Origin: Pelistega sp.
GTDB taxonomy: Bacteria > Pseudomonadota > Gammaproteobacteria > Burkholderiales > Burkholderiaceae_B
Direction: 5' to 3'
NCBI GenBank assembly: GCA_030538255.1
Contig: JAUNUI010000012.1
Coordinates: 17,490-81,489 of the forward strand
Length of the DNA: 64,000 nucleotides
Numbering within the stretch: the first letter of the stretch is position 1; the number at the start of each line of letters is the position of its first letter. This document shows positions 1-64,000 of the stretch, in pieces. The notes below the pieces were generated by a model. The model was not told the DNA's origin. It was given only the letters and a program-made list of their open reading frames with translations, and did not search any database. The position numbers and the translations under genes are program-made.

Positions 1-794
1 CCTAGTGACGATGAAATGGTTGCTGCTGCGCGAATCAATAAACCGCCCCATGATTCTTGCATACGCTCAATCGGTGCTGAGATAGAAAGCCCTGCCACTA
101 ACTTACCGGTATTATCATAGACGGCAGCAGCAATACAGCGCACCCCGATTTCTAATTCTTCATTATCGCGCGCAAAGCCATACTGACGCACCAAGGCCAC
201 TTCTTGTTCCAAGCGGTCTAAAGTCACAATGCTATTCGGTGTCGTCCCAGGTAATCCTGTACGACTGGCATAAGACTTAATCAGTCGCGGCTCCGCTGCG
301 GCAAGGAACAACTTCCCGACTGAGGTTAAGTGCAAGGGCGCCCGACCACCAATCGCACGCACCACTTGCATCCCTGAACGCGAACTCTCAGCACGTTCAA
401 TATAGACAATTTCATCGCCTTGGCGCACCGAGAGGTTAACCGTCTGCTCCGTCTCTTGATGCAACCATTGCATCGCCGGCATGGCCACCTCACGAATATT
501 TAAGCGATCTTTCACAATGGCGCCCAACTCTAATAGGCGTAAACCTAATTGATAATGTCCGCTATCGAGGTGCTCAAGAAATCCAGCTAAGACTAAATCC
601 GACATAATACGATGTGCCGTCGAGGTATGTAGGCCCGTTAAGCTCACAATCTCTTTGAGCAATAGTGGCTGTTGGTGCTGAGCCACGATATCGATAATAC
701 TGAATGCGCGCTCAAATAATTGTGCCGACATCTTATTGGCACATGGCGATGGATCCTCATTTAAGCGCACACGGTGCTTTCTGTTTGCCGTCAT
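1..794 (-). CDS. IclR-family transcriptional regulator (C-terminus runs off the window start)
   Basis: My own minus-strand translation from the ATG at 794-792 gives MTANRKHRVRLNEDP...FERAFSIIDIVAQHQQPLLLKEIVSLTGLHTSTAHRIMSDLVLAGFLEH (winged HTH), then GGRAPLHLTSVGKLFLA...GFARDNEELEIGVRCIAAAVYD (IclR effector domain). The frame stays open to position 1. It is absent from the ORF track because it is truncated. Confidence 0.8.
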   Translation of the reverse strand, partial: MTANRKHRVRLNEDPSPCANKMSAQLFERAFSIIDIVAQHQQPLLLKEIVSLTGLHTSTAHRIMSDLVLAGFLEHLDSGHYQLGLRLLELGAIVKDRLNIREVAMPAMQWLHQETEQTVNLSVRQGDEIVYIERAESSRSGMQVVRAIGGRAPLHLTSVGKLFLAAAEPRLIKSYASRTGLPGTTPNSIVTLDRLEQEVALVRQYGFARDNEELEIGVRCIAAAVYDNTGKLVAGLSISAPIERMQESWGGLLIRAAATISSSL

Positions 795-892
795 GGAGTT
801 ATTCTTAATGGATTGGCTATATTAGACAGCCCCTAGGTCTGTTTATCCTAGCGGCTAGCCATGGAGTTTTTAGTGAAGTGACTGTATCTGAC

Positions 893-1693
893 TTATGATT
901 CAGCATGAAAGCGTCCACCCACGCGTAAAATAGCACCGCGTAAGTAATCAAAGGCTTCATCAACGAATGGGCTATAACCCTTAACCCCGACATCAATGAA
1001 CGGGGGCTTACCATCACGTGAGACCGTCGGTAAGCTGAAGGTCGTCACCTCATCCCACTTAGACTCAATATGTTCTAGCGCAGGTGTCAAGCGAGACTCA
1101 GGAATCGAATACACAATGATTGATTTCACGGTCGGTGGCTTCATATTATGTAAGTGCTTATAGCGCGTATCCAATGTCCATTCAATCATTGGCCAAGCCA
1201 TCTCAGGGAAGCCTGGAACAAAGGTATGGTTTTGAATATAAAAGCCAGGAATCTTATTATAGGGATTCGGTACAATTTCAGCACCAACAGGAAACACACC
1301 CATGGCTAAGCGACGCTGATTTTCTGGGGTGCCTAAATCAGGAGAACCAATACCTTGCTTGGCTAAATCTTGCATACGCTCTTGAATTAAGACTGAAGCC
1401 TCAGCATTCAGTTCAAGCTCTACCCCTAAGGCAGCCGCCATCGCTTCACGCGTCTTGTCATCAGGTGTCGCACCAATACCACCACTTGAAAATACAATTT
1501 CACCACTGGCTAAGCTGCGCTTATATTCAGCCGTCAAGACTTCGAGATCATCGGGTAAAAAGCGCGCCCATGAAAGTTGCAAGCCGCGGTCGCCAAGCAA
1601 CTGTATGACTTTATTAAAATGCGAATCTTGGCGACGGCCTGATAAAATCTCATCACCGACTACCACTAAGCCAATTTTTTGTTGCTCTGACAT
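893..1693 (-). CDS. CinA-like / MoCF-type molybdopterin-binding domain protein
   Basis: 266-aa ORF. The N-terminus IGLVVVGDEILSGRRQDSH...FSSGGIGATPDDKTREA matches the MoCF/CinA N-terminal domain signature. Confidence 0.7.
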   Translation of the reverse strand: MSEQQKIGLVVVGDEILSGRRQDSHFNKVIQLLGDRGLQLSWARFLPDDLEVLTAEYKRSLASGEIVFSSGGIGATPDDKTREAMAAALGVELELNAEASVLIQERMQDLAKQGIGSPDLGTPENQRRLAMGVFPVGAEIVPNPYNKIPGFYIQNHTFVPGFPEMAWPMIEWTLDTRYKHLHNMKPPTVKSIIVYSIPESRLTPALEHIESKWDEVTTFSLPTVSRDGKPPFIDVGVKGYSPFVDEAFDYLRGAILRVGGRFHAES

Positions 1694-1770
1694 GCTTGAC
1701 TCCTAAAATTGAATTATTTTATGTCCACAATCTACTATACTATACCAGTTATATCCTCTTGCACACCACT

Positions 1771-2151
1771 ATGTTAATCCAGAATCCCACACACAAAGCT
1801 GAGCAAACTATCGCCACATTAGCAAACACTGAGGGGCTAACCATCGCCTGCTATTGCGCACAATGGTGCGATACATGTGGCGGCTATAAGCATGACTTAG
1901 CGCAACTCAGCGAGCATTATCCGCAACATTGCTTCTTATGGATTGATATCGAAGACGACCCAGACTTACTTGATGACTTCGATGTGGAGAACTTCCCCAC
2001 CCTGCTGATCCAGAAAGACGATAAGAACTATTTCTTCGGCACCATGTTGCCCCATATCAGCCACTTGGAACGCCTGATTCAACGTGTACAGCCTGATGAC
2101 CGCGGTGTTGAAGGCCCAGCTAATTTAGCTGAGCTTCTAGCTGAAGTGTAA
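1771..2151 (+). CDS. thioredoxin-like protein
   Basis: Redox motif WCDTC sits in a thioredoxin-fold context (YCAQWCDTCGGYK...FPTLL). I start the gene at the internal ATG 1771, because the track start at 1696 lies 2 nt from the divergent start codon of the neighbouring gene. Confidence 0.65.
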   Translation: MLIQNPTHKAEQTIATLANTEGLTIACYCAQWCDTCGGYKHDLAQLSEHYPQHCFLWIDIEDDPDLLDDFDVENFPTLLIQKDDKNYFFGTMLPHISHLERLIQRVQPDDRGVEGPANLAELLAEV

Positions 2152-2176
2152 ATTAAAACAATCATCAAGTTAAGCG

Positions 2177-2227
2177 ACATGCGCGAAGAACTATCTAGCT
2201 GCGCTATTCACGCAGCTCTGCGCATGT
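2177..2227. terminator. nested hairpin between convergent genes (candidate bidirectional terminator)
   Basis: Inner stem AGCTGCG (2197-2203) pairs with CGCAGCT (2211-2217). Outer stem ACATGCGC (2177-2184) pairs with GCGCATGT (2220-2227). There is no clean U-run. Confidence 0.4.
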
Positions 2228-2269
2228 AAGTAATCTTCACACGCAAGCAATCTGAGCGCGCAAATCTAA

Positions 2270-3760
2270 TTAACTATTTTTCTTAGTCGGGCGACCGCCT
2301 AATAGCACTGCTAACATTTCACCCTGTCCTGCTGCTGGGGCCCATTCGCGCTTAGCCTCTTGTGGCGCTGGCGTTGCCGTATCTTTCGCAGCATCATAAG
2401 GACGATAGAAAAACTCATCAATCGGCGCAGGCTTAGCCGCAGGATAATGTTTCGCAAAACCATCATGACGTTCATGACGGCCGTGGCGCTCATGTTTCTC
2501 ATGGCGATGACCACGATCATCACGACCATAACGCGCTTGACGATCACGCGACGAACTTGGCAGATAACGTTGCAAGAACTCTTCAGGAATCACCAACTCA
2601 TCCTTAGGAATCGGTGCCTTAATCAGCTTCTCAATATCATTTAATAGGTTTTCATTCTTGTCCGAATAAAAAGCAATCGCATGACCTGATGCACCAGCAC
2701 GACCTGTACGACCGATACGATGCACATAGTCTTCCGCATTATAGGGTAGGTCAATATTAATCACCCCATCTAAACCCGCCACATCTAAACCACGCGCCGC
2801 CACATCGGTGGCCACCAAGACGCGCACTTCACCCGCCTTAAATGACTCTAGGGTTCGCGTGCGTTCCATCTGCGATTTATCACCATGGATGGATTCAGCA
2901 GTAATGCCCTCTTTCGCCAATTCACGCGCAATCCGTGAGGCGGCAATCTTGGTATTAGAGAAAACAATGACCTGTGCTAAATCTTGTGACTTCAATAAAT
3001 AAATTAAGGCGGCTTTGCGCTTCTCTTCGGGAATCTTATACGCTACTTGGGTCACAGTGGAGGCCGTCGCATTGTTCGCCGCGACACTAATTTCCACTGG
3101 ATCTTTTAAGAAGGTACGCGCTAGTTTACGAATTTCTGGACTGAAGGTTGCCGAGAATAATAGACTCTGACGTTGCTTAGGTAGGTACGATAAGATGCGC
3201 TCAAGATCTGGCATAAAACCCATATCCAGCATGCGGTCGGCCTCATCCAGCACTAACACATTCACTTGGGATAGGTTGACGTTCTTCTGTTCAATATGGT
3301 CGAGTAAGCGGCCTGGTGTAGCAATTAAAACTTCGCAGCCACGGCGTAAGGCATCACGTTGTGGACCAATATCCACACCACCAAACACGACTTCAGCACG
3401 CAATGGCGAACTATCCGAATAGCGCTTCACATTATCGGCAACTTGGTCGGCCAATTCACGCGTCGGCGTTAGGATCAAGGCACGTACAGGGTGGCGCGCA
3501 GGTGAGGTACTATGACTGGCGAAAGGCATCATACGATGCAAAACAGGTAAAGTAAAAGCCGCTGTCTTACCTGTACCCGTCTGTGCTGCTCCCATAACAT
3601 CGCGCCCATCAATCACGGGACCAATCGCTTGCGCCTGAATCGGCGTAGGCTTGGTATAACCAGATAAGGCGATGGCTTTTAAAATATCAGGATGTAGGCC
3701 AAATTCATTAAAACTTGCAGGTGTTGACATGGATTCAGTAGCGGTTTCTGTCGCGCTCAT
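2270..3760 (-). CDS. rhlE: DEAD-box ATP-dependent RNA helicase (RhlE-like)
   Basis: Motifs AQTGTGKT, PTRELA, VLDEADRML (DEAD), SAT and HRIGRTGRAG are present. The C-terminal tail is His/Arg-rich low complexity. Confidence 0.9.
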   Translation of the reverse strand: MSATETATESMSTPASFNEFGLHPDILKAIALSGYTKPTPIQAQAIGPVIDGRDVMGAAQTGTGKTAAFTLPVLHRMMPFASHSTSPARHPVRALILTPTRELADQVADNVKRYSDSSPLRAEVVFGGVDIGPQRDALRRGCEVLIATPGRLLDHIEQKNVNLSQVNVLVLDEADRMLDMGFMPDLERILSYLPKQRQSLLFSATFSPEIRKLARTFLKDPVEISVAANNATASTVTQVAYKIPEEKRKAALIYLLKSQDLAQVIVFSNTKIAASRIARELAKEGITAESIHGDKSQMERTRTLESFKAGEVRVLVATDVAARGLDVAGLDGVINIDLPYNAEDYVHRIGRTGRAGASGHAIAFYSDKNENLLNDIEKLIKAPIPKDELVIPEEFLQRYLPSSSRDRQARYGRDDRGHRHEKHERHGRHERHDGFAKHYPAAKPAPIDEFFYRPYDAAKDTATPAPQEAKREWAPAAGQGEMLAVLLGGRPTKKNS

Positions 3761-3975
3761 AGCGTACTCAAATTAAAGATATAACTTACCATTTTACTCC
3801 TGCACCCTGCTGCTTTGAGTTTTTTTGCCGGATTGACACTAAATATCGGCGATAAAAGGCAAAAAATCGCTTAATCCCACATAAAAGAAACAATCTTTTG
3901 GCCTCGTACATACCCAAAATCAACAGTTCCTAGTACAATTAGCTGCATATTTTCAATTTTTTGCTGGGATGATTT

Positions 3976-4170
3976 ATGTCGAGCTCTACTACTGAAACCA
4001 TTATTGTTACTGCTGAAGATTTGCCACTACACTGTCCTGGTCCGAATGCACCGCAGTGGAGTATGCATCCTCGTGTCTTCTTAGACATTGCATCAACAGG
4101 TGAAGTGAGCTGTCCATATTGTTCAGCACATTACAAGCTTAAAGAAGGCGAAAAAGTGCATGGCCACTGA
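3976..4170 (+). CDS. zf-CHCC zinc-finger domain protein
   Basis: 64-aa ORF with HCPGP...CPYCSAHY, resembling the NDUFS6-like zf-CHCC family. It overlaps the next gene by 11 nt. Confidence 0.65.
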   Translation: MSSSTTETIIVTAEDLPLHCPGPNAPQWSMHPRVFLDIASTGEVSCPYCSAHYKLKEGEKVHGH

Positions 4171-4624
4171 ACCTAAACCAAGTGTTCAGCGCTTGGTTTT
4201 TGCGAGCGCTGAAGAGGTTGAACAACACTTCTATGACGCCATCAAGAACTGCGATATTGACGCATTAATGCAGGCTTGGGCTGATGATGAAGAGATTATT
4301 TGCATTCATCGTGAAGGCAAGCGCTTGCTTGGTCCTAAGCAAGTGCATAATTCTTGGCGCGATATCTTGACGCAAAACTGCAAGTTTAGTGTTGAGCGCA
4401 AAGACAAGCGCGTGATTAATAGTGGTATGACGGTGATTCATGTAATGCTTGAGAAGATCACCCAAACCACCGCTGAAGGCTTGATTGAATCGGTCTGTCA
4501 TGCGACCAATATTTACCAGAAAGACTCTCGCGGTTGGCACTTAGTGATGCATATGGCCACAGCAGCGCCTGGCTCCTACCTAGAGCAAGTTGAAGCGAAG
4601 AACTTTCCTGGTTACTTCCATTAA
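4160..4624 (+). CDS. NTF2/SnoaL-like (DUF4440-type) protein
   Basis: 154 aa. The pattern FYDAIKNCDIDALMQAWADDEEIICIH...GW fits the NTF2-like fold. It appears translationally coupled to the zinc-finger gene. Confidence 0.55.
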   Translation: MATEPKPSVQRLVFASAEEVEQHFYDAIKNCDIDALMQAWADDEEIICIHREGKRLLGPKQVHNSWRDILTQNCKFSVERKDKRVINSGMTVIHVMLEKITQTTAEGLIESVCHATNIYQKDSRGWHLVMHMATAAPGSYLEQVEAKNFPGYFH

Positions 4625-4708
4625 ACTAGTCTTAAGTGATTGAGCGGATTACGGTCAGCCCGATAAACCATTTAATGATCGGACTACAATGAACCGACAA
4701 AATATTCA

Positions 4709-5899
4709 ATGAGCGGACAGTTAGACAAGAGCCCATTCAAACCACCCTTCTGGCTCCCTGAAGGACAAAGTCAAACCATTATTGGTGCCCGCTTTGCGCG
4801 CCATCCTACGATTCAATTCCAGCGCGAACGCCTGAATACCGATGATGGCGATTTTATTGATCTGGACTGGAACATTCCAGGCTTGCATGAAATTAATGCT
4901 GAATTAGTTCAGCCGCAATCTCAACTTTCCTCCAAGCAACACAACACTTCAGAACTCGAGCATGGGTCATTAGCGCACGCGCCACTTCAAGCAATCTCTA
5001 GGGAAAACTCACAGCAAGAAACTACACTACTCTCCTCACAGCAAGAAACTACGCCACGCTCCTCACAGCAAGAAACTGCGAGACTCACGCACCCAGAGTT
5101 CACTGGCCCTGCATTAGTGCTCTTTCACGGTCTAGAAGGCTCTAGCGAAAGCCACTACGCCCAATCAATTTGTCATGATTTTCGTCAGCTCGGTTGGGCC
5201 GTTGTCGTTGCTCACTTTCGTGGCTGTTCAGGTGAAAATAACCGTCTACCGCGTTCCTATTTCTCAGGGGACACTGGCGATGTCGCCTATATTATGCAAA
5301 ACATTCAGCGCCGCTTACCGAATGCGCAATGGTATGCAGCAGGCGTCTCCATGGGCGGCAATGTCTTATTAAAATATGCGGGCGAGCAAGGTTCGTACTT
5401 AAAGCACCTTAAAGCAATTGCCGCGATTTCCGCACCCACGAATTTGCATGCCTGTGCCGAACAACTAGGACGCGGCTTCTTCTCCAAGCAGATTTATACC
5501 CCCTACTTTCTCATCGGCATGAAGAAGAAAATGCGTGAGAAGCACCAGCAATGGGGTGATGAAATTCCCTTAAAGAAAATTCTCGCCGCTCAGACTATCT
5601 TTGACTTTGATGATGCGTATACGGGACCGATTCATGGTTTTGCTGGCGCTGCAGATTATTATCGTCGCTGTTCTTCTCAACCAGGCTTAGCAGATATCCA
5701 AGTGCCTTGCTTGGTATTAAATGCGAAGAACGATCCCTTCGTGCCAGCGTTCAGCTTACCTAAGCCTCACGAAGTTTCGTCCTATGTCACCTTACATCAG
5801 CCCGAACATGGTGGTCATGTCGGCTTTTCCCAAGGACGCTTCCCATCGCAGCACGGCTGGTTAAGCCAACGTTTACTGCGGTTTTTTACGGGACGTTGA
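4709..5899 (+). CDS. alpha/beta hydrolase, YheT-like, with a repeat-containing insertion
   Basis: GDFIDLDW...LVLFHGLEGS...GVSMGGN (nucleophile elbow GxSxG)...HGGHVGF. About 70 extra residues before LFHGLEG include a 9-aa x3 tandem repeat. Confidence 0.8.
   Translation: MSGQLDKSPFKPPFWLPEGQSQTIIGARFARHPTIQFQRERLNTDDGDFIDLDWNIPGLHEINAELVQPQSQLSSKQHNTSELEHGSLAHAPLQAISRENSQQETTLLSSQQETTPRSSQQETARLTHPEFTGPALVLFHGLEGSSESHYAQSICHDFRQLGWAVVVAHFRGCSGENNRLPRSYFSGDTGDVAYIMQNIQRRLPNAQWYAAGVSMGGNVLLKYAGEQGSYLKHLKAIAAISAPTNLHACAEQLGRGFFSKQIYTPYFLIGMKKKMREKHQQWGDEIPLKKILAAQTIFDFDDAYTGPIHGFAGAADYYRRCSSQPGLADIQVPCLVLNAKNDPFVPAFSLPKPHEVSSYVTLHQPEHGGHVGFSQGRFPSQHGWLSQRLLRFFTGR
5008..5088 (+). repeat. in-frame 27-nt x3 tandem repeat inside the hydrolase CDS
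   Basis: The units are ctcacagcaagaaactacactactctc / ctcacagcaagaaactacgccacgctc / ctcacagcaagaaactgcgagactcac. They encode SQQETTLLS / SQQETTPRS / SQQETARLT. Confidence 0.95.
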
Positions 5900-6078
5900 G
5901 TACTTGAAGATGCAGTGACTTTTCCTAAGTAAGACGTATTCCTTAAGTCCACGGTTTTTAACTAAATCAGGCCTTTTATCCAAATAAGATTTCTTAAACT
6001 TTTCTTCTGCTTATCTGGATTTTGTAGTTCAATTTCTCAAGGTTAGTCGTGAATGAGTATCCACTATCCAAGCAGGCT

Positions 6079-6999
6079 TTAAGTTTTATGTAGTTGCAAA
6101 TTACTTAACCAGGCGGGCTTTTGCATACGACCAGCAGCCGATAGGCGCACCCAAGTTGCAAGCGCCACTACAATGCCGAAAGACTCCACAATCGCCGCGG
6201 GAACCCACATAATGATGCCACCAATACTTTGATCTTCAAGCGCCGTTATCGGCACAGCTCGGCCGCAGACATCAAACAAGGGATATAAATCATAAGGCAC
6301 GAAAGCGATATAGATGCCCGCCACAATCTGTGGTGCCATGGTTAAGATGGGCGAAATCACGCGCTCTGTGGGAGTCATCGCTGCCAGTTTGCCGCCTCGG
6401 CCATGGGTTTGCCACCAGCGACCGAAAGCTGTCGTCGCCGTAATCGGTCGCGCCACATAAGGGCGGCGATCAATCACCAAGTTCCAATAGAGAAAGCCAC
6501 TAATCACTACCGACCAGTTCATCACACGGTATAAGCGCCAGTCCAGCATGGAATAGAATTGCACGGTCGGCTCTAACCATACCAAGACCAGAAAGACAAA
6601 CATAAAGGGGACTAGGAATTTATTCGTCAGCACCGCTTCAATCACCTGGCAGGTGCGAGTTTGTCGGAAATTCTTTAAGGCGATTCGCCAAGAAAGTGGC
6701 ATACCTGCGCGTAACACTTGCCCTGGATAGGACAGCATGATTAACAGAGGGCCTAGATGATGTAGAACAAGATGCTGGGCGCGATGGGCAAAGAACACCC
6801 GCTCAGCGTAATAGTCCACATGCGTATGCATGGAGAGATAGAGCAGTACAAATCCTGTCCAGAAATACCACTGGCGCGCCCGAGCAACCTTATGGACCAA
6901 TGTCCCGCGCACAAATAATACGCCGCTGATTATAAACAGTAGCACCAAGGTGGGCGAAAATTCCCAGGGACTCATCCAATGACTTAATTCTAAATCCAT
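6079..6999 (-). CDS. cytochrome c oxidase assembly factor CtaG-like (caa3_CtaG family) membrane protein
   Basis: 306-aa polytopic protein with FFAHRAQHLVLHHLGPLLIMLSYP and DQSIGGIIMWVPAAI, which resemble the family's conserved blocks. Confidence 0.55.
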   Translation of the reverse strand: MDLELSHWMSPWEFSPTLVLLFIISGVLFVRGTLVHKVARARQWYFWTGFVLLYLSMHTHVDYYAERVFFAHRAQHLVLHHLGPLLIMLSYPGQVLRAGMPLSWRIALKNFRQTRTCQVIEAVLTNKFLVPFMFVFLVLVWLEPTVQFYSMLDWRLYRVMNWSVVISGFLYWNLVIDRRPYVARPITATTAFGRWWQTHGRGGKLAAMTPTERVISPILTMAPQIVAGIYIAFVPYDLYPLFDVCGRAVPITALEDQSIGGIIMWVPAAIVESFGIVVALATWVRLSAAGRMQKPAWLSNLQLHKT

Positions 7000-7208
7000 A
7001 CTAACTCATTAATTTAATGCAGTATTTTACCGAATTTATGCTTCTATGTGCGGATATTGTGGATTATATTGAGAGTCATATCAGGAAATTTACAAATAAG
7101 TTGTGATTCGCTTAGAGAGTAAACTAGGCGCTATAATTGATACGTTTCTGATGAGAAGATAGTCAACTCTGCTATCCCATCTCTCAAATTCTACTCTGGT
7201 GAAAACAA

Positions 7209-8408
7209 TTGACGATGGAAAACTTTGACTTTGATATTGCCATTCTTGGTGCTGGCCCTGTTGGTTTAGCGTTGGCGATTGGCTTAAGTAAACTCGCTGA
7301 AAAGAAGCCTGCAAACTCAACTCAAGCGCTGCGCATTGCCTTATTCCAAGGCCAACAAGTCCCTATCCCTCCTGAGAAAGACACGCGTGTCTTAGCCTTA
7401 AATCATGGCAGTCGTGTCTTCTTAGAGGCAATTGAGGCCTGGCCCAATAAGAGCACCGATATCAAGACCGTCCATGTGTCTCAGAAAGGGCGCCTTGGCC
7501 GCACCCTCATTACCGACGCAGAGATGGCGGTGCCACGCTTAGGTAGCATGGTGTCGTATGCGTATCTACATCAATCGCTGAGCACTCGCCTAGCCAATAC
7601 CCCAGTGACTATCTTATCGGGTGAGCTTGCCAGTGCCCAAGCGCCAGCACAAGATGATTCTTGTCAAAATATCGCTGGTGCTATGGTCACGCAAGGTGAG
7701 CACAAATACCGCGTGCGCTTAGTGATTCAATGTGACGGTTTACGCGCCCAAGATATTCAGCGTCAGTATGATCAGCATGCTTTGATTACCAGTGTCTATG
7801 TGCGCTATCCGCAACCAGGTTGGGCCTGGGAACGCTTTACGCAAGAAGGGCCGCTAGCTGTTCTCCCCCACCCTATTTTTCCTGGTGCTCAATCGATTGT
7901 ATGGGCAACGAGCCCGACTAAAGCACGTCAGCTCCTTGAGATGCCTGAGGCTGAGTTCGAGCAGGCTTTATTAGAGCACTTTGGTGATCGCTTGGGTCGC
8001 TTTACGCTGGCAGAAAAGCGGGCAATTTTCCCGCTCCATCTGAATGTAAATACGCATACCGTCAAACCCAGTATGGTGGTGATTGGTAATGCCGCCCAAA
8101 CTCTCCACCCAGTAGCGGGTCAAGGCTTAAACCTAGGCCTGCGTGATGTCGCGACGCTGCTAAACTGTCTCGCCCCTTGGTTAAATCATGTGCAACAAGA
8201 TGTGCAAACCTTCTTGCTGCGTTATCAAGAAGCGCGCAGCATTGATCGCCGTATTACTTGGGAATTAACTGATTTCTTGCCACGAGTTTTCACCACCAAG
8301 AATCCCCTAGTGGAGCATGCTTGTGGTTTGAGTTTGCTCGCCATGGATATGGCAAAACCTCTACGTCAACCCTTAACCACGCAGCTCTTACAAGGTTTTA
8401 GGCCTTAA
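7209..8408 (+). CDS. FAD-dependent monooxygenase, UbiH/UbiF/VisC/COQ6 family
   Basis: Carries the GAGPVGLALA dinucleotide fold and the GNAAQTLHPVAGQGLNLGLRD motif. Confidence 0.85.
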   Translation: MTMENFDFDIAILGAGPVGLALAIGLSKLAEKKPANSTQALRIALFQGQQVPIPPEKDTRVLALNHGSRVFLEAIEAWPNKSTDIKTVHVSQKGRLGRTLITDAEMAVPRLGSMVSYAYLHQSLSTRLANTPVTILSGELASAQAPAQDDSCQNIAGAMVTQGEHKYRVRLVIQCDGLRAQDIQRQYDQHALITSVYVRYPQPGWAWERFTQEGPLAVLPHPIFPGAQSIVWATSPTKARQLLEMPEAEFEQALLEHFGDRLGRFTLAEKRAIFPLHLNVNTHTVKPSMVVIGNAAQTLHPVAGQGLNLGLRDVATLLNCLAPWLNHVQQDVQTFLLRYQEARSIDRRITWELTDFLPRVFTTKNPLVEHACGLSLLAMDMAKPLRQPLTTQLLQGFRP

Positions 8409-8414
8409 TTAATT

Positions 8415-8555
8415 GGAAAAAGTGCTGGTTTGTTTAGTCGAGCTGAGCTTTTGAAAAAGGCACTGGTTTATTTGGACGAGAAGGTTTTGTGAAAAAGGCG
8501 TTGGTTTATTTAGCCTAGCTGAGCCTTTTAAAAAGGTGCTGGTTTAGTTAACGTT
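8415..8555 (+). repeat. 38-39-nt tandem repeat x4 immediately after the UbiH-family stop codon
   Basis: The core (t)gaaaaaGgYRcTGGTTTrTTTaG recurs at 8415, 8453, 8491 and 8530. Unit ends (gagcttttga, aaggttttgtga, gagccttttaa) resemble the CDS tail caaggttttaggccttaa. Confidence 0.85.
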
Positions 8556-8557
8556 GA

Positions 8558-8582
8558 GTTGAGTCTTCATTTCAGACTCAAC
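8558..8582 (+). terminator. hairpin closing the repeat tract
   Basis: Stem GTTGAGTCT, loop tcatttc, stem AGACTCAAC (9 bp). No U-run follows, so a terminator function is uncertain. Confidence 0.35.
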
Positions 8583-8725
8583 TAGCCTTCTTCACGAAAC
8601 TGAAACAATGCGACCGAAGATACTGGCGGTCAATTGTCCAAATATGGAACACAGGCCACCCTTAAGAATCGTAAATAATTGCGCATTTTTTACACAAGTG
8701 CTGCTAGCTTCGTTAAAATCACGAC

Positions 8726-9727
8726 ATGAAAATTGGTCCTTGGCAACTTCCCAACCCTATCTTTGTAGCGCCCATGGCTGGCGTTACTGATCGTCCCTTC
8801 CGTCAGCTTTGTAAGCGACTAGGGGCGGGTTATGCTGTGTCCGAAATGGCGGCCAGCAATCCTAAACTCTGGGATAGTGTCAAGACCTCTCGTCGACTCA
8901 ACCATGACGGAGAAATCAATCCTATCGCCGTGCAAATTGCGGGGGCTGATCCAGAGATGATGGCGCAAGCCGCGGTATTTAATATTAATAAGGGTGCGAA
9001 AATCATCGATATTAATATGGGCTGTCCCGTTAAGAAAGTATGCAGCGTCGCTTCGGGTTCGGCACTTTTGCGTGATGAAAACCTGGTGGTAGCTATTTTG
9101 CAGGCGGTGGTGAAGGCTTGTCAGCCTTTTGAAGTGCCTGTCACCTTGAAGACCCGCACGGGCTGGGATCACTCACATAAAAATGCCTTGCGCATTGGTG
9201 AGCTCGCGCAAGATATTGGTATCAGTGCGCTGACCTTACATGGGCGCACACGCGCTGATCTTTACACAGGTGAGGCAGAATACGATACTATTAAACAAGT
9301 TAAGCAAGCTTTAGAGATTCCCGTGGTCGCCAATGGCGATATTGATTCTCCACAGAAAGCGAAATTCGTGCTTGACTACACAGGTGCTGATGCTATTATG
9401 GTTGGCCGTGCGGCTCAAGGTAATCCATGGATTTTTCAACAAATCAATCATTACCTTCAGACTGACACTCAACTCGCACCGCCAGATTTTGCCCATATGC
9501 AAGAGATCCTTCTTGGCCATCTGCATGAGCATTATCAGTTTTATGGAGAGCATACAGGCGTGCGTAGTGCACGTAAACATATAGCCTGGTATGTGTCACA
9601 CTTGCCACAAGCGCAAGCATTTATTGATGAGATGAATCAGATTAACACGAGCGCAGAACAATATACGCTGGTGGAGAACTGGTTTTCTCAATTAATTGAT
9701 CAGCACGATCTAGCTCTTACTCATTAA
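8726..9727 (+). CDS. dusB: tRNA-dihydrouridine synthase B
   Basis: FVAPMAGVTDRPFR...INMGCP...; 333 aa; followed by fis, the classic dusB-fis arrangement. Confidence 0.9.
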   Translation: MKIGPWQLPNPIFVAPMAGVTDRPFRQLCKRLGAGYAVSEMAASNPKLWDSVKTSRRLNHDGEINPIAVQIAGADPEMMAQAAVFNINKGAKIIDINMGCPVKKVCSVASGSALLRDENLVVAILQAVVKACQPFEVPVTLKTRTGWDHSHKNALRIGELAQDIGISALTLHGRTRADLYTGEAEYDTIKQVKQALEIPVVANGDIDSPQKAKFVLDYTGADAIMVGRAAQGNPWIFQQINHYLQTDTQLAPPDFAHMQEILLGHLHEHYQFYGEHTGVRSARKHIAWYVSHLPQAQAFIDEMNQINTSAEQYTLVENWFSQLIDQHDLALTH

Positions 9728-9736
9728 CCCAATAAT

Positions 9737-9973
9737 ATGACAAAACCAATACCAATTGACGAATGTATTCGTACTAATTTAGCCGCCTATTTTAAAGAAT
9801 TAGGGCAAAATCCCGCTAATAATATTTGGGATATGGTGATGAGCAGCGTTGAAAAAGCCATGCTCGAAACCGTTATGCAGCAAGCTGAAGGCAATCAATC
9901 GAAGGCCTCAGAGATGCTTGGCATTACGCGCAATACATTACGTAAAAAACTTCTTTCTCATCATCTTATTTAA
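9737..9973 (+). CDS. fis: Fis-family DNA-binding protein
   Basis: 78 aa with the C-terminal [24 protein letters not shown]. Confidence 0.85.
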
Positions 9974-9981
9974 GACGCATC

Positions 9982-11571
9982 ATGAAATTATCTACTGCTT
10001 TGTTATCGGTTTCAGATAAAACCGGGATTGTTGAATTTGCTCAAGCGCTTGCGGCACGTGGCATTAAATTACTGTCTACAGGTGGCACCGCTGCCCTGCT
10101 TAAGCAAGCGGGCCTTGAGGTCACCGAGGTCGCTGAGCACACGGGCTCACCTGAAATCTTAGACGGTCGTGTGAAAACTCTGCATCCTAAAATTCATGGT
10201 GGTCTATTAGGTCGTCGTGACGATGAAAAACACTTAGCGACAATGGCTGAGCATGGTATTGCAGCGATTGATTTGCTTGTGGTGAACTTATACCCTTTCC
10301 GTGAAACCATTGCTAAGCCGAATTGCAGCTTTGCCGATGCGGTCGAGAATATTGATATTGGTGGCCCAGCCATGTTGCGTGCTGCGGCTAAAAATCACGG
10401 TACGGAAGTTGGCGGTGTAACCGTAGTTATCGATCCTTCTGACTATACTCAAGTATTGCAAGAGATTGATGAATTTGGTCAGCCTTCATATGGTTTACGC
10501 TTAAAATTAGCCACTAAGACTTATGCCCATACTGCGGCGTATGATGGTGCTATTGCCCAATACTTAAGCAGCTTAGTCGATGCTGAGCCGGCGCAAGATG
10601 CACAACCTACGCGTAAGCAATGGCCAAGTACCATTACCCTGCAATTACAGCAGCATCAAGAATTGCGTTACGGTGAGAATCCGCACCAACAAGCCGCCTT
10701 CTATTTAGATCCTATCACTGGTGAAGGTCTACTTGGTCGCTACCAACAATTGCAAGGCAAGGAATTGTCATACAACAATATTGCCGATGCGGATGCTGCT
10801 TGGGAATGTTCACGCAGCTTTGATGTGCCTGTCTGCGTTATCGTTAAGCACGCTAACCCTTGTGGTGTGGCGATTGCTGAGAATGCATTTGCTGCCTATC
10901 AGAAAGCTTTTAAGACCGACCCTACCTCAGCTTTCGGTGGCATTATCGCCTTCAACCGTACGGTTGATGTGCAAGTGGCGCAGGAAGTCAGCAAGCAATT
11001 TATGGAAGTTTTATTAGCCCCGGATTACACGCCCGAAGCTTTAGAACTCTTAGCTGCTAAGAAAAATGTGCGCGTATTAAAAGTCGCCAGCGGCTCAGCG
11101 CAGAACCCATTTGACGTGAAACGCGTCGGTGGTGGCTGGTTAGTACAAGATCCTGACGCTTTCGACGTACCCGTTGAGTCCCTCAAAGTCGTCACGAAAA
11201 AGCAACCGACCGAGCAACAATTGAAAGACTTGATGTTTGCCTGGAAAGTCGCGAAGTACGTGAAGTCGAATGCCATCGTATTCTGTGCCGACGGTATGAC
11301 CATGGGCGTCGGTGCGGGTCAAATGAGCCGTCTTGACTCAGCACGTATCGCGTCGATTAAGGCCGAAGCCAATGGTTTAAGCTTGAAAACCACTGCCGCG
11401 GCTTCAGATGCCTTCTTCCCTTTCCGTGATGGTCTCGATGTGATTGTGGCCGCCGGTGCCGATTGTATTATTCAGCCAGGTGGTAGTATCCGTGATGATG
11501 AAGTGATTGATGCCGCTAATGAACATGGTATTGCCATGGTCTACACAGGCACTCGTCATTTCCGTCACTAA
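9982..11571 (+). CDS. purH: bifunctional AICAR transformylase / IMP cyclohydrolase
   Basis: 529 aa. N-terminal MGS-like block [15 protein letters not shown]...[10 protein letters not shown] and C-terminal AICARFT block [11 protein letters not shown]...[10 protein letters not shown]. Confidence 0.95.
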
Positions 11572-11661
11572 TCCGCTGCGCTCGCCTAAGCAGCAGTGCA
11601 AGTGTGAATCTATTAACGGTAAGGTGTAAACATGCGCCCATTCAACGGTGAGCACTAAGAC

Positions 11662-12201
11662 GTGAGAATTCTTGGTATTGACCCAGGTCTGCGTCGCACT
11701 GGTTTTGGTATAGTGGATGTGCAAGGTATGCATATCCACTATGTCGCCAGCGGTACGATTGTGGTACCGAGTGATATTGCTCTGCACTTACGCCTTAAAG
11801 ACATCATGGACCATATCCGTGAAGTCATTCAACACTATCAGCCCAGTCACTCCGCACTGGAAAAAGTCTTCGTTAATACCAACCCCGCTTCTACCCTCTT
11901 ACTGGGTCAAGCGCGTGGTGCCGCTATGTGTGCCCTTGCCGATTGTGGTCTCGATGTGGCGGAATATACAGCGCTGCAGATTAAGAAATCCGTGGTGGGC
12001 CGTGGTCATGCCACCAAAGAGCAGGTACAGTTAATGGTGCAGCACTTACTGAAGCTCAATGGGGTGCCTGAAGCCGACTCGGCGGATGCACTAGCCTGCG
12101 CCATTACGCATGCACATGTCTTCCCATTAGCTGAGAAATTAAGGCGCCAAGAGACGGATTTAGCTAACAAGCCACGCTTACGCGGCGGTCGCTTGATGTG
12201 A
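11662..12201 (+). CDS. ruvC: crossover junction endodeoxyribonuclease RuvC
   Basis: GTG start; [15 protein letters not shown]...[14 protein letters not shown]. Confidence 0.9.
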
Positions 12202-12213
12202 GTTAAAGACAGG

Positions 12214-12364
12214 GTTTACGCTGTACACTTAAGCAATAAAGGTCCGCAGGATTTTTCATAGTACGAAAATGAACGTTTACGTTGCGCACTTAAGCAATAA
12301 AGGTACGTGTTTGGTCTGCAATCGAGCGAGCAATCGTTTACGCTATACACTTAAGCAATAAAGT
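12214..12364 (+). repeat. 61-nt-period repeat x3 (29-nt conserved core plus 32-nt variable segment) between ruvC and ruvA
   Basis: The cores start at 12214, 12275 and 12336: gtttacgctgtacacttaagcaataaagg / gtttacgttgcgcacttaagcaataaagg / gtttacgctatacacttaagcaataaagt. The intervening 32-mers are unrelated to one another. Confidence 0.9.
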
Positions 12365-12427
12365 GGCGACATACGTTAAAAAGGCTCTAGAGGAACAGAC
12401 TCAAAAACTCAAGGAAAAAGGAAAAAT

Positions 12428-13000
12428 ATGATTGGTCGTATTAATGGTATTTTGATTGAGAAATTACCGCCCACTATCTGCGTGGATGTGAATGGCGTGG
12501 GCTACGATATTGATGTACCCATGAGTACGCTCTATGACTTGCCCGACATTGGTGCTAAAGTTGCGCTCTACACCCATCTCACGGTGCGCGAGGATGCGCA
12601 TATTTTGTATGGCTTCTTGCGTCCCGAAGAACGTACCGCATTTCGTACCCTGATTAAGGTCAGTGGCATTGGTGCGCGCACAGCTTTAGGTATTTTATCT
12701 GGCATGAGTACGCAAGACTTAGCGGCGGCGATTAATAATCAAGAGGTCGGCCTTTTAACCAAAGTGCCTGGAATTGGACCGAAGACCGCTGCGCGACTTT
12801 TACTCGAACTCAAAGGCAAGTTCCATGCCGTATCAAGCGCGACTATCGCTCCTCAACAGTCAGATAAAAATGATATACTGAACGCCTTAATCGCTCTGGG
12901 TTATTCTGAAAAAGAGTCCTTAGCGGCGGTCAAGTTATTGCCTAATGATGTCTCTGTTTCGGATGGTATTCGTCAAGCGCTGCAACAATTGGCGCGTTAA
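12428..13000 (+). CDS. ruvA: Holliday junction DNA helicase subunit RuvA
   Basis: [12 protein letters not shown]...HhH motifs VSGIGARTA and VPGIGPKTA. Confidence 0.9.
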
Positions 13001-13165
13001 GTGAGAGGCCGAGTAAAGTCTACGGTTACAGCTTAACGATTTGCAGTTAAGTGTTACTCTTTGAGGCTTACTCATACGATTGAAAGATGTTGAAGAATTA
13101 CTGATTTATTATGCACAACAACTGGCTCCTTGTGAGCAAATAATATTCTTGGTGGAAACAACGAT

Positions 13166-14146
13166 ATGAAAAAAAACTTCTTAAGTAAAATTTTATTCGC
13201 CGGTGTGATGGCGGGTGCCGTATTTTCAAGCAGCGCCATGGCTGAGCAAACCATTAAAGTAGCTTATGCACTAGCCAAGAACTCACACTACGGTGCGGCG
13301 GCAGACGCCATGGAGAAGTCTCTGGCAGAAAGCACCAACGGTAAATTCAAGGTTCAACACTTTGAAAACAGTGCCTTAGGTGGTGAGCGTGAAGTAATTG
13401 AGGGCCTACAATTGGGCACGATTGATGCAGCGGTTCTATCAACCGGTGCCATCCTTAACTTCGTACCACAAGTGGGTGTGTTTGATATCCCTTTCTTATT
13501 CCGTGACTTAGAGCATGCACGTAAAGTATTGGATAGTCAGTTAGGTCAAGATATGTTGAAAGAGTTCAACAAGCGCGGTTTAGTGGCTGTGGCTTGGGGT
13601 GAGCAAGGTTTCCGTCATATGACTAACAACAAGCACCCTATCAATACGCCAGCCGACTTGAAAGGCTTGAAGATTCGTACCACTGAAAATCCAATTCATA
13701 TCTTGGCCTTCAGTGAGTTAGGTATGTTACCAACACCTATGGCATGGCCTGAAGTGCAGACTGCACTACAACAAGGCACGATTGATGGTCAGGAAAATCC
13801 AACATCGGTTATCGTATCTGCCAAGTTAAATCAACAACAGAAATTCATGTCGTTAACCGCGCACGTGTATGCACCTGGCGTGATTGTTTACTCGCCTTCA
13901 GTGTATAACGCATTGACTGATGAAGAGAAAGCGAAGTTCGATGAAGCCGGTAAATTAGCCGCTAAAGCCATGCGTGACTTTGTTGATAATGTGGAAAAAG
14001 ACGGCGTGCAAAGTCTAAAAGACGCGGGCATGCAGGTGAACGACGTTGATCGCAAAGCCTTCGCTGACATTGTGCAGAAAGTGTATCCTGAATATCACAA
14101 GAAATTCACCAAAGAGCTTGTTGAGTCTATTCAAAATACGCAGTAA
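13166..14146 (+). CDS. dctP: TRAP transporter substrate-binding protein (DctP family)
   Basis: Signal peptide MKKNFLSKILFAGVMAGAVFSSSAMA, DctP-like length, and the dctQ/dctM genes follow directly. Confidence 0.85.
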   Translation: MKKNFLSKILFAGVMAGAVFSSSAMAEQTIKVAYALAKNSHYGAAADAMEKSLAESTNGKFKVQHFENSALGGEREVIEGLQLGTIDAAVLSTGAILNFVPQVGVFDIPFLFRDLEHARKVLDSQLGQDMLKEFNKRGLVAVAWGEQGFRHMTNNKHPINTPADLKGLKIRTTENPIHILAFSELGMLPTPMAWPEVQTALQQGTIDGQENPTSVIVSAKLNQQQKFMSLTAHVYAPGVIVYSPSVYNALTDEEKAKFDEAGKLAAKAMRDFVDNVEKDGVQSLKDAGMQVNDVDRKAFADIVQKVYPEYHKKFTKELVESIQNTQ

Positions 14147-14163
14147 TCCCTTGCTTTACCACG

Positions 14164-14197
14164 AAGGGTTAGCCGTCTGATTTGCTAACCCTTTTTC
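14164..14197 (+). terminator. stem-loop with U-run after dctP (intra-operon attenuator/terminator)
   Basis: AAGGGTTAGC...GCTAACCCTT followed by TTTCG. Confidence 0.55.
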
Positions 14198-14383
14198 GCT
14201 TTATGGTTGGCGATGCATTTATGGGCCTAGTCGCGCATTAAATATCTAGGCCCGTCACCATAATCAATGTCCTTTCTTATTGTTTTGACTTTTTAACTCG
14301 CCTATCAAACGCCTATAAAGTGGCCCACCACCTTATCGTCAATACTTACATTGATGTTTCCTACGCCGAGTTAGCTTGTTTTC

Positions 14384-14908
14384 ATGGCAGCGTTAATGCG
14401 CTTTACTATTATGAAATCAATCATTCGTTTTCTCGATCGCACCCTGTTTAAATTGGTGTCTTTTTTCGCTCAGTTGCTCCTGCTTTCCGCAGTCATCACG
14501 GGCATTTATCAAGTATTTACGCGCTTTGTCTTACAGTCCCCTTCAGCTTGGACTGAGGCCTGGACACGCTCAGCCTTGATCTGGGTAGTTTTCTTAGGGC
14601 TCGTACTGGCTTTCCGTCATGGTGAGATGCTTAAAGTGGATGTATTAAATAATCTACTGCCACCTAAGGGCCGCCGTATTATTTTCCATTTTGCTAATGC
14701 TATGTGCGTGGCCTTCTTAGGCTTTTTAACCTGGATTGGTATTGATATGACATACCGTGTGCGCTTTCAAAGCATCGCCGGTTTAGATTTCTCAATTTCT
14801 TGGATTTACGCCTCCATCCCCATAGGTAGTGCCATCGCTCTGCTTGCGGTTCTGGTCTATTGGTTTAATCCTGAACCATTAGATCATCAAGCACACATAG
14901 CGGAGTAA
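14384..14908 (+). CDS. dctQ: TRAP transporter small permease (DctQ family)
   Basis: Four-TM protein with a W.E(A)W.R..LIWVVFLG...H..VD block. The start is ambiguous (ATG at 14384 or 14411). Confidence 0.8.
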   Translation: MAALMRFTIMKSIIRFLDRTLFKLVSFFAQLLLLSAVITGIYQVFTRFVLQSPSAWTEAWTRSALIWVVFLGLVLAFRHGEMLKVDVLNNLLPPKGRRIIFHFANAMCVAFLGFLTWIGIDMTYRVRFQSIAGLDFSISWIYASIPIGSAIALLAVLVYWFNPEPLDHQAHIAE

Positions 14909-14912
14909 GACG

Positions 14913-16172
14913 ATGTCGCAAATTATGATTATTTCAATGCTACTGTTTTTCATCTTAACGATTCCAGTAGCAGTCTCAATTGGTTTAGCCTCCCTACTCG
15001 GGATTCATGTTGCGGGTATTAACTGGTTAGTGGTAGCACAACAGTTCTATGCCGCCTTGGATAAATTCCCCCTCGCCGCGATTCCTTTCTTTATCTTAGC
15101 CGGTAACTTGATGCAAGCCGCTGGGATTTCAGAGCGTATGGTGAACTTTGCCAAGAGCTTAGTGGGCAATATGCAAGGTGGTTTAGCGTGTAGTTGTGTG
15201 ATCACCTGCATGATCTTCGCGGCCGTAGCAGGCTCAAGTGTGGCCACGACTTTCGCCGTGGGTGCGATCTTAATTCCCGCCATGGTCAAGCACGGTTATC
15301 CCAAGCCGTTTGCCGCGTCTCTACAAGCGACTGCGGCTGAGTTAGGTGTGATTATTCCGCCATCGGTGCCAATGATTTTGTTTGCCGTATCGACACAGAC
15401 TGACTTGGGTTCGCTGTTTATCGGTGGTATTTTGCCTGGCTTTTTAATTGCAGGCGCTTTAGTGCTGTATGTTTGGTTATATGCGAAAAAGAACAATCTT
15501 GGCTTGCGTGACGGCGAGAATCGCTTGAGCTTCTGGAAGGCATTCAATCAAGCAAAATTAGCGCTGCTAATGCCGGTGATTATTCTTGGTGGAATTTACG
15601 GTGGTATCTTTACCCCCACTGAAGCCTCGGTAGTGGCGGTAGTATATGCACTCCTAATTGGCATGTTTGTCTACCGCACCTTATCCTTCAAGTCCTTAAG
15701 CACAACATTTAGGAATGCGGCAATTGGTACCGCGGTGATTATGTTCTTGATTGCGAATGCGGGTCTGTTCGGTTTCTTGCTGAATCGCGCGGGTATCCCA
15801 CAGCAATTAGGTGAGTGGTTAGCGCATGTGTTCAGTGATAAGTACACCTTCTTACTGGGTGTGAATGCTGCCTTGTTCGTGATTGGTATGTTTATTGAGA
15901 CCTCGGCCTCTATCGTGGTGCTTGCGCCATTATTGCTACCCGTTGCGGTTGGTTTCGGCGTCGACCCTGTACACTTTGGCATTATTATGGTGGTGAACTT
16001 GGCCATGGGTATGATTACCCCACCATTCGGTGTGAACCTGTTTGCCGCTTGTGCGGTAGCGAAGATGTCAGTCGATCAGCTGATACGGCCGCTGATACCG
16101 TTTGTCGCGGTGACCTTACTCTGCTTACTGCTGATTACCTATATTCCGTGGTTTGCGCTCGGTTTATTATAG
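14913..16172 (+). CDS. dctM: TRAP transporter large permease (DctM family)
   Basis: 419-aa polytopic protein starting 4 nt after dctQ. Confidence 0.9.
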   Translation: MSQIMIISMLLFFILTIPVAVSIGLASLLGIHVAGINWLVVAQQFYAALDKFPLAAIPFFILAGNLMQAAGISERMVNFAKSLVGNMQGGLACSCVITCMIFAAVAGSSVATTFAVGAILIPAMVKHGYPKPFAASLQATAAELGVIIPPSVPMILFAVSTQTDLGSLFIGGILPGFLIAGALVLYVWLYAKKNNLGLRDGENRLSFWKAFNQAKLALLMPVIILGGIYGGIFTPTEASVVAVVYALLIGMFVYRTLSFKSLSTTFRNAAIGTAVIMFLIANAGLFGFLLNRAGIPQQLGEWLAHVFSDKYTFLLGVNAALFVIGMFIETSASIVVLAPLLLPVAVGFGVDPVHFGIIMVVNLAMGMITPPFGVNLFAACAVAKMSVDQLIRPLIPFVAVTLLCLLLITYIPWFALGLL

Positions 16173-16393
16173 CCCTTAGTTCATGATGAAGCAGATTTGC
16201 GGGGGGGTTTAATTCGAACTGTCGCGGGTCTGCTCTAAGCGGTTCGACTGTATGGTTGAGTTCATTGTTTGCATGAGTTCTTTGTGTCAGGGCCCGCAGA
16301 AAGTCAGTTTACAGGCCAATTCGCTAATCGAGCGTGAATCTTTTATAATGGGACAAGTTCTTCGCACTTGCCCCATTTTCTTTTAGACCTAGC

Positions 16394-16411
16394 TTATGGC
16401 AATTTTCTTTG
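16394..16411 (+). repeat. upstream copy of the ruvB start region (direct repeat flanking the TA module)
   Basis: TTATGGCAATTTTCT at 16394-16408 is identical to 17330-17344, which contains the ruvB ATG at 17332. Identity is 17/18 when extended. The upstream copy opens a 13-codon relic ORF, MAIFFVAMSYIMK. Confidence 0.9.
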
Positions 16412-16475
16412 TAGCAATGTCTTATATAATGAAATAAGACTAGCCTAGAAACTTCTATATTATGGAGAGAACGCT

Positions 16476-16769
16476 ATGCGCCCCTCTGAAATACTTGCCT
16501 CCAATAGAGATGCTGTCTTAGCAATTTTTGCGAAATACCCTAAGCTTGTGAACCCTAGAGTATTTGGATCGGTTGCTTCTGGACAAGACACTGAGTTAAG
16601 CGATATAGACTTCTTAGTGGATGACTTACCGCAAGCAACGCTATTTGATTTAGGCGGCTTATATGTTGAACTCAATGAGCTACTCGGCGTTAATGTTGAT
16701 GTTGTCACTCCAGGGGATTTACCACAAAAATTTCGCGATATTGTTATTAAAGAAGCCGTGCCATTATGA
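16476..16769 (+). CDS. mntA: MntA-type nucleotidyltransferase antitoxin (type VII TA)
   Basis: GSVASGQDTELSDIDFLV (GS...DxD minimal nucleotidyltransferase motif). 97 aa, with an ATGA overlap onto the HepT gene. Confidence 0.85.
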   Translation: MRPSEILASNRDAVLAIFAKYPKLVNPRVFGSVASGQDTELSDIDFLVDDLPQATLFDLGGLYVELNELLGVNVDVVTPGDLPQKFRDIVIKEAVPL

Positions 16770-17149
16770 GTAATTTGATGCGATTGGTAGACTATCTTGA
16801 GCATATTGAGAAAGCATGTGTTGATTGTATTGCCGATTTAAAAGGCATTACTCGAGAAACCTTTCTACTTGACAGCCAGATTCAACGCTCCGTGACGATG
16901 AGTATCATCATTATTGGTGAGGCATCAACAAAGATATCTCAACAATTTCCAGTTTTTGTTCAAGACAACCCACAAATACCTTGGATTGCAATGCGTGGTA
17001 TTAGGAATCGTTTAGTTCATGGTTATTATGAAATCAATCTCAACACCTTATGGAATACCGCAACGACAAACATTCCAGAGGTTTATTCCCTTCTTTCAGT
17101 TTTAAAACTGAGAGCTGAATCTTACACTCAAAACATACAAAACCAATAG
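16766..17149 (+). CDS. hepT: HepT-type HEPN (DUF86) RNase toxin
   Basis: RNRLVHGY matches the Rx4HxY HEPN motif. 127 aa. Confidence 0.85.
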   Translation: MSNLMRLVDYLEHIEKACVDCIADLKGITRETFLLDSQIQRSVTMSIIIIGEASTKISQQFPVFVQDNPQIPWIAMRGIRNRLVHGYYEINLNTLWNTATTNIPEVYSLLSVLKLRAESYTQNIQNQ

Positions 17150-17227
17150 ATCTGTGTGATGGAATGCTTAATACTTTAAATTGATATTTTGACAAAATAA
17201 CATTCATGTAGTATTTCTGGGTGACAT

Positions 17228-17263
17228 TGGTGTAAGCTTATACAGTGGTGTAAGCTTATACAG
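17228..17263 (+). repeat. 18-nt x2 tandem duplication downstream of hepT
   Basis: tggtgtaagcttatacag occurs twice, head to tail. Confidence 0.9.
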
Positions 17264-17331
17264 CCGAAAAACGCAATTGACACTTCACAATTCGAAAAGC
17301 ACTAAGTATTACTTTTTTTATCCTCTCCTTT

Positions 17332-18387
17332 ATGGCAATTTTCTCTGATAATCTTTCTGCTGCTAATACACGCCTAGTTTCGGCACAGACTTTCTCGCCT
17401 AATGAGGAGTCGGTTGAGCGTGCTTTGCGCCCTAAAACTTTGCAGGACTATACGGGTCAAGAACGTGTCTGTGAACAATTAGAGATTTTCATTCAGGCCG
17501 CCAAGCAACGTCAAGAATCTCTCGACCATGTGCTCTTGTTTGGCCCACCAGGTTTGGGTAAAACAACCTTAGCGCATATTATTGCCAATGAGATGGGTTC
17601 CCAGATGCGTCAAACTTCAGGACCTGTCTTGGAAAAAGCCGGCGACTTAGCGGCTATTCTGACCAATCTGCAAGCGCATGATGTCTTATTTATTGATGAG
17701 ATTCATCGCTTATCTCCTGTGGTGGAAGAGATTCTCTACCCTGCCCTAGAAGACTTTCAAATTGATATCCTGATTGGTGAAGGGCCTGCTGCACGCAGCG
17801 TGAAAATTGATCTACAACCCTTCACCTTAGTCGGTGCGACTACGCGTGCGGGCATGCTTACCAATCCCTTACGAGATCGCTTTGGTATTATTTCTCGTCT
17901 TGAGTTTTACACGGCTGAGCAATTAGCCAAGATTGTGCAACGTAGTGCGCAATTACTCAACACCAGCATCACCCCTGAGGGGGCGCTTGAAATAGCACGT
18001 CGCTCACGTGGCACACCGCGTATTGCGAATCGCTTATTGCGTCGTGTGCGTGATTATGCGGATGTCAAAAATCAAGGGATTATTTCCAATGAGTCGGCTG
18101 CGGCTGCCTTGAGTATGTTAGAAGTTGACCCGCATGGTCTGGACTTAATGGACCGCAAATTACTCGAAACCATTATTCATAAATTTGATGGCGGTCCAGT
18201 CGGTGTGGATAATCTAGCAGCGGCCATCGGAGAGGAAAGTGACACGATTGAAGATGTGATCGAGCCGTATTTAATTCAGCATGGCTATCTGCAGCGTACC
18301 GCCCGTGGTCGTATTGCCACGCAAACCACGTGGCTGCACTTTGGCTTAAACCCGCCTGGCAAGAGCACGCATCCTGATTTGTTTTAA
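17332..18387 (+). CDS. ruvB: Holliday junction DNA helicase RuvB
   Basis: [12 protein letters not shown]...[11 protein letters not shown]...FIDEIHRL...TTRAG. Confidence 0.95.
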
Positions 18388-18391
18388 TAGA

Positions 18392-20233
18392 CTAACTCTC
18401 ACGCAAGAAATTTAAGATATCGCTACCATAGGTATCGAGCTTATGTTGCCCTACCCCGCTAATATTGGCTAAGGCACGTAGGCTATCAGGCTGCTCGACA
18501 GCAATCTGCTGCAAGGTCGTATCATTAAAAATAAAATAGGCGGGAATACTATGCTCTTTCGCTAAGGCCAAGCGCCAGGCTTTTAAGCGTTCGTAACGCT
18601 CTTGTGCCGCCGCAGGTAAATCGACCAAGTTCTTCTTGCGATTGAACATAATATTCTTCGAGCGTGATGCACTGCGTTCTGACTCTTGGCGTAACATCAA
18701 CACCTCATCGCCTTTTAAAATCGATTTAGCCGCAGCGGTTAAGACCAAGGTGGAATAGCCTTGATTATCAACCGTCAGGTAAGAGCGAGCTAAGAGTTGA
18801 CGTACCACGCTATTCCAGCGATCCACAGTCAAATCCTTGCCAATTCCAAACACGCTTAATTCTTGGTGATGATTGTCTTGAACGCGTTGGTTCATCTGCC
18901 CCTGCAGAATATCAATGATGTGTTTTGCGCCAAATCGTTGGGCATACTTTCGATGCAACCAATATACGGCGGAGAGAAATTTCTGTGCTGCCTGGGTGCC
19001 ATCCCAGAGCTTGGGAGGATTAAGGCAAACATCACAATTACCACAATCACCAATCTGCTGACCAAAATAGGCAAGTAATTGGGTACGGCGGCAAGTCGCG
19101 CATTCGCAAAGAGCTAGCATGGCATTCAATTGGCGTAAGGAACGTTGTTTAAACCCTTCGTCACCATTTGATATTTCAATCATTTTACGTTGTTGTACAA
19201 CATCGTTTAAACCATAGGCCATCCATGCCGTGGCTGGCAGGCCATCACGCCCTGCTCGTCCAGTCTCTTGATAATAGCCTTCAATCGACTTAGGCATATC
19301 AATATGCGCCACAAAGCGCACATCGGGTTTATTAATCCCCATACCAAAAGCGATCGTCGCTACCATCACGATCCCTTCTTCTTGTTGGAAGCGCTGCTGG
19401 TTTGCGGTACGGGTCGCTAGGTCTAGTCCTGCATGATAGGCTAGGGCTTGGATACCTTGCTTGCATAAGAACTCAGCGATACTCTCCGTGCGACTGCGTG
19501 AAGAGCAGTACACAATGCCTGAATCACCCAGATGGTTCTCACTGATAAAGTGGAGTAATTGGCGGCGTTGGTCTATCTTCTCGACAATTTCATAGCGGAT
19601 ATTCGGACGGTCGAAGCTGCTGATAAAAGCCTGAGCATCTTGCAGTTGCAAGCGCTGCTCAATCTCGTGTCGAGTTTGACTGGTTGCAGTGGCGGTTAAG
19701 GCAATCCTTGGCACATCAGGCCAACGCTCATGTAGAATCGATAAGCCTAAATACTCAGGTCGGAAATCATGCCCCCATTGCGATACGCAATGCGCCTCAT
19801 CAATCGCAAATAAAGAAATTCGTCCATAGTTCAGCATGCTTAAGCAACGTTCAGTCAAGAGGCGCTCAGGGGCAATATACAATAAGTCCAACTGACCCCG
19901 CGCCCAAGCATTCTCAACTTGTTGCGCTTCTTGCCAACTTAAGGTGGAGTTCAGATAAGCCGCTCGTACACCGAGCTCTCGTAATGCCTGCACTTGCTCT
20001 TGCATTAGGGCAATCAGCGGCGAGACCACCACGGCGGTGCCCTCTCGCACTAAGGCAGGTATTTGGTAGCACAATGATTTGCCCGCCCCAGTTGGCATCA
20101 AGACCAGACAATCCCCACCCGCTATCAGATGCTCAACAATCCTTTGTTGCTCACCACGAAAGTGGTCGTAACCAAACACGGTGCGTAAAGCCTCAAGTGC
20201 TGGTGTGGATGAGTGATCTAGAGATTCGGACAC
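18392..20233 (-). CDS. recQ: ATP-dependent DNA helicase RecQ
   Basis: MPTGAGKSLCYQ, FAIDEAHCVSQWGHDFRPEY, a zinc-binding Cys cluster (CRRTQLL...CGNCDVC) and a C-terminal HRDC-like block. Confidence 0.95.
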   Translation of the reverse strand: MSESLDHSSTPALEALRTVFGYDHFRGEQQRIVEHLIAGGDCLVLMPTGAGKSLCYQIPALVREGTAVVVSPLIALMQEQVQALRELGVRAAYLNSTLSWQEAQQVENAWARGQLDLLYIAPERLLTERCLSMLNYGRISLFAIDEAHCVSQWGHDFRPEYLGLSILHERWPDVPRIALTATATSQTRHEIEQRLQLQDAQAFISSFDRPNIRYEIVEKIDQRRQLLHFISENHLGDSGIVYCSSRSRTESIAEFLCKQGIQALAYHAGLDLATRTANQQRFQQEEGIVMVATIAFGMGINKPDVRFVAHIDMPKSIEGYYQETGRAGRDGLPATAWMAYGLNDVVQQRKMIEISNGDEGFKQRSLRQLNAMLALCECATCRRTQLLAYFGQQIGDCGNCDVCLNPPKLWDGTQAAQKFLSAVYWLHRKYAQRFGAKHIIDILQGQMNQRVQDNHHQELSVFGIGKDLTVDRWNSVVRQLLARSYLTVDNQGYSTLVLTAAAKSILKGDEVLMLRQESERSASRSKNIMFNRKKNLVDLPAAAQERYERLKAWRLALAKEHSIPAYFIFNDTTLQQIAVEQPDSLRALANISGVGQHKLDTYGSDILNFLRES

Positions 20234-20452
20234 TATAAATTGCTAACCTAACTAAGAAACAGGAAAATATAAGAAACGAGAAAAATAATTAATTTAATTT
20301 AAAACTAATTGGCTTAAGCGCTACGTACAGTAAGCGATATCCCTTTTTATATAGCGGTTATTATAAGCGATTGTTTGTCCTACATCAGACTAATCGCCAT
20401 TGCTTAGCGCTATAATTTGACTTTGTTTTTCTGATTGATTGGCGTAATAATT

Positions 20453-21520
20453 ATGAAAATTGGTATTGCGGGTGCAGGACTATGTGGTCGTTTAGTGGCT
20501 TTTCTAATGGCACAGCAAGGTCACTCAGTGAGTGTCTTTGACCCAGCGAGTGGTCCGACGGACCCAGCCGCGGCAGCCTTCACTGCAGCAGGCATGTTAA
20601 GTCCCTTAGCTGAACTTGAAACCGCGGATGAGAACGTCTATCGCTTTGGCGAGCGCTCAGCCTCATTATGGACGCATATCATTCCTAAATTGAGTCTACC
20701 GGTTGAACTCCTCTTTCGTGGCAGCTTGATGCTGGCGCACCGCGGTGATGAAGGTGCGGCACAACGCATAATTTCCTTAATTACCCGCAAAGCACCCGAT
20801 AATAAGTTGCCTGTTTTACTCAGTCGTGAGCAATTAGCCAATGAGGAGCCTGGCATTCAAGGTCCAGCCCATGCTTGGCTCTTACCTGATGAAGGGCAGA
20901 TTCATACGCGTCAAGCTATGCAAGCCTTAGCGGCCTCCTGCCCTGATACCCATTGGCATTGGCAAGAGAAAGTTGTCACACTCGGTCCCGGCAAGATTCA
21001 TACCGAACATGAGGTACATAACTTTGACTGGGTATTTGATACACGTGGTGTGGGTTCGCGTGAAGTGAAATACCCGAATACACAAACCCTATCATGTCAG
21101 AATGTGCGCGGTGTCCGTGGTGAAGTGCTCGGCCTGCATGTGCCTGGCTTGACTCTAACGCGGCCCGTGCGCTTACTACATCCACGCTATCGTGTATATA
21201 TGGTGCCACGCAAGCCTGATGAGCTAGTCATCGGTGCCAGTGAAATCGAGAGTGAAGACCGCTCACCTATCTCGGTGCGTACCACGATTGAATTATTGAC
21301 TGCCGCCCATAGCGTCTTGCCAGAAATCGCGGAAGCACGTATTATCAGAACTGAAACCAATCTACGTCCTGCGCTCATCGATAATCTACCACGCGTAGAA
21401 TCTGAGCAAGGTCTAACGCGTATTAATGGTTTATTCCGTCACGGCTGGTTAATTGCACCAGCTACTGTAGAACAAGCCTTGCAATCTGTCTTAGGCGCTG
21501 ATTACCGTGTAGACTCATGA
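20453..21520 (+). CDS. thiO: glycine oxidase ThiO (FAD-dependent)
   Basis: MKIGIAGAGLCG dinucleotide fold, with an ATGA overlap onto thiS. I prefer the ATG at 20453 to the TTG at 20435. Confidence 0.8.
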   Translation: MKIGIAGAGLCGRLVAFLMAQQGHSVSVFDPASGPTDPAAAAFTAAGMLSPLAELETADENVYRFGERSASLWTHIIPKLSLPVELLFRGSLMLAHRGDEGAAQRIISLITRKAPDNKLPVLLSREQLANEEPGIQGPAHAWLLPDEGQIHTRQAMQALAASCPDTHWHWQEKVVTLGPGKIHTEHEVHNFDWVFDTRGVGSREVKYPNTQTLSCQNVRGVRGEVLGLHVPGLTLTRPVRLLHPRYRVYMVPRKPDELVIGASEIESEDRSPISVRTTIELLTAAHSVLPEIAEARIIRTETNLRPALIDNLPRVESEQGLTRINGLFRHGWLIAPATVEQALQSVLGADYRVDS

Positions 21521-21747
21521 ACCAAACCATCCATATTTTCGTCAATGGCGCCGAGCGCCTCATCTCTGTGAACACAACGCTAGCAGAGCTTGTGGCACGC
21601 TTGCAGCAAGAAGCAGGTCAAGAGAATGATCCGCAAGCCTTAGCGACCGCTGTCAATGAAATTTTTATCCCGCGCACTTCACGTGCTGATACCCTCCTGC
21701 AAGAAGGCGATCAGGTTTTTACCTTCTCACCGATTACCGGTGGTTAA
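21517..21747 (+). CDS. thiS: sulfur-carrier protein ThiS
   Basis: 76 aa ending ...ITGG. Confidence 0.85.
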   Translation: MNQTIHIFVNGAERLISVNTTLAELVARLQQEAGQENDPQALATAVNEIFIPRTSRADTLLQEGDQVFTFSPITGG

Positions 21748-21765
21748 CTTAAAGCTCACACTACT

Positions 21766-22572
21766 ATGACTTACTCACTTGCCGATGTCACATTAAAAAG
21801 TCGTTTCTTTTTAGGTACGGCCACCTACCCTTCACCGAAAGTCCTCAATGATGCGATTATCGCTTCTGAGGCACAAGTGGTCACCGTGGGTCTGAAGCGC
21901 CAATTAGCGCCGGGTCAGAACTCATTGAGTAAGAGTACAACTGATGGGGTGGATAACACCTTCTTCCAGATGCTCAGACAGTCGGGGGCACATTTACTAC
22001 CCAATACGGCTGGCTGCAAAACCGCGCGTGAAGCCATTACCTTAGCGCAGATGGCGCGTGAGATTTTCGATACGAACTGGATTAAGTTAGAGGTCATCGG
22101 TGACGATTACACCCTACAACCCGACCCGATTGCGCTCTTAGATGCCACCAAGGAGCTGATTGCCCAAGGCTTTGAGGTCTTTCCCTATTGCACCGATGAT
22201 TTAGTCACTTGCAATCGCCTGCTGGACTTAGGTTGCCGTATTCTGATGCCATGGGGCGCACCGATTGGTTCTGGTCAAGGTCTCGTCAATCCGTATGCCT
22301 TACGTGTGCTACGCGCTCGCTTACCGGAAGCTTTCTTAGTGGTGGATGCAGGTATTGGCTCGCCAATGGATGCCGTGCATGCGATGCAGATGGGCTTTGA
22401 TGCGGTATTGTTGAACTCGGCTGTGGCCCAATCACATGACCCCGTGCGTATGGCTGAGGCATTTAAATTAGCGATTCAATCTGGACGCTTAGCTTATGAA
22501 GCAGGGATTATGGCCAAGCAAGATATGGCCGTGCCAAGTACACAGGTCACGGGTCGTCCCTTCTTGCTCTAA
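21766..22572 (+). CDS. thiG: thiazole synthase ThiG
   Basis: 268 aa with ...IKLEVIGD...PYCTDD...MPWGAPIGSGQG...VDAGIG. Confidence 0.9.
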   Translation: MTYSLADVTLKSRFFLGTATYPSPKVLNDAIIASEAQVVTVGLKRQLAPGQNSLSKSTTDGVDNTFFQMLRQSGAHLLPNTAGCKTAREAITLAQMAREIFDTNWIKLEVIGDDYTLQPDPIALLDATKELIAQGFEVFPYCTDDLVTCNRLLDLGCRILMPWGAPIGSGQGLVNPYALRVLRARLPEAFLVVDAGIGSPMDAVHAMQMGFDAVLLNSAVAQSHDPVRMAEAFKLAIQSGRLAYEAGIMAKQDMAVPSTQVTGRPFLL

Positions 22573-22573
22573 G

Positions 22574-22903
22574 TTAAATCAGGTACATCCCAACACCATA
22601 GGCCACGATGCCTAGCAACATGGCAATACCGATATTCTTAGTGGCTTTCAGCGCGATACCAACAATCAAGACAGCCACCACATAAGCCCCGATATGCCAT
22701 GCGCTAGGGGCCTTATGAATTTCTGAATAGAGCACCACCGCTGTCGTGCTCGTCAATAAGGCAGGACCTAATATGGCAAAGCGACCTGAGCCTAAGCGCG
22801 AGAGCCATTTGCTTTTTTGCATAATTAAAAAAGGCACTGCCCGCGTCGCATAGGTTAAGACAGCCATGGCCGCAATGGCGGCATACATTTCCCAACTGAT
22901 CAT
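22574..22903 (-). CDS. azlD: branched-chain amino acid transport protein AzlD
   Basis: 109-aa small hydrophobic protein downstream of azlC. Confidence 0.75.
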   Translation of the reverse strand: MISWEMYAAIAAMAVLTYATRAVPFLIMQKSKWLSRLGSGRFAILGPALLTSTTAVVLYSEIHKAPSAWHIGAYVVAVLIVGIALKATKNIGIAMLLGIVAYGVGMYLI

Positions 22904-22907
22904 TGTG

Positions 22908-23063
22908 CACCTACCTTATTCTCTGGCTCGACTAACATTACCCATGCACCTACCTTATTCTCTGGCTCGACTAACATTCCCCATGCACCTGCCTTACTCT
23001 CTGGCTCGACTAGCATTCCCCATGCACCTGCCTTACTCTTTAGCTTGACTAAGATTTCCCAAT
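22908..23063 (-). repeat. 39-nt x4 tandem repeat filling the azlC-azlD gap; each unit is a Shine-Dalgarno (SD) site plus a 9-codon mini-ORF
   Basis: The units lie at 22908-22946, 22947-22985, 22986-23024 and 23025-23063. On the minus strand each reads TAAGG(C/T)AGGTGC ATG GGN AAT GYT AGT CGA GCC AGA GAR TAA. Confidence 0.95.
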
Positions 23064-23767
23064 TAACCATGTTGCACCTGCTGACTCTGTGGTGTGTAGA
23101 AGATGCAAGCCACTGCCGCGCCAACTAAGATGGCCACTGTTGACCAACCTAGGGCCGCCACAATCACACTACTGAGGGCTGCTAATAGCAAGGCTCTTAC
23201 CATAGGACCTTGAATCGTTAATAAGGTAACGGCAACGAACATGGCGGTGAGTGAGAAGCCCAAGGTCTGACCTAAGAGTGGGAATGAACGCGTAATCGAC
23301 TCACCCGCGAAGATGCCAATGGCCGTGCCTGTTAACCACGATAGCCAGGCAAATATGCCTAAACCAAAGTGCCAAGCGGTCTTGCCCTCGGGTGCAATAT
23401 CTTTTAACTTTAAATAACACACAGCAAAGACCTCATCGGTGAGATAGAACGCCTTGGCCAATCGCGTCTTTAAGCCCGGTGGGATATAGCGCTCAATAAT
23501 CGGACCATATAAGAGATGGCGCACATTAATTAAGGCCACGAGAAACACCATGGTGACGATGGGCGTACCCAATTGCAAGGAGGCCAAGATTAAGAACTGA
23601 CCACTGCCTGCATAGACAAAGAATGAAATTAAGAGCAGCTCAACAGGGCTTAGGCCCATGCTACTACCACCGACACCAAAGGCAAGGGATGCCGGAAGAT
23701 ACCCCAGCATGGTCGGCACAGCAGCCCGAATGCCTTGGATAAAATACGAAAGTTGAGATTTATGCAT
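23063..23767 (-). CDS. azlC: AzlC-family branched-chain amino acid permease component
   Basis: GYLPASLAFGVGG...SFFVYAGSGQF... The start overlaps the ATPase stop (ATGCATAA). Confidence 0.8.
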   Translation of the reverse strand: MHKSQLSYFIQGIRAAVPTMLGYLPASLAFGVGGSSMGLSPVELLLISFFVYAGSGQFLILASLQLGTPIVTMVFLVALINVRHLLYGPIIERYIPPGLKTRLAKAFYLTDEVFAVCYLKLKDIAPEGKTAWHFGLGIFAWLSWLTGTAIGIFAGESITRSFPLLGQTLGFSLTAMFVAVTLLTIQGPMVRALLLAALSSVIVAALGWSTVAILVGAAVACIFYTPQSQQVQHG

Positions 23768-24557
23768 CTCGCCAAACCACCATTGTTTTTTCTTTATTTA
23801 AAGGATGTTCCATTATATAAGCCCCGAGTCCAAACAGTCTAGACAAGTTCTCTTCGCTTAAGGCCTCTCTCGGCACAGCATCAACGAGAATCTGTCCCGC
23901 ATCGAGTAGGACCAAGCGATCGGCATAATAAGCCGCGATATTCACATCATGCAAAACCATTAAAACCCCTATCGGATGCGCGCGTGTTAATTCGCGTACG
24001 GCTCGCATTAACTCATGTTGATACTTCGGGTCTAAAGCATTCAAGGGCTCATCAAGGAACAAGTAGGAAGCGCGCTCTGGCCATAACTCACGTTGCGCTA
24101 ATACTTGCACCAAGACACGAGCGAAATGCACGCGCTGTTGCTCTCCGCCTGAGAGACTGATTAATTGGCGTTGCTGCAAACTTGGGATACCTGCCAAAGT
24201 CATGGCTTCTTGTATAAGTTGCGCGCTCTGCGTGGGTAGCAATTGCTCAAAAGGATATAAACCCATCTCCACCACTTGCGCTACGCTAAGGGCAAAAGGC
24301 ACCACGCTCTGCTGCGCTAAGACCGCACGACGCTGTGCTAATTGTTGGATTGTCAGGCCAACTTCGCCATCATAGCTTAGAGCTTCTACCTGATGTGCAT
24401 GCTCACTGCTACCCGCCAGAATATGTAAAAGCGAACTCTTACCTGCCCCATTCGCCCCTAATAAGACCACGAGCTCTGAAGGCTTGAGCGACACACTAAT
24501 TTGATCTAATACAAGGCTTTGGCCAAGTCTTAGCTGAATATTCTGTGCCTGTATCAT
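23760..24557 (-). CDS. ABC transporter ATP-binding protein (FecE/HmuV/BtuD-like)
   Basis: Walker A GANGAGKSSLL, signature LSGGEQQRV, Walker B LFLDEP. ATGA overlap with the permease gene. Confidence 0.9.
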   Translation of the reverse strand: MIQAQNIQLRLGQSLVLDQISVSLKPSELVVLLGANGAGKSSLLHILAGSSEHAHQVEALSYDGEVGLTIQQLAQRRAVLAQQSVVPFALSVAQVVEMGLYPFEQLLPTQSAQLIQEAMTLAGIPSLQQRQLISLSGGEQQRVHFARVLVQVLAQRELWPERASYLFLDEPLNALDPKYQHELMRAVRELTRAHPIGVLMVLHDVNIAAYYADRLVLLDAGQILVDAVPREALSEENLSRLFGLGAYIMEHPLNKEKTMVVWRDA

Positions 24558-25663
24558 AGACTCACCCGACTCAATTGTTGGCTGCGCCAGAGTAGATAGA
24601 TAAAGAACAGACTCCCAATTAAACCCGTTAATAAACCAATCGGCAGCTCAATCGGCGTGGCGACGGTACGCGCTAAGACATCTAGGACTACTAACACCAG
24701 AGCGCCTAAGAGCATGCTAATCGGTAAAAGCAGGCGGTGATGGGCACCAATCAATAAGCGCACACAATGTGGAACCACCAAACCGACAAAGGCTATACCA
24801 CCACTCAAGGCGACTAAAGGCCCTATCAAGAGAGCAATACATAGTAATAAGCGCCAACGGATACTGCGCATGCTATAGCCCAATTGCACTAATACACCTT
24901 CACCTAATAGCAAAGCATTGAGGATTTTCCACTGGCGCATTAAATACACGCTTAAGAGTAAGACCCAAGGTACAAGAACGGCCAAAATCGACCAGGAAGA
25001 GACGGCTAAGCTACCCATTGTCCAAAAACTTAAGTTGCGTAATTGTGCATCAGTCGCCAAATAACTTAGGCCCCCCAATAAGGCGGCTGCTAAGGCATTA
25101 ATCGCGATACCTGCTAGCAAGAGCCCTGCTGTGCCTGGATAGCGACGTCCAATCTGATAGGCCATGAACATGGCCGCTAAAGCCCCCGCAAAGGCAAAGG
25201 GATAAATCATCCAAGGGCTCATGGAGATAAACACAATCGCACTCACCGCACCTAGGCTAGCACCTGCACTCACCCCCATCAAGCCAGGCTCCGCCAGAGG
25301 ATTACGAAAGAGCGCCTGCATCACCGCGCCTGCCAAAGACAAACCAGCACCAATGAGGGCCGCGAAGACAATGCGCGGCAAGCGTATGTCCCACAGCACG
25401 GTGAGCATCTGGGGATTGATGCTAGATACCGCAGCATCAAGTGGCGAACCTATTGAAGTGTTTGAGCTTACAGACACCTTAGGATTGATCGACGTCATTG
25501 AGCCTACATCGATGCTTGAGGCCTCGGTCCATAGACCTAATGGCGCAATTAACAATCGCCACCACTGCCCTAAACTCATATCTGCCGAGCCCACCATGCT
25601 AGCTCCTAGCATCACGACTGGGAGTGCACATAAGAGCAGTAGTAAGAGAAATCGGTCTCGCAT
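24554..25663 (-). CDS. FecCD-family (type II importer) ABC permease
   Basis: RLPRIVFAALIGAGLSLAGAVMQALFRNPLAEPGLMGVSAGASLG. There is a Ser-rich extra loop with an internal SINP duplication at about 25409-25528. Confidence 0.9.
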   Translation of the reverse strand: MRDRFLLLLLLCALPVVMLGASMVGSADMSLGQWWRLLIAPLGLWTEASSIDVGSMTSINPKVSVSSNTSIGSPLDAAVSSINPQMLTVLWDIRLPRIVFAALIGAGLSLAGAVMQALFRNPLAEPGLMGVSAGASLGAVSAIVFISMSPWMIYPFAFAGALAAMFMAYQIGRRYPGTAGLLLAGIAINALAAALLGGLSYLATDAQLRNLSFWTMGSLAVSSWSILAVLVPWVLLLSVYLMRQWKILNALLLGEGVLVQLGYSMRSIRWRLLLCIALLIGPLVALSGGIAFVGLVVPHCVRLLIGAHHRLLLPISMLLGALVLVVLDVLARTVATPIELPIGLLTGLIGSLFFIYLLWRSQQLSRVSL

Positions 25664-26022
25664 AAGCTATGAGCGGCGGTGATAAAATTTTCAGTGATAA
25701 AAATTCAACAATAAAGATAGTACTTATTGTAACCCTTATTAATGATGAACAATACTCCAGATAAGCGCCTTATGCTTTAGCACGCCTAGCCTTACGCTTT
25801 ATCATCTTTTGTCTTTAAGACGATAGTTATCTACGCGTTTTAACGTATTTACGCAACACCACAGGGATTTCTTGCGCCTTTTTAAGTAAAACAATCGCTC
25901 GCCTCACGCCCAAGCCTTGGTCTAATTCCTAGCAATTTCCAATCCTATACAATATCTGACCAGTCAATAAAGTCATTAATATTCAAAGACTTGCTTAAAT
26001 CCCAATACTATTTATATAAATA

Positions 26023-26044
26023 ATATTGTGCATATGCAACATAT
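26023..26044. promoter_or_regulatory. 22-bp near-perfect palindrome (candidate operator) in the 600-bp divergent intergenic region
   Basis: ATATTGTGCAT|ATGCAACATAT, with 9/11 arm complementarity. A related TTGTG-N6-CACAA lies at 26104-26119. Confidence 0.3.
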
Positions 26045-26275
26045 TTTTTAACTGATTTCATTCAGATCAAGGTGGTATCTAGCTAAAACCCTAATGTTAA
26101 TTTTTGTGCAGTCACACAATTGTCATCATTTTCATACACTTGTTCGATTAAAATAGAAGCATAGAAGGACTTATATCTGCATGGGCGTTAAGGCACATAA
26201 TGCCAATCCGCCTCTTACAACTGTATTGTGTGGTCTTTTAAGAATACTGCGCATTAAATTCATATGGAGAAATTT

Positions 26276-27022
26276 ATGTCAAATAACCAACACGTTGCAT
26301 TAATTACAGGCGGCACGGGTGGTTTAGGTACTGCATTCGCACGTGCCCTACATGATGATGGTGTTACTGTTCTCGTGACTCGCATGCCACAAGAAGATGC
26401 GAGCGCATGGCTAAGCAAGCAAGAAGCTGATGGCTACAAATTCCAAGTATACCCAGTTGATGTAAGCGATTTCGACTCTTGCAATGCTTTAGCTGCTGCG
26501 ATTCAAGCTGACGGCCACGTTGTTGATATCTTGATCAATAACGCAGGTATCACCGCTGATGCAAGCTTTCGCAAAATGTCTAAAGAAGCATGGGATTCAG
26601 TCATCGGTGTGGACTTAGACAGCTTGTTCTATATGACTAAGCCATATATCGAAGGCATGTTAGCCAAGAACTGGGGCCGTATCATCAATATTTCTTCAGT
26701 GAACGGTAGTAAGGGCGCTTTTGGCCAAGCCAACTACTCAACCGCCAAATCTGGTGTGTATGGTTTCACTAAAGCATTAGCTTTAGAATTCGCTCGCAAA
26801 GGCATTACCGTGAACGCCGTATCTCCAGGCTATGTAAACACTGAGATGGTTGCTGCCGTACCTGAAGATGTGATGAAATCAGCGGTTCTACCACAAATTC
26901 CAATGGGTCGTTTAGGTGAGCCAGAAGAATTAGCTGCTTTAATTTCTTTCCTATGCTGCGAAAAAGCCGCTTTCATGACTGGCGCAAACATCGCTATGAA
27001 CGGTGGTCAGCACATGTACTAA
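26276..27022 (+). CDS. phaB: acetoacetyl-CoA reductase (SDR)
   Basis: ALITGGTGGLG...NNAGIT...ISSVNGSKGAFGQANYSTAKSG...VSPGYV closely follows the PhaB pattern. A GGAGA SD sits 7 nt before the ATG at 26276. Confidence 0.85.
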   Translation: MSNNQHVALITGGTGGLGTAFARALHDDGVTVLVTRMPQEDASAWLSKQEADGYKFQVYPVDVSDFDSCNALAAAIQADGHVVDILINNAGITADASFRKMSKEAWDSVIGVDLDSLFYMTKPYIEGMLAKNWGRIINISSVNGSKGAFGQANYSTAKSGVYGFTKALALEFARKGITVNAVSPGYVNTEMVAAVPEDVMKSAVLPQIPMGRLGEPEELAALISFLCCEKAAFMTGANIAMNGGQHMY

Positions 27023-27148
27023 TGGCTTAGATGTAGGCCAGTCTTGGTGGAGCTACCCGCTTCTTGAAGACTCCAAAAAAACCTACATCCTGAGCTTGCG
27101 TACACAGCAAGTTCAAGCGGATTGAAGACGTACTTGAACTTGCTCACA

Positions 27149-27191
27149 AAATCCTCTACTTCTTTTACCCAAAGAGGTAGAGGATTTTTTT
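27149..27191 (+). terminator. rho-independent terminator after phaB
   Basis: ATCCTCTAC...GTAGAGGAT followed by TTTTTTT. A second 12-bp stem (AGCAAGTTCAAG/CTTGAACTTGCT) lies at 27116-27154. Confidence 0.75.
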
Positions 27192-27279
27192 ATGGCCTCA
27201 CTTTAACCCTTAAGCCTTACTAGGCCAAGTTCCAGAGTAAGTTATTGAGGATCCCCAGCGGATACGCTCAGTTTAGCTC

Positions 27280-28188
27280 TTATGCCTTGCTGCGCCGGCT
27301 ACCCCAGACAAATATAGCGATTCCCAACCAGACCCAGACAAAACCAATAAAGCGATTCATATCGAAGGCTTCGTGGAATACAAATAAGCCCAAGAGAAAT
27401 TGAATCGTCGGTGAGATATATTGAATCATACCCATATTCGCCAAGCTAATGCGCTTAGCACCGGCCGCAAATAGCAATAAGGGCACTGTTGTAATAACCC
27501 CAGTCCCTAGCAAGATTAAGAGTGGGAAGAGGTCTAATTGCCAGAAAACCAAATCACCCTTGTGCTGAACATAGGCCAGGTAAGCTAAAGCAAAAGGCAA
27601 CATAGTAAAAGTTTCTACCGTTAGCCCTGGTAAGGCGGGCAATGGTGCTAACTTACGTAATAAGGCATATACACCGAAGGTCGCACTAATACCCAAGGAT
27701 AACCAAGGAATATCACCGTACAGAAAGATCAACCATAACACCCCTAAAGCCACCAAGCTGACGGCAATGGTTTTGACTTGTGTGAGCTTCTCTTTAAAGA
27801 AAATGCGACCGAGGACTAACGTAATCAAGGGCGACATGAAATAGCCAAGGCTAGACTGCAAGACCTCATGAATAGAGATGGCATACAAGTAAATTAACCA
27901 GTTGGCCGAAAGAATGCTGCCCGTCAGCATGATAATCAGTAAGGTACGAGGCTTTTTTAAGACAGCCAAAATCGGCCCGTATTGCTTTAGGGCGAGGATT
28001 AAAAACAGACAAAACAAGGCCGTCCAGACGACACGCTGAGCCATCATCTGCTCTGTGCTCATCATGCCTAATAAGGGCATCCAGTAAAGTGGAAAAAGCC
28101 CCCAGATTAGGTAGCACAGGACGGCATAAATTAAACCTTTCGTCGACTCAGTCTGCTGACTTAACTGAATCCTTGGCTTGGCTTTCAT
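27280..28188 (-). CDS. rarD: EamA/RarD-family transporter
   Basis: 302 aa, about 10 TM segments, RarD-like N-terminus (GLIYAVLCYLIWGLFPLYW). Confidence 0.8.
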   Translation of the reverse strand: MKAKPRIQLSQQTESTKGLIYAVLCYLIWGLFPLYWMPLLGMMSTEQMMAQRVVWTALFCLFLILALKQYGPILAVLKKPRTLLIIMLTGSILSANWLIYLYAISIHEVLQSSLGYFMSPLITLVLGRIFFKEKLTQVKTIAVSLVALGVLWLIFLYGDIPWLSLGISATFGVYALLRKLAPLPALPGLTVETFTMLPFALAYLAYVQHKGDLVFWQLDLFPLLILLGTGVITTVPLLLFAAGAKRISLANMGMIQYISPTIQFLLGLFVFHEAFDMNRFIGFVWVWLGIAIFVWGSRRSKA

Positions 28189-28202
28189 AAGAATTTCTTT
28201 GT

Positions 28203-28244
28203 AAAAAACACGTAAAAGAGCAAGCGTATATAACGCCTGCTCTT
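28203..28244 (-). terminator. rho-independent terminator of the acnD-prpF-rraA unit
   Basis: Minus strand: AAGAGCAGGCG ttatata CGCTTGCTCTT followed by TTACGTGTTTTTT. Confidence 0.65.
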
Positions 28245-28338
28245 AAAAAACATACACTTCAATTGACTCTTTTCGGATGCTAAGGAACTAGTGAATGCAA
28301 CGCACAAATAACTCCTTAGCAATCTACCTTAAGCGTAT

Positions 28339-28377
28339 CTTACAAGGCTTGCGGTAAAACTACAATATCGCCCTCAT
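28339..28377 (-). repeat. downstream copy of the rraA 3' end including its stop codon
   Basis: cttacaaggcttgcggtaaaactacaata (28339-28367) matches 28405-28433 at 28/29 positions. The copy reads ...GDIVVLPQAL-stop against the real ...DGIVVLPQAL-stop. Confidence 0.9.
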
Positions 28378-28405
28378 ATGCGCTTATCCGACTTCAGCGA
28401 ATTGC

Positions 28406-28882
28406 TTACAAGGCTTGCGGTAAAACCACAATACCATCATCATCACTGTATAAGTAATGACCAGGTATAAAGTCCACACCGCCAAAGCTGATTACAGTGT
28501 CCTGCTCGCCCTTAGCGTCTTTAGCGCTCTTACGAGGATTGGTACCGAGCGCTTTAACACTAATATCCATAGTCGCAATGAGCGCACTATCACGAATCGC
28601 GCCATTGATGATAATCCCTGCCCAGCCATTCTCCATGGCTGAGGTCGCAATCATATCACCGCATAGCGCACTATACAAAGAAGCGCCTCCATCGACTACC
28701 AAAACCGCCCCATTCCCAGGGGTGGCTAAGGTATTTTTCACCAGACCATTGTCTTGAAACACTTTCAAGGTACGAATGGGTCCCGCTGTCACACGCTTAC
28801 GACCAAACTGGCGAAACTGCGTGTCACATGAAGGGGCATCAGGTACGGCATCAATCACATCACATGTTGGCATGGCAGTCAT
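28406..28882 (-). CDS. rraA: RraA-family protein (RNase E regulator / HMG-CHA aldolase-oxaloacetate decarboxylase fold)
   Basis: 158 aa with ...LVVDGG...ALCGDMIATSAMENGWAGIIINGAIRD. Confidence 0.8.
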   Translation of the reverse strand: MTAMPTCDVIDAVPDAPSCDTQFRQFGRKRVTAGPIRTLKVFQDNGLVKNTLATPGNGAVLVVDGGASLYSALCGDMIATSAMENGWAGIIINGAIRDSALIATMDISVKALGTNPRKSAKDAKGEQDTVISFGGVDFIPGHYLYSDDDGIVVLPQAL

Positions 28883-28897
28883 CTTGAATCTCCTCAG

Positions 28898-30088
28898 TTA
28901 AAATGTATCGCCAGGTACGCGTACCCAACCTTCCATAATAATACGTGCGCTACGGCTCATAATGGCTTTAGTCACGATCCATTGACCATCGACTTGAGCC
29001 GCTTGTGCACCTACGCGTAAAGTACCTGATGGGTGACCGAAGCGTACCGCTTCACGCTCGCCACCACCCGCAGCTAAGTTCACTAAGGTGCCAGGAATCG
29101 CTGCCGCTGTACCAATCGCCACCGCCGCTGTACCCATCATGGCATGGTGTAACTTACCCATGGATAAGGCACGCACTACGAGATCGATATCTTGGGCCTG
29201 CACTGCTTTACCACTTGAAGCCACGTAGTCTTTCGGTGGTGCAACGAAAGCCACCTTAGGTGTGTGCTGGCGGGTTGACGCTTCAGCGATATCTTTGATT
29301 AAGCCCATACGTACGGCTCCATGAGCACGAATGGTTTCGAACATGGCTAAGGCTTTTTCATTATTATTAATATCGTCTTGTAACTCGGTGCCGGCATAAT
29401 CAATTTCTTGGGCATTAATAAAGATAGTCGGGATACCGGCATTAATCATGGTTGCTTTCAAGGTGCCCACGCCTGGCACTTCGAGCTCATCTACGATATT
29501 GCCTGTGGGGAACATGGCGCCGCCATCTTCACCATCATCGGCAGGATCGATAAATTCAAGTTGTACTTCGGCAGCCGGGAAAGTCACACCGTCAAGCTCA
29601 AAATCACCAGTTTCTTGGACTTCACCATTAGTGATTTGGATATGTGCCACAATGCTTTTTTGAATATTTGCTTGCCAGATACGTACGGTGCAAAGTCCAT
29701 TCTCCGGAATGCGAGCGGCATCCACTAAGCCTGCATTAATCGCGAAAGCACCCACGGCAGCGGATAAATTACCGCAGTTTCCGCTCCAATCAACGAAAGG
29801 CTTATCAATCGACACTTGACCAAAGAGATAATCCACATCATGCGCTTCCTGAGTCGATTTGCTCAGAATCACGGCCTTACTGGTTGACGATGAGGCATTG
29901 CCCAAGCCATCAATTTGCTTACCATACGGGTCTGGACTACCGAGGACACGTAAGAGAATCTTGTCACGCGCTTCGCCAGGCACTTGGGCGGCTAAGGGTA
30001 GATCGCTGAGTTTAAAAAAAACACCTTTCGATGTGCCACCGCGCATATAGGTTGCGGGGATTTTAATTTGGGCAGGAAATTGACTCAT
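28898..30088 (-). CDS. prpF: 2-methylaconitate cis-trans isomerase PrpF
   Basis: IPATYMRGGTSKGVFF... 396 aa, directly downstream of acnD. Confidence 0.9.
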   Translation of the reverse strand: MSQFPAQIKIPATYMRGGTSKGVFFKLSDLPLAAQVPGEARDKILLRVLGSPDPYGKQIDGLGNASSSTSKAVILSKSTQEAHDVDYLFGQVSIDKPFVDWSGNCGNLSAAVGAFAINAGLVDAARIPENGLCTVRIWQANIQKSIVAHIQITNGEVQETGDFELDGVTFPAAEVQLEFIDPADDGEDGGAMFPTGNIVDELEVPGVGTLKATMINAGIPTIFINAQEIDYAGTELQDDINNNEKALAMFETIRAHGAVRMGLIKDIAEASTRQHTPKVAFVAPPKDYVASSGKAVQAQDIDLVVRALSMGKLHHAMMGTAAVAIGTAAAIPGTLVNLAAGGGEREAVRFGHPSGTLRVGAQAAQVDGQWIVTKAIMSRSARIIMEGWVRVPGDTF

Positions 30089-30170
30089 GGGCTTGTCCTC
30101 TTTGTCTTATGTTCTGTTCAGTTATAGCTTACCGTAATCACATCATATTCAGATAGGTTTTAGCTGAAAT

Positions 30171-30245
30171 TTTAGCTCAATCTTATCGCTTCATCTTTAG
30201 CTCAATCTTATCGCTCCATCTTTGGCTTAATCTTATCGCTTAAAT
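30171..30245. repeat. 25-nt x3 tandem repeat between acnD and prpF
   Basis: tttagctcaatcttatcgcttcatc / tttagctcaatcttatcgctccatc / tttggcttaatcttatcgcttaaat. Confidence 0.9.
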
Positions 30246-30304
30246 TAATCTACTCACGTTCAGCTAAACTCACTCTGTCTATCAATTAAATTCAAATAAA
30301 ATTT

Positions 30305-30336
30305 AGGGCTTACTTCATGTGATGAAAGTAAGCCCT
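30305..30336 (-). terminator. hairpin after acnD (candidate terminator/attenuator)
   Basis: AGGGCTTACTT...AAGTAAGCCCT, with an 11-bp stem. On the minus strand it is followed by AAATTTTATTT. Confidence 0.5.
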
Positions 30337-30408
30337 ATTTGCCTTTCGCTTGCTTTAAGTTTATATCAAGTCAAATAGCGATTTAACTTAATACATCACG
30401 CTTAAAGC

Positions 30409-33006
30409 TTATGCGTTACCTTCAAGGAAGTCTTGGGCAAAGCGTTGTAATACGCCACCTGCTTCATAGATACTCACTTCCTCAGCGGTATCTAAGCGGC
30501 AAGTCACAGGGACTTCAACGGTTTCACCATTCTGACGATGAATCACTAAGGTCAAATCGCAACGTGCTTCACGCTGACCGATAACATCGTAAGTTTCCGT
30601 GCCATCAAGACCCAATGTCTTACGGTTAACGCCTTCTTTAAATTGCAGCGGTAATACACCCATGCCAATCAAATTGGTACGGTGAATGCGCTCAAAGCCT
30701 TCGGCCACAATCGCTTCTACACCCGCTAAGCGTACACCCTTAGCCGCCCAGTCACGGCTAGAGCCTTGGCCATAGTCAGCACCCGCGATAATGATCAACG
30801 GTTGCTTGCGCTCCATATAGGTTTCAATCGCTTCCCACATGCGGCTAACCTTACCTTCAGGTTCAATACGCGCAAGCGATCCCTGCTTCACGCTACCATC
30901 GTCATTACGAACCATCTCGTTAAAGAGTTTAGGGTTAGCAAAGGTGGCGCGTTGAGCGGTTAGGTGGTCACCACGGTGCGTCGCGTAAGAGTTAAAGTCC
31001 TCTTCAGGCAAGCCCATCTTGGCTAAGTATTCACCTGCTGCACTACTAGCTAAAATAGCATTCGATGGAGATAAGTGATCGGTCGTAATATTGTCACCTA
31101 ACAAGGCCAATGGACGCATGCCTTTTAAGCTACGCTCACCCGCTAATGCGCCTTCCCAATAAGGTGGACGGCGAATATAGGTCGACATTGGACGCCAATC
31201 GTATAGAGGACTCTTAGCTTTCTCAGTCGCGTCTTGGGCAAACATAGGAATATAAACATCACGGAACTGTTGTGGTTTCACAAATTTCGCCACGATCTCA
31301 TCGATTTCTTCATCGCTCGGCCAGATATCTTGTAGACGAACAGGCTTACCATCCACCACACCTAGAGCATCTTTCTCAATATCAAAGCGAATACTACCCG
31401 CGATGGCATACGCAACAACCAGTGGTGGTGAAGCCAAGAAAGCTTGCTTAGCATAAGGGTGAATACGACCGTCAAAGTTACGGTTGCCGGATAAGACAGC
31501 TGTACTGTATAAGTCACGATCGATAATTTCTTGTTGAATCGCTGGGTCTAAGGCACCGCTCATACCGTTACAGGTCGTACACGCAAAGCCGACAATACCA
31601 AAACCTAATTGCTCAAGCTCGCTGAGTAGGCCAGATTCTTGCAAATACAGCTCAGCCACTTTAGAGCCTGGGGCAAATGAGGTCTTGACCCAAGGTTTAC
31701 GTGTTAAACCAAGTTCATTGGCTTTACGAGCTAGGAGTGCCGCAGCGACAACGTTACGTGGGTTCGAGGTATTCGTACAGCTGGTAATCGCCGCAATAAT
31801 CACAGCACCATCAGGCATTTTGCCGTCAGCTGGCTCCTCGTAAGCTTTCGCGAGGCCTTTTTCCGCTAAATCCGTGGTGGAAAAACGTGCATGTGGATTC
31901 GAAGGACCAGCCATATTGCGTCCGACACTTGATAGGTCAAATGTCAATACGCGCTCGTAATACGCATCGCGCATATCATCGGCCCATAAGCCTGCTGCCT
32001 TGGCATATTTCTCAACTAAAGCCACTTGCTCAGCATCACGGCCTGTTAGGGTTAAATAGTCTAGGGTCTGTTGATCGATGTAGAACATCGCGGCTGTCGC
32101 GCCATATTCTGGCGTCATATTAGAGATCGTAGCACGGTCACCAATACTTAGACTCGCGGCACCTTCACCGAAGAATTCAACATAAGCACCGACCACACGC
32201 TCTTTACGTAAGAATTCGGTTAAGGCTAAAACAATATCAGTCGCTGTAATACCAGGCTGACGATGGCCTGTTAATTTCACTCCAACAATATCAGGCAAGC
32301 GCATCATTGAGGCACGGCCAAGCATTACCGTCTCGGCTTCAAGACCGCCAACACCGACAGAGATCACGCCTAGCGCATCAACGTGCGGTGTGTGACTATC
32401 GGTACCCACACAGGTATCTGGGAAGGCCACACCATTACGCACTTGAATCACAGGTGACATCTTCTCCAAGTTAATTTGGTGCATAATGCCGTTACCCGCT
32501 GGGATCACGTCAACGTTCTCAAAGGCAGTCTTGGTCCAGTTAATAAAATGAAAACGGTCTTCGTTACGACGGTCTTCAATATCACGGTTCTTCTGGAAAG
32601 CATCCGGATCAAAACCGCCACACTCCACAGCTAAAGAGTGGTCAACAATTAATTGTGTCTGTACCACAGGGTTCACTTTAGACGGGTCACCACCCTTATC
32701 CGCAATCGCATCACGTAGACCAGCCAAGTCCACTAAAGCGGTCTGGCCAAGAATATCGTGACAGACTACGCGTGCTGGATACCAAGGGAAGTCAATTTCT
32801 TGCTTACGCTCAATCAATTGGCTTAGCCAAGAATTTAAGGTTTCTTGATCGACATTAGAGGCGCGATTTACTAAATTCTCAGCATGAATTTTCGAGGTGT
32901 ATGGCAGCTTCTCATAAGCGCCCTCTTGAATCGCGTTAACAGCGGCACGTGCATCGTAATAGTGCAAGTCAGTGCCAGGTAAAGCTTTGCGAAATTGTGT
33001 ATTCAT
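30409..33006 (-). CDS. acnD: Fe/S-dependent 2-methylcitrate dehydratase AcnD (aconitase family)
   Basis: 865 aa. N-terminus MNTQFRKALPGTDLHYYDARAAV...LPYTSKIHAENLV and the aconitase Cys ligand context (TSCTN, ACTTCNG). Confidence 0.9.
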   Translation of the reverse strand: MNTQFRKALPGTDLHYYDARAAVNAIQEGAYEKLPYTSKIHAENLVNRASNVDQETLNSWLSQLIERKQEIDFPWYPARVVCHDILGQTALVDLAGLRDAIADKGGDPSKVNPVVQTQLIVDHSLAVECGGFDPDAFQKNRDIEDRRNEDRFHFINWTKTAFENVDVIPAGNGIMHQINLEKMSPVIQVRNGVAFPDTCVGTDSHTPHVDALGVISVGVGGLEAETVMLGRASMMRLPDIVGVKLTGHRQPGITATDIVLALTEFLRKERVVGAYVEFFGEGAASLSIGDRATISNMTPEYGATAAMFYIDQQTLDYLTLTGRDAEQVALVEKYAKAAGLWADDMRDAYYERVLTFDLSSVGRNMAGPSNPHARFSTTDLAEKGLAKAYEEPADGKMPDGAVIIAAITSCTNTSNPRNVVAAALLARKANELGLTRKPWVKTSFAPGSKVAELYLQESGLLSELEQLGFGIVGFACTTCNGMSGALDPAIQQEIIDRDLYSTAVLSGNRNFDGRIHPYAKQAFLASPPLVVAYAIAGSIRFDIEKDALGVVDGKPVRLQDIWPSDEEIDEIVAKFVKPQQFRDVYIPMFAQDATEKAKSPLYDWRPMSTYIRRPPYWEGALAGERSLKGMRPLALLGDNITTDHLSPSNAILASSAAGEYLAKMGLPEEDFNSYATHRGDHLTAQRATFANPKLFNEMVRNDDGSVKQGSLARIEPEGKVSRMWEAIETYMERKQPLIIIAGADYGQGSSRDWAAKGVRLAGVEAIVAEGFERIHRTNLIGMGVLPLQFKEGVNRKTLGLDGTETYDVIGQREARCDLTLVIHRQNGETVEVPVTCRLDTAEEVSIYEAGGVLQRFAQDFLEGNA

Positions 33007-33105
33007 TGTGGTAACAATCCATCAAAGTTAAGAAATATTCTATTTCCTCTATTCTAGTCTTATATAAGACTTAGGGCAATCAGCAATTGCCCTATTATGG
33101 AAGTT

Positions 33106-33139
33106 TTTTCAAAAAAGCTGACACATGGTCAGCTTTTTA
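33106..33139. terminator. bidirectional rho-independent terminator
   Basis: AAAAAAGCTGAC acatg GTCAGCTTTTT. A second hairpin, AGGGCAAT cagc AATTGCCCT, lies at about 33073-33093. Confidence 0.7.
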
Positions 33140-33151
33140 GGGGAAATAATA

Positions 33152-33766
33152 TTAGACGGGTAAGCCTTCAGCATTACGAACAGCCTCGACACCAGCGTTC
33201 GAGCTGACGCGTTGGTAAAAGAGTGCCAAATTCGGGAAGCCGCTTAAATCTAATCCCAATGCGCGCGCCCAACGCAGAGTCACGTAAATATACACGTCAG
33301 CAATCGTAATCTCATCACCCGTTACATAGTCACGGCCCGTTAATTGAGTCTCGACTTGTTGGTACATACGTAAGATATTTTGACGTAAACTCTCTTGTAA
33401 AGCCGATTTGCCCGCCTCATCCAAGGTATCTGGCGCATGGAATAACGGTGAGAAAGACTTATGTAAATCCGAGTTCGCAAAACTTAACCAACGCACGGCA
33501 AGTGCTCTGGCTTGCGCATCACCCGAGCCGAATAACTTGGCTTCAGGGTGCAACTGGTCAATGTAATAAAGAATAGCGACGTTCTGTGATAGAGCGAAGT
33601 CACCATCGACTAATAAAGGCACCGAGCCTTGAGGGTTTAGCGCTAAATACTCTGGCGATTTAATAAATTCACGCGATGCGCTCTCTGCCTCATATGGCTT
33701 ACCCACCCATTCAAGCGCAGTATGTGGAACCATTGAGCAAGCGCCATTTAAATAGTACAGTTTCAT
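33152..33766 (-). CDS. glutathione S-transferase
   Basis: MKLYYLNGACS...NPQGSVPLL, with an N-terminal thioredoxin-like and a C-terminal helical GST domain. I prefer the start at MKLYY (33766) to 33781. Confidence 0.8.
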   Translation of the reverse strand: MKLYYLNGACSMVPHTALEWVGKPYEAESASREFIKSPEYLALNPQGSVPLLVDGDFALSQNVAILYYIDQLHPEAKLFGSGDAQARALAVRWLSFANSDLHKSFSPLFHAPDTLDEAGKSALQESLRQNILRMYQQVETQLTGRDYVTGDEITIADVYIYVTLRWARALGLDLSGFPNLALFYQRVSSNAGVEAVRNAEGLPV

Positions 33767-34023
33767 ATCAAACCTCAGCAAAATTTATCCCAATTAAGGG
33801 GTTAATGTACGATGTTTCACAATTAATACCGCACCGACAGCATGCTTCATCATATCCCATGCGAATGGCGTAAAAAGCGACCGTGGTTTATGTGCACGTA
33901 TTCTTTATGTGCCTACCGCTAAAGCCTAGAATATAAGCGGCGGCGACAATAATTGTGTACCTGAATATGATAAGCCGAGATTAGCACAAAAGGCAGAATT
34001 TAGCTGCTTAAGTGCGTAATGAA

Positions 34024-34047
34024 ATATGACCAGAGATATGACCAGAG
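34024..34047. repeat. 12-nt x2 tandem duplication downstream of yggS
   Basis: atatgaccagag occurs twice. Confidence 0.85.
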
Positions 34048-34076
34048 TTTTCGTGGGAAAAAGCGCCGCTTAGTGC

Positions 34077-34838
34077 TTAGTTTATTCCTGGCCAATAATG
34101 ACTATCAGGCAAGGCGCGGGCACCAAATAAGGCTTGACCAATTCGCACGGTTGTTGCCCCCTCTTCAATGGCAATTTCAAAGTCACCTGACATGCCCATG
34201 GATAAATCATCTAAGCGCATATGTTCGGGGAGATTAGTTTGCATCTGCTCACGTAATTGACGCAATAACACAAAGCATTGGCGTACTTTCACGGGGTCAC
34301 CCGACAGAATCGCTAAGGTCATCAAGCCCTTCACGCGAATTCGCTTTAAGTCTTTAATACTTTGAATAAAATCTGCCAACTCTTGCGGTGCGAGACCATA
34401 CTTACTCTCTTCACCTGAGGTATTGATTTGAATATGCACATCCAGATAACGATCTTCAATTTCTAGTCGTGCATCTAAGAGCTCTGCCACACGTAGGCTG
34501 TCAAGCGCTTGAAACTCAGAAGCAAAACGCGCCACATACTTCACTTTATTGGTTTGCAAATGACCGATCACCGCCCAATGCAAATTTAAGTCTTGCATGG
34601 CATCCGCCTTAGTCTGGGCCTCTTGGACTTTATTCTCACCAAATTGTGAATAGCCAAGACTAGCGACCATGCGAATCCGTTCTTCATCTACCGTCTTACT
34701 AACGGGCAAAAGGCGTACCGTCCCTGGGTCACGCCCCACCCGCTCGCAAGCCTGAACGATACGCGCTTGGATCTGCGCAAAGTTCTCTCGAAACTCCTCA
34801 AGACTAGTCGCTTTGGGATAAACAGGACGCTGTAGCAT
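34077..34838 (-). CDS. yggS: YggS-family pyridoxal-phosphate homeostasis protein
   Basis: ...VRLLPVSKTV (PLP lysine)...HWAVIGHLQTNKVK...SMGMSGDFEIAIEEGAT.VRIG. Confidence 0.9.
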   Translation of the reverse strand: MLQRPVYPKATSLEEFRENFAQIQARIVQACERVGRDPGTVRLLPVSKTVDEERIRMVASLGYSQFGENKVQEAQTKADAMQDLNLHWAVIGHLQTNKVKYVARFASEFQALDSLRVAELLDARLEIEDRYLDVHIQINTSGEESKYGLAPQELADFIQSIKDLKRIRVKGLMTLAILSGDPVKVRQCFVLLRQLREQMQTNLPEHMRLDDLSMGMSGDFEIAIEEGATTVRIGQALFGARALPDSHYWPGIN

Positions 34839-35177
34839 AGGACTCTCACAAGGATTGAAGGGAAAAAGGCTTAAGGCAGCAATAGTCTGCGGACATGCAA
34901 AGTTTAGCTACGCCGACTTTCACAAAAATTTGAGGAAGCAAGTGTTTAAGGTGCAAGTCGAGCAATTAGCAAACTCAAGTTCATCTTAATGCATTTTACA
35001 GCTTAGGTCTTGTATACCATCGAATTGCTTAGGGATGCTTAGGTATGGTGAATTTTTGAAGAGTAGATAATTCAAACCTTATAGCAACTCACAAATTAAT
35101 CTTAGCTTGATTTACTATTGACTATTGCGCTCCTAATTACCGCTCATAAGCTAATATCACACTAAGATGAGACAAAA

Positions 35178-36548
35178 ATGAAACCTCAGCTAATACTTAA
35201 TCAATCTCTTGCTAATTGGATAACTCAATTCCCCTTAATTCAATCCCTCACTGACTACGCCGAAACCAGTTGGTTTAACCCAGCGATTAAAACGAGTCCT
35301 GAAGGGCTGAGCCATGTGGGTTTAAATAAGCTTGATATTGATGAAGCAGCGGCAAGACTTGAGCGCTTTGCCCCCTTGATCCAAGTCTTATTTCCTGAAA
35401 CCGCTGCATCCAAAGGTATTATTGAATCACCTCTTGTCCCTATCAGTCATATGCAGGCGTACTTGGATAAAAACTTGAAGAAAGATTTAAGTTTAAATAT
35501 TTCAAGCAAGCTACTCTTGAAGCAAGACAGTGAGTTACCTATCTCGGGCTCTATTAAGGCTCGTGGGGGTATTTATGAGGTGCTGTTTCATGCCGAGCGC
35601 TTGGCTTTGGAAGCGAAGCTACTTAAGGAAAGTGACAACTACGCCATTCTTGCCTCCGCGCCTTTTAAAACATTCTTCGCGCAGCATTCTATTGCTGTGG
35701 GCTCAACAGGTAATCTCGGTTTATCAATTGGCATCATGAGTGCTAAATTGGGCTTTAAGGCGATTGTCCATATGTCGACTGAAGCGCGTCAATGGAAGAA
35801 AGATAAGTTACGTGAGCAAGGGGTTACGGTGGTCGAGCATACATCAGACTATAGTGCCGCGGTGGCCGCTGGTCGCGCCGAAGCGGCACAAGATCCCAAC
35901 TGCCACTTTATTGATGACGAGAACTCTACACGATTGTTTCTCGGTTATGCCGTTGCGGCAAGACGATTAAGACAGCAACTGGAAGCTATGCATATTGTTG
36001 TCGATGCTGAACACCCACTCTTCGTCTATCTGCCTTGTGGCGTGGGCGGCGGTCCTGGCGGCGTTGCTTTCGGTTTAAAGACAGAGTTTGCGGATCATGT
36101 ACATTGTATCTTTGCCGAACCCACGCATAGTCCCGCCATGTTTTTAGGTGTTTATACAGGCAAGCATGATGAGATATCCGTGCAGGATTTTGGGATTGAT
36201 AATGTGACGATTGCGGATGGTTTAGCTTGCGGCCGCCCCTCAGGGTTTGTCGGCAAGGCCATGCAATACCTCATTGATGGCTATTATACGGTGAGTGATC
36301 AACACTTAAGTCAGCTGCTCTATGCACTCCATCAGCAGGAAGGAATTTTCATTGAGCCGTCTTCAGCGGCAAGCTTAGGCGGTCTCGCACATGTCTTAAG
36401 TGACACATCGTATGTAGAACGTATGGGCTTAACACCAGAGAGATTAGCGCAAGCAACACATATTGCATGGGCCACAGGTGGCTCTATGGTGCCGCACCTT
36501 GATAAGGAAAGCTATATTCAACAAGGCAAAGTGTCACGCACCCTCTAA
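35178..36548 (+). CDS. dsdA: D-serine ammonia-lyase
   Basis: Near-colinear with my recollection of E. coli DsdA: [72 protein letters not shown]. Confidence 0.95.
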
Positions 36549-36604
36549 AACCTCACTTGTTGCAAAAAAAAAACATCACTCAGAAAATAATTCGTGCAAT
36601 AGTC

Positions 36605-36633
36605 TTGACACAAATCGCAAAAAGGCCCATAAT
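36605..36633 (+). promoter_or_regulatory. sigma70-type promoter for tRNA-Lys
   Basis: TTGACA (36605-36610), 17-nt spacer, CATAAT (36628-36633). It ends about 13 nt before the mature tRNA 5' end. Confidence 0.6.
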
Positions 36634-36646
36634 TATATTCTTTCAC

Positions 36647-36722
36647 GGGCTGGTAGCTCAGCCGGTAGAGCAGCGGACTTTTAATCCGTTGGTCCCGGGT
36701 TCGAATCCCGGCCAGCCCACCA
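36647..36722 (+). tRNA. tRNA-Lys (anticodon UUU)
   Basis: Hand-folded cloverleaf: acceptor GGGCTGG/CCAGCCC, D-arm GCTC..GAGC, anticodon arm GCGGA CTTTTAA TCCGT, T-arm CCGGG TTCGAAT CCCGG, encoded CCA. Confidence 0.95.
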
Positions 36723-36739
36723 TGAAAAACCATTAAATT

Positions 36740-36783
36740 AACCGCTTAGCATTTGCTCAAGCGGTTTTTTTATTTCTAATCGC
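36740..36783 (+). terminator. rho-independent terminator after tRNA-Lys
   Basis: AACCGCTT agcatttgctc AAGCGGTT followed by TTTTTTAT. Confidence 0.8.
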
Positions 36784-36836
36784 TAATTTAAGTAGGACAC
36801 TTTTAAGTGGTTTTTAGGTAGGGATTTATCGAACAC

Positions 36837-37712
36837 CTAATTCAAAGCCTGATTCTGATTAATCGCCTCTGCTCGACGCAAGCGGCGCCCTTGGCCAAAT
36901 GTTTTATATAAGCGGGCTAGTCGTGGGCGATGCAGTAACCATAATTTAAAAGCAAATCTCAGCGCACCAATATTCCCCACCCAGTTACGGTAGATATGAC
37001 TTGTCTGTTCTCCTGCCACATTCACCCCATTGCTATCGGTGGCATAGAGATACTGAAACCCCTGCTCTTGAGCTATTTGCACATATTCAGGCTCATAGTA
37101 ACCTTGTGGCCAACAATAATGCTCACTGACAAAGCCTAATTGCTCACGCAAAATTTCTTTGCTCTGCTCCATCTCATGCAAGATTGCCGCTAGCTTACCT
37201 TCTTGATTTAATTGCTTATCCCAGCGGATATGGGTATGGCTATGACTATGAAATTCAAACGTCTTCTCATCATACATGCGACGCACTTCTTCCCAACGCA
37301 CAATAACCTCATCCGTCCGAGCATTATTTAAGCGCTGTTTACACTCATCATGTGTCGGACAGAATGGATAGGCCTGACTACCGTCAAGTGATGGCCGGGC
37401 CTCCTCATCATGCACCCAGCTAGTCACCAAGAACATGTGCGCCTTGAGTTTATATTTCTTCAAGATAGCATGCGCATAGACATAATTATCTAAGTAACCA
37501 TCATCGAACGTCAGCAACACCGACTTCTCAGGCACAGGTTTGCCATTTAAAAAGTCAGCGAATTGTTGGCTACTCAGCGTCGTATAACCATGATTGACCA
37601 GATAAGCCATCTGCGCCTCAAAGTTCTTCGGTGTGCAATTTAACACGCCCCCCGCAGGCGTCACGTGGTGATACATTAAGACGGGAACCAGCTTGGCAAA
37701 TTTGACAGTCAT
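36837..37712 (-). CDS. polysaccharide deacetylase (CE4, PgaB/IcaB-like N-terminal layout), no signal peptide
   Basis: PVLMYHHV...EKSVLLTFDDGY...FEFHSHSHTH. Trp/Arg-rich basic C-terminal tail. Paralogue of the next gene. Confidence 0.8.
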   Translation of the reverse strand: MTVKFAKLVPVLMYHHVTPAGGVLNCTPKNFEAQMAYLVNHGYTTLSSQQFADFLNGKPVPEKSVLLTFDDGYLDNYVYAHAILKKYKLKAHMFLVTSWVHDEEARPSLDGSQAYPFCPTHDECKQRLNNARTDEVIVRWEEVRRMYDEKTFEFHSHSHTHIRWDKQLNQEGKLAAILHEMEQSKEILREQLGFVSEHYCWPQGYYEPEYVQIAQEQGFQYLYATDSNGVNVAGEQTSHIYRNWVGNIGALRFAFKLWLLHRPRLARLYKTFGQGRRLRRAEAINQNQALN

Positions 37713-37827
37713 TGTTAGTCACTAGACCTTAGGTTTATAGGGCAAGGGGGATTATAATTTGGTAAAAAGGCACTGCCTGAACTTATGCGACCAGCTACAG
37801 AAATCACGGAGTCTATAGCTTGAGCAA

Positions 37828-38706
37828 CTAAGCTCTCGCCAAGCGCTTTTGCTCACGCGCTCGCTTTTTCTTTAATTTATACTGATTGTACATAGGGCCA
37901 AAGCGTAAATGCATAGCCCACCATAAGCGATGTTGCAACCACCAAGCGCCACGATTGCGCGCAGCTATACGATAAATATGATCGCCTGGACCAAAAGGCT
38001 GATTCATGCCATAGGCTTCGGTTGTATACAAGTAGTGAAAGCCCAGTTCCTTGGCAATCTTGACGTAATCATCATCAAAATAACCTTGCGGCCAACAGAA
38101 GTGCTCACTCACTTCACCAAGGTTTTGTCTTAAGGCGTCTTGAGACTGCTGAAGATCTTGACGAATTTGCTCATTCTTCTTCGCGCCACCCTCTTCGCGA
38201 TCCCAACGGATATGCGTATTGGTATGGCTATGAAACTCGAAGGTGCCGCATGCTTGCATCTCGCGTATCTCAGACCAGCGCAGCATAACCTCGCCAGCGC
38301 GACCAGATTGAATAATTTCTTTGCACTCATAATGACCAGGGCTTGCGGGCAAGGAATGTCCACTCGCCATGGTTGGACGCACTTCGCCCTCTTGCATCAG
38401 TCCAGTGATAATAAACATTAGGGCATGTAAATTATATTTTTCTAAGATCGGATGGGCGTAGACAAAATTATTTAAATAACCATCGTCAAAAGTCAGCACA
38501 ACAGATTTCTCAGACACGGGCTTGCCTCGCATAAAATCAGCAAACTGTTGGCCACTTAAAGTAGTGAATCCTTGTTGAGCTAATGAGCGCATCTGTGACT
38601 CAAAATTCTTCACGCTACAGCTCAATGAACCACCTTGTGGCGTGACATGGTGATACATTAAGACAGGAACTGTCTGGGCAGTCTTAGAATTGGCTATCAT
38701 CTCCAT
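37828..38706 (-). CDS. polysaccharide deacetylase (CE4), paralogue
   Basis: PVLMYHHV...EKSVVLTFDDGY...FEFHSHTNTH. Tail WWLQHRLWWAMHLRF...KLKKKRAREQKRLARA. No signal peptide. Confidence 0.8.
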   Translation of the reverse strand: MEMIANSKTAQTVPVLMYHHVTPQGGSLSCSVKNFESQMRSLAQQGFTTLSGQQFADFMRGKPVSEKSVVLTFDDGYLNNFVYAHPILEKYNLHALMFIITGLMQEGEVRPTMASGHSLPASPGHYECKEIIQSGRAGEVMLRWSEIREMQACGTFEFHSHTNTHIRWDREEGGAKKNEQIRQDLQQSQDALRQNLGEVSEHFCWPQGYFDDDYVKIAKELGFHYLYTTEAYGMNQPFGPGDHIYRIAARNRGAWWLQHRLWWAMHLRFGPMYNQYKLKKKRAREQKRLARA

Positions 38707-38758
38707 ACTCCTAGCAAAGCTCTTCTACACTAGTAAGGCCCTTATCTTATCTGTCCTT

Positions 38759-40924
38759 CTAACGTTCACGCGAGATTCGCACCTCAGCACCGCGACGCTT
38801 CACCTCAAGCCCTTCGGATTGCAGAATACGTAGACCTTCAAGGCCCTTAATATAGCTCGAGCCTTGCATCTGCATCACGCGAATTTTATTACGCATCACC
38901 ACAGGATTATGCTCTGGCATACCAAACATCCACACTTCATCCAAGATTCGTGCAGAATTAAAGTCATTCAAACTCAAAATCTCAGGGCCCAAACTAAGAA
39001 TATGACCTTCACGTCCAAATACAGGGATACTATGATTGTCGCAGTGATATTGAATCAGCTGACCACCCTCATAACGGGTGCTGGTATGTACGTCCCACCA
39101 AGCATCCCCCTCGGGCAGGTAGACCAAGGCCTCATCGCTCTCATCCAGAATTGGCGCCACCAATAACGATGGACCAAACATAAATTGCAATTCATAGTCA
39201 TGGGCGGCCTTATCCTTAGGAAAGGCCAATGGCATCATGCGCTGCACAGGTAGACCTGTACGCGTTGCATCCTCAATAATTCCTAAGACATACGGAATAA
39301 GGCGATAACGTAAGGTCATTAAGTTTTTAATCTTCTCTTGAGTCGCCTGATCAAACACAGTCGGTAAGCCTTGCGTATCAGCAGGCAAGATAAAACCTAA
39401 ACTAAATACGGCTAGACTCAAGGCGCGCAAATACAGATTTGGATCCTTAATATCGGCCCGTAATTCATGCATCTGTCCGACGATACCCGAAGCTTGCGCA
39501 CTTAATTGATGGCGCAATAATTGCTGCAAGCCTGCATAAGACTGCTCACACGCCTGCTTAATAAAAGGCGTGCGTTGTGCACTTAAGGAGAAGCTTGCAC
39601 GCAAAACCAGACCTTCAGTTGGCGTACGACCATAAGATGAGGCGGCAAATAATGACTGCTCTAATAATAGCGCATACAGCTGACGCAGCATGGCACCCGT
39701 CTCTTCTTGACGCGCATAGACACCATCAGGAATCTCAATTGGCATGACAATGCTTAAAGCAGTTTCGGTTTCTTCTAAAAGTTGCTCATGACGCTCTTGC
39801 CATAAGCGGTACGCATCACGATAACTTAAATCCAATAAACCGTATTGTTCTTTCTGGTGCTTGAAGACAAACGCCTTGCCCGACTCCTCAGTTAACAACC
39901 ACCCCCTATCTTCCAATTCCTCAAACAAGGGAGTACCCGCTATCACACCAGGGAAGGTTGGCAAGCAATAATGACGGCCCCCCTTAAGATAATCATTCAC
40001 AAAGCGGCGGCTATCGCCCAAGCGCTGCTCGTCCAAATCAAGGGACAATTTATCATGCTGAAAAGGCACTAAGGATGGCCCAGCAAACGACCAAGTATCT
40101 ACAGGGTAGCCTGCTTGGATCAATTGTTCACTCAGTGCCGCAAGCTCATCAATACTTTGCGCTTCTTGCTGTTGCAACCATACGCCCATCGCCTTCAATG
40201 GCGGCTGACCTGCACGACCACGCAATGCACTGTATTGATTAGCGATTTCGCTAGGGTCACCAATAAAGATAAATAAGTCTAAGACTGAGTCTTCAAACTG
40301 TATTCGATAACTATCGGGATCTTCGCTGGCAATATGATGACTAACACGGTTCAGGCTATTCGCATACAGCCCCCAACCTTGCAGACTCCAAGCCAATGGC
40401 AAGTAAGCGAACTGACTGAGATCTGAGACCAGCATCTGACCGCGACGATTAAAGCCACCATCGGTACGACCAAGGCCATATATCGTCTCATCAGCCGCCA
40501 GTTGCCATATGATAGACCAAGCGTTGCTCTGCTCATCCGCATCGTGCTGCGTGGCTAAGCTTGCATCAAAATCTTGTGCCGTCTGCAAAATCAAGCGCTC
40601 ATCGTGATAAAAGGCCAGGCGAAAGGGATTGCTCTGAATATGCAATACAATATTGCCAGCATTGCCTTGTTTCAAGCGCCAACCATCGTCCACAGCCTCA
40701 CACTCGAACTCACCACTGATTTCAGTGCGAGCTAACAAAAGGTCGGCTCGTTGTTGAGCGCGCAGACTTAACTGGGCATCATCCAATTTCTTGGGCAAAC
40801 CACAGCGTAAACGATATACGCCATTCGCATGCGCCTCAATACGCAATATATTACCTTGCTCAGTATGAAACTCACAGTAAGATGCCGTTGACTTGTGTAG
40901 TGCTAAATTATTGATATGAATCAC
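38759..40924 (-). CDS. glycoside hydrolase family 31-fold protein, apparently lacking the catalytic aspartates
   Basis: GH31-like blocks: ETIYGLGRT, LDLFIFIGDPSEIANQYSALRGRAGQPPLKAMGVW, RYRLIPYVLG, LQFMFGPSLLVAPI...VYLPEGDAWWDV. The positions I align to the nucleophile and acid/base motifs read SIVMPIEIP and FIKQAC. GTG start, no signal peptide. Confidence 0.65.
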   Translation of the reverse strand: MIHINNLALHKSTASYCEFHTEQGNILRIEAHANGVYRLRCGLPKKLDDAQLSLRAQQRADLLLARTEISGEFECEAVDDGWRLKQGNAGNIVLHIQSNPFRLAFYHDERLILQTAQDFDASLATQHDADEQSNAWSIIWQLAADETIYGLGRTDGGFNRRGQMLVSDLSQFAYLPLAWSLQGWGLYANSLNRVSHHIASEDPDSYRIQFEDSVLDLFIFIGDPSEIANQYSALRGRAGQPPLKAMGVWLQQQEAQSIDELAALSEQLIQAGYPVDTWSFAGPSLVPFQHDKLSLDLDEQRLGDSRRFVNDYLKGGRHYCLPTFPGVIAGTPLFEELEDRGWLLTEESGKAFVFKHQKEQYGLLDLSYRDAYRLWQERHEQLLEETETALSIVMPIEIPDGVYARQEETGAMLRQLYALLLEQSLFAASSYGRTPTEGLVLRASFSLSAQRTPFIKQACEQSYAGLQQLLRHQLSAQASGIVGQMHELRADIKDPNLYLRALSLAVFSLGFILPADTQGLPTVFDQATQEKIKNLMTLRYRLIPYVLGIIEDATRTGLPVQRMMPLAFPKDKAAHDYELQFMFGPSLLVAPILDESDEALVYLPEGDAWWDVHTSTRYEGGQLIQYHCDNHSIPVFGREGHILSLGPEILSLNDFNSARILDEVWMFGMPEHNPVVMRNKIRVMQMQGSSYIKGLEGLRILQSEGLEVKRRGAEVRISRER

Positions 40925-41424
40925 GTTGACCCGTTAATCGTCGTAAAGTGGACGGACATTAAAAATCCTAAACCCCTATTCTGACCGATTTCGCACAAAA
41001 TTTAAATCAATTTAGTGAATTTTAGATAAATAAATGCATCCAAGGACTTGTTTTATAAGTTCTTTTTAAATTCTAAGCATCTATAATGATTCTTATATCG
41101 CTTTTTCCCACTTTATCTGTTCATGACTAAAACCACACTCACGCATACCAGTAAGTGAAGAATTCAGTCGATTCATTAATCCTAGTGAGAAATAGATTTT
41201 TTCTAACAATCAGAGAAAAAATATAATCTAAGTAAAAATAATAAATGCTATAGAAAGAAACTCTCGCATGCGCATCAAGTAGAACCATTCTAGCGCCAAT
41301 CCGTAACGGTATGATTATCTTAATCATCTGCTTAGATACCTACTTAGTCACCCCCTCCAAAGCCCATATTCCTTATATTTTTTGCGCCAAGTTCCCCTTA
41401 CCTGTGCATTACCTGCACTTTTCC

Positions 41425-41516
41425 TTATCTCGGCAGAATGGCCTGTCTATCTCGGCAGAATGGTCTAATTATCGCGGCAGAATCGCCTGCCATAGATCAC
41501 GCTCAGAATGATCTAA
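41425..41516 (-). repeat. three downstream re-copies (22, 22 and 48 nt) of the mnmC 3' end, each ending in a stop codon
   Basis: Plus-strand units: ttatctcggcagaatggcctgt, ctatctcggcagaatggtctaa, and ttatcgcggcagaatcgcctgccatagatcacgctcagaatgatctaa. The last is identical over 37 nt to the true tail at 41517-41553. Each decodes as ILPR-stop. Confidence 0.95.
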
Positions 41517-43943
41517 TTATCGCGGCAGAATCGCCTGCCATAGATCACGCTCAATCGGCAGCGGCTCCCCTTCTAAGTAGGCAGCAATCACGTCTCCTGC
41601 CAAGCTACTCCAGGTCAGACCATGCGAGGCATAGGCACAGGCCAAGAAAATCCCAGGAGCATGCGCTAATGGACCAATCACTGGCATACGACCTTGTACC
41701 ACGGCGCGACTACCCGCCCAACCACCAAGTTGGCCTTGCGCCCTTAAACGAGGCAAATCCAAACCGAGATCCAAGGGTAACTTTCGCAGAATAGCCTCTT
41801 GACCTTCTTCACTTACCTGTGGATTGACTTGATTATGGATATACGTGCCGCCCATGACACAATAATTTTCAAAAGACGGCAGCAAATAGCCTTGACCCGC
41901 GACAATACATTGTGGCCCCCCTCCTACTAAATCAGCAGGTACATGCATGGCTTCACCTCCCATAGGATGCAAGGTATCGAATCGACTTATAGCATTCACC
42001 ACTTGACCTGATTTTAAGGTTTTAAGATCTAAATGACTCCGCCGCAAAAGCTCCGCGGTGTTCAGTGCTGTCGCTAAAATCACTTGTGAACTGCGAGCTA
42101 TTTCAAGTCCACTGCTCGACATAATAGCGCACTGTGTTAGCGGATCATTCGCTGACTGCGGGTCATTCCTTATTAAGCGCAGGCTGTCAACTTCATCACA
42201 AACCAACTCAATCAAGGGATGCGATAAGAGCTTATGTATCAGTCGTAGCGGTGATATCTGCATACCATAGGGGAAAAAGGCACCGTGCTGCTCCAATGAC
42301 AAGCCTGAAAGTGTTGAGGCCTCTTGTGCACTCACCAGACGTACCCATTCTTTAGGGAAATTTAATGCTTGAACCGCCTCGAGAATGTCTTTAGCATGCC
42401 CCTTATCGCGGTTTAGCTCAAGTGTGCCACATGGATTAATGCCCGCTTCTTCACCCCAAGCTTTCCAGCGCGCATGAGCACGTAATGTACCTGCACGACT
42501 TAAGCGTGCTTTATGACTATCATCGGCCGTAATTAGCGGTGTTAAGGCAGCTGATAGCCTACCCGAATGACTAAGCGCTTGCTGATTGGTAAACTGCGTA
42601 TCAATCACCTTAACCGGCCAACCACGCAAGGCCAAGGCATAAGCAATCCCAGCTCCCGCTAAACCTGCTCCAATAACACAAGCCTCACGTGCATGCTGTG
42701 CCGCGACCTGAATAGCCGGTCGCTTACTTTGCCCTTGTAGAAGGAGCGCAGCAGCAATACCTATGCATTTATCACTATCATGCGATGATGCATCTACTGG
42801 CTCCGTAGACTGGTATTGCCTGCGGGTTAAGGAGCAACTTCCATGCTCCTGATTGGGGGGTACATGTAATGATTCAGTAGACTTATACTGTGGCTGCTTA
42901 TACTGTGACTGCTTATACTGTGGCTGATCAGAGTCACGACCAGTAGGTATCTCATGCCATTGTGTATGGAGTTGCCCTCCTAGCTCATGCAGCACATGAG
43001 CTTCATCTGCCGCCACTATCGCCCAAACCTTAGGCTGGCTTAAGCGTAAGATATCACGCCAGCGCTGCTGCTGAGCTTGGGCATCGACATATTGCTTTGC
43101 GAGACCGTCAAGATGCAACACCACACCATCAATATTCGCCATCACTTGGCGCCATGAATGTTGCGAACCATATAAGAGGCTAAGTGTAAATCGTCCCTCA
43201 GCCAGTTCTAAGCGATGCATACCTGGTAATAATAAGGGCCACTGTGAAGCCAAGTCCTGCAGCTCCTTACAATCGGGAGCTAAAGTTTGAAATAAAAGCT
43301 GGGCGTCTTCGGCTGCTAAAGGATAAGATTCGACGACCACGAGATGCATAGCAGGACGCTGCCCCATTGCAGTGAGACTTGTCCTAGCTGCCATGCTAGG
43401 TACTGTCGAGTCACGTGTTGCTCCAGGCACATGCCCCTGCCCTGTCGCCTCTTGGCTAGTCCTAGACGTGGCCGCTATGTGTCCTGTCTTCTCTTGATTT
43501 ATCGTAGGCGCAGTCGCTTTGTGCCACGCTTGCCACAAGCGATATAAGGCAATAATCGGTGCCACGCCCATGCCACTATCTATTGCAATACTGACATTGC
43601 TTGTAGCAAGATGCCCTGCTTGATTAGCCCCAACTTGAATTAGTTCTACCAGATTAGATTCAACTTTATTGGATTCAACATGCTTTGCCTCAACTTGATT
43701 AGCCCCAACTTGAATTAACTCAACTTGATTTTGTGCTTGCAGCGTTAGGCTACCATACCAACACTGCTCAGGGCTGTGGATGGAGTAATGCTCAGCATGT
43801 AGTTCTAAAGTAGAAGCTTGAATCAATTCTTTATCCTTAATTGGTGTACTGCAACGTTGATTTAACCACGGCATTATCTTAGGGCTCTTATGCTGCTTGC
43901 CCTCAAGCATCACCCTGACATTCGCGCTACTAAGCCTAAGCAC
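41517..43943 (-). CDS. mnmC: bifunctional tRNA mnm5s2U biosynthesis protein MnmC (methyltransferase-like N-domain plus FAD oxidoreductase), expanded to 808 aa
   Basis: C-terminal DAO domain CVIGAGLAGAGIAYALALRG... The N-domain is colinear with the MnmC MT domain (DSGMGVAP.., WPLLLPGMHRLELAEGRFTLSLLYG, HLDGLA). Several low-complexity or repeat insertions are present. The start is uncertain (GTG at 43943 or internal Met codons). Confidence 0.75.
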   Translation of the reverse strand: MLRLSSANVRVMLEGKQHKSPKIMPWLNQRCSTPIKDKELIQASTLELHAEHYSIHSPEQCWYGSLTLQAQNQVELIQVGANQVEAKHVESNKVESNLVELIQVGANQAGHLATSNVSIAIDSGMGVAPIIALYRLWQAWHKATAPTINQEKTGHIAATSRTSQEATGQGHVPGATRDSTVPSMAARTSLTAMGQRPAMHLVVVESYPLAAEDAQLLFQTLAPDCKELQDLASQWPLLLPGMHRLELAEGRFTLSLLYGSQHSWRQVMANIDGVVLHLDGLAKQYVDAQAQQQRWRDILRLSQPKVWAIVAADEAHVLHELGGQLHTQWHEIPTGRDSDQPQYKQSQYKQPQYKSTESLHVPPNQEHGSCSLTRRQYQSTEPVDASSHDSDKCIGIAAALLLQGQSKRPAIQVAAQHAREACVIGAGLAGAGIAYALALRGWPVKVIDTQFTNQQALSHSGRLSAALTPLITADDSHKARLSRAGTLRAHARWKAWGEEAGINPCGTLELNRDKGHAKDILEAVQALNFPKEWVRLVSAQEASTLSGLSLEQHGAFFPYGMQISPLRLIHKLLSHPLIELVCDEVDSLRLIRNDPQSANDPLTQCAIMSSSGLEIARSSQVILATALNTAELLRRSHLDLKTLKSGQVVNAISRFDTLHPMGGEAMHVPADLVGGGPQCIVAGQGYLLPSFENYCVMGGTYIHNQVNPQVSEEGQEAILRKLPLDLGLDLPRLRAQGQLGGWAGSRAVVQGRMPVIGPLAHAPGIFLACAYASHGLTWSSLAGDVIAAYLEGEPLPIERDLWQAILPR
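42882..42926 (-). repeat. in-frame 15-nt x3 tandem repeat inside mnmC
   Basis: cttatactgtggctg / cttatactgtgactg / cttatactgtggctg, encoding QPQYK QSQYK QPQYK. Confidence 0.95.
43623..43727 (-). repeat. in-frame 15-nt x7 tandem repeat inside the mnmC N-terminal region
   Basis: Units such as attagccccaacttg occur twice exactly, 75 nt apart. The tract encodes the pentapeptide array NQVEL IQVGA NQVEA KHVES NKVES NLVEL IQVGA. Confidence 0.9.
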
Positions 43944-44171
43944 AGTTCTTGATAAGATGAAGGTTTTTATCTGATCAAGGTGTTTTTTTCAAAATCACGA
44001 TACTCATGATGTGACGCCAAGGCAATCTTCACATTATGACAAATAGTTTACGCTCAGGCTGTATTAACGCCATTCTTAACTCTAGGTGTATAATGCTCAG
44101 GGAATAAAAAATTTCCACCTAAAATCACGCAATAAGGGTAAATTTATAGCGCACTCATCTAAGGGATTGGT

Positions 44172-45020
44172 ATGCCTACAACAGATTATCTAGACTTTCA
44201 TAAGGCGCTTAATGCTGCAACGCATGCCGCGCACAGTGCCGCCAGTATCTTAATGATGTATGCCAATAATCGCGCGGATTTAATTATAGACCGTAAGTGT
44301 CGTAATGACTTAGTTTCACAGGCAGATCGTGAGGCTGAGCAAGCCATTGTCAGCGTCTTACGTGAGCTTACGCCTGAGTTTGGTATTGTAGCTGAGGAAA
44401 GCGGTGGTCAGACAAGTGGGCAAGCAACATGGTATATCGACCCACTCGATGGCACAACGAATTTCTTGCATGGTATCCCACACTTTGCTGTTTCCATTGG
44501 CTTAGTAGCCCATACAGGTACGGTATTAAGTACGGGAACCCCTGCTTTGGAACATGATACGCCTGTTGTCTCAGTCGTCTTTGATCCGAGCCGCCAAGAG
44601 ATGTTTACCGCCGTCTATCAAGATGGCTGTTGGCTCAATGGTCAACGAATTGAATGCACACAGACTGATAGCTTTGCCGATGCTTTATTAGCCACTGGCT
44701 TACCATTTCGCGATTTCTCTTTTGCTGATCAATATATGCCTAGCTTAAATACGGCGATTCATGAAACGCGAGGCGTGCGACGCTTTGGTTCGGCGGCCCT
44801 TGATTTGGCTTGGGTAGCTTGTGGTCGCTACGATGGCTACTGGGAAATGGGACTAGCGCCTTGGGATGTCGCAGCTGGCACTTTATTAGTACGTGAGGCA
44901 GGTGGTATTGTAGAGGATATTTATGCGCAGCATGCGTGGCCTATAACGGGCAACTTATATGCATCCAATCAATTTATCGCTGTTGATTTAGCGGGGATGA
45001 TTCAAGCTCATCTTCGCTAA
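44172..45020 (+). CDS. suhB: inositol monophosphatase family protein (SuhB-like)
   Basis: ...EESG...WYIDPLDGTTNF...WDVAAG motifs. Confidence 0.85.
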   Translation: MPTTDYLDFHKALNAATHAAHSAASILMMYANNRADLIIDRKCRNDLVSQADREAEQAIVSVLRELTPEFGIVAEESGGQTSGQATWYIDPLDGTTNFLHGIPHFAVSIGLVAHTGTVLSTGTPALEHDTPVVSVVFDPSRQEMFTAVYQDGCWLNGQRIECTQTDSFADALLATGLPFRDFSFADQYMPSLNTAIHETRGVRRFGSAALDLAWVACGRYDGYWEMGLAPWDVAAGTLLVREAGGIVEDIYAQHAWPITGNLYASNQFIAVDLAGMIQAHLR

Positions 45021-45160
45021 TTTGACACTTAATATATTTTGTTAACGATGCAGCAAAGCGTAGACGCAATTGATCGAACACAATATTAGTTCTAAAGCTT
45101 ATGCGCAGAATTCGCCCTAAAGTATACACAGAATTAACCTAAAGATTTTAGCTCTTCAAT

Positions 45161-45207
45161 CCATTAGCTCCAAAAACCATTAGCTCGAAAACTATTAACT
45201 CGACAAA
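45161..45207 (+). repeat. 15-16-nt x3 (plus degenerate flanks) tandem repeat in the mgtE upstream region
   Basis: ccattagctccaaaaa / ccattagctcgaaaa / ctattaactcgacaaa. Confidence 0.85.
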
Positions 45208-45250
45208 CCATCCGCAACAACTTTAACCATAAATTAATAGACTGTTTTTT

Positions 45251-46729
45251 ATGACGACACCTGTAACTGAACAAGCACCTGAGCTCATTAAAGTTCCTAA
45301 GCGCCTTGACGCTGAGGATGCTCAGCTTGCACTTACAGAAATTAAAGAGCTGATTAAAAAACAAGAAATTGTTGAAGATTTAGTACATCGCCAGGAAAAA
45401 GGCGATGATCGCGCCACCTTAGTTGAAGGTTTAATTAAAAAGCAGCATGAAGCAGAGCTAGAAGCCTTCTTAACGCACTTACACCCAGCCGATATTGCCT
45501 TCATTCTGGAGTCTTTACCGCAGGATGAGCGGCTTTTTGTCTGGGGAGCGGTTAACTCCAAACTTGATGGTGATATTCTTCTTGAAGTCGATGATTGGGT
45601 TCGTGAAGAATTAATTGCCACCATGGATCGTGAGGATCTACTGGCGGCTACAGAGACCATGGACGCCGACGAGTTAGCGGATATTGCTGCTGACTTACCG
45701 GCCGAAATTGTTGCTGAAGTCCAAAAGGGGCTCACCGATCAAGAACGCAGTCAACTCTTAGCCGCGATGGGCTACGAGGATGGCTCTGTGGGTGCCATCA
45801 TGGACTTTGAGATGGTGCGTGTGCGTGAGGATGTCAGTCTTGAGGTCGTGTTGCGTTACTTACGTCGTCTGGATGATTTGCCTGATCATACGGACCAGCT
45901 ATTTGTGGTTGACCGCAATGATCATCTACGAGGTGTTTTGCCGATTTCTAAATTACTCATTAGTGATCCGGAAATCAATGTGAAGGAAGTAATGAAAACT
46001 GACTTCCTCTCCTTACAACCTGATGATGATGATGCTGAAGCGGCAGCAGCGTTCGAACGTTATGACTTAGTTTCTGCTCCCGTTATTGATGATGCACAAC
46101 GGCTAATTGGTCGCGTGACGATTAATGATGTGGTTGACGTGATTCGTGAAGACTCGCAAGAACAAGACCTCTCACGTGCCGGTCTTGCCGAGGAAGATAT
46201 TTTCGCCTCGGTACGCAAGGCGGTGCTGAACCGTACGCCTTGGCTGATGGTCAATCTCTGTACTGCTTCCATCGCCTCCCTCATTGCTTCACGCTTTGAA
46301 GAAACAGTGGGTCAAATTGTTATCCTTGCCTTCCTTATGTCGATTGTGGCAGGGATTGGTGGTAACTCAGGCAATCAGACCCTCACCATGATTATTCGTG
46401 GTATGGCCATGGGGCGTATTAGCTCGAAGAATACCTTGCATCTAATGCGTCGTGAAGCCACAGTGACATTTCTGGTCGGTTTAACAGGTAGTTTGATTGC
46501 CGCCTGTTTCGCATGGGTTATCTCAGGCTCGTTTAAGATTGCCTTAGTCATGGCCGTAGCGATGATTTGCAATATGTTGATTGGTGCCCTTCTGGGCGTT
46601 CTTATTCCCATCTTGCGGGATAAATTCAATAAAGACCCCGCTGTGGGTTCCTCTGTCTTGCTCACGTTCGGCACTGACTCTTTAGGCTTCTTTATTTTCT
46701 TAGGCTTGGCGAGTATTTTCTTATTGTAG
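45251..46729 (+). CDS. mgtE: magnesium transporter MgtE
   Basis: 492 aa: N-domain, tandem CBS region (...VVDRNDHLRGVLPI...VIDDAQRLIGRVTINDVVDVI) and a 5-TM MgtE channel domain (GIGGNSGNQT). Confidence 0.9.
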   Translation: MTTPVTEQAPELIKVPKRLDAEDAQLALTEIKELIKKQEIVEDLVHRQEKGDDRATLVEGLIKKQHEAELEAFLTHLHPADIAFILESLPQDERLFVWGAVNSKLDGDILLEVDDWVREELIATMDREDLLAATETMDADELADIAADLPAEIVAEVQKGLTDQERSQLLAAMGYEDGSVGAIMDFEMVRVREDVSLEVVLRYLRRLDDLPDHTDQLFVVDRNDHLRGVLPISKLLISDPEINVKEVMKTDFLSLQPDDDDAEAAAAFERYDLVSAPVIDDAQRLIGRVTINDVVDVIREDSQEQDLSRAGLAEEDIFASVRKAVLNRTPWLMVNLCTASIASLIASRFEETVGQIVILAFLMSIVAGIGGNSGNQTLTMIIRGMAMGRISSKNTLHLMRREATVTFLVGLTGSLIAACFAWVISGSFKIALVMAVAMICNMLIGALLGVLIPILRDKFNKDPAVGSSVLLTFGTDSLGFFIFLGLASIFLL

Positions 46730-46748
46730 TCGTAGTTAAAACAGTCGA

Positions 46749-46817
46749 CCACACAGCCATAAAAAACCACCAAACTTACGAAGATAAATCATAAGGATTG
46801 GTGGTTTTCGTGTGTGG
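46749..46817. terminator. long-stem hairpin between convergent mgtE and secA
   Basis: CCACACA..AAAAACCACCAA (24-nt loop) TTGGTGGTTTT..TGTGTGG. A second inverted repeat, GTGGCTTAGCGAT/ATCGCTAGCCAC, lies at about 46814-46857. Confidence 0.55.
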
Positions 46818-46878
46818 CTTAGCGATTGTGGCTTAACGAATCCACTATCGCTAGCCACTATCTCTAGCCCAGTAGCGC

Positions 46879-49635
46879 CTAAACTAACTTACCGTGGCAT
46901 TGTTTAAATTTCTTACCGCTACCACATGGACAAGGGTCATTACGGCCAACGTTCTTATACTCATTAACCGCTGGGGTACCTGCTGCTTTAGCGGTATCCT
47001 CCTGCTCATCAGCACCTGCTAGGGCTTCATCGAAGTCAGAGTGATGGTATTTCATCTTCTCTTGTTGCTCTTGGGCACGAGCAACTTGCTCTGCTTCAAC
47101 TTCTTCCACCTGCTCTGGTGTACGAATCTGTACCGTTAATAAGACGCGGGCGGTTTCATCGCGCACGCGTTCCAACATATGTTGGAATAATTGGAAGGCT
47201 TCTTTCTTATACTCTTGTTTCGGGTCTTTCTGCGCATAGCCACGTAGGTGAATACCTTGGCGTAAGTGATCTAAAGCGGCTAAGTGTTCACGCCATGCGG
47301 TATCTAAGCGATCAAGTAAGACTGAGCGCTCAAATTGATTCCAAGACTCCTCACCCACAATGGCAATCTTCGACTCATAGACACGGTTGGCCTCTTCAAA
47401 TACTGCCTTGAAGATATCCTCATCATCAAGCTCACTATTCTTAGCGACCAGCTCTTGTAGATTAATCTCAATCGCCCACTCTTTAGAGAGAATCGTCTGT
47501 AAACTCGCAAGATCCCATTGCTCTTCCATCGACTCTTCAGGTACATATTGACGAACCAGATCGTTAAGCGCTGCATAGCGTAGCTCTTCAACCATTTCAC
47601 GAACTGAACTCTCTTCCAATACTTCATTACGTTGACCGTAGAGTACTTTACGTTGGTCATTGGCGACATTATCGAACTCAAGTAATTGCTTACGAATATC
47701 AAAGTTGCGGCTTTCGACTTTACGTTGCGCTGACTCAATTGAACGCGACACCATACGCGCTTCAATTGGCTCACCTGGTGTACCCAAGCGCTCCATTAGC
47801 CCACGTACACGGTCACCCGCAAAAATACGCATTAAGGAGTCATCAAGTGATAAGTAAAAGCGTGATGAGCCTGGGTCACCTTGACGACCGGCACGACCAC
47901 GTAGCTGATTATCGATACGACGTGATTCATGACGCTCTGTACCAATAATACGTAAACCACCCGCGGCTTTCACCTTAGCGTTACTCTCCGCCCATTCAGC
48001 ACGGATAGCCGCAATTTTCTCAGCTTTCTGCTCTGGACTTAAGCTATCGTCTAAATTGACTAAGCTGATTGGCTTAACAATGCTACCACCCAACACAATA
48101 TCGGTACCACGACCTGCCATATTGGTAGCAATCGTGATGTGACCTGGTTTACCTGCTTCAGCCACAATCTCCGCTTCGCGTGCGTGTTGTTTTGCATTCA
48201 ACACATCGTGCGGTAATTTCTCACGCTTAAGCATCTCAGATAAAAGCTCTGAGTTTTCAATACTGGTGGTACCCACAAGTACCGGTTGTGAGCGATCAAA
48301 GCAATCACGGATATCCACAAGAATCGCATCAAATTTCTCTTTCTCACTTAAGAAAATCTGATCGTTCTGGTCTTTACGAACCATAGGTAAGTTAGTTGGG
48401 ATAATCACGGTTTCTAGACCATAAATATCTTGGAATTCGTAGGCTTCGGTATCTGCAGTACCCGTCATGCCGGCTAATTTGCCATACATACGGAAATAAT
48501 TCTGGAAAGTAATCGAGGCCATGGTTTGGTTTTCGTTCTGAATAGCAACACCTTCTTTCGCTTCAACCGCTTGGTGCAAACCATCAGACCAACGACGACC
48601 ACTCATAAAGCGACCAGTAAATTCATCAACGATCACAATTTCGCCATCTTGTACGACGTAATGTTGATCTTTGAAGAATAAATTATGTGCGCGTAACGCT
48701 ACCATTAGGTGGTGCATCAAGGTAATATAACGCGGGTCGTATAAGGATGCGCCTTCAGGTAGCATTCCGAGATTACGCAAGATGCGCTCTGCATTCTCGT
48801 GCCCTGCTTCAGAGAGGTAAATTTGCTGACCTTTCTCATCAACCCAGAAATCACCTTCGGGTTCTGGTTCTTGTGGTTTAGGCTCTGCCACCATACGACT
48901 CAGCATAGGTGGCACTTGATTCATGCGCACATACAGATCGGTATTATCTTCAGCTTGGCCAGAAATAATTAAAGGTGTACGTGCTTCATCAATTAAGATG
49001 GAGTCAACTTCGTCAACAATCGCATACGCTAATTTGCGTTGACGACGGTCTTCAGCACGATACTCCATATTGTCGCGCAAGTAGTCAAAGCCAAATTCGT
49101 TATTCGTACCATACGTCACATCAGCACGGTAGGCTGCATGTTTTTCATTATTATCTTGGTTAGGGATCACCACGCCAACCGTTAAGCCTAAGAAATTATA
49201 CAGAACACCATTATTCTGGGCGTCACGACGTGCTAAGTAGTCATTCACCGTCACCACATGCACGCCATCGCCTGTTAGGGCATTCAGATAGACGGGCAAG
49301 GTACTCATTAGGGTCTTACCTTCACCGGTACGCATCTCAGCGATTTTGCCATGATGCAGCACAATACCACCAATCATCTGCACATCAAAGTGGCGCATAC
49401 CTAAAACGCGACTTGAGGCCTCACGTACGACAGCAAAGGCTTCCGGCAGGATAGCGTTGAGTTTCTCACCATTGGCTAGGCGCTCTTTAAATTCAGGCGT
49501 CTTAGCGGCTAATTGCTCATCGCTTAATTCTTTCATCGCAGGTTCAAGTGCATTAATTTTCTGCACAACCTTGCGGTATTGTTTTAGAAGACGATCGTTA
49601 CGGGTACCAATTAATTTTTTCAGTAAAGGAATCAT
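46879..49635 (-). CDS. secA: preprotein translocase ATPase SecA
   Basis: 918 aa: [28 protein letters not shown], and the C-terminal zinc motif [14 protein letters not shown]. Confidence 0.97.
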
Positions 49636-49811
49636 TTCTTATTCTTAAGAGAAAAGGATGTAAACATTATAAACGTGTTAGCGCACTATTAGGCGTAAAG
49701 CCATATAAGTTTACCGCATTTGACGCGTAGCACTATGTAAAGAGCGGGAGTTCGTACTATAAACTTACTGACAAAATTATAGATAAGGGCTTTTGTCGGA
49801 GCACCAGTGGC

Positions 49812-50843
49812 TTATTTTCCCAATTTTTGTAATTCGCTACCACCACCTACATTACTTAATGCGGACGTGCCGTAATGGCCAAGGCGTTCCATAAGGCTAG
49901 AACTTTCACTGGCAACCTGCTGAGATGAGAAATCACGCCCCAAAAACTCCATTGGATCAACCGCTACGTCTTTAATGCGAATTTCGAAGTGCAGGTGTGG
50001 ACCTGTTGAGCGACCTGTGTTGCCAATGCGCGCAACGAGTTGACGACGTGTCACTAAATCGCCTACCTCAGCCATAATTTCCGAGGTATGGGCATAACGT
50101 GTCATCACCTCATTGCCATGATCAATCTCTAGCGTTAAGCCATATCCTCCGCGATAACCTACATAACTGACCACGCCAGCACTGGCAGCATAAATCGGTG
50201 TGCCAATGGCACCTGCAAAATCTTGGCCACTATGTAAGTGATAAGCCCCTGTCACTGGATTGGTACGATAACCATAAGCCGAGGTCACTCTCGCTTGCAT
50301 CATGGATACGGGAGTGGTGGTCGGAATACGTTCAAGACCAGCGGATTTACTCTGTGCTAAAAACTCCATGACGCGTAAACTGTCTTCTTGGTAAGACATT
50401 TTCTTACGTAAATCATCAAGCTCACGCCCCACCTCTTCGGCAGACTTGGTGCTTGGGTTTTCCAGAAGAAGATCTTCCATTGGCACGTCAGTCGTAGAGC
50501 CACGTGGGACAAAATTGCCTAACTCACCTTGTCCTGGCTGCAAGCCTTGGCTGCGCGCCAAACGATTGCTGATATGCACCAAATTCTCATATTTCACCTT
50601 AATATCAGCAAGCTCATTCGCCATTTGCTGAATACTATGTAAAATAAGTGTACGATTGCCTTCTGAGTCTTGTAAGGTAGGCGCTATTGATGTGGGCGTA
50701 ATTCGTCCATGATACCCATAGCGACGCTCTAGCAGCACACCTGATACCACGGCAATACAGAGCGCTAAGACGGCAACACTAAAGCTCCATACTTTATTCG
50801 TTGTGCGCTTGGCTCTTCGTTTTGAGACAAATTTCTTTTTCAA
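49812..50843 (-). CDS. M23-family metallopeptidase (membrane-anchored)
   Basis: N-terminal TM segment; HSGQDFAGAIGTPIYA...GNTGRSTGPHLHFEI. Confidence 0.85.
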   Translation of the reverse strand: MKKKFVSKRRAKRTTNKVWSFSVAVLALCIAVVSGVLLERRYGYHGRITPTSIAPTLQDSEGNRTLILHSIQQMANELADIKVKYENLVHISNRLARSQGLQPGQGELGNFVPRGSTTDVPMEDLLLENPSTKSAEEVGRELDDLRKKMSYQEDSLRVMEFLAQSKSAGLERIPTTTPVSMMQARVTSAYGYRTNPVTGAYHLHSGQDFAGAIGTPIYAASAGVVSYVGYRGGYGLTLEIDHGNEVMTRYAHTSEIMAEVGDLVTRRQLVARIGNTGRSTGPHLHFEIRIKDVAVDPMEFLGRDFSSQQVASESSSLMERLGHYGTSALSNVGGGSELQKLGK

Positions 50844-50861
50844 TATAAAATAACCTATACG

Positions 50862-51362
50862 ATGTCAATTTTCTTTAAATCTGCAAGAGTTTCCGACAAA
50901 CGTAAAAAAAACGACTTCATTAAACCTCTTGAAGGCATGGCTCAAGGCGTCAAGGAACAACGCGCAGTCTTGGAAATGGCCCATTATTACCAACAAGTAC
51001 AAAGCCATCTACAACAGCTCATCGATGCGCCAATGAATGCGCACTGCTATGTCACCAGTTATCAAGAAGGTCAATTGCAGCTTGCAGTTCCTAGTGCAGC
51101 GTTCGCCGCTAAATTGCGCCAAATGGCACCCAGCCTAGCGCAAGCTATGTCAAATCGTGGATATCCGATAAGCACTTTAAAAATTAAAGTCATTGCTGGA
51201 CTCTCTCGTTCGAGTACGCCTGAAGTTCATCAAGCTACTCGAACCAACTCTCCAGCGGCAGCACATGCAGCACTGCAAAAACTCTATGAGGAACTCGACC
51301 CAGGCCCCTTAAGTGACGCGATTAAAACTATTCTCGTCAAGCGCGGTGTAGAGAAAACTTAA
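50862..51362 (+). CDS. DUF721/DciA-like protein
   Basis: 166 aa. The call rests on its position between lpxC and the M23-secA genes, as in many Betaproteobacteria. This is recognition by context, with only weak motif support. Confidence 0.45.
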   Translation: MSIFFKSARVSDKRKKNDFIKPLEGMAQGVKEQRAVLEMAHYYQQVQSHLQQLIDAPMNAHCYVTSYQEGQLQLAVPSAAFAAKLRQMAPSLAQAMSNRGYPISTLKIKVIAGLSRSSTPEVHQATRTNSPAAAHAALQKLYEELDPGPLSDAIKTILVKRGVEKT

Positions 51363-51498
51363 ATGACAGGACATATCCCTTACTTAGTACATCTGCCTAG
51401 ATTTAAACGAAGGCATGTTGCTCTGTTCAGTTAGCAATGCCAAGCTCCAAGCCTTACATAAACGCCCTACTTAGTCCTCCACTCCTACACCTGGTAGC

Positions 51499-51553
51499 AA
51501 CTAAGCAAGACCTAAGCAAGAACTAAGTGAGAACTTAGTGAGTCCTAATCAGA
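51499..51553 (-). repeat. 11-nt x4-5 tandem repeat downstream of lpxC, mimicking its last codons plus stop
   Basis: Plus-strand units: aactaagcaag / acctaagcaag / aactaagtgag / aacttagtgag / (tcctaatcaga). The true tail at 51564-51575 is aacttaagcgag. Confidence 0.9.
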
Positions 51554-51566
51554 TATTTAAGTAAAC

Positions 51567-52490
51567 TTAAGCGAGACGCCAATCACGACTCACAACTTGT
51601 GCGGCTTGCGCACTCGAATCATACGTCACGATTTCCCAGGCATCTTCTTGCTCTAATAGCGCACGTGCCAATTTATTATTTAAGCCGTGCCCAGACTTGC
51701 ATGCGACATAACGAGCTAGCAATGGATAACCGATAAGATATAAATCACCAATAGCATCAAGAATCTTATGCTTTACAAACTCATCGTCATAGCGTAAGCC
51801 ATCGGGGTTAAGAATACGATACTCATCCATCACGATCGCATTATCTAAACTACCGCCACGTGCTAAACCAATGTTACGCAACATCTCAACATCGTTAGCG
51901 AAGCCAAAGGTACGTGCACGGGCAATTTCATCGATATATGAATCAGCACCAAAATCAATTTCAGCAAAGCTAGCGGTTGAATCAATCGCCGGATGATGGA
52001 AATCAATTGAGAATGCGAGTGCAAAACCTTCGTAAGGCTCTAGACGCGCCCACTTGGCATTCTCACCCTCACCTTCGGATACTTCAACGGTTTTCTTGAC
52101 TCGCAGGAAACGCTTCGCAGCGCTCTGCTCCACAATACCCGCATCACGCAACAAATAGACAAATGTCGCCGCGCTGCCATCCATAATTGGAATTTCTTCA
52201 GCATCAACGTCGATATGGATATTGTCAATACCTAAACCCGCTAAAGCACTCATCAAATGCTCAACAGTAGAAACACGATACTGACCGTTCTGTAAGACCG
52301 AGGCCATGCGTGTATCACCCACTTTATTGGCTTGAGCAGGAAAGTCAAGCACCTCAGGGGTGTCTACTCGGTGAAATACGATACCCGTATTCTCCTGTGC
52401 TGGGCGCAAAGTAAGTTGTACACGCTGACCTGAGTGAACACCCACGCCTGTCGCCGTAACTAACTTTTTAATGGTTCTTTGTTTTAACAT
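51567..52490 (-). CDS. lpxC: UDP-3-O-acyl-N-acetylglucosamine deacetylase
   Basis: 307 aa: MLKQRTI...GVGVHSG...[14 protein letters not shown]...DGSA; the typical position after ftsZ. Confidence 0.95.
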
Positions 52491-52789
52491 GTATTTTGTC
52501 TTGGGTTATTCACCCACTCCATACAATAAAAATTACTCAATAAGCTATTTTACTCCGATTTGTATCAGAGCGCTAAATAAGAATAATTAAAAATGGCAAA
52601 AAATTATTGCTAAAAAGGCTTCTTCGTAATAAGTTTGACGGTTTAATGAAATTTCATTAAACCTACCTAATTTGATTATTCATCATTTATCTCTATTAAT
52701 ATCAGTCACTTATAAATTTTCACTGCCTAGGCAGTTTAACACAAATAAGCGATATTAAATAAAGTTTATGAATGTCGGCGTCCTACAAT

Positions 52790-52825
52790 AACAAAAACGG
52801 AAGTAGTTGGGGGAACTACTTCCGT
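52790..52825 (-). terminator. rho-independent terminator after ftsZ
   Basis: Minus strand: ACGGAAGTAGTT ccccc AACTACTTCCGT followed by TTTTTGTTATT. Confidence 0.8.
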
Positions 52826-52871
52826 TGGGAGTTGAAACCAAAGACTTGGTTTCATATTATTTATCGATCAA

Positions 52872-54059
52872 TTAGTTTGCTTGTTTACGTAAGTAAGCAG
52901 GCACATCACGCTCAGAAGAATCTAAACGCGCACCTAAACCACCACGATTAAAGCTGCGGCCACCACGAATACCGATAGAACCAAGACTTTCTTGTTTACC
53001 ATCTTGTGATGGTTGGAACATAGCAATACCGTCAGTACCTGTACCTACGCCAACAACTGGGATTTCGACATCTGCGTCATGGACTAATTCAGCTTGTTTA
53101 CGCGCACCTAAACCCGTTGCTACAACAGTTACACGAAGTTCGTCACCCATATTGTCGTCTTTGGCGTGCCCCGAGATAATCATGGCATCTTGATCTGCAT
53201 AGCTCGTGATGATCTCGTTAATTTGCTTAACTTCACTCATCTTCAAGCTACCGCCTGCAGTGATGTTGATCAACACACCACGTGCGCCATTCAAGTTAAC
53301 GCCTTCTAGTAATGGGCAAGCGATCGCCGCTTCTGCAGCTTTCTTGGCACGATCAGGACCTGATGCAGCGGCAGTGCCCATCATTGCTTGACCATATTCA
53401 CCCATAATGGTTTTAACGTCTTCGAAGTCAACGTTAATAATACCTTGTACGTCAATAATTTCTGCGATACCTGCACATGCATTATTCAAGACGTTATCTG
53501 CTTCTTTGAAACACTCTTCAAGCGTTGCGTCATCTGACATATTCTCGTAGAGTTTTTCGTTCAGTACAACCACTAAAGAATGAACATGTTTAGATAATTC
53601 ATTCACGCCATCTTCAGCGATACGCATACGCTTTGCGCCTTCGAAGGCAAAGGGTTTCGTCACAATACCAACGGTGAGAATACCCAGTTCTTTAGCAATT
53701 TCTGCTACTACAGGTGCGGCACCTGTACCTGTACCACCACCCATTCCAGCAGTAATGAATACCATCTGTGCGCCATTCAAAGCAGCACGGATGTCTTCAC
53801 GAGCTGATTCGGCGGCCGCACGACCTTGATCAGGACGAGCTCCTGCGCCTAAACCACTCTTACCTAGGGGAATGCGAGTCTCTGCTTGTGTTAGTTCAAG
53901 CGCTTGTGCGTCAGTATTAGCACAAATAAAGTCAACTCCGCGAATACCGGATGCAATCATGTGGTTAACCGCGTTACCGCCTGCACCACCTACACCGATT
54001 ACCTTAATTAAATTACCACCTGGATTTCTGTCCTCAACAATACTGAATCCATAAGTCAT
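52872..54059 (-). CDS. ftsZ: cell division protein FtsZ
   Basis: GVGGAGGNAV...AGMGGGTGTGAAPV tubulin signature. 395 aa. Confidence 0.97.
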   Translation of the reverse strand: MTYGFSIVEDRNPGGNLIKVIGVGGAGGNAVNHMIASGIRGVDFICANTDAQALELTQAETRIPLGKSGLGAGARPDQGRAAAESAREDIRAALNGAQMVFITAGMGGGTGTGAAPVVAEIAKELGILTVGIVTKPFAFEGAKRMRIAEDGVNELSKHVHSLVVVLNEKLYENMSDDATLEECFKEADNVLNNACAGIAEIIDVQGIINVDFEDVKTIMGEYGQAMMGTAAASGPDRAKKAAEAAIACPLLEGVNLNGARGVLINITAGGSLKMSEVKQINEIITSYADQDAMIISGHAKDDNMGDELRVTVVATGLGARKQAELVHDADVEIPVVGVGTGTDGIAMFQPSQDGKQESLGSIGIRGGRSFNRGGLGARLDSSERDVPAYLRKQAN

Positions 54060-54562
54060 GTGCCCAACTCCTAATTTCTGAAACCATTAACGAAACCCCC
54101 AAATTTCGGAAATCGTCTCAAAGAAAAGCCCAGCGCGTAACTTCTCGGTCTTCTCTTTGAACCGCCTCCATATTCATTATGCAAAGAATATCCAAGCTTG
54201 ACCCACATCATCAGACATATCTTGGTGATTTGCCTTTCCCCTGCAAATTGCCTAAATACATCATCAATACTTCATTAACATCCAGTCATCACCCTTAGTT
54301 ACACGTTATATTCTCATTGTCTACCTGCTAATGCACGTAAACATAGGCTAAATACACGTTAATTAAGCATTAAATCAGCGTTAATTATGTATTGATTAAA
54401 TAATATAGCACCTTAATATGCATAAAACCCATTCACTTAATCTGATTGATTAACCCCTTAATCAACACGACTAATTCCTGAATTATTACGCCTATCAAGC
54501 TAAATATTATGCTTCACACAACAAAATACTTACACAGTAGATACTGTCTCCTTAATTATAGT

Positions 54563-55777
54563 TCAATTAAGGATGTAATCCCAGATTCTTTTAAGTAAAT
54601 TTTGTTTCTTAGATGTAAATTCCTGATCATCCAATTGAATTCTTGCTTGCTTGAGCAAACCCATCACGGTTGCAAATTGTGGCTGACAGACAACATCCGC
54701 TAAACTACCGTCATATAAAGGCACCCCTGCCCGCACTGGTAGTTCGAAAATATCTTCGGCTAGCTCCACAATACCTGGTAATAAAGCCGTGCCACCTGTT
54801 AATACAATCGAATGTGGTTTTTGCTCATTCTCTAGGATGTTCTCACCAACCTCAAAGAAAATCTCTTCTAAACGCGAGCAAATAATTTCACCAATCAGTT
54901 CTCGCTTAACCGTACGTGGTTCACGATCACCCACACCCATTAGACTAATCACCTCATCGGCGGGCACTAAGCTACTCTTGGCGACGCCATTCAAGAGCTT
55001 AAGTTCCTCAGCATCAGGATTAGGGATACGGAATAGATGAGATAAATCACTGGTAATCAGTTCGCCACCCGCATCCATGATATGGGTATGGCGAATTGAA
55101 CCATCTTGATACACGGCAATATCAGTCGTGCCTGCGCCGATATCAATTAAGAGAACACCTTGTTTCTTCTCATCTTCAGTCAAGCAGCTCTGGCTAGCAG
55201 CAAGCGGATTTAAGGTTAAGTTATACGGCTCTAAACCGCAGCGACGCACGCATTTTAAAATATTCTGAGCGGCCGTCTCTTCGCCTGTGACGATATGGAC
55301 GCGTACTTCTAAGCGGACACCCGACATGCCCACGGGCTGGATAATACCGCCCTGCTTATCAACCAAGAACTGCTGCGTAATGACATGTAAAATCCGCTGA
55401 TCAGTGGAAATATTCACGGCTTTCGCGGTATCAATCACCCGGTTTACATCAGCCGCCGTGACTTCTTTGTCTTTCACAGCGACCATACCACTCGAATTGA
55501 AGCTATTGATATGACAGCCACCGATGCCGACTAAGGCATGACGAATCTTACAATCGGCCATCAATTCGGCCTCTTCTAAGGCTTTCTGAATCGCCTTAAC
55601 GGTGATGTCAATATTAACCACAGAGCCTTTACGAATGCCTCCCATGGTTGGGGCTTGACCCAATCCAAGGACATCGAACTTACCATCTTCTGCTAAGGCC
55701 TCGGCAACCACAGCCACCACTTTACTGGTGCCAATGTCCAAGGCGACGATCAATTCCCTATTCAGCTCTCGACTCAT
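54563..55777 (-). CDS. ftsA: cell division protein FtsA
   Basis: Actin-like ATPase with ALDIGTSKV...DIGAGTTDIAV. 404 aa. Confidence 0.95.
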   Translation of the reverse strand: MSRELNRELIVALDIGTSKVVAVVAEALAEDGKFDVLGLGQAPTMGGIRKGSVVNIDITVKAIQKALEEAELMADCKIRHALVGIGGCHINSFNSSGMVAVKDKEVTAADVNRVIDTAKAVNISTDQRILHVITQQFLVDKQGGIIQPVGMSGVRLEVRVHIVTGEETAAQNILKCVRRCGLEPYNLTLNPLAASQSCLTEDEKKQGVLLIDIGAGTTDIAVYQDGSIRHTHIMDAGGELITSDLSHLFRIPNPDAEELKLLNGVAKSSLVPADEVISLMGVGDREPRTVKRELIGEIICSRLEEIFFEVGENILENEQKPHSIVLTGGTALLPGIVELAEDIFELPVRAGVPLYDGSLADVVCQPQFATVMGLLKQARIQLDDQEFTSKKQNLLKRIWDYILN

Positions 55778-56577
55778 TTTTTCTCTTTACTATCTGAATT
55801 AACTGCAGGCTCGTATGTCACTGCAAAGCCTTTAGTATACCGAAGATCAACTTTTGTAAGCTTTTTTCCCTGGCTTCTTTCCAACAAAACTGGCCAGGCC
55901 TGCACAAAACGTTGAGCTGTAGCCGCAAAGCTCACAGCCCCTTGTTGACCACCTAAGGGGTCAGCTAACTCCGCCCCTGCATCTCGCCCCAAAATCAATA
56001 CGACATCATTACTTAAGGTTACACGCCAAGCGTAACGATCACTTAATGCCACATCCTTAATCTCTAGATTTAAGGGTGACAGCAGCGTCGCTAGCTCACC
56101 AGCACGTTGCACCACCAAGCGTTCTGAGCCTTCAGGTCCATAATACTGGGGGTAATTAATCTCACTATCGAGTTCATCACGATTGGCTGAGAATAACTCC
56201 GCCCATGTATTAATCAGCTCATCATCATTCCACTTGGCATAGGCTTCGTGTTCTTCAATACGTAATAATAAGCCATTTGGCCAAACTCGGCTAATATCAA
56301 CATGACGCACCCAAGGCGCTGTCTCAATATTGCGCTTAAGTTCATTTAAGTCGATGGTGAAAAAGTTACCCTTGATTTTGCCTGCTACTGTGCTTTGGAT
56401 ACTGGCTGGTGAAACATGCTCTAAGACATTACCTTCCTTAGGCTCCATCGTCAGCTGGGTAATCGTAAACATAGGGCGGTGAATAAACCAATAAGCCGCG
56501 CCCAACACAATCGCCACGCTGGCAAACAGCATGATCACATTGGCAATGAAATTAATCAGACGCGGATTATTAAACAC
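55774..56577 (-). CDS. ftsQ: cell division protein FtsQ
   Basis: N-terminal TM segment plus POTRA-like region. The call also rests on its position between ddl and ftsA, with an ATGA-type overlap. Confidence 0.85.
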   Translation of the reverse strand: MFNNPRLINFIANVIMLFASVAIVLGAAYWFIHRPMFTITQLTMEPKEGNVLEHVSPASIQSTVAGKIKGNFFTIDLNELKRNIETAPWVRHVDISRVWPNGLLLRIEEHEAYAKWNDDELINTWAELFSANRDELDSEINYPQYYGPEGSERLVVQRAGELATLLSPLNLEIKDVALSDRYAWRVTLSNDVVLILGRDAGAELADPLGGQQGAVSFAATAQRFVQAWPVLLERSQGKKLTKVDLRYTKGFAVTYEPAVNSDSKEKK

Positions 56578-56585
56578 AACTACCC

Positions 56586-57530
56586 CTACGCTTTCACTTT
56601 AAAAATTTTACACGAGGCTTGTGACAGTATGTAAACACATAGATCACTATACGCCATACCGTTGGCTTTAGCGGCCATCGGCACTAATGAATGGCTTGTC
56701 ATACCAGGTGAAGTATTAATTTCCAAAATCCAAGGTTGCATATCCTCATCCAACATCACATCGACGCGTGACCAGCCTTCACAACCGACGGCACGATAGG
56801 CTTGCACACAATATTCTTGGATCTGCGCGCTTAGTTCGGCAGGCAGATTGGCAGGACATTCATAGCGCGTATCATCAGACACATACTTATTATGAAAGTC
56901 GTAATTACCACCTGGGGCAATAATTTCAATCACGGGCAAAGCATGCGCTTGCTCTCCCTTACCCATAATAGCAATCGTAAACTCACGGCCTACGATACAC
57001 TGTTCGGCCAGTAATTCACTTTCATAGGTTTTGGCTAACTCAAAAGCCTCAGCAAGTTTGCTCTCATCGGTGACCTTGCATAAACCGAGCGTAGAGCCTT
57101 CATGTGGCGGCTTCACAATCATCGGTAGACTCAGTTGCTCTTTAGCCTTCTGCAGATCTTGTTCTTCATGCACCACGGCATAACGAGGGGTCGGAATGCC
57201 TTTTTCAATCAGGATTCGCTTGGTCATGATTTTATCCATGGAAATCGCTGAGGCCATCACGCCAGGACCTGTATATGGGATACCCAAGATTTCTAAGGCA
57301 CCCTGCATACAACCATCCTCACCAAAGCGACCATGCAAAGCAATAAATACCCGGTCAAATTTCTCTGCTGCAAGTTCGGCTAGGCTACGCTCGCCAGTAT
57401 CAAATAAATGCGCATCAATACCTTTGCTGAGTAAGGCTTCATAGACGCCTTTACCAGAGACTAATGACACGGGACGTTCTGCTGAGGTGCCACCGTAGAG
57501 GACACCGACTTTTCCAAAATCTACACTCAT
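56586..57530 (-). CDS. ddl: D-alanine--D-alanine ligase
   Basis: [13 protein letters not shown]-type N-terminus ([13 protein letters not shown]), ATP-grasp fold, ...EINTSPGMT. Confidence 0.93.
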
Positions 57531-58936
57531 AGCATTTCTCCGATTTGTCCAGGTACTTTATTAATTGATCCTGCTCCCATGCACACCACCACATCACCAT
57601 CACGCACAAAATTCACGATGGCTTGTGGTAAATCATTAATATCTTCAATAAATACTGGTTCAATATTGCCCGCTACACGAATAGCACGAGTCAAGGCACG
57701 ACCATCGGCCGCGACCAGAGGGGCTTCACCAGCGGCATAGACTTCAGTCAACAACACCGCATCTGCTGTACCCAAGACACGCACAAAGTCTTCAAAGCAA
57801 TCACGAGTCCGTGTGTAACGATGCGGTTGGAATGCTAACACTAAGCGACGCTCAGGCCAAGCACCACGAGCGGCCTCAATGGTCGCTGCCATCTCAACAG
57901 GATGATGACCATAATCATCAATCACAGTGAATTGACCATTGCCATTCTTCTCTGGCACGGTAAAGTCACCCACATAAGCAAATCGGCGGCCTACACCACG
58001 GAAGCTCTCTAAGGACTCAATAATCGCTGCATCAGGCACGCCTAGCTCTGTCGCTACGGCAATCGCTGCTAAGGCATTCAATACATTATGCTTGCCTGGA
58101 ATATTTAAGGTGACTTTTAAATCAGGCAAGTCAGGCATATGGACTAAGCGACGCTTAACATCAAAGCACATCGTTGTGCCCTTCGCCTCAACATTCACTG
58201 CCTGAAAATTCGCTTCATCATTAAAACCGTAGCTCGTGATTGGGCAAGAGATAAAAGGAATAATTTTACGCACATTATCATCATCGGTGCAGAGAATTGC
58301 ACTGCCGTAGAACGGTAAGCGCTGGGCAAACTCAACGAAGGCGCCACGTAGTTTAGCCACATCATGACCATAGGTATCCATATGATCCGCATCAATATTG
58401 GTCACGACTGCCATAATCGGTAGTAAATTTAAGAAGGAGGCGTCCGACTCATCGGCTTCAACCACAATATAGTCGCCAGTTCCCAAGCGCGCATTCGCAC
58501 CTGCAGAGTTTAAGCGCCCTCCAATCACGAAGGTCGGGTCCATATCGGCTGCCGCCAATACGCTAGCCACTAAACTGGTTGTCGTGGTTTTACCGTGTGT
58601 ACCTGCTACTGCGATACCACGCTTTAAGCGCATCAACTCGGCCAACATAATCGCCCGCGGCACCACAGGAATATTTCGTGCACGTGCACTAAGAACCTCA
58701 GGGTTGCTGCCTTGAATCGCTGTGGAGGTCACAATCGCATCAGCATGCTCAATATTGCTAGCCTCATGACTGTTATAAATGGTCGCACCAAGACTCGCTA
58801 GTCGACGTGTCACCGCTGTATCGCTGACGTCCGAGCCACTAATTTGATAACCTAAATTGAGTAAAACTTCGGCAATGCCACTCATTCCTGAGCCGCCAAT
58901 ACCAACAAAGTGAATGCGACGGATTTTATGTTTCAT
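57527..58936 (-). CDS. murC: UDP-N-acetylmuramate--L-alanine ligase
   Basis: [15 protein letters not shown]...[12 protein letters not shown]. Confidence 0.95.
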
Positions 58937-60009
58937 TATGCTTTTTCCTTAATGACTTCGGCGCATACATTAGCAATATCTTGAGTCGCATTGATATAGG
59001 CCATTGACCGTGCTTTAATGGCCACTTCTTGCAATTGTTCTCGCGTAAGAAGACTTATAAAATCACTTAACTGCTGTGCGCTTAGGCTCTTCTGCGCTTG
59101 GCTAAATGCCGCACCCGCCTCACTTAGCCAAGCTGCATTCGCGGTCTGATGATCATCAATCGCATGGGGTAAGGGAACAAACAGCGCCGCTACGCCAACC
59201 GCTGCGACCTCAGCCACGGTCATGGCCCCAGCACGGCATATGACTAAATCAGCCTGTGCCAAATGCTCAGCCATATTATCAATAAAGGCCACGCAATGCG
59301 CAGAGACCGCAACCGCTTTATAATTAGCTTCTAAAATATCTAAATGTTGCTCACCGGATTGGTGAATAATACTGGGTCGTTGCTCGGACGGTAGAAGCGC
59401 AATTGCTTGCGGCACCAACTCATTTAAAGCCATAGCACCTAGACTACCACCCACCACGAGAATTTTTAAGGGACCTGTACGAGCTGCGTACCGCACTTCA
59501 GGTTCCGCTAAGTTAAGGAGATCTTGGCGTACGGGATTGCCTACCATCTCAGCCTGCGGAAGCACCTTAGGAAAGCCGCTCAAGACGCGCTTAGCAAAAC
59601 GTGCAATACTCTTATTCGCGCTACCTGCCACGGCATTCTGTTCATGAATAACCACAGGAATACCTGCCATACGCGCCATCAAAGCACCAGGGAAAGCCAC
59701 ATAACCGCCCATCCCCAACACCATATCTGGCTGCGCTTGTCGAATCGCTGATCGTGCTTGCAAACATGCTTTAGCTAAGGTAAAAGGCAGCTTAACTAAG
59801 GTTGTCACACCCTTGCCACGCACCCCGGCAAAATGCAAAGGCACTAAATCTATCCCTGCCTTAGGTACTAATTTACCTTCCATCTTGTTTGGATTGCCTA
59901 ACCACTTGACTTCCCAGCCTTTAGCCTGCAGCTCATGAGCGACTGCTAGCCCAGGCATAATATGCCCGCCCGTTCCACCGGCCATAATTAACGCTTTAGG
60001 CATACTCAT
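58936..60009 (-). CDS. murG: UDP-GlcNAc--MurNAc-pentapeptide GlcNAc transferase MurG
   Basis: [18 protein letters not shown] prefer the start at 60009, where a GAGGAA SD lies 9 nt upstream; the maximal ORF extends to 60048. Confidence 0.93.
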
Positions 60010-61225
60010 TGATGCTATTTCCTCTATACGCTTGTTCGTTTTGTCCACGCATCATTTTACGATTTTCAAAGTCAACGCGCATCAATAATGCGACGGCGAC
60101 CAGATTCATTACTAAGGCTGAGCCACCATAACTCACCAAGGGTAGAGTCAGACCCTTAGTAGGCAGGAGCCCTAAACATACGCCTAAATTCACAAATGAC
60201 TGTATTCCAAACCATATCGCAACGCCTTGGGCAACTAAACCATTGAATTCGCGATCCATGGCGATAGCTTGACGCCCAATATCTAAGCCCTTGCGCACAA
60301 CAATCATAAATAAAACGATAACGGCTAAGATGCCAACAAAGCCAAGCTCTTCACCCACCACAGCCATAATAAAGTCGGTATGTGCCTCAGGTAAATAGTG
60401 CAATTTTTCAATACTAAAGCCGAGTCCTACGCCAAAAAACTCGCCGCGTCCAATGGCGATAAGCGAGTGACTTAATTGATAACCAATCGACTGCGCATGT
60501 TCTGCACTAAAGGGATCTAAATAAGCAAAAATACGCTGCATACGCCAAGGAGTCGCCACAATCAGCGCAATAAAACCCAAGACAGCCGCAAGCATCATTC
60601 CGACAAACAACTTCATACTCGCGCCACCCAAGAAGATGATGCCAAGAACAATGCAGACTATCACTAAAGCGGCGCCTAGATCGGGCTCTTTCAACAATAA
60701 GAGCACCACGAGGCCTAAAAAGCCCAGAGTAATCGGGATGACCCCTTTGAGTTGATGCATGCTTTGTTGCTTACGCACAGTATAATAAGCGGCGAATATC
60801 ACCATGGCCACTTTCATAAACTCTGAAGGTTGGAAATTAATTGGCCCTAAAGGAATCCAGCGATAGGCACCATTCACTTGGCGACCGATAAATGGCACCA
60901 AGACAAGTACGAGCAACACTACACCGACGATGTAAATGAGTAAGGCTTTCTTCTCCCAAAACTGCATAGGCACTTGGCAAACTAAGAAGGCGACACAGAG
61001 TCCCGCAACAATAAAGACGAGATGGCGGTTAAAGAAGGAGAAGCGGTTGGCATTTACAAATTTAGGGCCGTCAGCCAAAGCGATTGAGGCGGAATACACC
61101 ATAATCAAGCCAAAAATCAATAAGGCACCGACCGCACAAACCAATAAAAGATCGTAATCACGCATCGCTGTACGCGTTGCCCGATTCGACCGCATCCCAC
61201 TACGCAAACCAGCCATCACGCTCAT
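59996..61225 (-). CDS. ftsW: peptidoglycan glycosyltransferase FtsW (SEDS)
   Basis: 409-aa polytopic SEDS protein with ...PSEFMK...[17 protein letters not shown]. Confidence 0.93.
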
Positions 61226-62742
61226 AGCATTTCTCCTTGGTCTCGTGCAAGTTGCTCCACGGCTTGGGCAAATTTCTCACCACGCTCATGGTAGTTCTTA
61301 AACATGTCCATACTGGCACAGGCCGGTGATAATAAGACCACATCACCCTCTTGCGCATGTTGTAAGCTTACACTGACAGCCTCTTCAAGACTGGTACTAA
61401 AGATAATGGGCACTTCAGTACTGGCTAATGCTTGAGCAATAATTTCGCGGTCTTGACCAATCAAGATGAGTGCACGGGCATATTGTTTAACGGGTACGGC
61501 TAGCGGACTGAAGTCTTGACCCTTGCCTAAACCACCTGCAATTAAGACCACGCGGCGTTCCATACCGACTAAAGCTGCCTGTGTCGCGCCAACATTCGTA
61601 CCTTTAGAGTCATCGATAAAGTCCACCCCTTGGATACTACGCACAAACACGCAACGATGGGCTTGCGCTTCATAATCGCGTAAGGCGGTTAGCAATGGCG
61701 CATACGACAAACCAATAGCACGACATAAAATCATGGCAGCTAAGGCATTAGCAGCATTATGACGACCACGCACACGCATCGCATCAGCGGGCATTAAGCG
61801 CTTAACTTGGCCGCTTTTGCGAGTTGGGCGCTCGGTAATTTTTTTCTTGCGACCCGTACTAACAGGTAAATCGAACTCATCGTCATCCATGGCACAGAGC
61901 CAACTAATACCGTTAAGTTGCTCAATACCCATATCGCCCACTAATTCCGGCATATCAAGACCAAAACTGGCAACCTGCAGATCGTCCATGTATTCAACCA
62001 TGGCGCGCGTCAAGGGATCATCGCGATTAATCACAGCCAATTCACTCATCTTCAGTAATTTGGCCTTACTCGCGGCATAATGTTCTAAGCTACCATGCCA
62101 ATCAAGGTGATCTTGAGTGATATTTAAGACGACCGAGGCATGTGGTTTTAAGGATTCGGTGGTCACCATCTGGAAGCTGGATAGCTCTAAGACCCAGACA
62201 TCAGGTAAGGCTTGCTCGGCTAAGGCTTGCATCAATGCAGTTAGGGCTGATGGACTGATATTGCCTGCTGCAAGTGCAGTCTTACCCGCCTGTAAGCACA
62301 TATCACGAACCATGGTGGTCACCGTGGTTTTGCCATTCGTACCGGTAATTGCCAATACCTTAGGCTGATAGTCATGGGCTTGCGCCAAGTCCGTTAAAGC
62401 ACGCGCGAATAATTCAATTTCCCCGATAATTTCAACTGAAGCAGCACGCGCCTTATCCAAAAACGCACTTAAATTCGTTTCATTGGGCTCTAAACCAGGA
62501 CTCAATACTAGGCTATCTACACCCGCTAAAACCGCTTCGCTATAACACTCTTGCTCACCTAAGAACCAAGCATCTTGTGCCAAACCCAAACTTTGCAAGG
62601 CCTCTAGACCTGGGGGTTGTTGGCGGGTATCTGCGATACGAACCTGCGCACCTTGTTGCACGCACCAACGTGCGGCGGCAGACCCAGTTTCACCTAGGCC
62701 TAAAATCAAGATAGTCTTTTGCGCAAGAGTAGATTCAATCAT
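61222..62742 (-). CDS. murD: UDP-N-acetylmuramoylalanine--D-glutamate ligase
   Basis: LGLGETG...ITGTNGKTTVTT...; 506 aa, the long betaproteobacterial form. Confidence 0.93.
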   Translation of the reverse strand: MIESTLAQKTILILGLGETGSAAARWCVQQGAQVRIADTRQQPPGLEALQSLGLAQDAWFLGEQECYSEAVLAGVDSLVLSPGLEPNETNLSAFLDKARAASVEIIGEIELFARALTDLAQAHDYQPKVLAITGTNGKTTVTTMVRDMCLQAGKTALAAGNISPSALTALMQALAEQALPDVWVLELSSFQMVTTESLKPHASVVLNITQDHLDWHGSLEHYAASKAKLLKMSELAVINRDDPLTRAMVEYMDDLQVASFGLDMPELVGDMGIEQLNGISWLCAMDDDEFDLPVSTGRKKKITERPTRKSGQVKRLMPADAMRVRGRHNAANALAAMILCRAIGLSYAPLLTALRDYEAQAHRCVFVRSIQGVDFIDDSKGTNVGATQAALVGMERRVVLIAGGLGKGQDFSPLAVPVKQYARALILIGQDREIIAQALASTEVPIIFSTSLEEAVSVSLQHAQEGDVVLLSPACASMDMFKNYHERGEKFAQAVEQLARDQGEML

Positions 62743-62756
62743 GGTATTACGGTAAT

Positions 62757-62971
62757 TTTAAAGTTTCAATTCCAACAAGAACGAGTAAAACAAGGAGCAT
62801 TCATCGTTTTAACATTGTTTTAACGTTGCTTCAGCACAGCTTTAACATCTCTTCAGCATCATTTCAACCTACATTAACGTCGCTTCAACACAGCATTAGC
62901 ATCTCTTCAACGTCATTTCAACCTACATTAACGTCGCTTCAGCACAGCTATAACGCTGCATTAACATCACA
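62757..62971 (-). repeat. repeat-filled mraY-murD spacer: 54-nt tandem units flanked by two copies of the mraY 3' end
   Basis: The units lie at 62821-62874, 62875-62928 and 62929-62972 (last one partial). On the minus strand each ends ...CGACGTTAA or ...CAACGTTAA, like the true tail ...CTACGTTAA. Positions 62757-62800 are an approximately 85% copy of 62975-63020. Confidence 0.9.
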
Positions 62972-64000
62972 TTAACGTAGTTTTAAGGTTGAAAGACCAA
63001 CAAGGACGAGCATAATGGTGATAATCCAAAAACGCACCACCACCTGGGTTTCTTTCCAACCACCAACTTCAAAATGATGGTGCAGTGGCGCCATGCGTAG
63101 AATACGACGACCTTCACCGTAACGTTTCTTAGTGTATTTAAACCACATCACTTGAATCATGACAGATAAGGTTTCAACCACGAATACGCCACCCATAATG
63201 AAGAACACAATTTCTTGACGGGTGATCACAGCAATCGTGCCCAACATGCCGCCCAAGGCTAGGGCACCGACATCACCCATAAACACTTGGGCAGGATAGG
63301 CATTAAACCACAAGAACGCTAAGCCCGCACCACCTAGAGCGGCACACAGCACCATCATCTCCGATGCACCTGGAATATACGGGAATAGCAAATAGGCTGA
63401 GTAGTCCACACGACCCACGACATAGGCAAAAATACCTAAGGCTGCCCCCACCATCACGGTTGGCATAATCGCCAAGCCATCCAAGCCATCGGTCAGGTTA
63501 ACCGCATTACTGGCACCGACAATCACCATCCAGGTTAAAGCGGCAAAGCCAAATACGCCCAATGGGTAAGAAACATTCTTGAAAAAAGGCACAATCAAGT
63601 CTGCGCGTGACGGCAGTGGCATGGTAAAGCCGCTAAGTACCCAATCTTTAAAGAGTGGCCACAACTCTGCATTGGCAGGCACGGATACAGCGAAACTCAA
63701 ATAAATCGCGGCGACTAAACCAACGAGCGCTTGCCAAAAGAACTTCTCACGTGAGGACATGCCTTCGGGGTTGCGATACACCACTTTACGGTAGTCATCA
63801 ATCCAACCAATCGCCCCAAAACCCATGGTCACTAATAAAACGACCCAAACAAAACGATTGCTTAGGTCGGCCCATAATAAGGTGCTGATACCGATGGCGA
63901 TAAGGATTAAAACCCCGCCCATGGTCGGTGTACCATTCTTCACCAAGTGCTCTTGCGGGCCGTAAGTGCGCACGGCCTGACCAATTTTAAGTTCCGTTAA
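62972..64000 (-). CDS. mraY: phospho-N-acetylmuramoyl-pentapeptide transferase MraY (N-terminus beyond window end)
   Basis: ...KNGTPTMGG...[13 protein letters not shown]...HHHFE... The frame stays open to position 64000. Confidence 0.95.

Follow-up and report, generated by a model that had tools for sequence, protein, structure and literature searches.

What makes the last codons of a gene, stop codon included, reappear in tandem just past the gene itself? The question is raised by a 64-kb stretch (hereafter, the window) of a Pelistega sp. genome, taken from a contig of a short-read MAG. A first-pass annotation had reported such copies at seven or more loci and attributed them to a genome-level process, or to selection, acting at stop codons. 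The window was compared with syntenic fragments from relatives, which include independent metagenome assemblies of the same species (94.5-97% nucleotide identity). In the tail test, each CDS tail was compared with its own downstream spacer, 408 36-mers from CDS interiors serving as the null (p <= 0.0024 is the floor of this test). Only four or five loci survive testing, namely mnmC, rraA, mraY, azlC and lpxC. The most likely source of the tail copies is replication slippage whose products are tolerated, rather than a new stop-codon system.

Gene tails copied beyond the stop codon

The mnmC array (41426..41553, minus strand) has two layers. A 48-nt unit that includes the true tail and the stop codon (41517-41519) is present in two copies with 98% identity (41456-41553) and is followed by 22-nt units (41426-41489). 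Four ATTCTGCCG(C/A)GATA(A/G) motifs, each reading ILPR-stop, had been described there; all four are present, and the tail-test score of 36 (null maximum 13, p <= 0.0024) confirms that tail and stop are re-copied. As a result of the tail copy, an in-frame TAA lies 16 codons downstream. Of the strains compared, only that of the window has the 48-nt duplication: the same-species strains L126-L129 carry just the 22-nt layer, and no tail copy was found at mnmC in the sibling-species MAGs L002 and L003. This duplication is the sole datable young event, and its flanking microhomology is at most ~2 nt by manual reading.

The tail of rraA, whose CDS ends at 28406, is copied one 66-nt period downstream (28328..28433, minus strand), upstream of a terminator-like hairpin. 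Positions 28392-28433 and 28328-28367 align over 42 nt with 88% identity, and the copy holds in the tail test (score 27, p <= 0.0024). Sibling species B has this duplication too, and 36 of 40 positions agree by manual count. Since it is common to a sibling species, the ages of the events span a range and are not uniformly recent.

At lpxC (stop codon 51567-51569), the tail and six further 11-nt units occupy 51499..51577 on the minus strand. The six units are in register with the tail, the last four being clean (CTCACTAAGTT and similar), and the lag-11 autocorrelation is 0.61. That these units are copies of the tail is supported by an in-register test, in which the tail 11-mer GTCTCGCTTAA and the unit GTCTTGCTTAG, exactly six periods apart, agree at 9 of 11 positions (P = 0.0006); the tail test against the gene's own spacer gives only p = 0.086. 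The array is absent from the relatives L084, L085 and L101. Its unit composition varies by strain, and one strain unit (CTCGCTTAGG) is 1 nt away from the window tail. Two assemblies of one run differ at 5 nt in this array. A 13-nt unit (GTTTATCCCTTAC-like; 51366..51390, plus strand) lies ~14 nt after the stop codon of dciA. This unit is a VNTR in other strains: against a single copy in the window, there are four in L092, five in L094, six in L095 and at least seven in L093.

Two other arrays lie between operon genes. The mraY-murD array (62802..62971, minus strand) has an 11-nt base period arranged in 54-nt higher-order units. These units end in (C/G)AACGTTAA, resembling the true tail CTACGTTAA, as had been proposed, and the tail test agrees (score 18, null maximum 14, p <= 0.0024). 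A decayed second mraY tail (62746..62790, minus strand) lies directly upstream of the murD ATG at 62742 and is identical to the true tail (62971-63015) at 34 of 45 positions (P <= 0.0005). This pseudo-tail preserves the ancestral junction sequence. The two genes are 229 nt apart in the window versus 4 nt in sibling species B (ACGTTAAtaatATG), and the 11-nt unit GGTGTTATAGC occurs at this junction in 2 to at least 9 copies among same-species strains.

The azlC-azlD array (22900..23070, minus strand) consists of a junction J1, four 39-nt units and a junction J2. J1 (ATGGTTAA) carries an ATG that overlaps the azlC stop (23063-23065), and J2 (ATGA) overlaps the azlD start at 22903, the array as a whole being an open mini-ORF of 56 codons. 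Each unit is made of ~7 nt of azlD head and ~32 nt of azlC tail. The reported homology to the azlC tail is thus real (p = 0.005), but the stop codon is not copied with it: the units are mostly tail without stop. The number of units varies by strain: with 2, 3 or 4 of them, the spacer measures 81, 120 or 159 nt and the mini-ORF 30, 43 or 56 aa, and the mini-ORF is open in every strain. To judge from its anatomy, this array is what one would expect if a 50-nt stretch of the junction had first been duplicated and the 39-nt piece had then been amplified.

Other arrays and their distribution

The arrays annotated previously are all present, with periods of 11, 22, 39, 48, 54, 61 and 66 nt, and a 38-nt period was found besides. 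Array density in the window is ~2 times that of controls, and array bases are ~3 times as abundant. The 38-nt unit (~3.6 copies; 8414..8550, plus strand) begins 5 nt past the stop of the UbiH-family gene and is followed by a hairpin at ~8553-8585. Downstream of ruvC, three 33-nt copies with a 61-nt period (12214..12368, plus strand) begin 12 nt past the stop; this spacer is nearly equal in strain L109 (227 nt vs 226). Both genes had been listed as less exact cases of tail copying. Their arrays are indeed located just past the stop, but neither shows significant homology to the tail of its gene (p = 0.47 for the UbiH-family gene, p = 0.36 for ruvC). Like the UbiH-family array, two short secA arrays with 14-nt and 13-nt units (46813..46869) sit between the stop codon (46879) and a hairpin, here a shared one at ~46764-46809, and have no tail homology (p = 0.66). 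The echo suggested after rarD is at chance level (p = 0.20), and so are yggS (p = 0.89) and hepT (p = 0.15) when their tails are compared with their own spacers; none of the three is supported as a tail copy. The hepT array itself (18-nt unit, 2.2 copies; 17224..17263) lies 74 nt past the stop.

Arrays also occur in other settings. Two are located in mid-spacer: a 25-nt array of 2.8 copies between an aconitase-family gene (acnD-like) and prpF (30171..30241), and a 15/16-nt array between an inositol-monophosphatase-family gene and mgtE (45161..45211), in a spacer of 230 nt versus ~20 nt in L002. Weak 11-nt arrays (54255..54384) occupy the middle of the ftsA-ftsZ spacer, which is 503 nt long in the window versus 181-269 nt in relatives. 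The divergent spacer between recQ and a thiO-like gene, with no adjacent stop codon, carries two copies of a 17-nt unit (20253..20287). Furthermore, three arrays are intragenic and in frame. One has 2.6 copies of a 27-nt unit (5008..5077, plus strand) within a hydrolase gene (4709-5899). The other two, with 15-nt units, belong to mnmC: the array at 42882..42926 (minus strand) encodes (QPQYK-like) x3, with 3 units in the window versus 2 in same-species strains (a 5-aa gap), and the array at 43621..43730 (minus strand), in the N-terminal part, is conserved in L126 and L129. A short gene model that would make the latter intergenic was rejected, the start of MnmC being upstream at MPWLNQRC. The intragenic periods (27, 15 and 15 nt; n = 3) are all divisible by three, and the intergenic ones include 11, 13, 17, 22, 25 and 38 nt.

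Almost every spacer with a syntenic counterpart in relatives is longer in the window. Most arrays are not conserved beyond the species, and sister species lack them at equivalent junctions. Scores of at least 12 were obtained for 4 of the 37 CDS tails versus none of 421 CDS-interior 30-mers (Fisher P = 4e-5), none of 34 CDS heads compared with their upstream spacers (P = 0.07) and 4 of 300 tails from other betaproteobacterial loci (753 kb; P = 0.006 versus the window).

Origin of the arrays

Taken together, these arrays are probably locally generated VNTRs, whose duplications would be produced by slippage and kept where reading frames remain intact. Tandem duplications of 11 to ~66 nt would arise repeatedly via replication slippage or template switching and, once two copies are present, could expand, contract or be duplicated again; expansion after an initial tandem duplication has been described as a general way in which tandem repeats form (bioRxiv 10.64898/2026.02.28.708716). 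The data show that the arrays originate locally, are lacking in sister species, vary in copy number, obey the frame rule within genes and have the junction anatomy described above; from this we infer slippage as the mutational mechanism and the neutrality of the arrays. Purifying selection would then set where duplications persist. Within genes, only periods divisible by three would survive; in spacers, survivors would be found chiefly in the unconstrained stretch from the stop codon to the terminator. A duplication extending from the last codons to beyond the stop would be harmless, with the full protein still encoded by the upstream copy and no translation of the downstream one, and would leave a visible copy of tail and stop. 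At junctions where the genes of an operon touch or overlap (azlC/azlD, mraY/murD), a duplication would be tolerated only if it took in the entire junction: one copy would retain the upstream tail and stop, the other the downstream translation start region, and the chimeric piece between them could amplify into an array. A stop-proximal bias is what this tolerance filter predicts. The filter accounts for the excess near stops and for the asymmetry between tails and heads only if start-proximal DNA is more constrained, as we assume.

The same bias might instead result from mutation, if duplication started preferentially at or just past stops, for instance by template switching at terminator hairpins or at sites of encounter between replication and terminating ribosomes or RNA polymerase. 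We regard such a hotspot at gene 3' ends, by this route or another, as unlikely. Eight of 13 intergenic arrays do lie within 20 nt of a stop codon versus 3.0 expected under random placement in their own spacers (P ~0.0006), but this threshold was set post hoc and the sample is only 13 arrays. There are also four to five tail cases and zero head-only cases, and five of six strain-variable arrays touch or adjoin a stop; duplications across a start codon should, however, do more harm, and the asymmetry therefore needs no hotspot. Moreover, in both operon cases the start region is duplicated no less than the stop, and arrays are also found within genes (5008, 42882, 43621), in the divergent spacer (20253) and at four mid-spacer positions (17224, 30171, 45161, 54255). 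The mid-spacer, divergent-promoter and intragenic arrays and the whole-junction duplications thus leave a stop-targeted process or selection unsupported. What stands of the original interpretation is a lineage-level process that is ongoing, as copy number varies among strains.

Selection for a function is, in our estimation, a slightly poorer candidate than a hotspot. The arrays could serve as back-up stops in several frames, as spacers by which translation of adjacent genes is uncoupled or adjusted, as variable 3' UTRs acting as contingency loci for expression, or as phased 11-bp bending elements. Many units hold TAA or TAG, which an 11-nt period rotates through all three frames, and this period is common to three dcw-region arrays; yet the stop triplets are inherited from the tail or normal in AT-rich spacers. 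The azlC-azlD mini-ORF, open in every strain, overlaps the azlC stop and the azlD start (ATGA), a geometry proposed to keep translation coupled in MIRUs. Its openness means less than it seems, however, as a self-copied 39-nt unit amounts to ~13 independent codons, with a ~50% chance of being stop-free (rough estimate). The absence of most arrays from equivalent junctions of sister species and the lack of relationship between the units of different loci also argue against function. An assembly artefact, with repeats collapsed or falsely expanded, is very improbable. In its favour, the window belongs to a MAG contig, the Logan assembly built from the same run deviates from it by 5 nt, all within the lpxC array, and an N-gap interrupts a VNTR in one strain scaffold. 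Nevertheless, copies within arrays are diverged (74-93%), unlike exact artefactual copies, the same architectures with unit-step differences turn up in numerous independent assemblies that were built from other samples with other assemblers, and ten sister-species contigs share the rraA duplication. Insertion of a dispersed repeat family or mobile element (MIRU-, REP/BIME-, ERIC- or MITE-like) beside stop codons has the least credit of all, as already judged from the first inspection. The operon-spacer location and the one array whose ORF overlaps both neighbours are MIRU-like. However, an all-against-all comparison of 16 arrays gave only chance matches of 8-13 nt, and no copy of any array was found elsewhere in the 64 kb; these results contradict such an origin. 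The units match their own neighbouring gene instead.

Comparison with known repeat systems

Locally generated VNTRs thus remain the preferred reading, and the arrays resemble bacterial VNTRs formed by slipped-strand mispairing or microhomology-mediated duplication (bioRxiv 10.64898/2026.02.28.708716) in their local head-to-tail copies, their unit-step differences between strains and the way in which older and younger duplications are layered in a single array. Tandem repeats are enriched in spacers across prokaryotes (PMC12418385), as they are here. Unlike typical VNTRs, five of the ~13 intergenic Pelistega arrays begin within the gene before them and include the end of its coding sequence with the stop, and two split formerly abutting operon genes. 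Microhomology arms were not apparent, the mnmC 48-nt duplication being flanked by at most ~2 nt of microhomology.

Other systems share single traits with these arrays. Tandem back-up stop codons likewise provide extra stops shortly past the real one, as does the mnmC copy. They are, however, single in-frame codons under selection, whereas in Pelistega whole tail segments are copied, with periods mostly not multiples of three and copies not conserved between species. In Beggiatoaceae and cyanobacteria, intergenic TAACTGA direct repeats (PMC4679880) are similarly abundant and rich in stop triplets; that system is one heptamer genome-wide, whereas Pelistega units differ per locus and derive from adjacent genes. 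MIRUs are tandem units of 40-100 nt in operon spacers, in which the repeat ORF overlaps its neighbour by 4 nt (ATGA), an overlap thought to preserve translational coupling (PMC12548453). The azlC-azlD array has the same ATGA geometry. Nevertheless, MIRUs form one dispersed, apparently mobile family with a consensus, whereas each Pelistega array is unique and derived from its flanks, and only one of them forms such an ORF.

Tandem arrays and gene tails

The window (46.5% G+C, about 51 genes) carries a real, species-specific set of variable-number tandem repeats (VNTRs), many of which start within the last codons of the preceding gene. Tandem Repeats Finder and a repeat finder recovered the arrays listed by the first-pass annotation at the same places and with the same periods. 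Its gene names were also correct, including the UbiH-family hydroxylase, dusB, purH, ruvC/A/B, hepT, recQ, azlC/azlD, the EamA/RarD-type transporter, the YggS-like PLP protein and the DAO-domain MnmC, as well as MgtE, SecA, DciA, LpxC and MraY. The SecA protein shares 80% identity with that of named Pelistega species.

The last 30-36 nt of each gene, stop codon included, were compared with its own downstream spacer, with the tails of other genes or 408 random coding 36-mers as nulls. The mnmC tail scores 36 (null maximum 13), and those of rraA (27), mraY (18) and azlC (14, p = 0.005) also lie far outside the null; lpxC is borderline here (p = 0.086), its case being made by the register of its units (below). 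Hence, out of the seven or more genes whose tail and stop codon had been proposed to be re-copied downstream, five hold (mnmC, rraA, mraY, azlC and lpxC), since the tails of ruvC, the UbiH-family gene, rarD, hepT and yggS are at chance level (p = 0.15-0.89). The ruvC and UbiH-family arrays are themselves genuine and begin 12 and 5 nt past the stop codon, respectively. An additional candidate, the gene at 6079-6999 (p = 0.015), was rejected since inspection reveals no convincing repeat.

None of 34 CDS heads compared with their upstream spacers reaches the score attained by four tails, and none of 421 coding-interior 30-mers has a nearby copy (Fisher P = 4e-5). In 753 kb of other betaproteobacterial loci, which come from distant relatives (≤74% identity) retrieved by a metagenome scan with FtsZ, 4 of 300 tails reach it (Fisher P = 0.006). 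Arrays are also denser in the window than in controls (18.8 versus 8.5 per 100 kb) and occupy more bases (1.5% versus 0.44%). Of the 13 intergenic arrays, eight are found no more than 20 nt from a stop codon, a threshold picked post hoc, versus 3.0 expected from random placement within spacers (P about 0.0006). No Rfam family matched the spacers, the only hit being one tRNA (36647-36719), and a scan of 41-55 kb for consensus terminators and promoters was uninformative, giving fewer hits than in shuffled sequences.

Coding sequences carry arrays too. For instance, the N-terminal part of an alpha/beta-hydrolase gene contains an in-frame 27-nt array (9 aa x 2.6; 5008-5077), which falls outside the stretch recognised by the PRK10985 model.

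Spacer growth and variation among strains

Syntenic DNA was compared with that of two sibling-species metagenome-assembled genomes (MAGs L002 and L003), of more distant Pelistega-like genomes (L084-L090), of an abundant sibling species at about 85-90% nucleotide identity (species B; L084, L101-L108, L134-L143) and of same-species strains (94.5-97% nucleotide identity) from independent, mostly wastewater, metagenome assemblies. Nearly all syntenic spacers are longer in the window than in relatives: 503 versus 181-269 nt for ftsA-ftsZ, 204 versus 28-104 nt for lpxC-dciA and 592 versus 119-218 nt for mnmC-GH31, and the 230-nt spacer holding the array at 45161 measures about 20 nt in L002. Window spacers such as 40925-41516, 54060-54562 and 52491-52871 are about 1.2 to 10 times as long as in every relative examined. 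Recognisable arrays make up only part of this excess, and the remainder may consist of older, decayed duplications.

At the mraY-murD junction, the two genes are separated by 4 nt in species B (ACGTTAAtaatATG) and by 229 nt in the window. In same-species strains, GGTGTTATAGC occurs there 2 to at least 9 times, and the window strain has a 54-nt higher-order pattern instead. The true mraY tail is followed by the 11-nt array, then by a decayed tail copy and by the murD ATG: the last 45 nt of mraY recur directly before this ATG (34/45 identical, P <= 0.0005), preserving the ancestral junction found in species B. The array has stops in all frames and no bridging ORF.

The azlC-azlD spacer measures 81, 120 or 159 nt among strains, i.e. 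2, 3 or 4 units of 39 nt, each consisting of about 7 nt of the azlD head and about 32 nt of the azlC tail. The array is bordered by two 11-nt copies of the junction (...ACATGGTTAAT... and ...CAATGATCAGT...). This anatomy is what would result if the whole junction were first duplicated as a 50-nt segment and the 39-nt chimeric piece were then amplified. Since 39 is divisible by three, the array forms an open mini-ORF of 30, 43 or 56 codons depending on the strain, whose start overlaps the azlC stop (ATGGTTAA) and whose TGA overlaps the azlD ATG (ATGA) in all strains. It is a candidate for a small ORF that has newly arisen and varies in length.

Two layers are superimposed at the end of mnmC. 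An older 22-nt layer, common to all strains compared, has ATTCTG at its bounds. A 48-nt duplication is found only in the window strain; its copies are 47/48 identical and it spans 98 nt, so that flanking homology is at most about 2 nt. The tail copies are missing in L002 and L003, where AICPR-stop is followed by unrelated sequence; these two short MAG contigs were the only ones retrieved by a scan of the genome collection with MnmC.

The mnmC gene itself (41517 to about 43874, minus strand, about 785 aa) bears two in-frame 15-nt arrays (43621-43730 and 42882-42926). Translation and strain alignment place the former inside mnmC rather than in the divergent spacer. A coding 15-nt array of this gene has 3 units versus 2 among strains, and L002 mnmC has a different in-frame array (18-nt x 6.3). 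MnmC proteins of close relatives share only 60-64% identity, though the flanking DNA shares 78-90%, probably because of this repeat content; a stretch within the 5' part of the gene (43742-43827) is 88% identical to L002. In L002, mnmC apparently consists of two ORFs (2085-2636 and 2655-4319), owing to either a frame break in the MAG or a true disruption.

The lpxC array consists of seven 11-nt units whose register matches that of the stop codon exactly. The 11-nt tail matches a unit at 9 of 11 positions (P = 0.0006), lag-11 autocorrelation is 0.61, and one unit of sister strains differs from the window tail by a single base. The array is missing in L084 and L085. All three sequences encode the same C-terminus (DWRLA) but end it with three different stop codons, TAA, TAG and TGA (at 51567-51569 in the window, about 1336-1338 in L084 and about 8291-8293 in L085). 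Next to the dciA stop, a 13-nt unit (51366-51390) is single in the window and forms a VNTR in other strains, with 4 copies in L092, 5 in L094, 6 in L095 and at least 7 in L093, where an N-gap interrupts it. Three arrays of unrelated sequence in or next to the dcw cluster (51499-51577, 54255-54384 and 62802-62971) share a period of 11 nt, which approximates the DNA helical repeat and may reflect coincidence, a favoured length of slippage or phased bending.

Over 10.58 kb, a Logan assembly of the same sequencing run (L091) departs from the window at only 5 nt, all of them, by our own comparison, inside the lpxC array (6907-7000 versus 51499-51553 in the window). Either two strains co-occur, or the array was wrongly resolved. 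This difference within one run is a caveat; recurrence across samples and assemblers and divergence between copies nevertheless rule out an assembly artefact as the source of the arrays.

The 66-nt rraA duplication is also found in species B (36/40 identical by our count); therefore, the events range in age from before the species split to strain-specific. No variation was seen at the ruvC array, compared with strain L109. Besides the repeats, the strains differ at 16460-17149, where dctM and ruvB are separated by the gene of a HepT-type toxin and the partner ORF upstream of it. In same-species L109, this site holds no more than a gap of 222 nt, indicating that a toxin-antitoxin pair was inserted or deleted in a strain-specific manner.

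Origin of the arrays

The simplest account is that short tandem duplications arise more often in this species, or are better tolerated, and then expand and contract, with selection sieving the outcomes. This succession is a known route to tandem repeats (bioRxiv 10.64898/2026.02.28.708716), which are enriched in prokaryotic spacers (PMC12418385). All in-gene arrays have periods of 27 or 15 nt, and most intergenic arrays are situated after the stop codon and before the terminator hairpin. A duplication that crosses a stop codon would do no harm, as the protein would still end properly in the first copy; where genes abut, only duplication of the whole junction would leave both functional. One that crosses a start codon would add an upstream ORF or extend the N-terminus and should more rarely be tolerated; tails would then outnumber heads without any targeting of stops. 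The earlier proposal of a process or selection acting at stop codons is not required by the evidence, as a selection filter would explain the bias.

Duplication could instead be directed to gene ends, by template switching triggered by encounters of replication with terminating ribosomes, RNA polymerase or terminators. Tails and stops would then be continually re-copied, providing a regular route by which compact operon junctions open up into long spacers of variable length. Translationally coupled mini-ORFs would bridge some of these, the azlC-azlD peptide (30-56 aa) being an example. The excess of stop-proximal arrays, significant on a small sample, would be in keeping with such a mutational hotspot, but we consider this scenario improbable beside duplication sieved by selection. 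If the bias were mutational, it would suggest an unrecognised link between termination and replication slippage. A selected function of the arrays, as back-up stops or in spacing or coupling, is not supported, since those traced in relatives are missing outside the species, except for the rraA copy, and units differ from locus to locus.

Whatever the source of the bias, these loci provide a clear and datable natural case of growth of bacterial intergenic spacers: where mraY and murD were 4 nt apart, and azlC and azlD presumably overlapped, spacers of 159-229 nt have formed with both genes intact, by duplication of the junction itself and then VNTR expansion. They also call for caution: once filtered by selection, a mutational process that is general can seem aimed at stop codons. 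Moreover, the polymorphic azlC-azlD, mraY-murD, dciA and mnmC arrays can be used as strain-typing markers in this wastewater-associated Pelistega species.

Comparison with known repeat systems

The arrays have the features of VNTRs: head-to-tail copies of one unit, units derived from adjacent single-copy sequence (five loci) and a single-copy state in relatives (mraY-murD, lpxC and mnmC). Copy number differs in whole units among same-species strains, which bears out the view of a genome-level process. Comparison of 16 arrays all-against-all and with the whole 64-kb window yielded only chance matches, on which basis a dispersed element or mobile repeat was rejected, as the first-pass annotation had anticipated in setting aside copies of one mobile element.

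REP/BIME, ERIC, Correia elements and MITEs occur as scattered copies marked by a palindromic core or by terminal inverted repeats. The arrays were rightly distinguished from them, having no dispersed copies and consisting of direct repeats of the neighbouring CDS tail. They are also unlike CRISPR, in which identical repeats are interleaved with similarly sized unique spacers and cas genes are usually present: here, units are contiguous, without unique spacers, and the scanned neighbours are housekeeping genes. The template and variable repeats of diversity-generating retroelements are two copies differing at adenines, with a reverse transcriptase nearby, whereas window copies are adjacent and multiple, and no reverse transcriptase was found among the 40 ORFs scanned. 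Back-up stops lie in frame a few codons past the primary stop and are conserved among relatives; in contrast, the tail copies are missing in sister species and periods of 11 and 22 nt do not keep the frame.

A literature search retrieved nothing specific on the re-copying of tails with their stops or on Pelistega repeats. In MIRUs, the repeat ORF overlaps the flanking genes (PMC12548453). The azlC-azlD mini-ORF resembles them in overlapping the flanking stop and start, with putative coupling. This overlap is found at azlC-azlD only, not at mraY-murD, and MIRUs share one consensus at many dispersed loci, whereas each array of the window has a unit of its own.

Follow-up and report, generated by a model that had tools for sequence, protein, structure and literature searches.

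A variable-copy 39-nt tandem array between azlC and azlD in Pelistega and the open reading frame that joins the two genes

The azlC–azlD junction and its tandem array

The DNA analysed here, referred to as the window, is a stretch of 64,000 nucleotides (nts) from a genome of the genus Pelistega (C44:17490-81489 of genome G000). On its minus strand lie two adjacent, co-oriented genes whose products carry the Pfam domains AzlC and AzlD, the domain pairing by which the genes of a two-component amino-acid exporter are recognized (Table 1). The gap between them measures 159 nts, of which four 39-nt units fill 156, followed by ACA and the azlD ATG at 22903. TRF reports a single array at 22906-23061, with a period of 39, 4.0 copies, 91% matches, and a score of 235. 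The gap is not the product of a frameshift or sequencing error hiding a longer AzlC, as the protein is full length (234 aa), ends like its relatives, and has an identical stop on many independent contigs. Elsewhere in the 2.95-Mb genome the 39-nt unit is not found, the next best matches having E ≥ 0.37 over 14–20 nts. The unit is thus unique in the genome, which rules out a dispersed repeat family.

Read in the frame of azlC and azlD (frame A), each unit holds a nine-codon mini-ORF. The three downstream units (u1–u3) encode MGN(A/V)SRARE followed by a stop, and the unit abutting the azlC stop (u0) encodes LGNLSQAKE and a stop from a TTG start, differing from u1 at 7 of 32 positions by manual count. 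The TAA of each mini-ORF is embedded within TAAGG(C/T)AGGTG, whose pairing with a generic anti-Shine-Dalgarno (SD) sequence is calculated at −9.6 to −9.7 kcal/mol. A preliminary description of this locus had recognized four 39-nt units, each with an SD and a nine-codon ORF, a diverged unit at the azlC stop that retains frame, length, and stop, and a last unit that supplies the SD of azlD itself. All of these features are borne out by TRF, by the coordinates, and by the unit readings; the azlD SD, TAAGGTAGGTG, indeed comes from the last unit and is separated from the ATG by 4 nts.

Another reading frame on the sense strand, not noted in the preliminary description, is likewise open from end to end of the array, and stop/start overlaps connect it with the gene on either side. 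This bridge ORF begins at the ATG at 23070-23068, which overlaps the azlC stop as ATGGTTAA, and ends at the TGA at 22902-22900, which overlaps the azlD ATG as ATGA. Its 56 codons specify MVNWEILVKLKSKAGAWGMLVEPES KAGAWGMLVEPEN KVGAWVMLVEPEN KVGAQ before the stop. This peptide has no Pfam match, and the only homologues found for it are its own shorter alleles; homologous ORFs of 30, 43, and 56 aa were called on other contigs by the depositors' gene callers. A programmed frameshift fusing the bridge ORF to AzlD was considered and rejected, as manual reading of the sequence finds no slippery site at GCA CAA TGA.

The upstream junctions of the operon are overlaps as well. The ATPase gene meets azlC in ATGCATAA at 23760-23767, and the permease gene meets the ATPase gene in ATGA at 24554-24557, both on the minus strand. 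If the bridge ORF is counted, stop/start overlaps connect all the genes from the FecCD permease to azlD. On the opposite strand, an antisense ORF of 60 aa (MAAMAAYISQLIIVHLPYSLARLT...) is open through the array (window 22866-23048, plus strand); it is without support and probably incidental.

Table 1. Features at the azlC–azlD junction (positions are those of the window)
Feature	Coordinates	Strand	Remarks
azlC	23063..23767	−	234 aa; Pfam AzlC PF03591, 1.6e-34
azlD	22574..22903	−	109 aa; Pfam AzlD PF05437, 6.6e-10, profile positions 2-97 of 99
Four 39-nt tandem units	22907..23062	−	TRF and coordinate check
u0 (diverged unit)	23062-23024	−	39-nt unit
u1	23023-22985	−	39-nt unit
u2	22984-22946	−	39-nt unit
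u3	22945-22907	−	39-nt unit
Relic (ancestral) azlD start codon, ATGGTTAA	23063..23070	−	overlaps azlC stop, d = −8; sequence and working starts of relatives
Bridge ORF, 56 codons and TGA	22900..23070	−	ancestral azlD frame, through four units
Four nine-codon mini-ORFs	22916..23062	−	azlC/azlD frame; each TAA inside the next TAAGGYAGGTG
Individual mini-ORFs	23062-23033 (TTG start), 23023-22994, 22984-22955, 22945-22916	−	
azlD Shine-Dalgarno, TAAGGTAGGTG	22908..22918	−	from last unit; 4 nt between duplex and ATG; anti-SD duplex −9.7 kcal/mol
ATGA, bridge-ORF stop TGA overlapping azlD ATG	22900..22903	−	d = −4

Origin from an ancestral overlapping junction

Relatives without the array reveal what the junction looked like before it was split. 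In G004, Pelistega indica, Pelistega suis, G008, and contig L042, the azlC stop and the azlD ATG lie in an 8-nt overlap (ATGNNTAA/TGA/TAG). The junction reads ATGGCTAA in G004, a MAG whose AzlC is 90% identical and whose AzlD starts MANWEMY, ATGGCTGA in P. indica, ATGCTTAG in P. suis, ATGCTTAA in G008, and ATGACTAA in L042. Across the family and the order, most azlC/azlD junctions have d = −4 or −8. Given this prevalence and the 8-nt overlap in the relatives, the ATG at 23070 can be identified as the ancestral azlD start, contained within the last azlC codons, CAT GGT TAA. Consistent with this, 17 of 19 bases of the relic CATGGTTAATTGGGAAATC agree with the G004 junction CATGGCTAATTGGGAAATG (manual count), and the first residues encoded by the relic, MVNWEIL, are similar to those with which AzlD begins in a 70%-identical relative, MGNWEIL.

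At the present azlD start (ACAATGATCAGTTGGGAAATG), the ancestral junction occurs a second time, and the units that lie between the two copies are shortened junction copies, each with an SD region, CAGGTGC, followed by TGG-GxA-ATx. Read in the old azlD frame, the unit still retains the Trp codon that is invariant in AzlD. The mini-ORF ATG would then be assembled from the A of GCA and the TG of this conserved Trp codon of the copied azlD 5′ end, and the mini-ORF SD is a copy of the azlD SD. From these comparisons, the array is a lineage-specific minisatellite of variable copy number, grown from a duplication of the azlC/azlD junction. The preliminary description had offered a by-product of tail duplication as its fallback, and was right about the origin: relatives that lack the array have the 8-nt overlap, and the array begins with a relic copy of this overlap and of the azlD 5′ end.

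The body of u0 is less easily traced. Its 23 nts (CTTAGTCAAGCTAAAGAGT..., window 23024-23053) share the 9-mer CTTAGTCAA and the following GAGT with the first azlD codons of P. suis, which read ATG CTTAGTCAA TTT GAGT (L010:2205-2235). The 9-mer may be common to both by chance, or may be a trace of where the unit body came from.

The junction has been remodelled in other ways within the group. In the Logan contig L042 (667-1203; AzlD 80% identical), a 210-nt insertion sits just after the ancestral overlapping ATG, in frame with azlD, and the resulting AzlD is 178 aa long with a 69-residue Thr/Ser/Ala-rich N-terminal extension. Such an in-frame insertion is another way in which the old start stays connected to azlD. 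In G001 (L012), azlC and azlD are set apart by 123 nts of AT-rich sequence that is closed by stops in all three frames and has an SD of its own (TAGGAGCATAGTATG); the genus thus also includes an uncoupled arrangement of the pair. In L043, the two genes are separated by a 13-nt gap.

Unit number and bridge frame among population haplotypes

Exact-protein look-ups returned many ENA and Logan wastewater contigs, which collapse to nine distinct junction haplotypes; two scans of JGI metagenomes found no alleles, and all extra alleles come from the ENA and Logan contigs. None of the runs in which the locus was found is an RNA run. Two units are present in the G005/L007 and L035 types (bridge ORF of 30 aa in each), three in L039 and L061 (43 aa in each), and four in L065 and the window (56 aa in each). 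In the L040, L058, and L068 types, a sister lineage, the array is replaced by a non-repetitive 69-nt spacer that aligns only patchily with it, and the bridge ORF spans 26, 27, and 26 aa, respectively. The L040-type AzlD protein is indexed in 223 blocks of the collection. The bridge ORF is kept in all nine haplotypes. In the L058 type, the first ATG of an ATGATG has become ACG, and the bridge ORF continues for one more codon and stops at the ATGA that follows.

An identical AzlD protein is encoded on contigs with two, three, or four units. Furthermore, Logan contigs from five runs, two of which are possibly one data set filed twice, skip exactly 78 nts. These copy numbers derive from short-read assemblies, in which near-identical units can collapse, and some of the two-unit contigs could be artefacts; the divergence of u0 from u1 speaks against this, however, and several pipelines and k-values gave contigs with two, three, and four units. 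Since the unit is 3n in length (13 codons), gain or loss of units by slippage never breaks the chain from azlC through the bridge ORF to azlD.

The L068/L069 haplotype combines an L058-type spacer with an L040-type ATGATG start, which suggests recombination between co-occurring strains. On the ENA contig L045 (1-60), azlD is truncated to 82 aa: before its MQKSKW codons stands sequence related neither to azlC nor to the 5′ end of azlD, which may reflect a rearrangement or an assembly chimera.

Minisatellites are abundant in this genome. A TRF survey (period ≥ 18, copies ≥ 1.9) counted 344 arrays in its 2.95 Mb, or 117 per Mb. By crude gene calls, 247 of these are intergenic, in about 16% of the genome, and 75 of the 79 genic arrays have 3n periods. 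Sampled DNA of relatives gave densities of 119 per Mb in G005, 100 in G004, and 90 in G001, the G005 and G004 samples being small (2 and 4 arrays), and of 30 in G006, 25 in P. suis, and 17 in P. indica. A lineage-wide tendency to tandem duplication is the likely source of the array. Among 143 minisatellites between co-oriented genes, however, the azlC–azlD array alone combines a start codon close to the stop of the gene before it, a frame that stays open throughout, and a stop codon at the start of the gene after it.

Proposed routes of translation across the array

Upon the observed anatomy, origin, polymorphism, bridge-frame conservation, and lack of RNA structure, one account is favored here with modest confidence: that of a junction-derived, copy-number-variable minisatellite whose 3n period preserves the coupling from azlC through the bridge ORF to azlD. 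The 8-nt overlap of the ancestral junction would have been split with the old ATG left in place, opening the 56-codon ORF. Ribosomes ending azlC would re-initiate at the relic ATG (d = −8), in the very geometry that serves azlD in the relatives, and would then translate the bridge frame through all units. Termination on the ATGA, beside the strong SD of the last unit, would be followed by initiation of azlD (d = −4). In published measurements, re-initiation peaks at AUGA (d = −4) and varies little between d = 0 and d = 25 (PMC4538824), and the −4 coupling of the ORFs in mycobacterial MIRUs is an accepted precedent (PMC12548453). The bridge ORF would thereby be translated, with a consequence for AzlD output. 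The mini-cistrons are real ORFs but seemingly secondary; they may supply extra points of ribosome entry.

Several observations count against a strong functional claim. The SD of the relic ATG is weak, at −4.7 kcal/mol versus −7.1 to −8.3 for the working overlapped starts of the relatives, while that of azlD, at −9.7 kcal/mol, is the strongest among the starts compared, so that azlD may not need coupling. G001, with its 123-nt spacer, and L043, with its 13-nt gap, do without azlC/azlD coupling. The nine haplotypes amount to roughly two semi-independent observations, because they share common ancestry and slippage of a 3n unit transmits its open frame as a matter of course. Indeed, the bridge frame (frame B) may be open only as the legacy azlD frame.

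A lesser but live possibility is that the array is neutral filler. According to this alternative, the minisatellite was born of slippage, azlD is freshly initiated at its own strong SD in an unstructured region, the bridge and mini-ORFs are incidental to the copying of the junction, and unit number has no effect on AzlD. A genome with some 344 arrays of period at least 18, most of them intergenic, would readily furnish such a filler, and the uncoupled genes of G001 and L043 are evidently viable. Manual codon reading detects no purifying selection in either frame: differences among the u1–u3-type units are two synonymous and two non-synonymous in the mini-ORF frame, and one synonymous and four non-synonymous in the bridge frame. 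Less easily accommodated is the persistence of the bridge architecture through a sister spacer that can barely be aligned and through the loss of one ATG, as is its occurrence in a single array of the 143 between co-oriented genes. Moreover, with the relic ATG still in the context that works in the relatives, entry of ribosomes into the bridge frame is to be expected with or without selection for it.

The preliminary description had proposed a termination–reinitiation relay through the mini-cistrons. In this scheme, a ribosome that terminates at a TAA is retained by the TAAGGYAGGTG around it and starts again 9 nts downstream, repeating this in each unit until azlD is reached. A general translational hand-over is plausible, and each unit does offer the necessary parts: an SD of −9.6 kcal/mol, an ATG with its nine codons, and a TAA that falls within the SD of the following unit. 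The stop-to-start distances of +9 and +12 nts fall within the measurable range of re-initiation (PMC4538824), and the mini-ORFs are intact in every repeat-type haplotype. The mini-cistron route is nevertheless the weaker candidate, and an improbable one, as it is missing from the L040, L058, and L068 haplotypes, which share the split junction; there, frame A contains one or two stops and no consistent starts. The spacing of its signals is also poor: the mini-ORF ATG lies 1 nt from the AGGTG core and 7 nts from TAAGG, while the azlD ATG is better placed at 4 nts, and in u0 the only start is a TTG that lacks a usably spaced SD. The relay would require four or five re-initiations in series, with multiplying losses, and ribosomes in the bridge frame would run over the mini-ORF start sites. 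Finally, the relay neither needs nor explains a 3n period; the bridge ORF does need one.

Synonymous differences between units had been put forward in favor of the mini-ORFs, but with the counts given above this argument has no power. The comparison of unit number and mini-ORF dN/dS across relatives, suggested at the same time, yielded the variation in number (2, 3, and 4), but the dN/dS half is powerless, there being too few differences between units. Four identical mini-cistrons are one observation copied four times and not four independent ones.

A more ambitious version of the coupling account is a long shot. It would cast the array as a selected, copy-number-tunable device for loading ribosomes, in which each unit adds a strong SD and two start codons, one opening a nine-codon relay ORF and the other lying in the bridge frame that ends on the azlD ATGA. 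By slipping among two, three, and four units, the array would provide a heritable means of tuning the AzlD:AzlC ratio of the exporter in wastewater populations, and the minisatellite-rich Pelistega lineages (~100 arrays per Mb) would retain repeats at coupled operon junctions only where these are compatible with the frame.

Hardly credible, by comparison, is a cis-acting nucleic-acid element, be it an RNA structure or attenuator, a promoter or terminator inside the array, or a series of regulator sites such as those of CsrA. The units do space GGA-containing motifs regularly, and tandem sites can in principle bind regulators. However, the mRNA strand folds more weakly than 199 of 200 shuffled sequences (MFE −39.7 vs. 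−47.2 kcal/mol for shuffles, z = +1.96) and the array has no Rfam match at E ≤ 1, on which grounds a riboswitch, attenuator, or other structured RNA was rejected. Within the array, neither a promoter-like nor a terminator-like site was found, and an internal promoter or terminator was set aside. With a weak fold, no terminator-like site, and no Rfam match, the array likewise lacks the alternative terminator and antiterminator structures that accompany the short ORF of a leader-peptide attenuator. A CsrA-binding array was rejected for lack of a csrA gene in this 100%-complete genome, in a search that gave matches in control genomes, and the unit occurs at the azlC–azlD locus only. These readings, from preserved coupling to neutral filler, relay, and other cis element, are not mutually exclusive.

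Relation to known systems

The closest known system is the mycobacterial MIRU, exemplified by the intercistronic repeats of senX3-regX3 in Mycobacterium (MIRU-VNTR; Supply et al., 1997, as summarized in PMC12548453 and PMC3184786). Like MIRUs, which are tandem units of ~40–100 bp in intergenic regions within operons, the 39-nt units measure tens of bases, lie between genes of an operon whose other junctions are ATGA and ATGCATAA, and would be transcribed with it. In both, an ORF through the units overlaps the upstream stop and the downstream start (−4), here from 23070 to 22900, and the number of units varies between strains; in this case, two, three, or four units were seen in short-read assemblies, with two in G005 and 78-nt skips elsewhere. 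Unlike MIRUs, a dispersed family with ~40–50 loci per genome and signs of insertion, the azlC–azlD unit occurs at a single locus in 2.95 Mb and came from local junction sequence. Its host is a betaproteobacterium, there is no sequence relationship, and a second, overlapping set of mini-ORFs occupies another frame. By analogy, then, the array can be called MIRU-like in mechanism, but it is not a MIRU.

A second parallel is with short upstream ORFs that deliver ribosomes and with the synthetic bicistronic design (see PMC12548453 for a review and PMC4538824 for measurements of re-initiation). The bridge ORF resembles these in being short, in having no evident protein function, in carrying the downstream SD within its last codons, and in ending in ATGA. 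Its translation is predicted, and it differs in being coupled to the gene upstream as well, in consisting of repeats, and in having a length that changes from strain to strain.

Lastly, the array belongs with intergenic VNTRs or minisatellites of the kind used for MLVA typing. These are high-identity, head-to-tail units whose number is polymorphic among near-identical strains, a polymorphism most simply explained by slippage or unequal recombination, and the azlC–azlD array has all of these properties, none of which requires a function. What sets it apart from an ordinary VNTR is its location, precisely at a stop/start overlap within an operon of tightly coupled genes, and its retention of an ORF that connects with the genes on either side.

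Significance

The near-identical strains surveyed here present a natural series at one gene junction: no insert, a non-repeat spacer, and two, three, or four units. This series suggests that a repeat can split a tightly overlapped gene pair without loss of translational continuity. It also indicates that MIRU-like coupled ORFs can arise from local sequence and outside the mycobacteria. The logic of annotation is corrected as well, in that the small ORF which several assemblies place between the two genes is what remains of the azlD start rather than a new gene. Should AzlD output prove to be tuned by unit number, the array would constitute a simple contingency locus that acts on translation rather than transcription.

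Follow-up and report, generated by a model that had tools for sequence, protein, structure and literature searches.

A pseudo-glycosidase with a GH31 fold encoded upstream of two CE4 deacetylases in Pelistega, a probable juxtaposition of genes with separate histories

In the window, by which we mean the whole stretch of 64,000 nucleotides of Pelistega sp. DNA that was analysed, a gene for a GH31-fold protein lacking both catalytic aspartates precedes two genes for CE4 deacetylases, and we regard it as reasonably probable that a pseudo-GH31 protein and LPS-core-type deacetylases with separate histories have been juxtaposed here. The locus would be a probably co-transcribed juxtaposition of two parts. 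The first would be a member of an uncharacterised family, with the four-domain GH31 fold kept and non-catalytic as a retaining alpha-glycosidase; the second would consist of tandem duplicates of a deacetylase that is single-copy and interleaved with GT4 genes in Bordetella holmesii. The locus and its flanks are as follows:

41517..43943, minus strand, mnmC, upstream neighbour of the GH31-like gene (tblastn synteny)
40925..41516, no strand, AT-rich gap (592 bp, GC 0.36) that separates mnmC from the GH31-like gene
38759..40924, minus strand, ORF of the GH31-fold protein (721 aa, GTG start)
37828..38706, minus strand, ORF of CE4-A (292 aa)
36837..37712, minus strand, ORF of CE4-B (291 aa), tandem paralog of CE4-A
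36647..36722, plus strand, tRNA-Lys(UUU) (ARAGORN; Rfam tRNA, 77.8 bits)

The ORF list agreed with the preliminary description of this DNA as to the three genes and their common strand, and so did the tRNA-Lys flank, the AT-rich gap of about 590 bp and, upon inspection of the ORFs, a cluster without glycosyltransferase, exporter or regulator. No xyloside or other sugar-use genes were found near the GH31-like gene. The three genes are separated by gaps of 52 bp (GH31-like/CE4-A) and 115 bp (CE4-A/CE4-B), no terminator was predicted between them, and they are probably co-transcribed. Their promoter presumably sits in the AT-rich region, where promoter and terminator consensus matches were only weak and no Rfam family was matched. 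At the end of this region next to mnmC, the 3' end of that gene recurs in repeated copies, and about 175 nt upstream of the GH31-like start are 92% identical to the window in a related locus (L001). The tRNA-Lys(UUU) gene is convergent with the operon end and marks its flank, outside the unit.

The colinearity of the 721-aa protein with GH31 enzymes, proposed from the sequence alone, was confirmed by matches above cut-offs to Pfam PF13802, PF01055, and PF21365, by phmmer against YicI (1we5/8t7z; E 1e-32 to 1e-34), and by an AF2 model (pLDDT 95.1, pTM 0.94) whose top Foldseek match was also YicI (8t7z/1we5; TM 0.81, E 1e-50 to 1e-53). It was the only PF01055 match genome-wide, and hence the sole GH31 gene of the genome. 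The YicI alpha-xylosidase of E. coli and Klebsiella (1we5, 1xsi, 8t7z) is its closest relative in both sequence and structure, sharing the N-terminal beta-sandwich, the (beta/alpha)8 barrel, the proximal and distal C-domains, the cytoplasmic location, and a similar length. In contrast, the catalytic Asp pair and the Lys, Arg, Trp, and His residues of the -1 subsite of YicI are all replaced in the Pelistega protein, with the two catalytic positions at:

39746..39748, minus strand, Val393 codon, aligned with the GH31 nucleophile Asp (KTD in YicI, S-I-V in the window, phmmer)
39551..39553, minus strand, Ala458 codon, aligned with the GH31 acid/base Asp (HWGGD in YicI, FIKQAC in the window)

A MAFFT alignment of the family with 56 canonical GH31 representatives gave the same catalytic columns as phmmer. 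Asp occupies each column in 89% of the canonical enzymes; among 29 family members it is kept in 11 at the nucleophile position (S, A, E, N, or V in the rest) and in four at the acid/base position (R, Q, A, or S in the rest). In the AF2 model, Val393 directly follows barrel strand 389-392 and Ala458 directly follows strand 455-457. Profile, alignments, and model thus agree on a GH31 fold without Asp at either catalytic position, as the preliminary description had suspected; its Asp-to-Ala change at the acid/base and its pairing of SHDIGGF with MHELRAD were recovered too (phmmer aligns SHDIGG of YicI to MHELRA), whereas at the nucleophile the loss stood but the residue is Val393 and not the Met or Pro guessed, one or two residues away. 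Other canonical sugar-binding positions are also replaced, namely the Asp and Trp after strand 2, Trp322, Lys391, Arg443, Trp456, Trp484, Asp487, Arg512, and His514, and the region of the old pocket, the stretch 441-460 included, ranks among the most weakly conserved parts of the family. As almost the whole set of -1 subsite residues is gone along with the nucleophile and acid/base, the protein cannot work as a retaining alpha-glycosidase, and it is a pseudo-glycosidase without the canonical catalytic machinery. The earlier idea that it would act as a carbohydrate-binding subunit is weakened by these same replacements and by the poor conservation of the pocket.

The two downstream proteins proved to be, as described earlier, paralogous PgaB/IcaB-type CE4 deacetylases with their catalytic motifs kept: they match PF01522 (96 bits for CE4-A and 84 bits for CE4-B), are 48% identical to each other, and both contain VLMYHHV, TFDDGY, and HSH(T/S)xTH. 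The AF2 model of CE4-A has a pLDDT of 95.1, and the best Foldseek matches were PgaB 3vus, IcaB 4wcj, PplD 6dq3, and BpsB 5bu6. A hydropathy heuristic found neither a signal-peptide-like N-terminus nor a transmembrane segment in any of the three proteins, in line with the earlier claim on signal peptides, and both CE4s appear cytoplasmic. Their C-terminal tails, for which the model shows helices at 254-265 and 269-291, had been described as Trp/Arg/Lys-rich and amphipathic; the composition held, with net charges of +12 and +10, but the hydrophobic moment is only moderate (0.37-0.50). PgaB, IcaB, and BpsB are exported proteins with secreted PNAG as their substrate. Their N-terminal de-N-acetylase domains (3vus, 4f9d, 4wcj, 4u10, 5bu6) are the best sequence and fold matches of the window CE4s, with the (L/M)xYHH N-terminus and the TFDD and HxxxH metal/catalytic motifs in common. 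Unlike them, the window CE4s have no signal peptide, possess two cationic C-terminal helices and an insertion (about 22 residues) missing from the CE4-2 paralogs, lack a fused glycoside-hydrolase domain, and belong to a genome in which no PNAG synthase (PgaC/IcaA) was found.

In this genome, only CE4-A and CE4-B match their ortholog group, and the duplication is confined to the lineage of the window. In the CE4 tree, CE4-B and the second copy of a related locus (L002) group with the CE4 of Pelistega suis, P. europaea, and P. indica (support 86/98), so that CE4-B is sister to the CE4 of cultured Pelistega, which lies beside the GH31-like gene and has lost the metal ligands. This motif-less CE4 is under purifying selection in four Pelistega genomes, which suggests a role other than catalysis. 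BA3943 of Bacillus anthracis (7bkf, 6hm9), a CE4 pseudoenzyme, offers a precedent for it, but is only a remote structural relative of another CE4 subtype (TM about 0.33), and the window copies keep all motifs.

The three genes had been proposed to form a module. Among 80 related Alcaligenaceae loci analysed by tblastn, those of Bordetella pertussis relatives included, the GH31-like gene has mnmC before it in 74, all of those that reach that far upstream, the other six being too short there or without an mnmC match. A CE4 gene lies downstream of the GH31-like gene in only 15 of the 80 and two copies in just one besides the window, so that the trio is not a conserved unit. Strong matches to a distal C-domain probe came solely from the taxonomic family to which the window belongs, in 8 of its 10 sampled genomes, and the order's 390 other genomes gave just five weak ones (E 2e-10 to 5e-6); in these searches, the family of the 721-aa protein, of which B. 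pertussis Q7VV73 is a member, is restricted to Alcaligenaceae, nearly all members of which carry it. The adjacency of GH31-like and CE4 genes is limited to a single clade, Pelistega/Advenella/Brackiella (SH-aLRT 99), and would derive from an ancestor in which a CE4 gene was located, or became located, immediately downstream of the GH31-like gene, to be duplicated later in the lineage of the window.

A rather unlikely alternative is that, at least in this clade, the pseudo-enzyme is a non-catalytic or substrate-presenting partner of the CE4s within a cytoplasmic de-N-acetylation complex. It would fit the same-strand organization, the short gaps without predicted terminators, the gaps of less than about 10 nt between GH31-like stop and CE4 start in Advenella and P. 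suis, the persistence of the adjacency while the GH31-like proteins of the clade diverged to about 50% identity, and the selected, metal-triad-less CE4 at its side. Against it, the genes are unlinked in most Alcaligenaceae (in B. holmesii the GH31-like gene is followed by the unrelated metNIQ genes), the adjacency fits one historical event and not repeated recruitment, and the sugar-binding residues of a poorly conserved pocket are gone. Those narrow gaps and the selected motif-less CE4 speak against separate histories and would fit a functional tie; with a tight operon in one clade and a motif-less CE4 kept beside the GH31-like gene, a physical partnership may exist there. PelA and PgaB exopolysaccharide systems likewise encode a CE4 deacetylase with a glycoside-hydrolase-fold module; in them, both modules are fused, periplasmic, and catalytic, and the hydrolase comes from other families. 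The window proteins, unlike these, are separate and apparently cytoplasmic, the hydrolase-fold one is non-catalytic, and the pairing is found in one clade only.

A separate history of the CE4s is suggested by their orthologs. Those of CE4-A in Bordetella, Achromobacter, and Pusillimonas genomes are 50-52% identical and single-copy, each of 10 other genomes giving one strong match. In B. holmesii, the gene order is lpxO, dnaE, GT4, CE4, GT4, CE4-2, GT4, a 414-aa protein, and an MsbA-like gene, where the ortholog of the window CE4s, the first of two CE4 genes, sits between GT4 genes; in Pusillimonas and Achromobacter M1, a second CE4 likewise accompanies the ortholog at a distance of about 1.6-2.2 kb. 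We take the B. holmesii genes for an LPS-core cluster. For the ortholog from B. avium, the source gives the name 'Lipopolysaccharide core oligosaccharide biosynthesis protein', and a published LPS gene table of Kerstersia has the same interleaving of deacetylase and glycosyltransferase genes, beside an O-antigen ligase (PMC6461280). The B. pertussis core contains two GlcN and one GalNA (PMC10743493), mutants of BP2328 and BP2330 of the core cluster produce truncated LOS (PMC6531889), and both PMC6531889 and PMC10743493 cite Geurtsen et al. 2009 for a deacetylase of this cluster, in the BP2328-BP2331 region. The window CE4s share length, motifs, and cationic tail with the orthologs residing in such clusters and about 50% identity with the single-copy orthologs as a group; their link to the deacetylase studied in B. 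pertussis, which may be either of the two CE4s of the B. holmesii cluster or neither, is indirect. Unlike those of the Bordetella cluster, they are detached from glycosyltransferases, placed behind the GH31-like gene, and duplicated; in the window genome, orthologs of the cluster glycosyltransferases are on other contigs, one beside an IS3-type transposase.

From this orthology, we infer that the window CE4s act on the LPS core. Most likely they would de-N-acetylate one of its amino sugars (GlcNAc or GalNAcA) while the lipid A-core is being built on the cytoplasmic side of the inner membrane, where their cationic, Trp-rich C-terminal helices would hold them. A different substrate, such as an undecaprenyl-phosphate-linked amino sugar, peptidoglycan precursors, or chito-oligosaccharides, seems improbable: the PgaB/IcaB/PplD-type fold does serve several GlcNAc-containing polymers and linkage units, the window genes are outside any LPS cluster, the helices would be just as well suited to a lipid-linked substrate, and the duplication could mean two substrates, but the single-copy orthologs lie between GT4 genes of the putative core cluster, one of them (B. 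avium) carries an LPS-core name, and the PNAG synthase is absent. ArnD, which acts on a lipid-linked sugar, was only a remote structural match (8t0j, TM 0.36).

With the GH31-like protein seen as a pseudo-glycosidase, its most conserved part is the domain that, through invariant family-specific insertions, also sets it apart from YicI:

38762..38989, minus strand, hyper-conserved distal C-terminal beta-sandwich domain (residues 646-721, 76 residues)

These insertions are FG.P (667-670) and SSYIKGLEGLRI (689-700). The domain is nearly invariant in the family alignment (A1), with an amino acid identity of 0.90 versus 0.53 for residues 1-651 and an ordinary synonymous codon identity (0.42 versus 0.43), and 38 of the 55 positions whose conservation is family-specific fall within it. 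By these alignments, the selective constraint in the family has moved to the distal C-domain. That the protein is still an enzyme, with a site rebuilt from other acidic residues or in the C-domain, is the least likely of the alternatives: strong purifying selection across the whole protein, its confident and compact fold, invariant charged barrel residues (D276, D339, R340, D365, D370, D400, R405, E437, R451, H486, E551, R555), and the stepwise rather than all-or-none loss of the active site in related lineages (P0129, P0131-P0136) would favour it, but the strand-4 (D/S/A/E/N/V) and strand-6 (R/D/Q/A/S) positions vary freely, unlike a catalytic site, the stretch 441-460 is poorly conserved, and most family-specific positions are outside the barrel.

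For the GH31-like family, the distal C-domain would most likely constitute a binding surface for a conserved partner, and for the deacetylases beside it in Pelistega, orthology to a putative LPS-core deacetylase points to a predicted substrate less unusual than a novel glycan inside the cell.

Analysis of the locus located three ORFs, all on the minus strand and exactly where the preliminary description had placed them: a gene coding for a protein of GH31 fold (the GH31-like protein), followed by two deacetylase genes, CE4-A and CE4-B. The features of the region are the following:

GH31-like gene, 40924..38759, minus strand, ORF of 721 aa with a GTG start
CE4-A, 38706..37828, minus strand, ORF of 292 aa
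CE4-B, 37712..36837, minus strand, ORF of 291 aa
tRNA-Lys(UUU), 36647-36722, convergent with the three ORFs
Gap between the GH31-like gene and mnmC, 592 bp, GC 0.36
mnmC, window positions 41517-43943, coding for MnmC of 808 aa

The genome that carries the window (2.95 Mb, completeness score of 100%) has as its closest relatives uncultured Pelistega MAGs showing 90% and 82% identity, and the entire set of relatives belonged to the Alcaligenaceae. A search of sequencing runs returned partial DNA matches only, in wastewater-type metagenomes. Co-transcription of the GH31-like and CE4 genes is predicted as likely. No clear Shine-Dalgarno sequence was found in front of the GTG start of the GH31-like gene, and a 12-codon upstream ORF, the stop of which overlaps this GTG, was discarded, as its ATG has no counterpart in the related locus L001, where the protein is 90% identical. 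The ~175 nt that precede the start showed 92% identity between the two loci (window 40925-41100, L001:1-178). At the other end of the gap, close to mnmC (window 41420-41560), the 3' end of mnmC was present in repeated copies, as GATTCTGCCGCGATAATTAG-like units. In addition, tblastn alignments of MnmC with its relatives started only around residue 195 and were often split into two blocks, consistent with putative lineage-specific insertions of low-complexity sequence, both close to the N-terminus and within the linker.

The GH31-like protein belongs to the GH31 fold and sequence family, as revealed by a four-domain architecture and by Pfam domains above the gathering score (PF01055 with 75.9 bits for a cut-off of 23.5, PF21365 with 85.5 bits, and PF13802 with 35.3 bits). 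Its AlphaFold2 model (pLDDT 95.1, pTM 0.94) had YicI structures as best Foldseek matches over the full length (TM 0.81), and phmmer aligned it with the YicI enzymes of E. coli and Klebsiella with E values of 1e-32 to 1e-34. In this alignment, the KTD nucleophile block of YicI corresponds to S-I-V, with Val393 in place of the Asp, the Asp of HWGGDC is replaced by Ala458, and SHDIGG corresponds to MHELRA. The same columns were obtained for the nucleophile and the acid/base with MAFFT and 56 canonical GH31 representatives taken from an exhaustive HMMER search. In the model, Val393 lies directly after barrel strand 389-392 and Ala458 after strand 455-457, the usual places of GH31 catalytic residues. 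The nucleophile Asp expected at the end of barrel strand 4 (KTDFGE/WIDMNE) and the acid/base Asp expected after strand 6 (W-x-G-D) are therefore both missing by three concordant approaches, the latter together with its adjacent Trp and Gly. This loss had already been proposed from the sequence, and neither the sequence alignments nor the structural model placed an Asp at either position.

The family as a whole is variable at these sites. The nucleophile column holds Asp in 11 of 29 members, the others having S, A, E, N, or V, versus 89% of the 56 canonical sequences, and the acid/base column holds Asp in only four of the 29. Furthermore, every strongly conserved canonical column among the binding residues of the -1 subsite was replaced, and these columns vary within the family: Asp and Trp after strand 2, Trp322, the Lys of KTD, the substrate Arg443, Trp456 and Gly457 (WxGD), Trp484 and Asp487 (WxHD), and Arg512 and His514 (R-x-H, after strand 8). 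What the protein retained were the fold-structural Asp365 and Arg500 and conserved Gly and Pro residues. According to alignment and model, the GH31-like protein is a predicted pseudo-glycosidase that has lost its active site. A role as a pseudoenzyme that regulates an active GH31 paralog was dismissed, since the genome contains no other GH31 gene. More distant GH31 relatives (~30% identity) showed a graded loss of motifs, with both catalytic motifs kept in P0129, only the acid/base motif in P0135, and neither of them in P0131, P0132, and P0136; in this branch, catalysis may have been lost stepwise.

Conservation in the family was found at the other end of the protein. Orthologs are ~48% identical overall and almost invariant along the last ~70 residues, with an amino-acid identity of 0.90 for residues 652-721 versus 0.53 for residues 1-651. 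Family-specific positions (conservation of 90% or more within the family and below 25% among canonical GH31 sequences) numbered 55, and 38 of them fell within the 76-residue distal C-domain, including two invariant family-specific insertions, and the former active-site stretch 441-460 was among the least conserved parts. Two explanations based on nucleic acids were considered for this pattern. A basic, nucleic-acid-binding C-domain does not fit the composition of the domain (12 K+R versus 10 D+E). An RNA or DNA element embedded in the 3' end of the gene was likewise rejected, as no Rfam match was found and synonymous codon identity was ordinary, being similar in both parts (0.42 versus 0.43) among genomes whose GC3 ranged from 0.34 to 0.91; this equality points to selection at the protein level. 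A search of the ESM Atlas with the C-domain returned nothing informative, the matches being only C-terminal domains of GH31 proteins and weakly matching, unrelated folds. Selection on the GH31-like protein has thus shifted to its distal C-domain, which we infer to be a putative binding surface for a conserved partner. The pseudo-glycosidase suggested in the preliminary description stands, and the old sugar pocket, which a carbohydrate-binding subunit would have used, is not conserved.

The distribution of the GH31-like gene was analyzed by tblastn of the window's proteins over 80 related loci. The order suhB (divergent)-mnmC-GH31-like gene was found in 74 of them, the other six being too short upstream or without match. 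A CE4 gene followed the GH31-like gene in 15 of the 80, from Pelistega, one Advenella group, an Alcaligenaceae MAG, and Brackiella, and in none of the remaining loci that reached downstream. Advenella alkanexedens, for instance, has a single copy in this arrangement. Two CE4 copies were detected in the window and in locus L002 only, so this co-occurrence map does not bear out the proposal of a conserved module made of a GH31 pseudo-enzyme and two deacetylases. In Bordetella holmesii, metNIQ lies downstream of the GH31-like gene; beyond it, two tandem IS481-type transposase ORFs of 316 aa each were observed (L072:15495-17494), the first of them Pfam-confirmed. When the C-domain was used as probe on a 400-genome sample of the order, strong matches were confined to the window's own family, in eight of its 10 genomes (both genomes of one genus gave none), with only five weak matches in the other 390. 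The GH31-like protein belongs to a lineage-wide family, predicted to function independently of CE4.

In the tree of GH31-like proteins, every locus with an adjacent CE4 fell within one clade (SH-aLRT 99), which also includes the Advenella kashmirensis group, devoid of this adjacency. A single relocation and a single loss could account for this pattern; there was no sign on this tree of repeated independent recruitment of CE4, and the order within the clade was not resolved. The L002 copies were separated in the CE4 tree, one pairing with CE4-A and the other with CE4-B, and CE4-B grouped with the CE4 of cultured Pelistega (support 86/98), from which it follows that the duplication may predate the Pelistega radiation. 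The CE4-B ortholog in L002, the nearest relative (L002:3183-4160), carries a ~42-residue acidic low-complexity insertion directly before its conserved IYR motif, absent from the window copy.

As for the deacetylases themselves, CE4-A and CE4-B matched PF01522 with 96 and 84 bits, above the curated cut-off, and both copies have the NodB-homology domain and keep the VLMYHHV, TFDDGY, H-x-x-x-H, and CWPQGY motifs, as is proper of the PgaB/IcaB subtype of CE4. Their best sequence and fold matches were PgaB (3vus, 4f9d), IcaB (4wcj), PplD (6dq3), and BpsB (5bu6), with E ~1e-17. Motifs, profile, and folds thus agree with the assignment of both, in the preliminary description, to PgaB/IcaB-type deacetylases with intact motifs. 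None of the three proteins of the locus reached the cut-off of an NCBIfam equivalog, and the scores with TIGR03938 (95.5 bits, cut-off 321.9) and TIGR03933 (66.5 bits, cut-off 248) leave the deacetylases outside the PNAG de-N-acetylases proper. PNAG was rejected as their substrate because the genome contains no PgaC/IcaA synthase, its best PgaC match reaching 65.7 bits for a cut-off of 422. In contrast to the exported PgaB, IcaB, PplD, and BpsB, CE4-A and CE4-B showed by hydropathy no signal-peptide-like N-terminus and carry two C-terminal helices rich in Trp, Arg, and Lys (net charge +12 and +10); also counted among these differences is an insertion of ~22 residues relative to CE4-2, the second and distinct deacetylase paralog of the B. 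holmesii cluster described below.

A different substrate is suggested by orthology. CE4 orthologs, ~50% identical, were found throughout the Alcaligenaceae, with exactly one strong copy in each of ten other genomes examined; the window's genome has only CE4-A and CE4-B, plus a distant paralog on its contig C19. In B. holmesii, the single-copy, ~50%-identical ortholog is embedded among GT4 genes in the order lpxO (divergent), dnaE, GT4, CE4, GT4, CE4-2, GT4, a 414-aa protein, and an MsbA-like ABC gene. The clade of CE4 orthologs is separate from CE4-2 (support 100/100), and in Pusillimonas and Achromobacter M1 a CE4-2-type match lies ~1.6-2.2 kb from the CE4 ortholog. Several observations back a role in the LPS core indirectly. 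Geurtsen et al. reportedly identified, in 2009, one gene of the Bordetella core cluster as a deacetylase. The B. avium ortholog bears the source name [quoted passage not shown]. The interleaving seen in B. holmesii also appears in the published LPS gene table of Kerstersia, with two deacetylases among core glycosyltransferases and beside an O-antigen ligase (PMC6461280). In B. pertussis, two GlcN residues and one GalNA form part of the core (PMC10743493), and mutation of the core-cluster genes BP2328 and BP2330 results in truncated LOS (PMC6531889).

The genome that contains the window has this cluster in separate places, with a GT4 and CE4-2 pair on C19 and the ortholog of the first GT4 (53% identical) on contig C21, where it has pgi, pgm, a WbaP-like transferase, and an epimerase as neighbours and lies two ORFs away from an IS3-type transposase. 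The neighbourhood of this ortholog of the Bordetella LPS-cluster GT4 (locus L117, G000:C21:26000-41000, ORFs 6862-7980 and 9440-10291) fits a rearrangement of LPS genes. CE4-A and CE4-B are best read, from orthology and context, as putative LPS-core de-N-acetylases that would have been relocated and duplicated.

In P. suis, P. europaea, P. indica, and a Pelistega MAG, a single CE4 gene with altered motifs was found behind the GH31-like gene (L004:12133-12981, L005:12137-12991, L008:12148-12990, and L009:12175-13020). TFDDG has changed to TF(D/E)GG, HSHTHTH to HSFAHTQ, and LMYHHV to LRYRHV, with the loss of the Asp-His-His metal triad and of one N-terminal His. A search of three of these genomes revealed no other strong ortholog. 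The genes are intact and their pN of 0.12-0.29, versus a saturated pS of 0.70-0.80, indicates purifying selection, making this protein a candidate CE4 pseudoenzyme, for which BA3943 of B. anthracis provides a precedent. Intergenic gaps between the GH31-like and CE4 genes are very short in Advenella and P. suis. In favour of a physical association of both proteins in this clade, the strongest arguments left are the altered but retained CE4 and these short gaps.

GH31 is among the best-studied glycosidase families. Our literature searches, which did not return the GH31 subfamily-classification paper, found no paper on a conserved non-catalytic bacterial GH31 lineage and nothing relevant on the Bordetella GH31-like protein, GH31 pseudoenzymes, or Q7VV73, the B. 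pertussis member, annotated as "glycosyl hydrolase". The lineage is present in most sampled Alcaligenaceae, including B. pertussis, B. bronchiseptica, and Achromobacter, where its members are annotated as "glycosyl hydrolase" or "alpha-xylosidase". As the pocket is erased and selection acts on the distal C-domain, this annotation is corrected and a specific, testable surface is indicated.

In conclusion, the observation of the preliminary description holds and its interpretation is supported only in part; these findings include no new kind of system. The CE4 results yield a predicted function for two deacetylases that lacked annotation, an example of dispersal and partial duplication of an LPS-core cluster in a small-genome relative, and, in the altered and conserved CE4 of cultured Pelistega, a second candidate pseudoenzyme. 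A further reading, which we regard as improbable, is that the GH31-like family consists of true pseudo-glycosidases docked by the distal C-domain onto the envelope-biogenesis machinery, which in Pelistega, Advenella, and Brackiella would form a complex with the LPS-core CE4, the dead CE4 being kept as a partner. If this were true, LPS core assembly would be regulated or scaffolded by a pair of pseudo-enzymes, of which the GH31-like one would be present in Bordetella pathogens.
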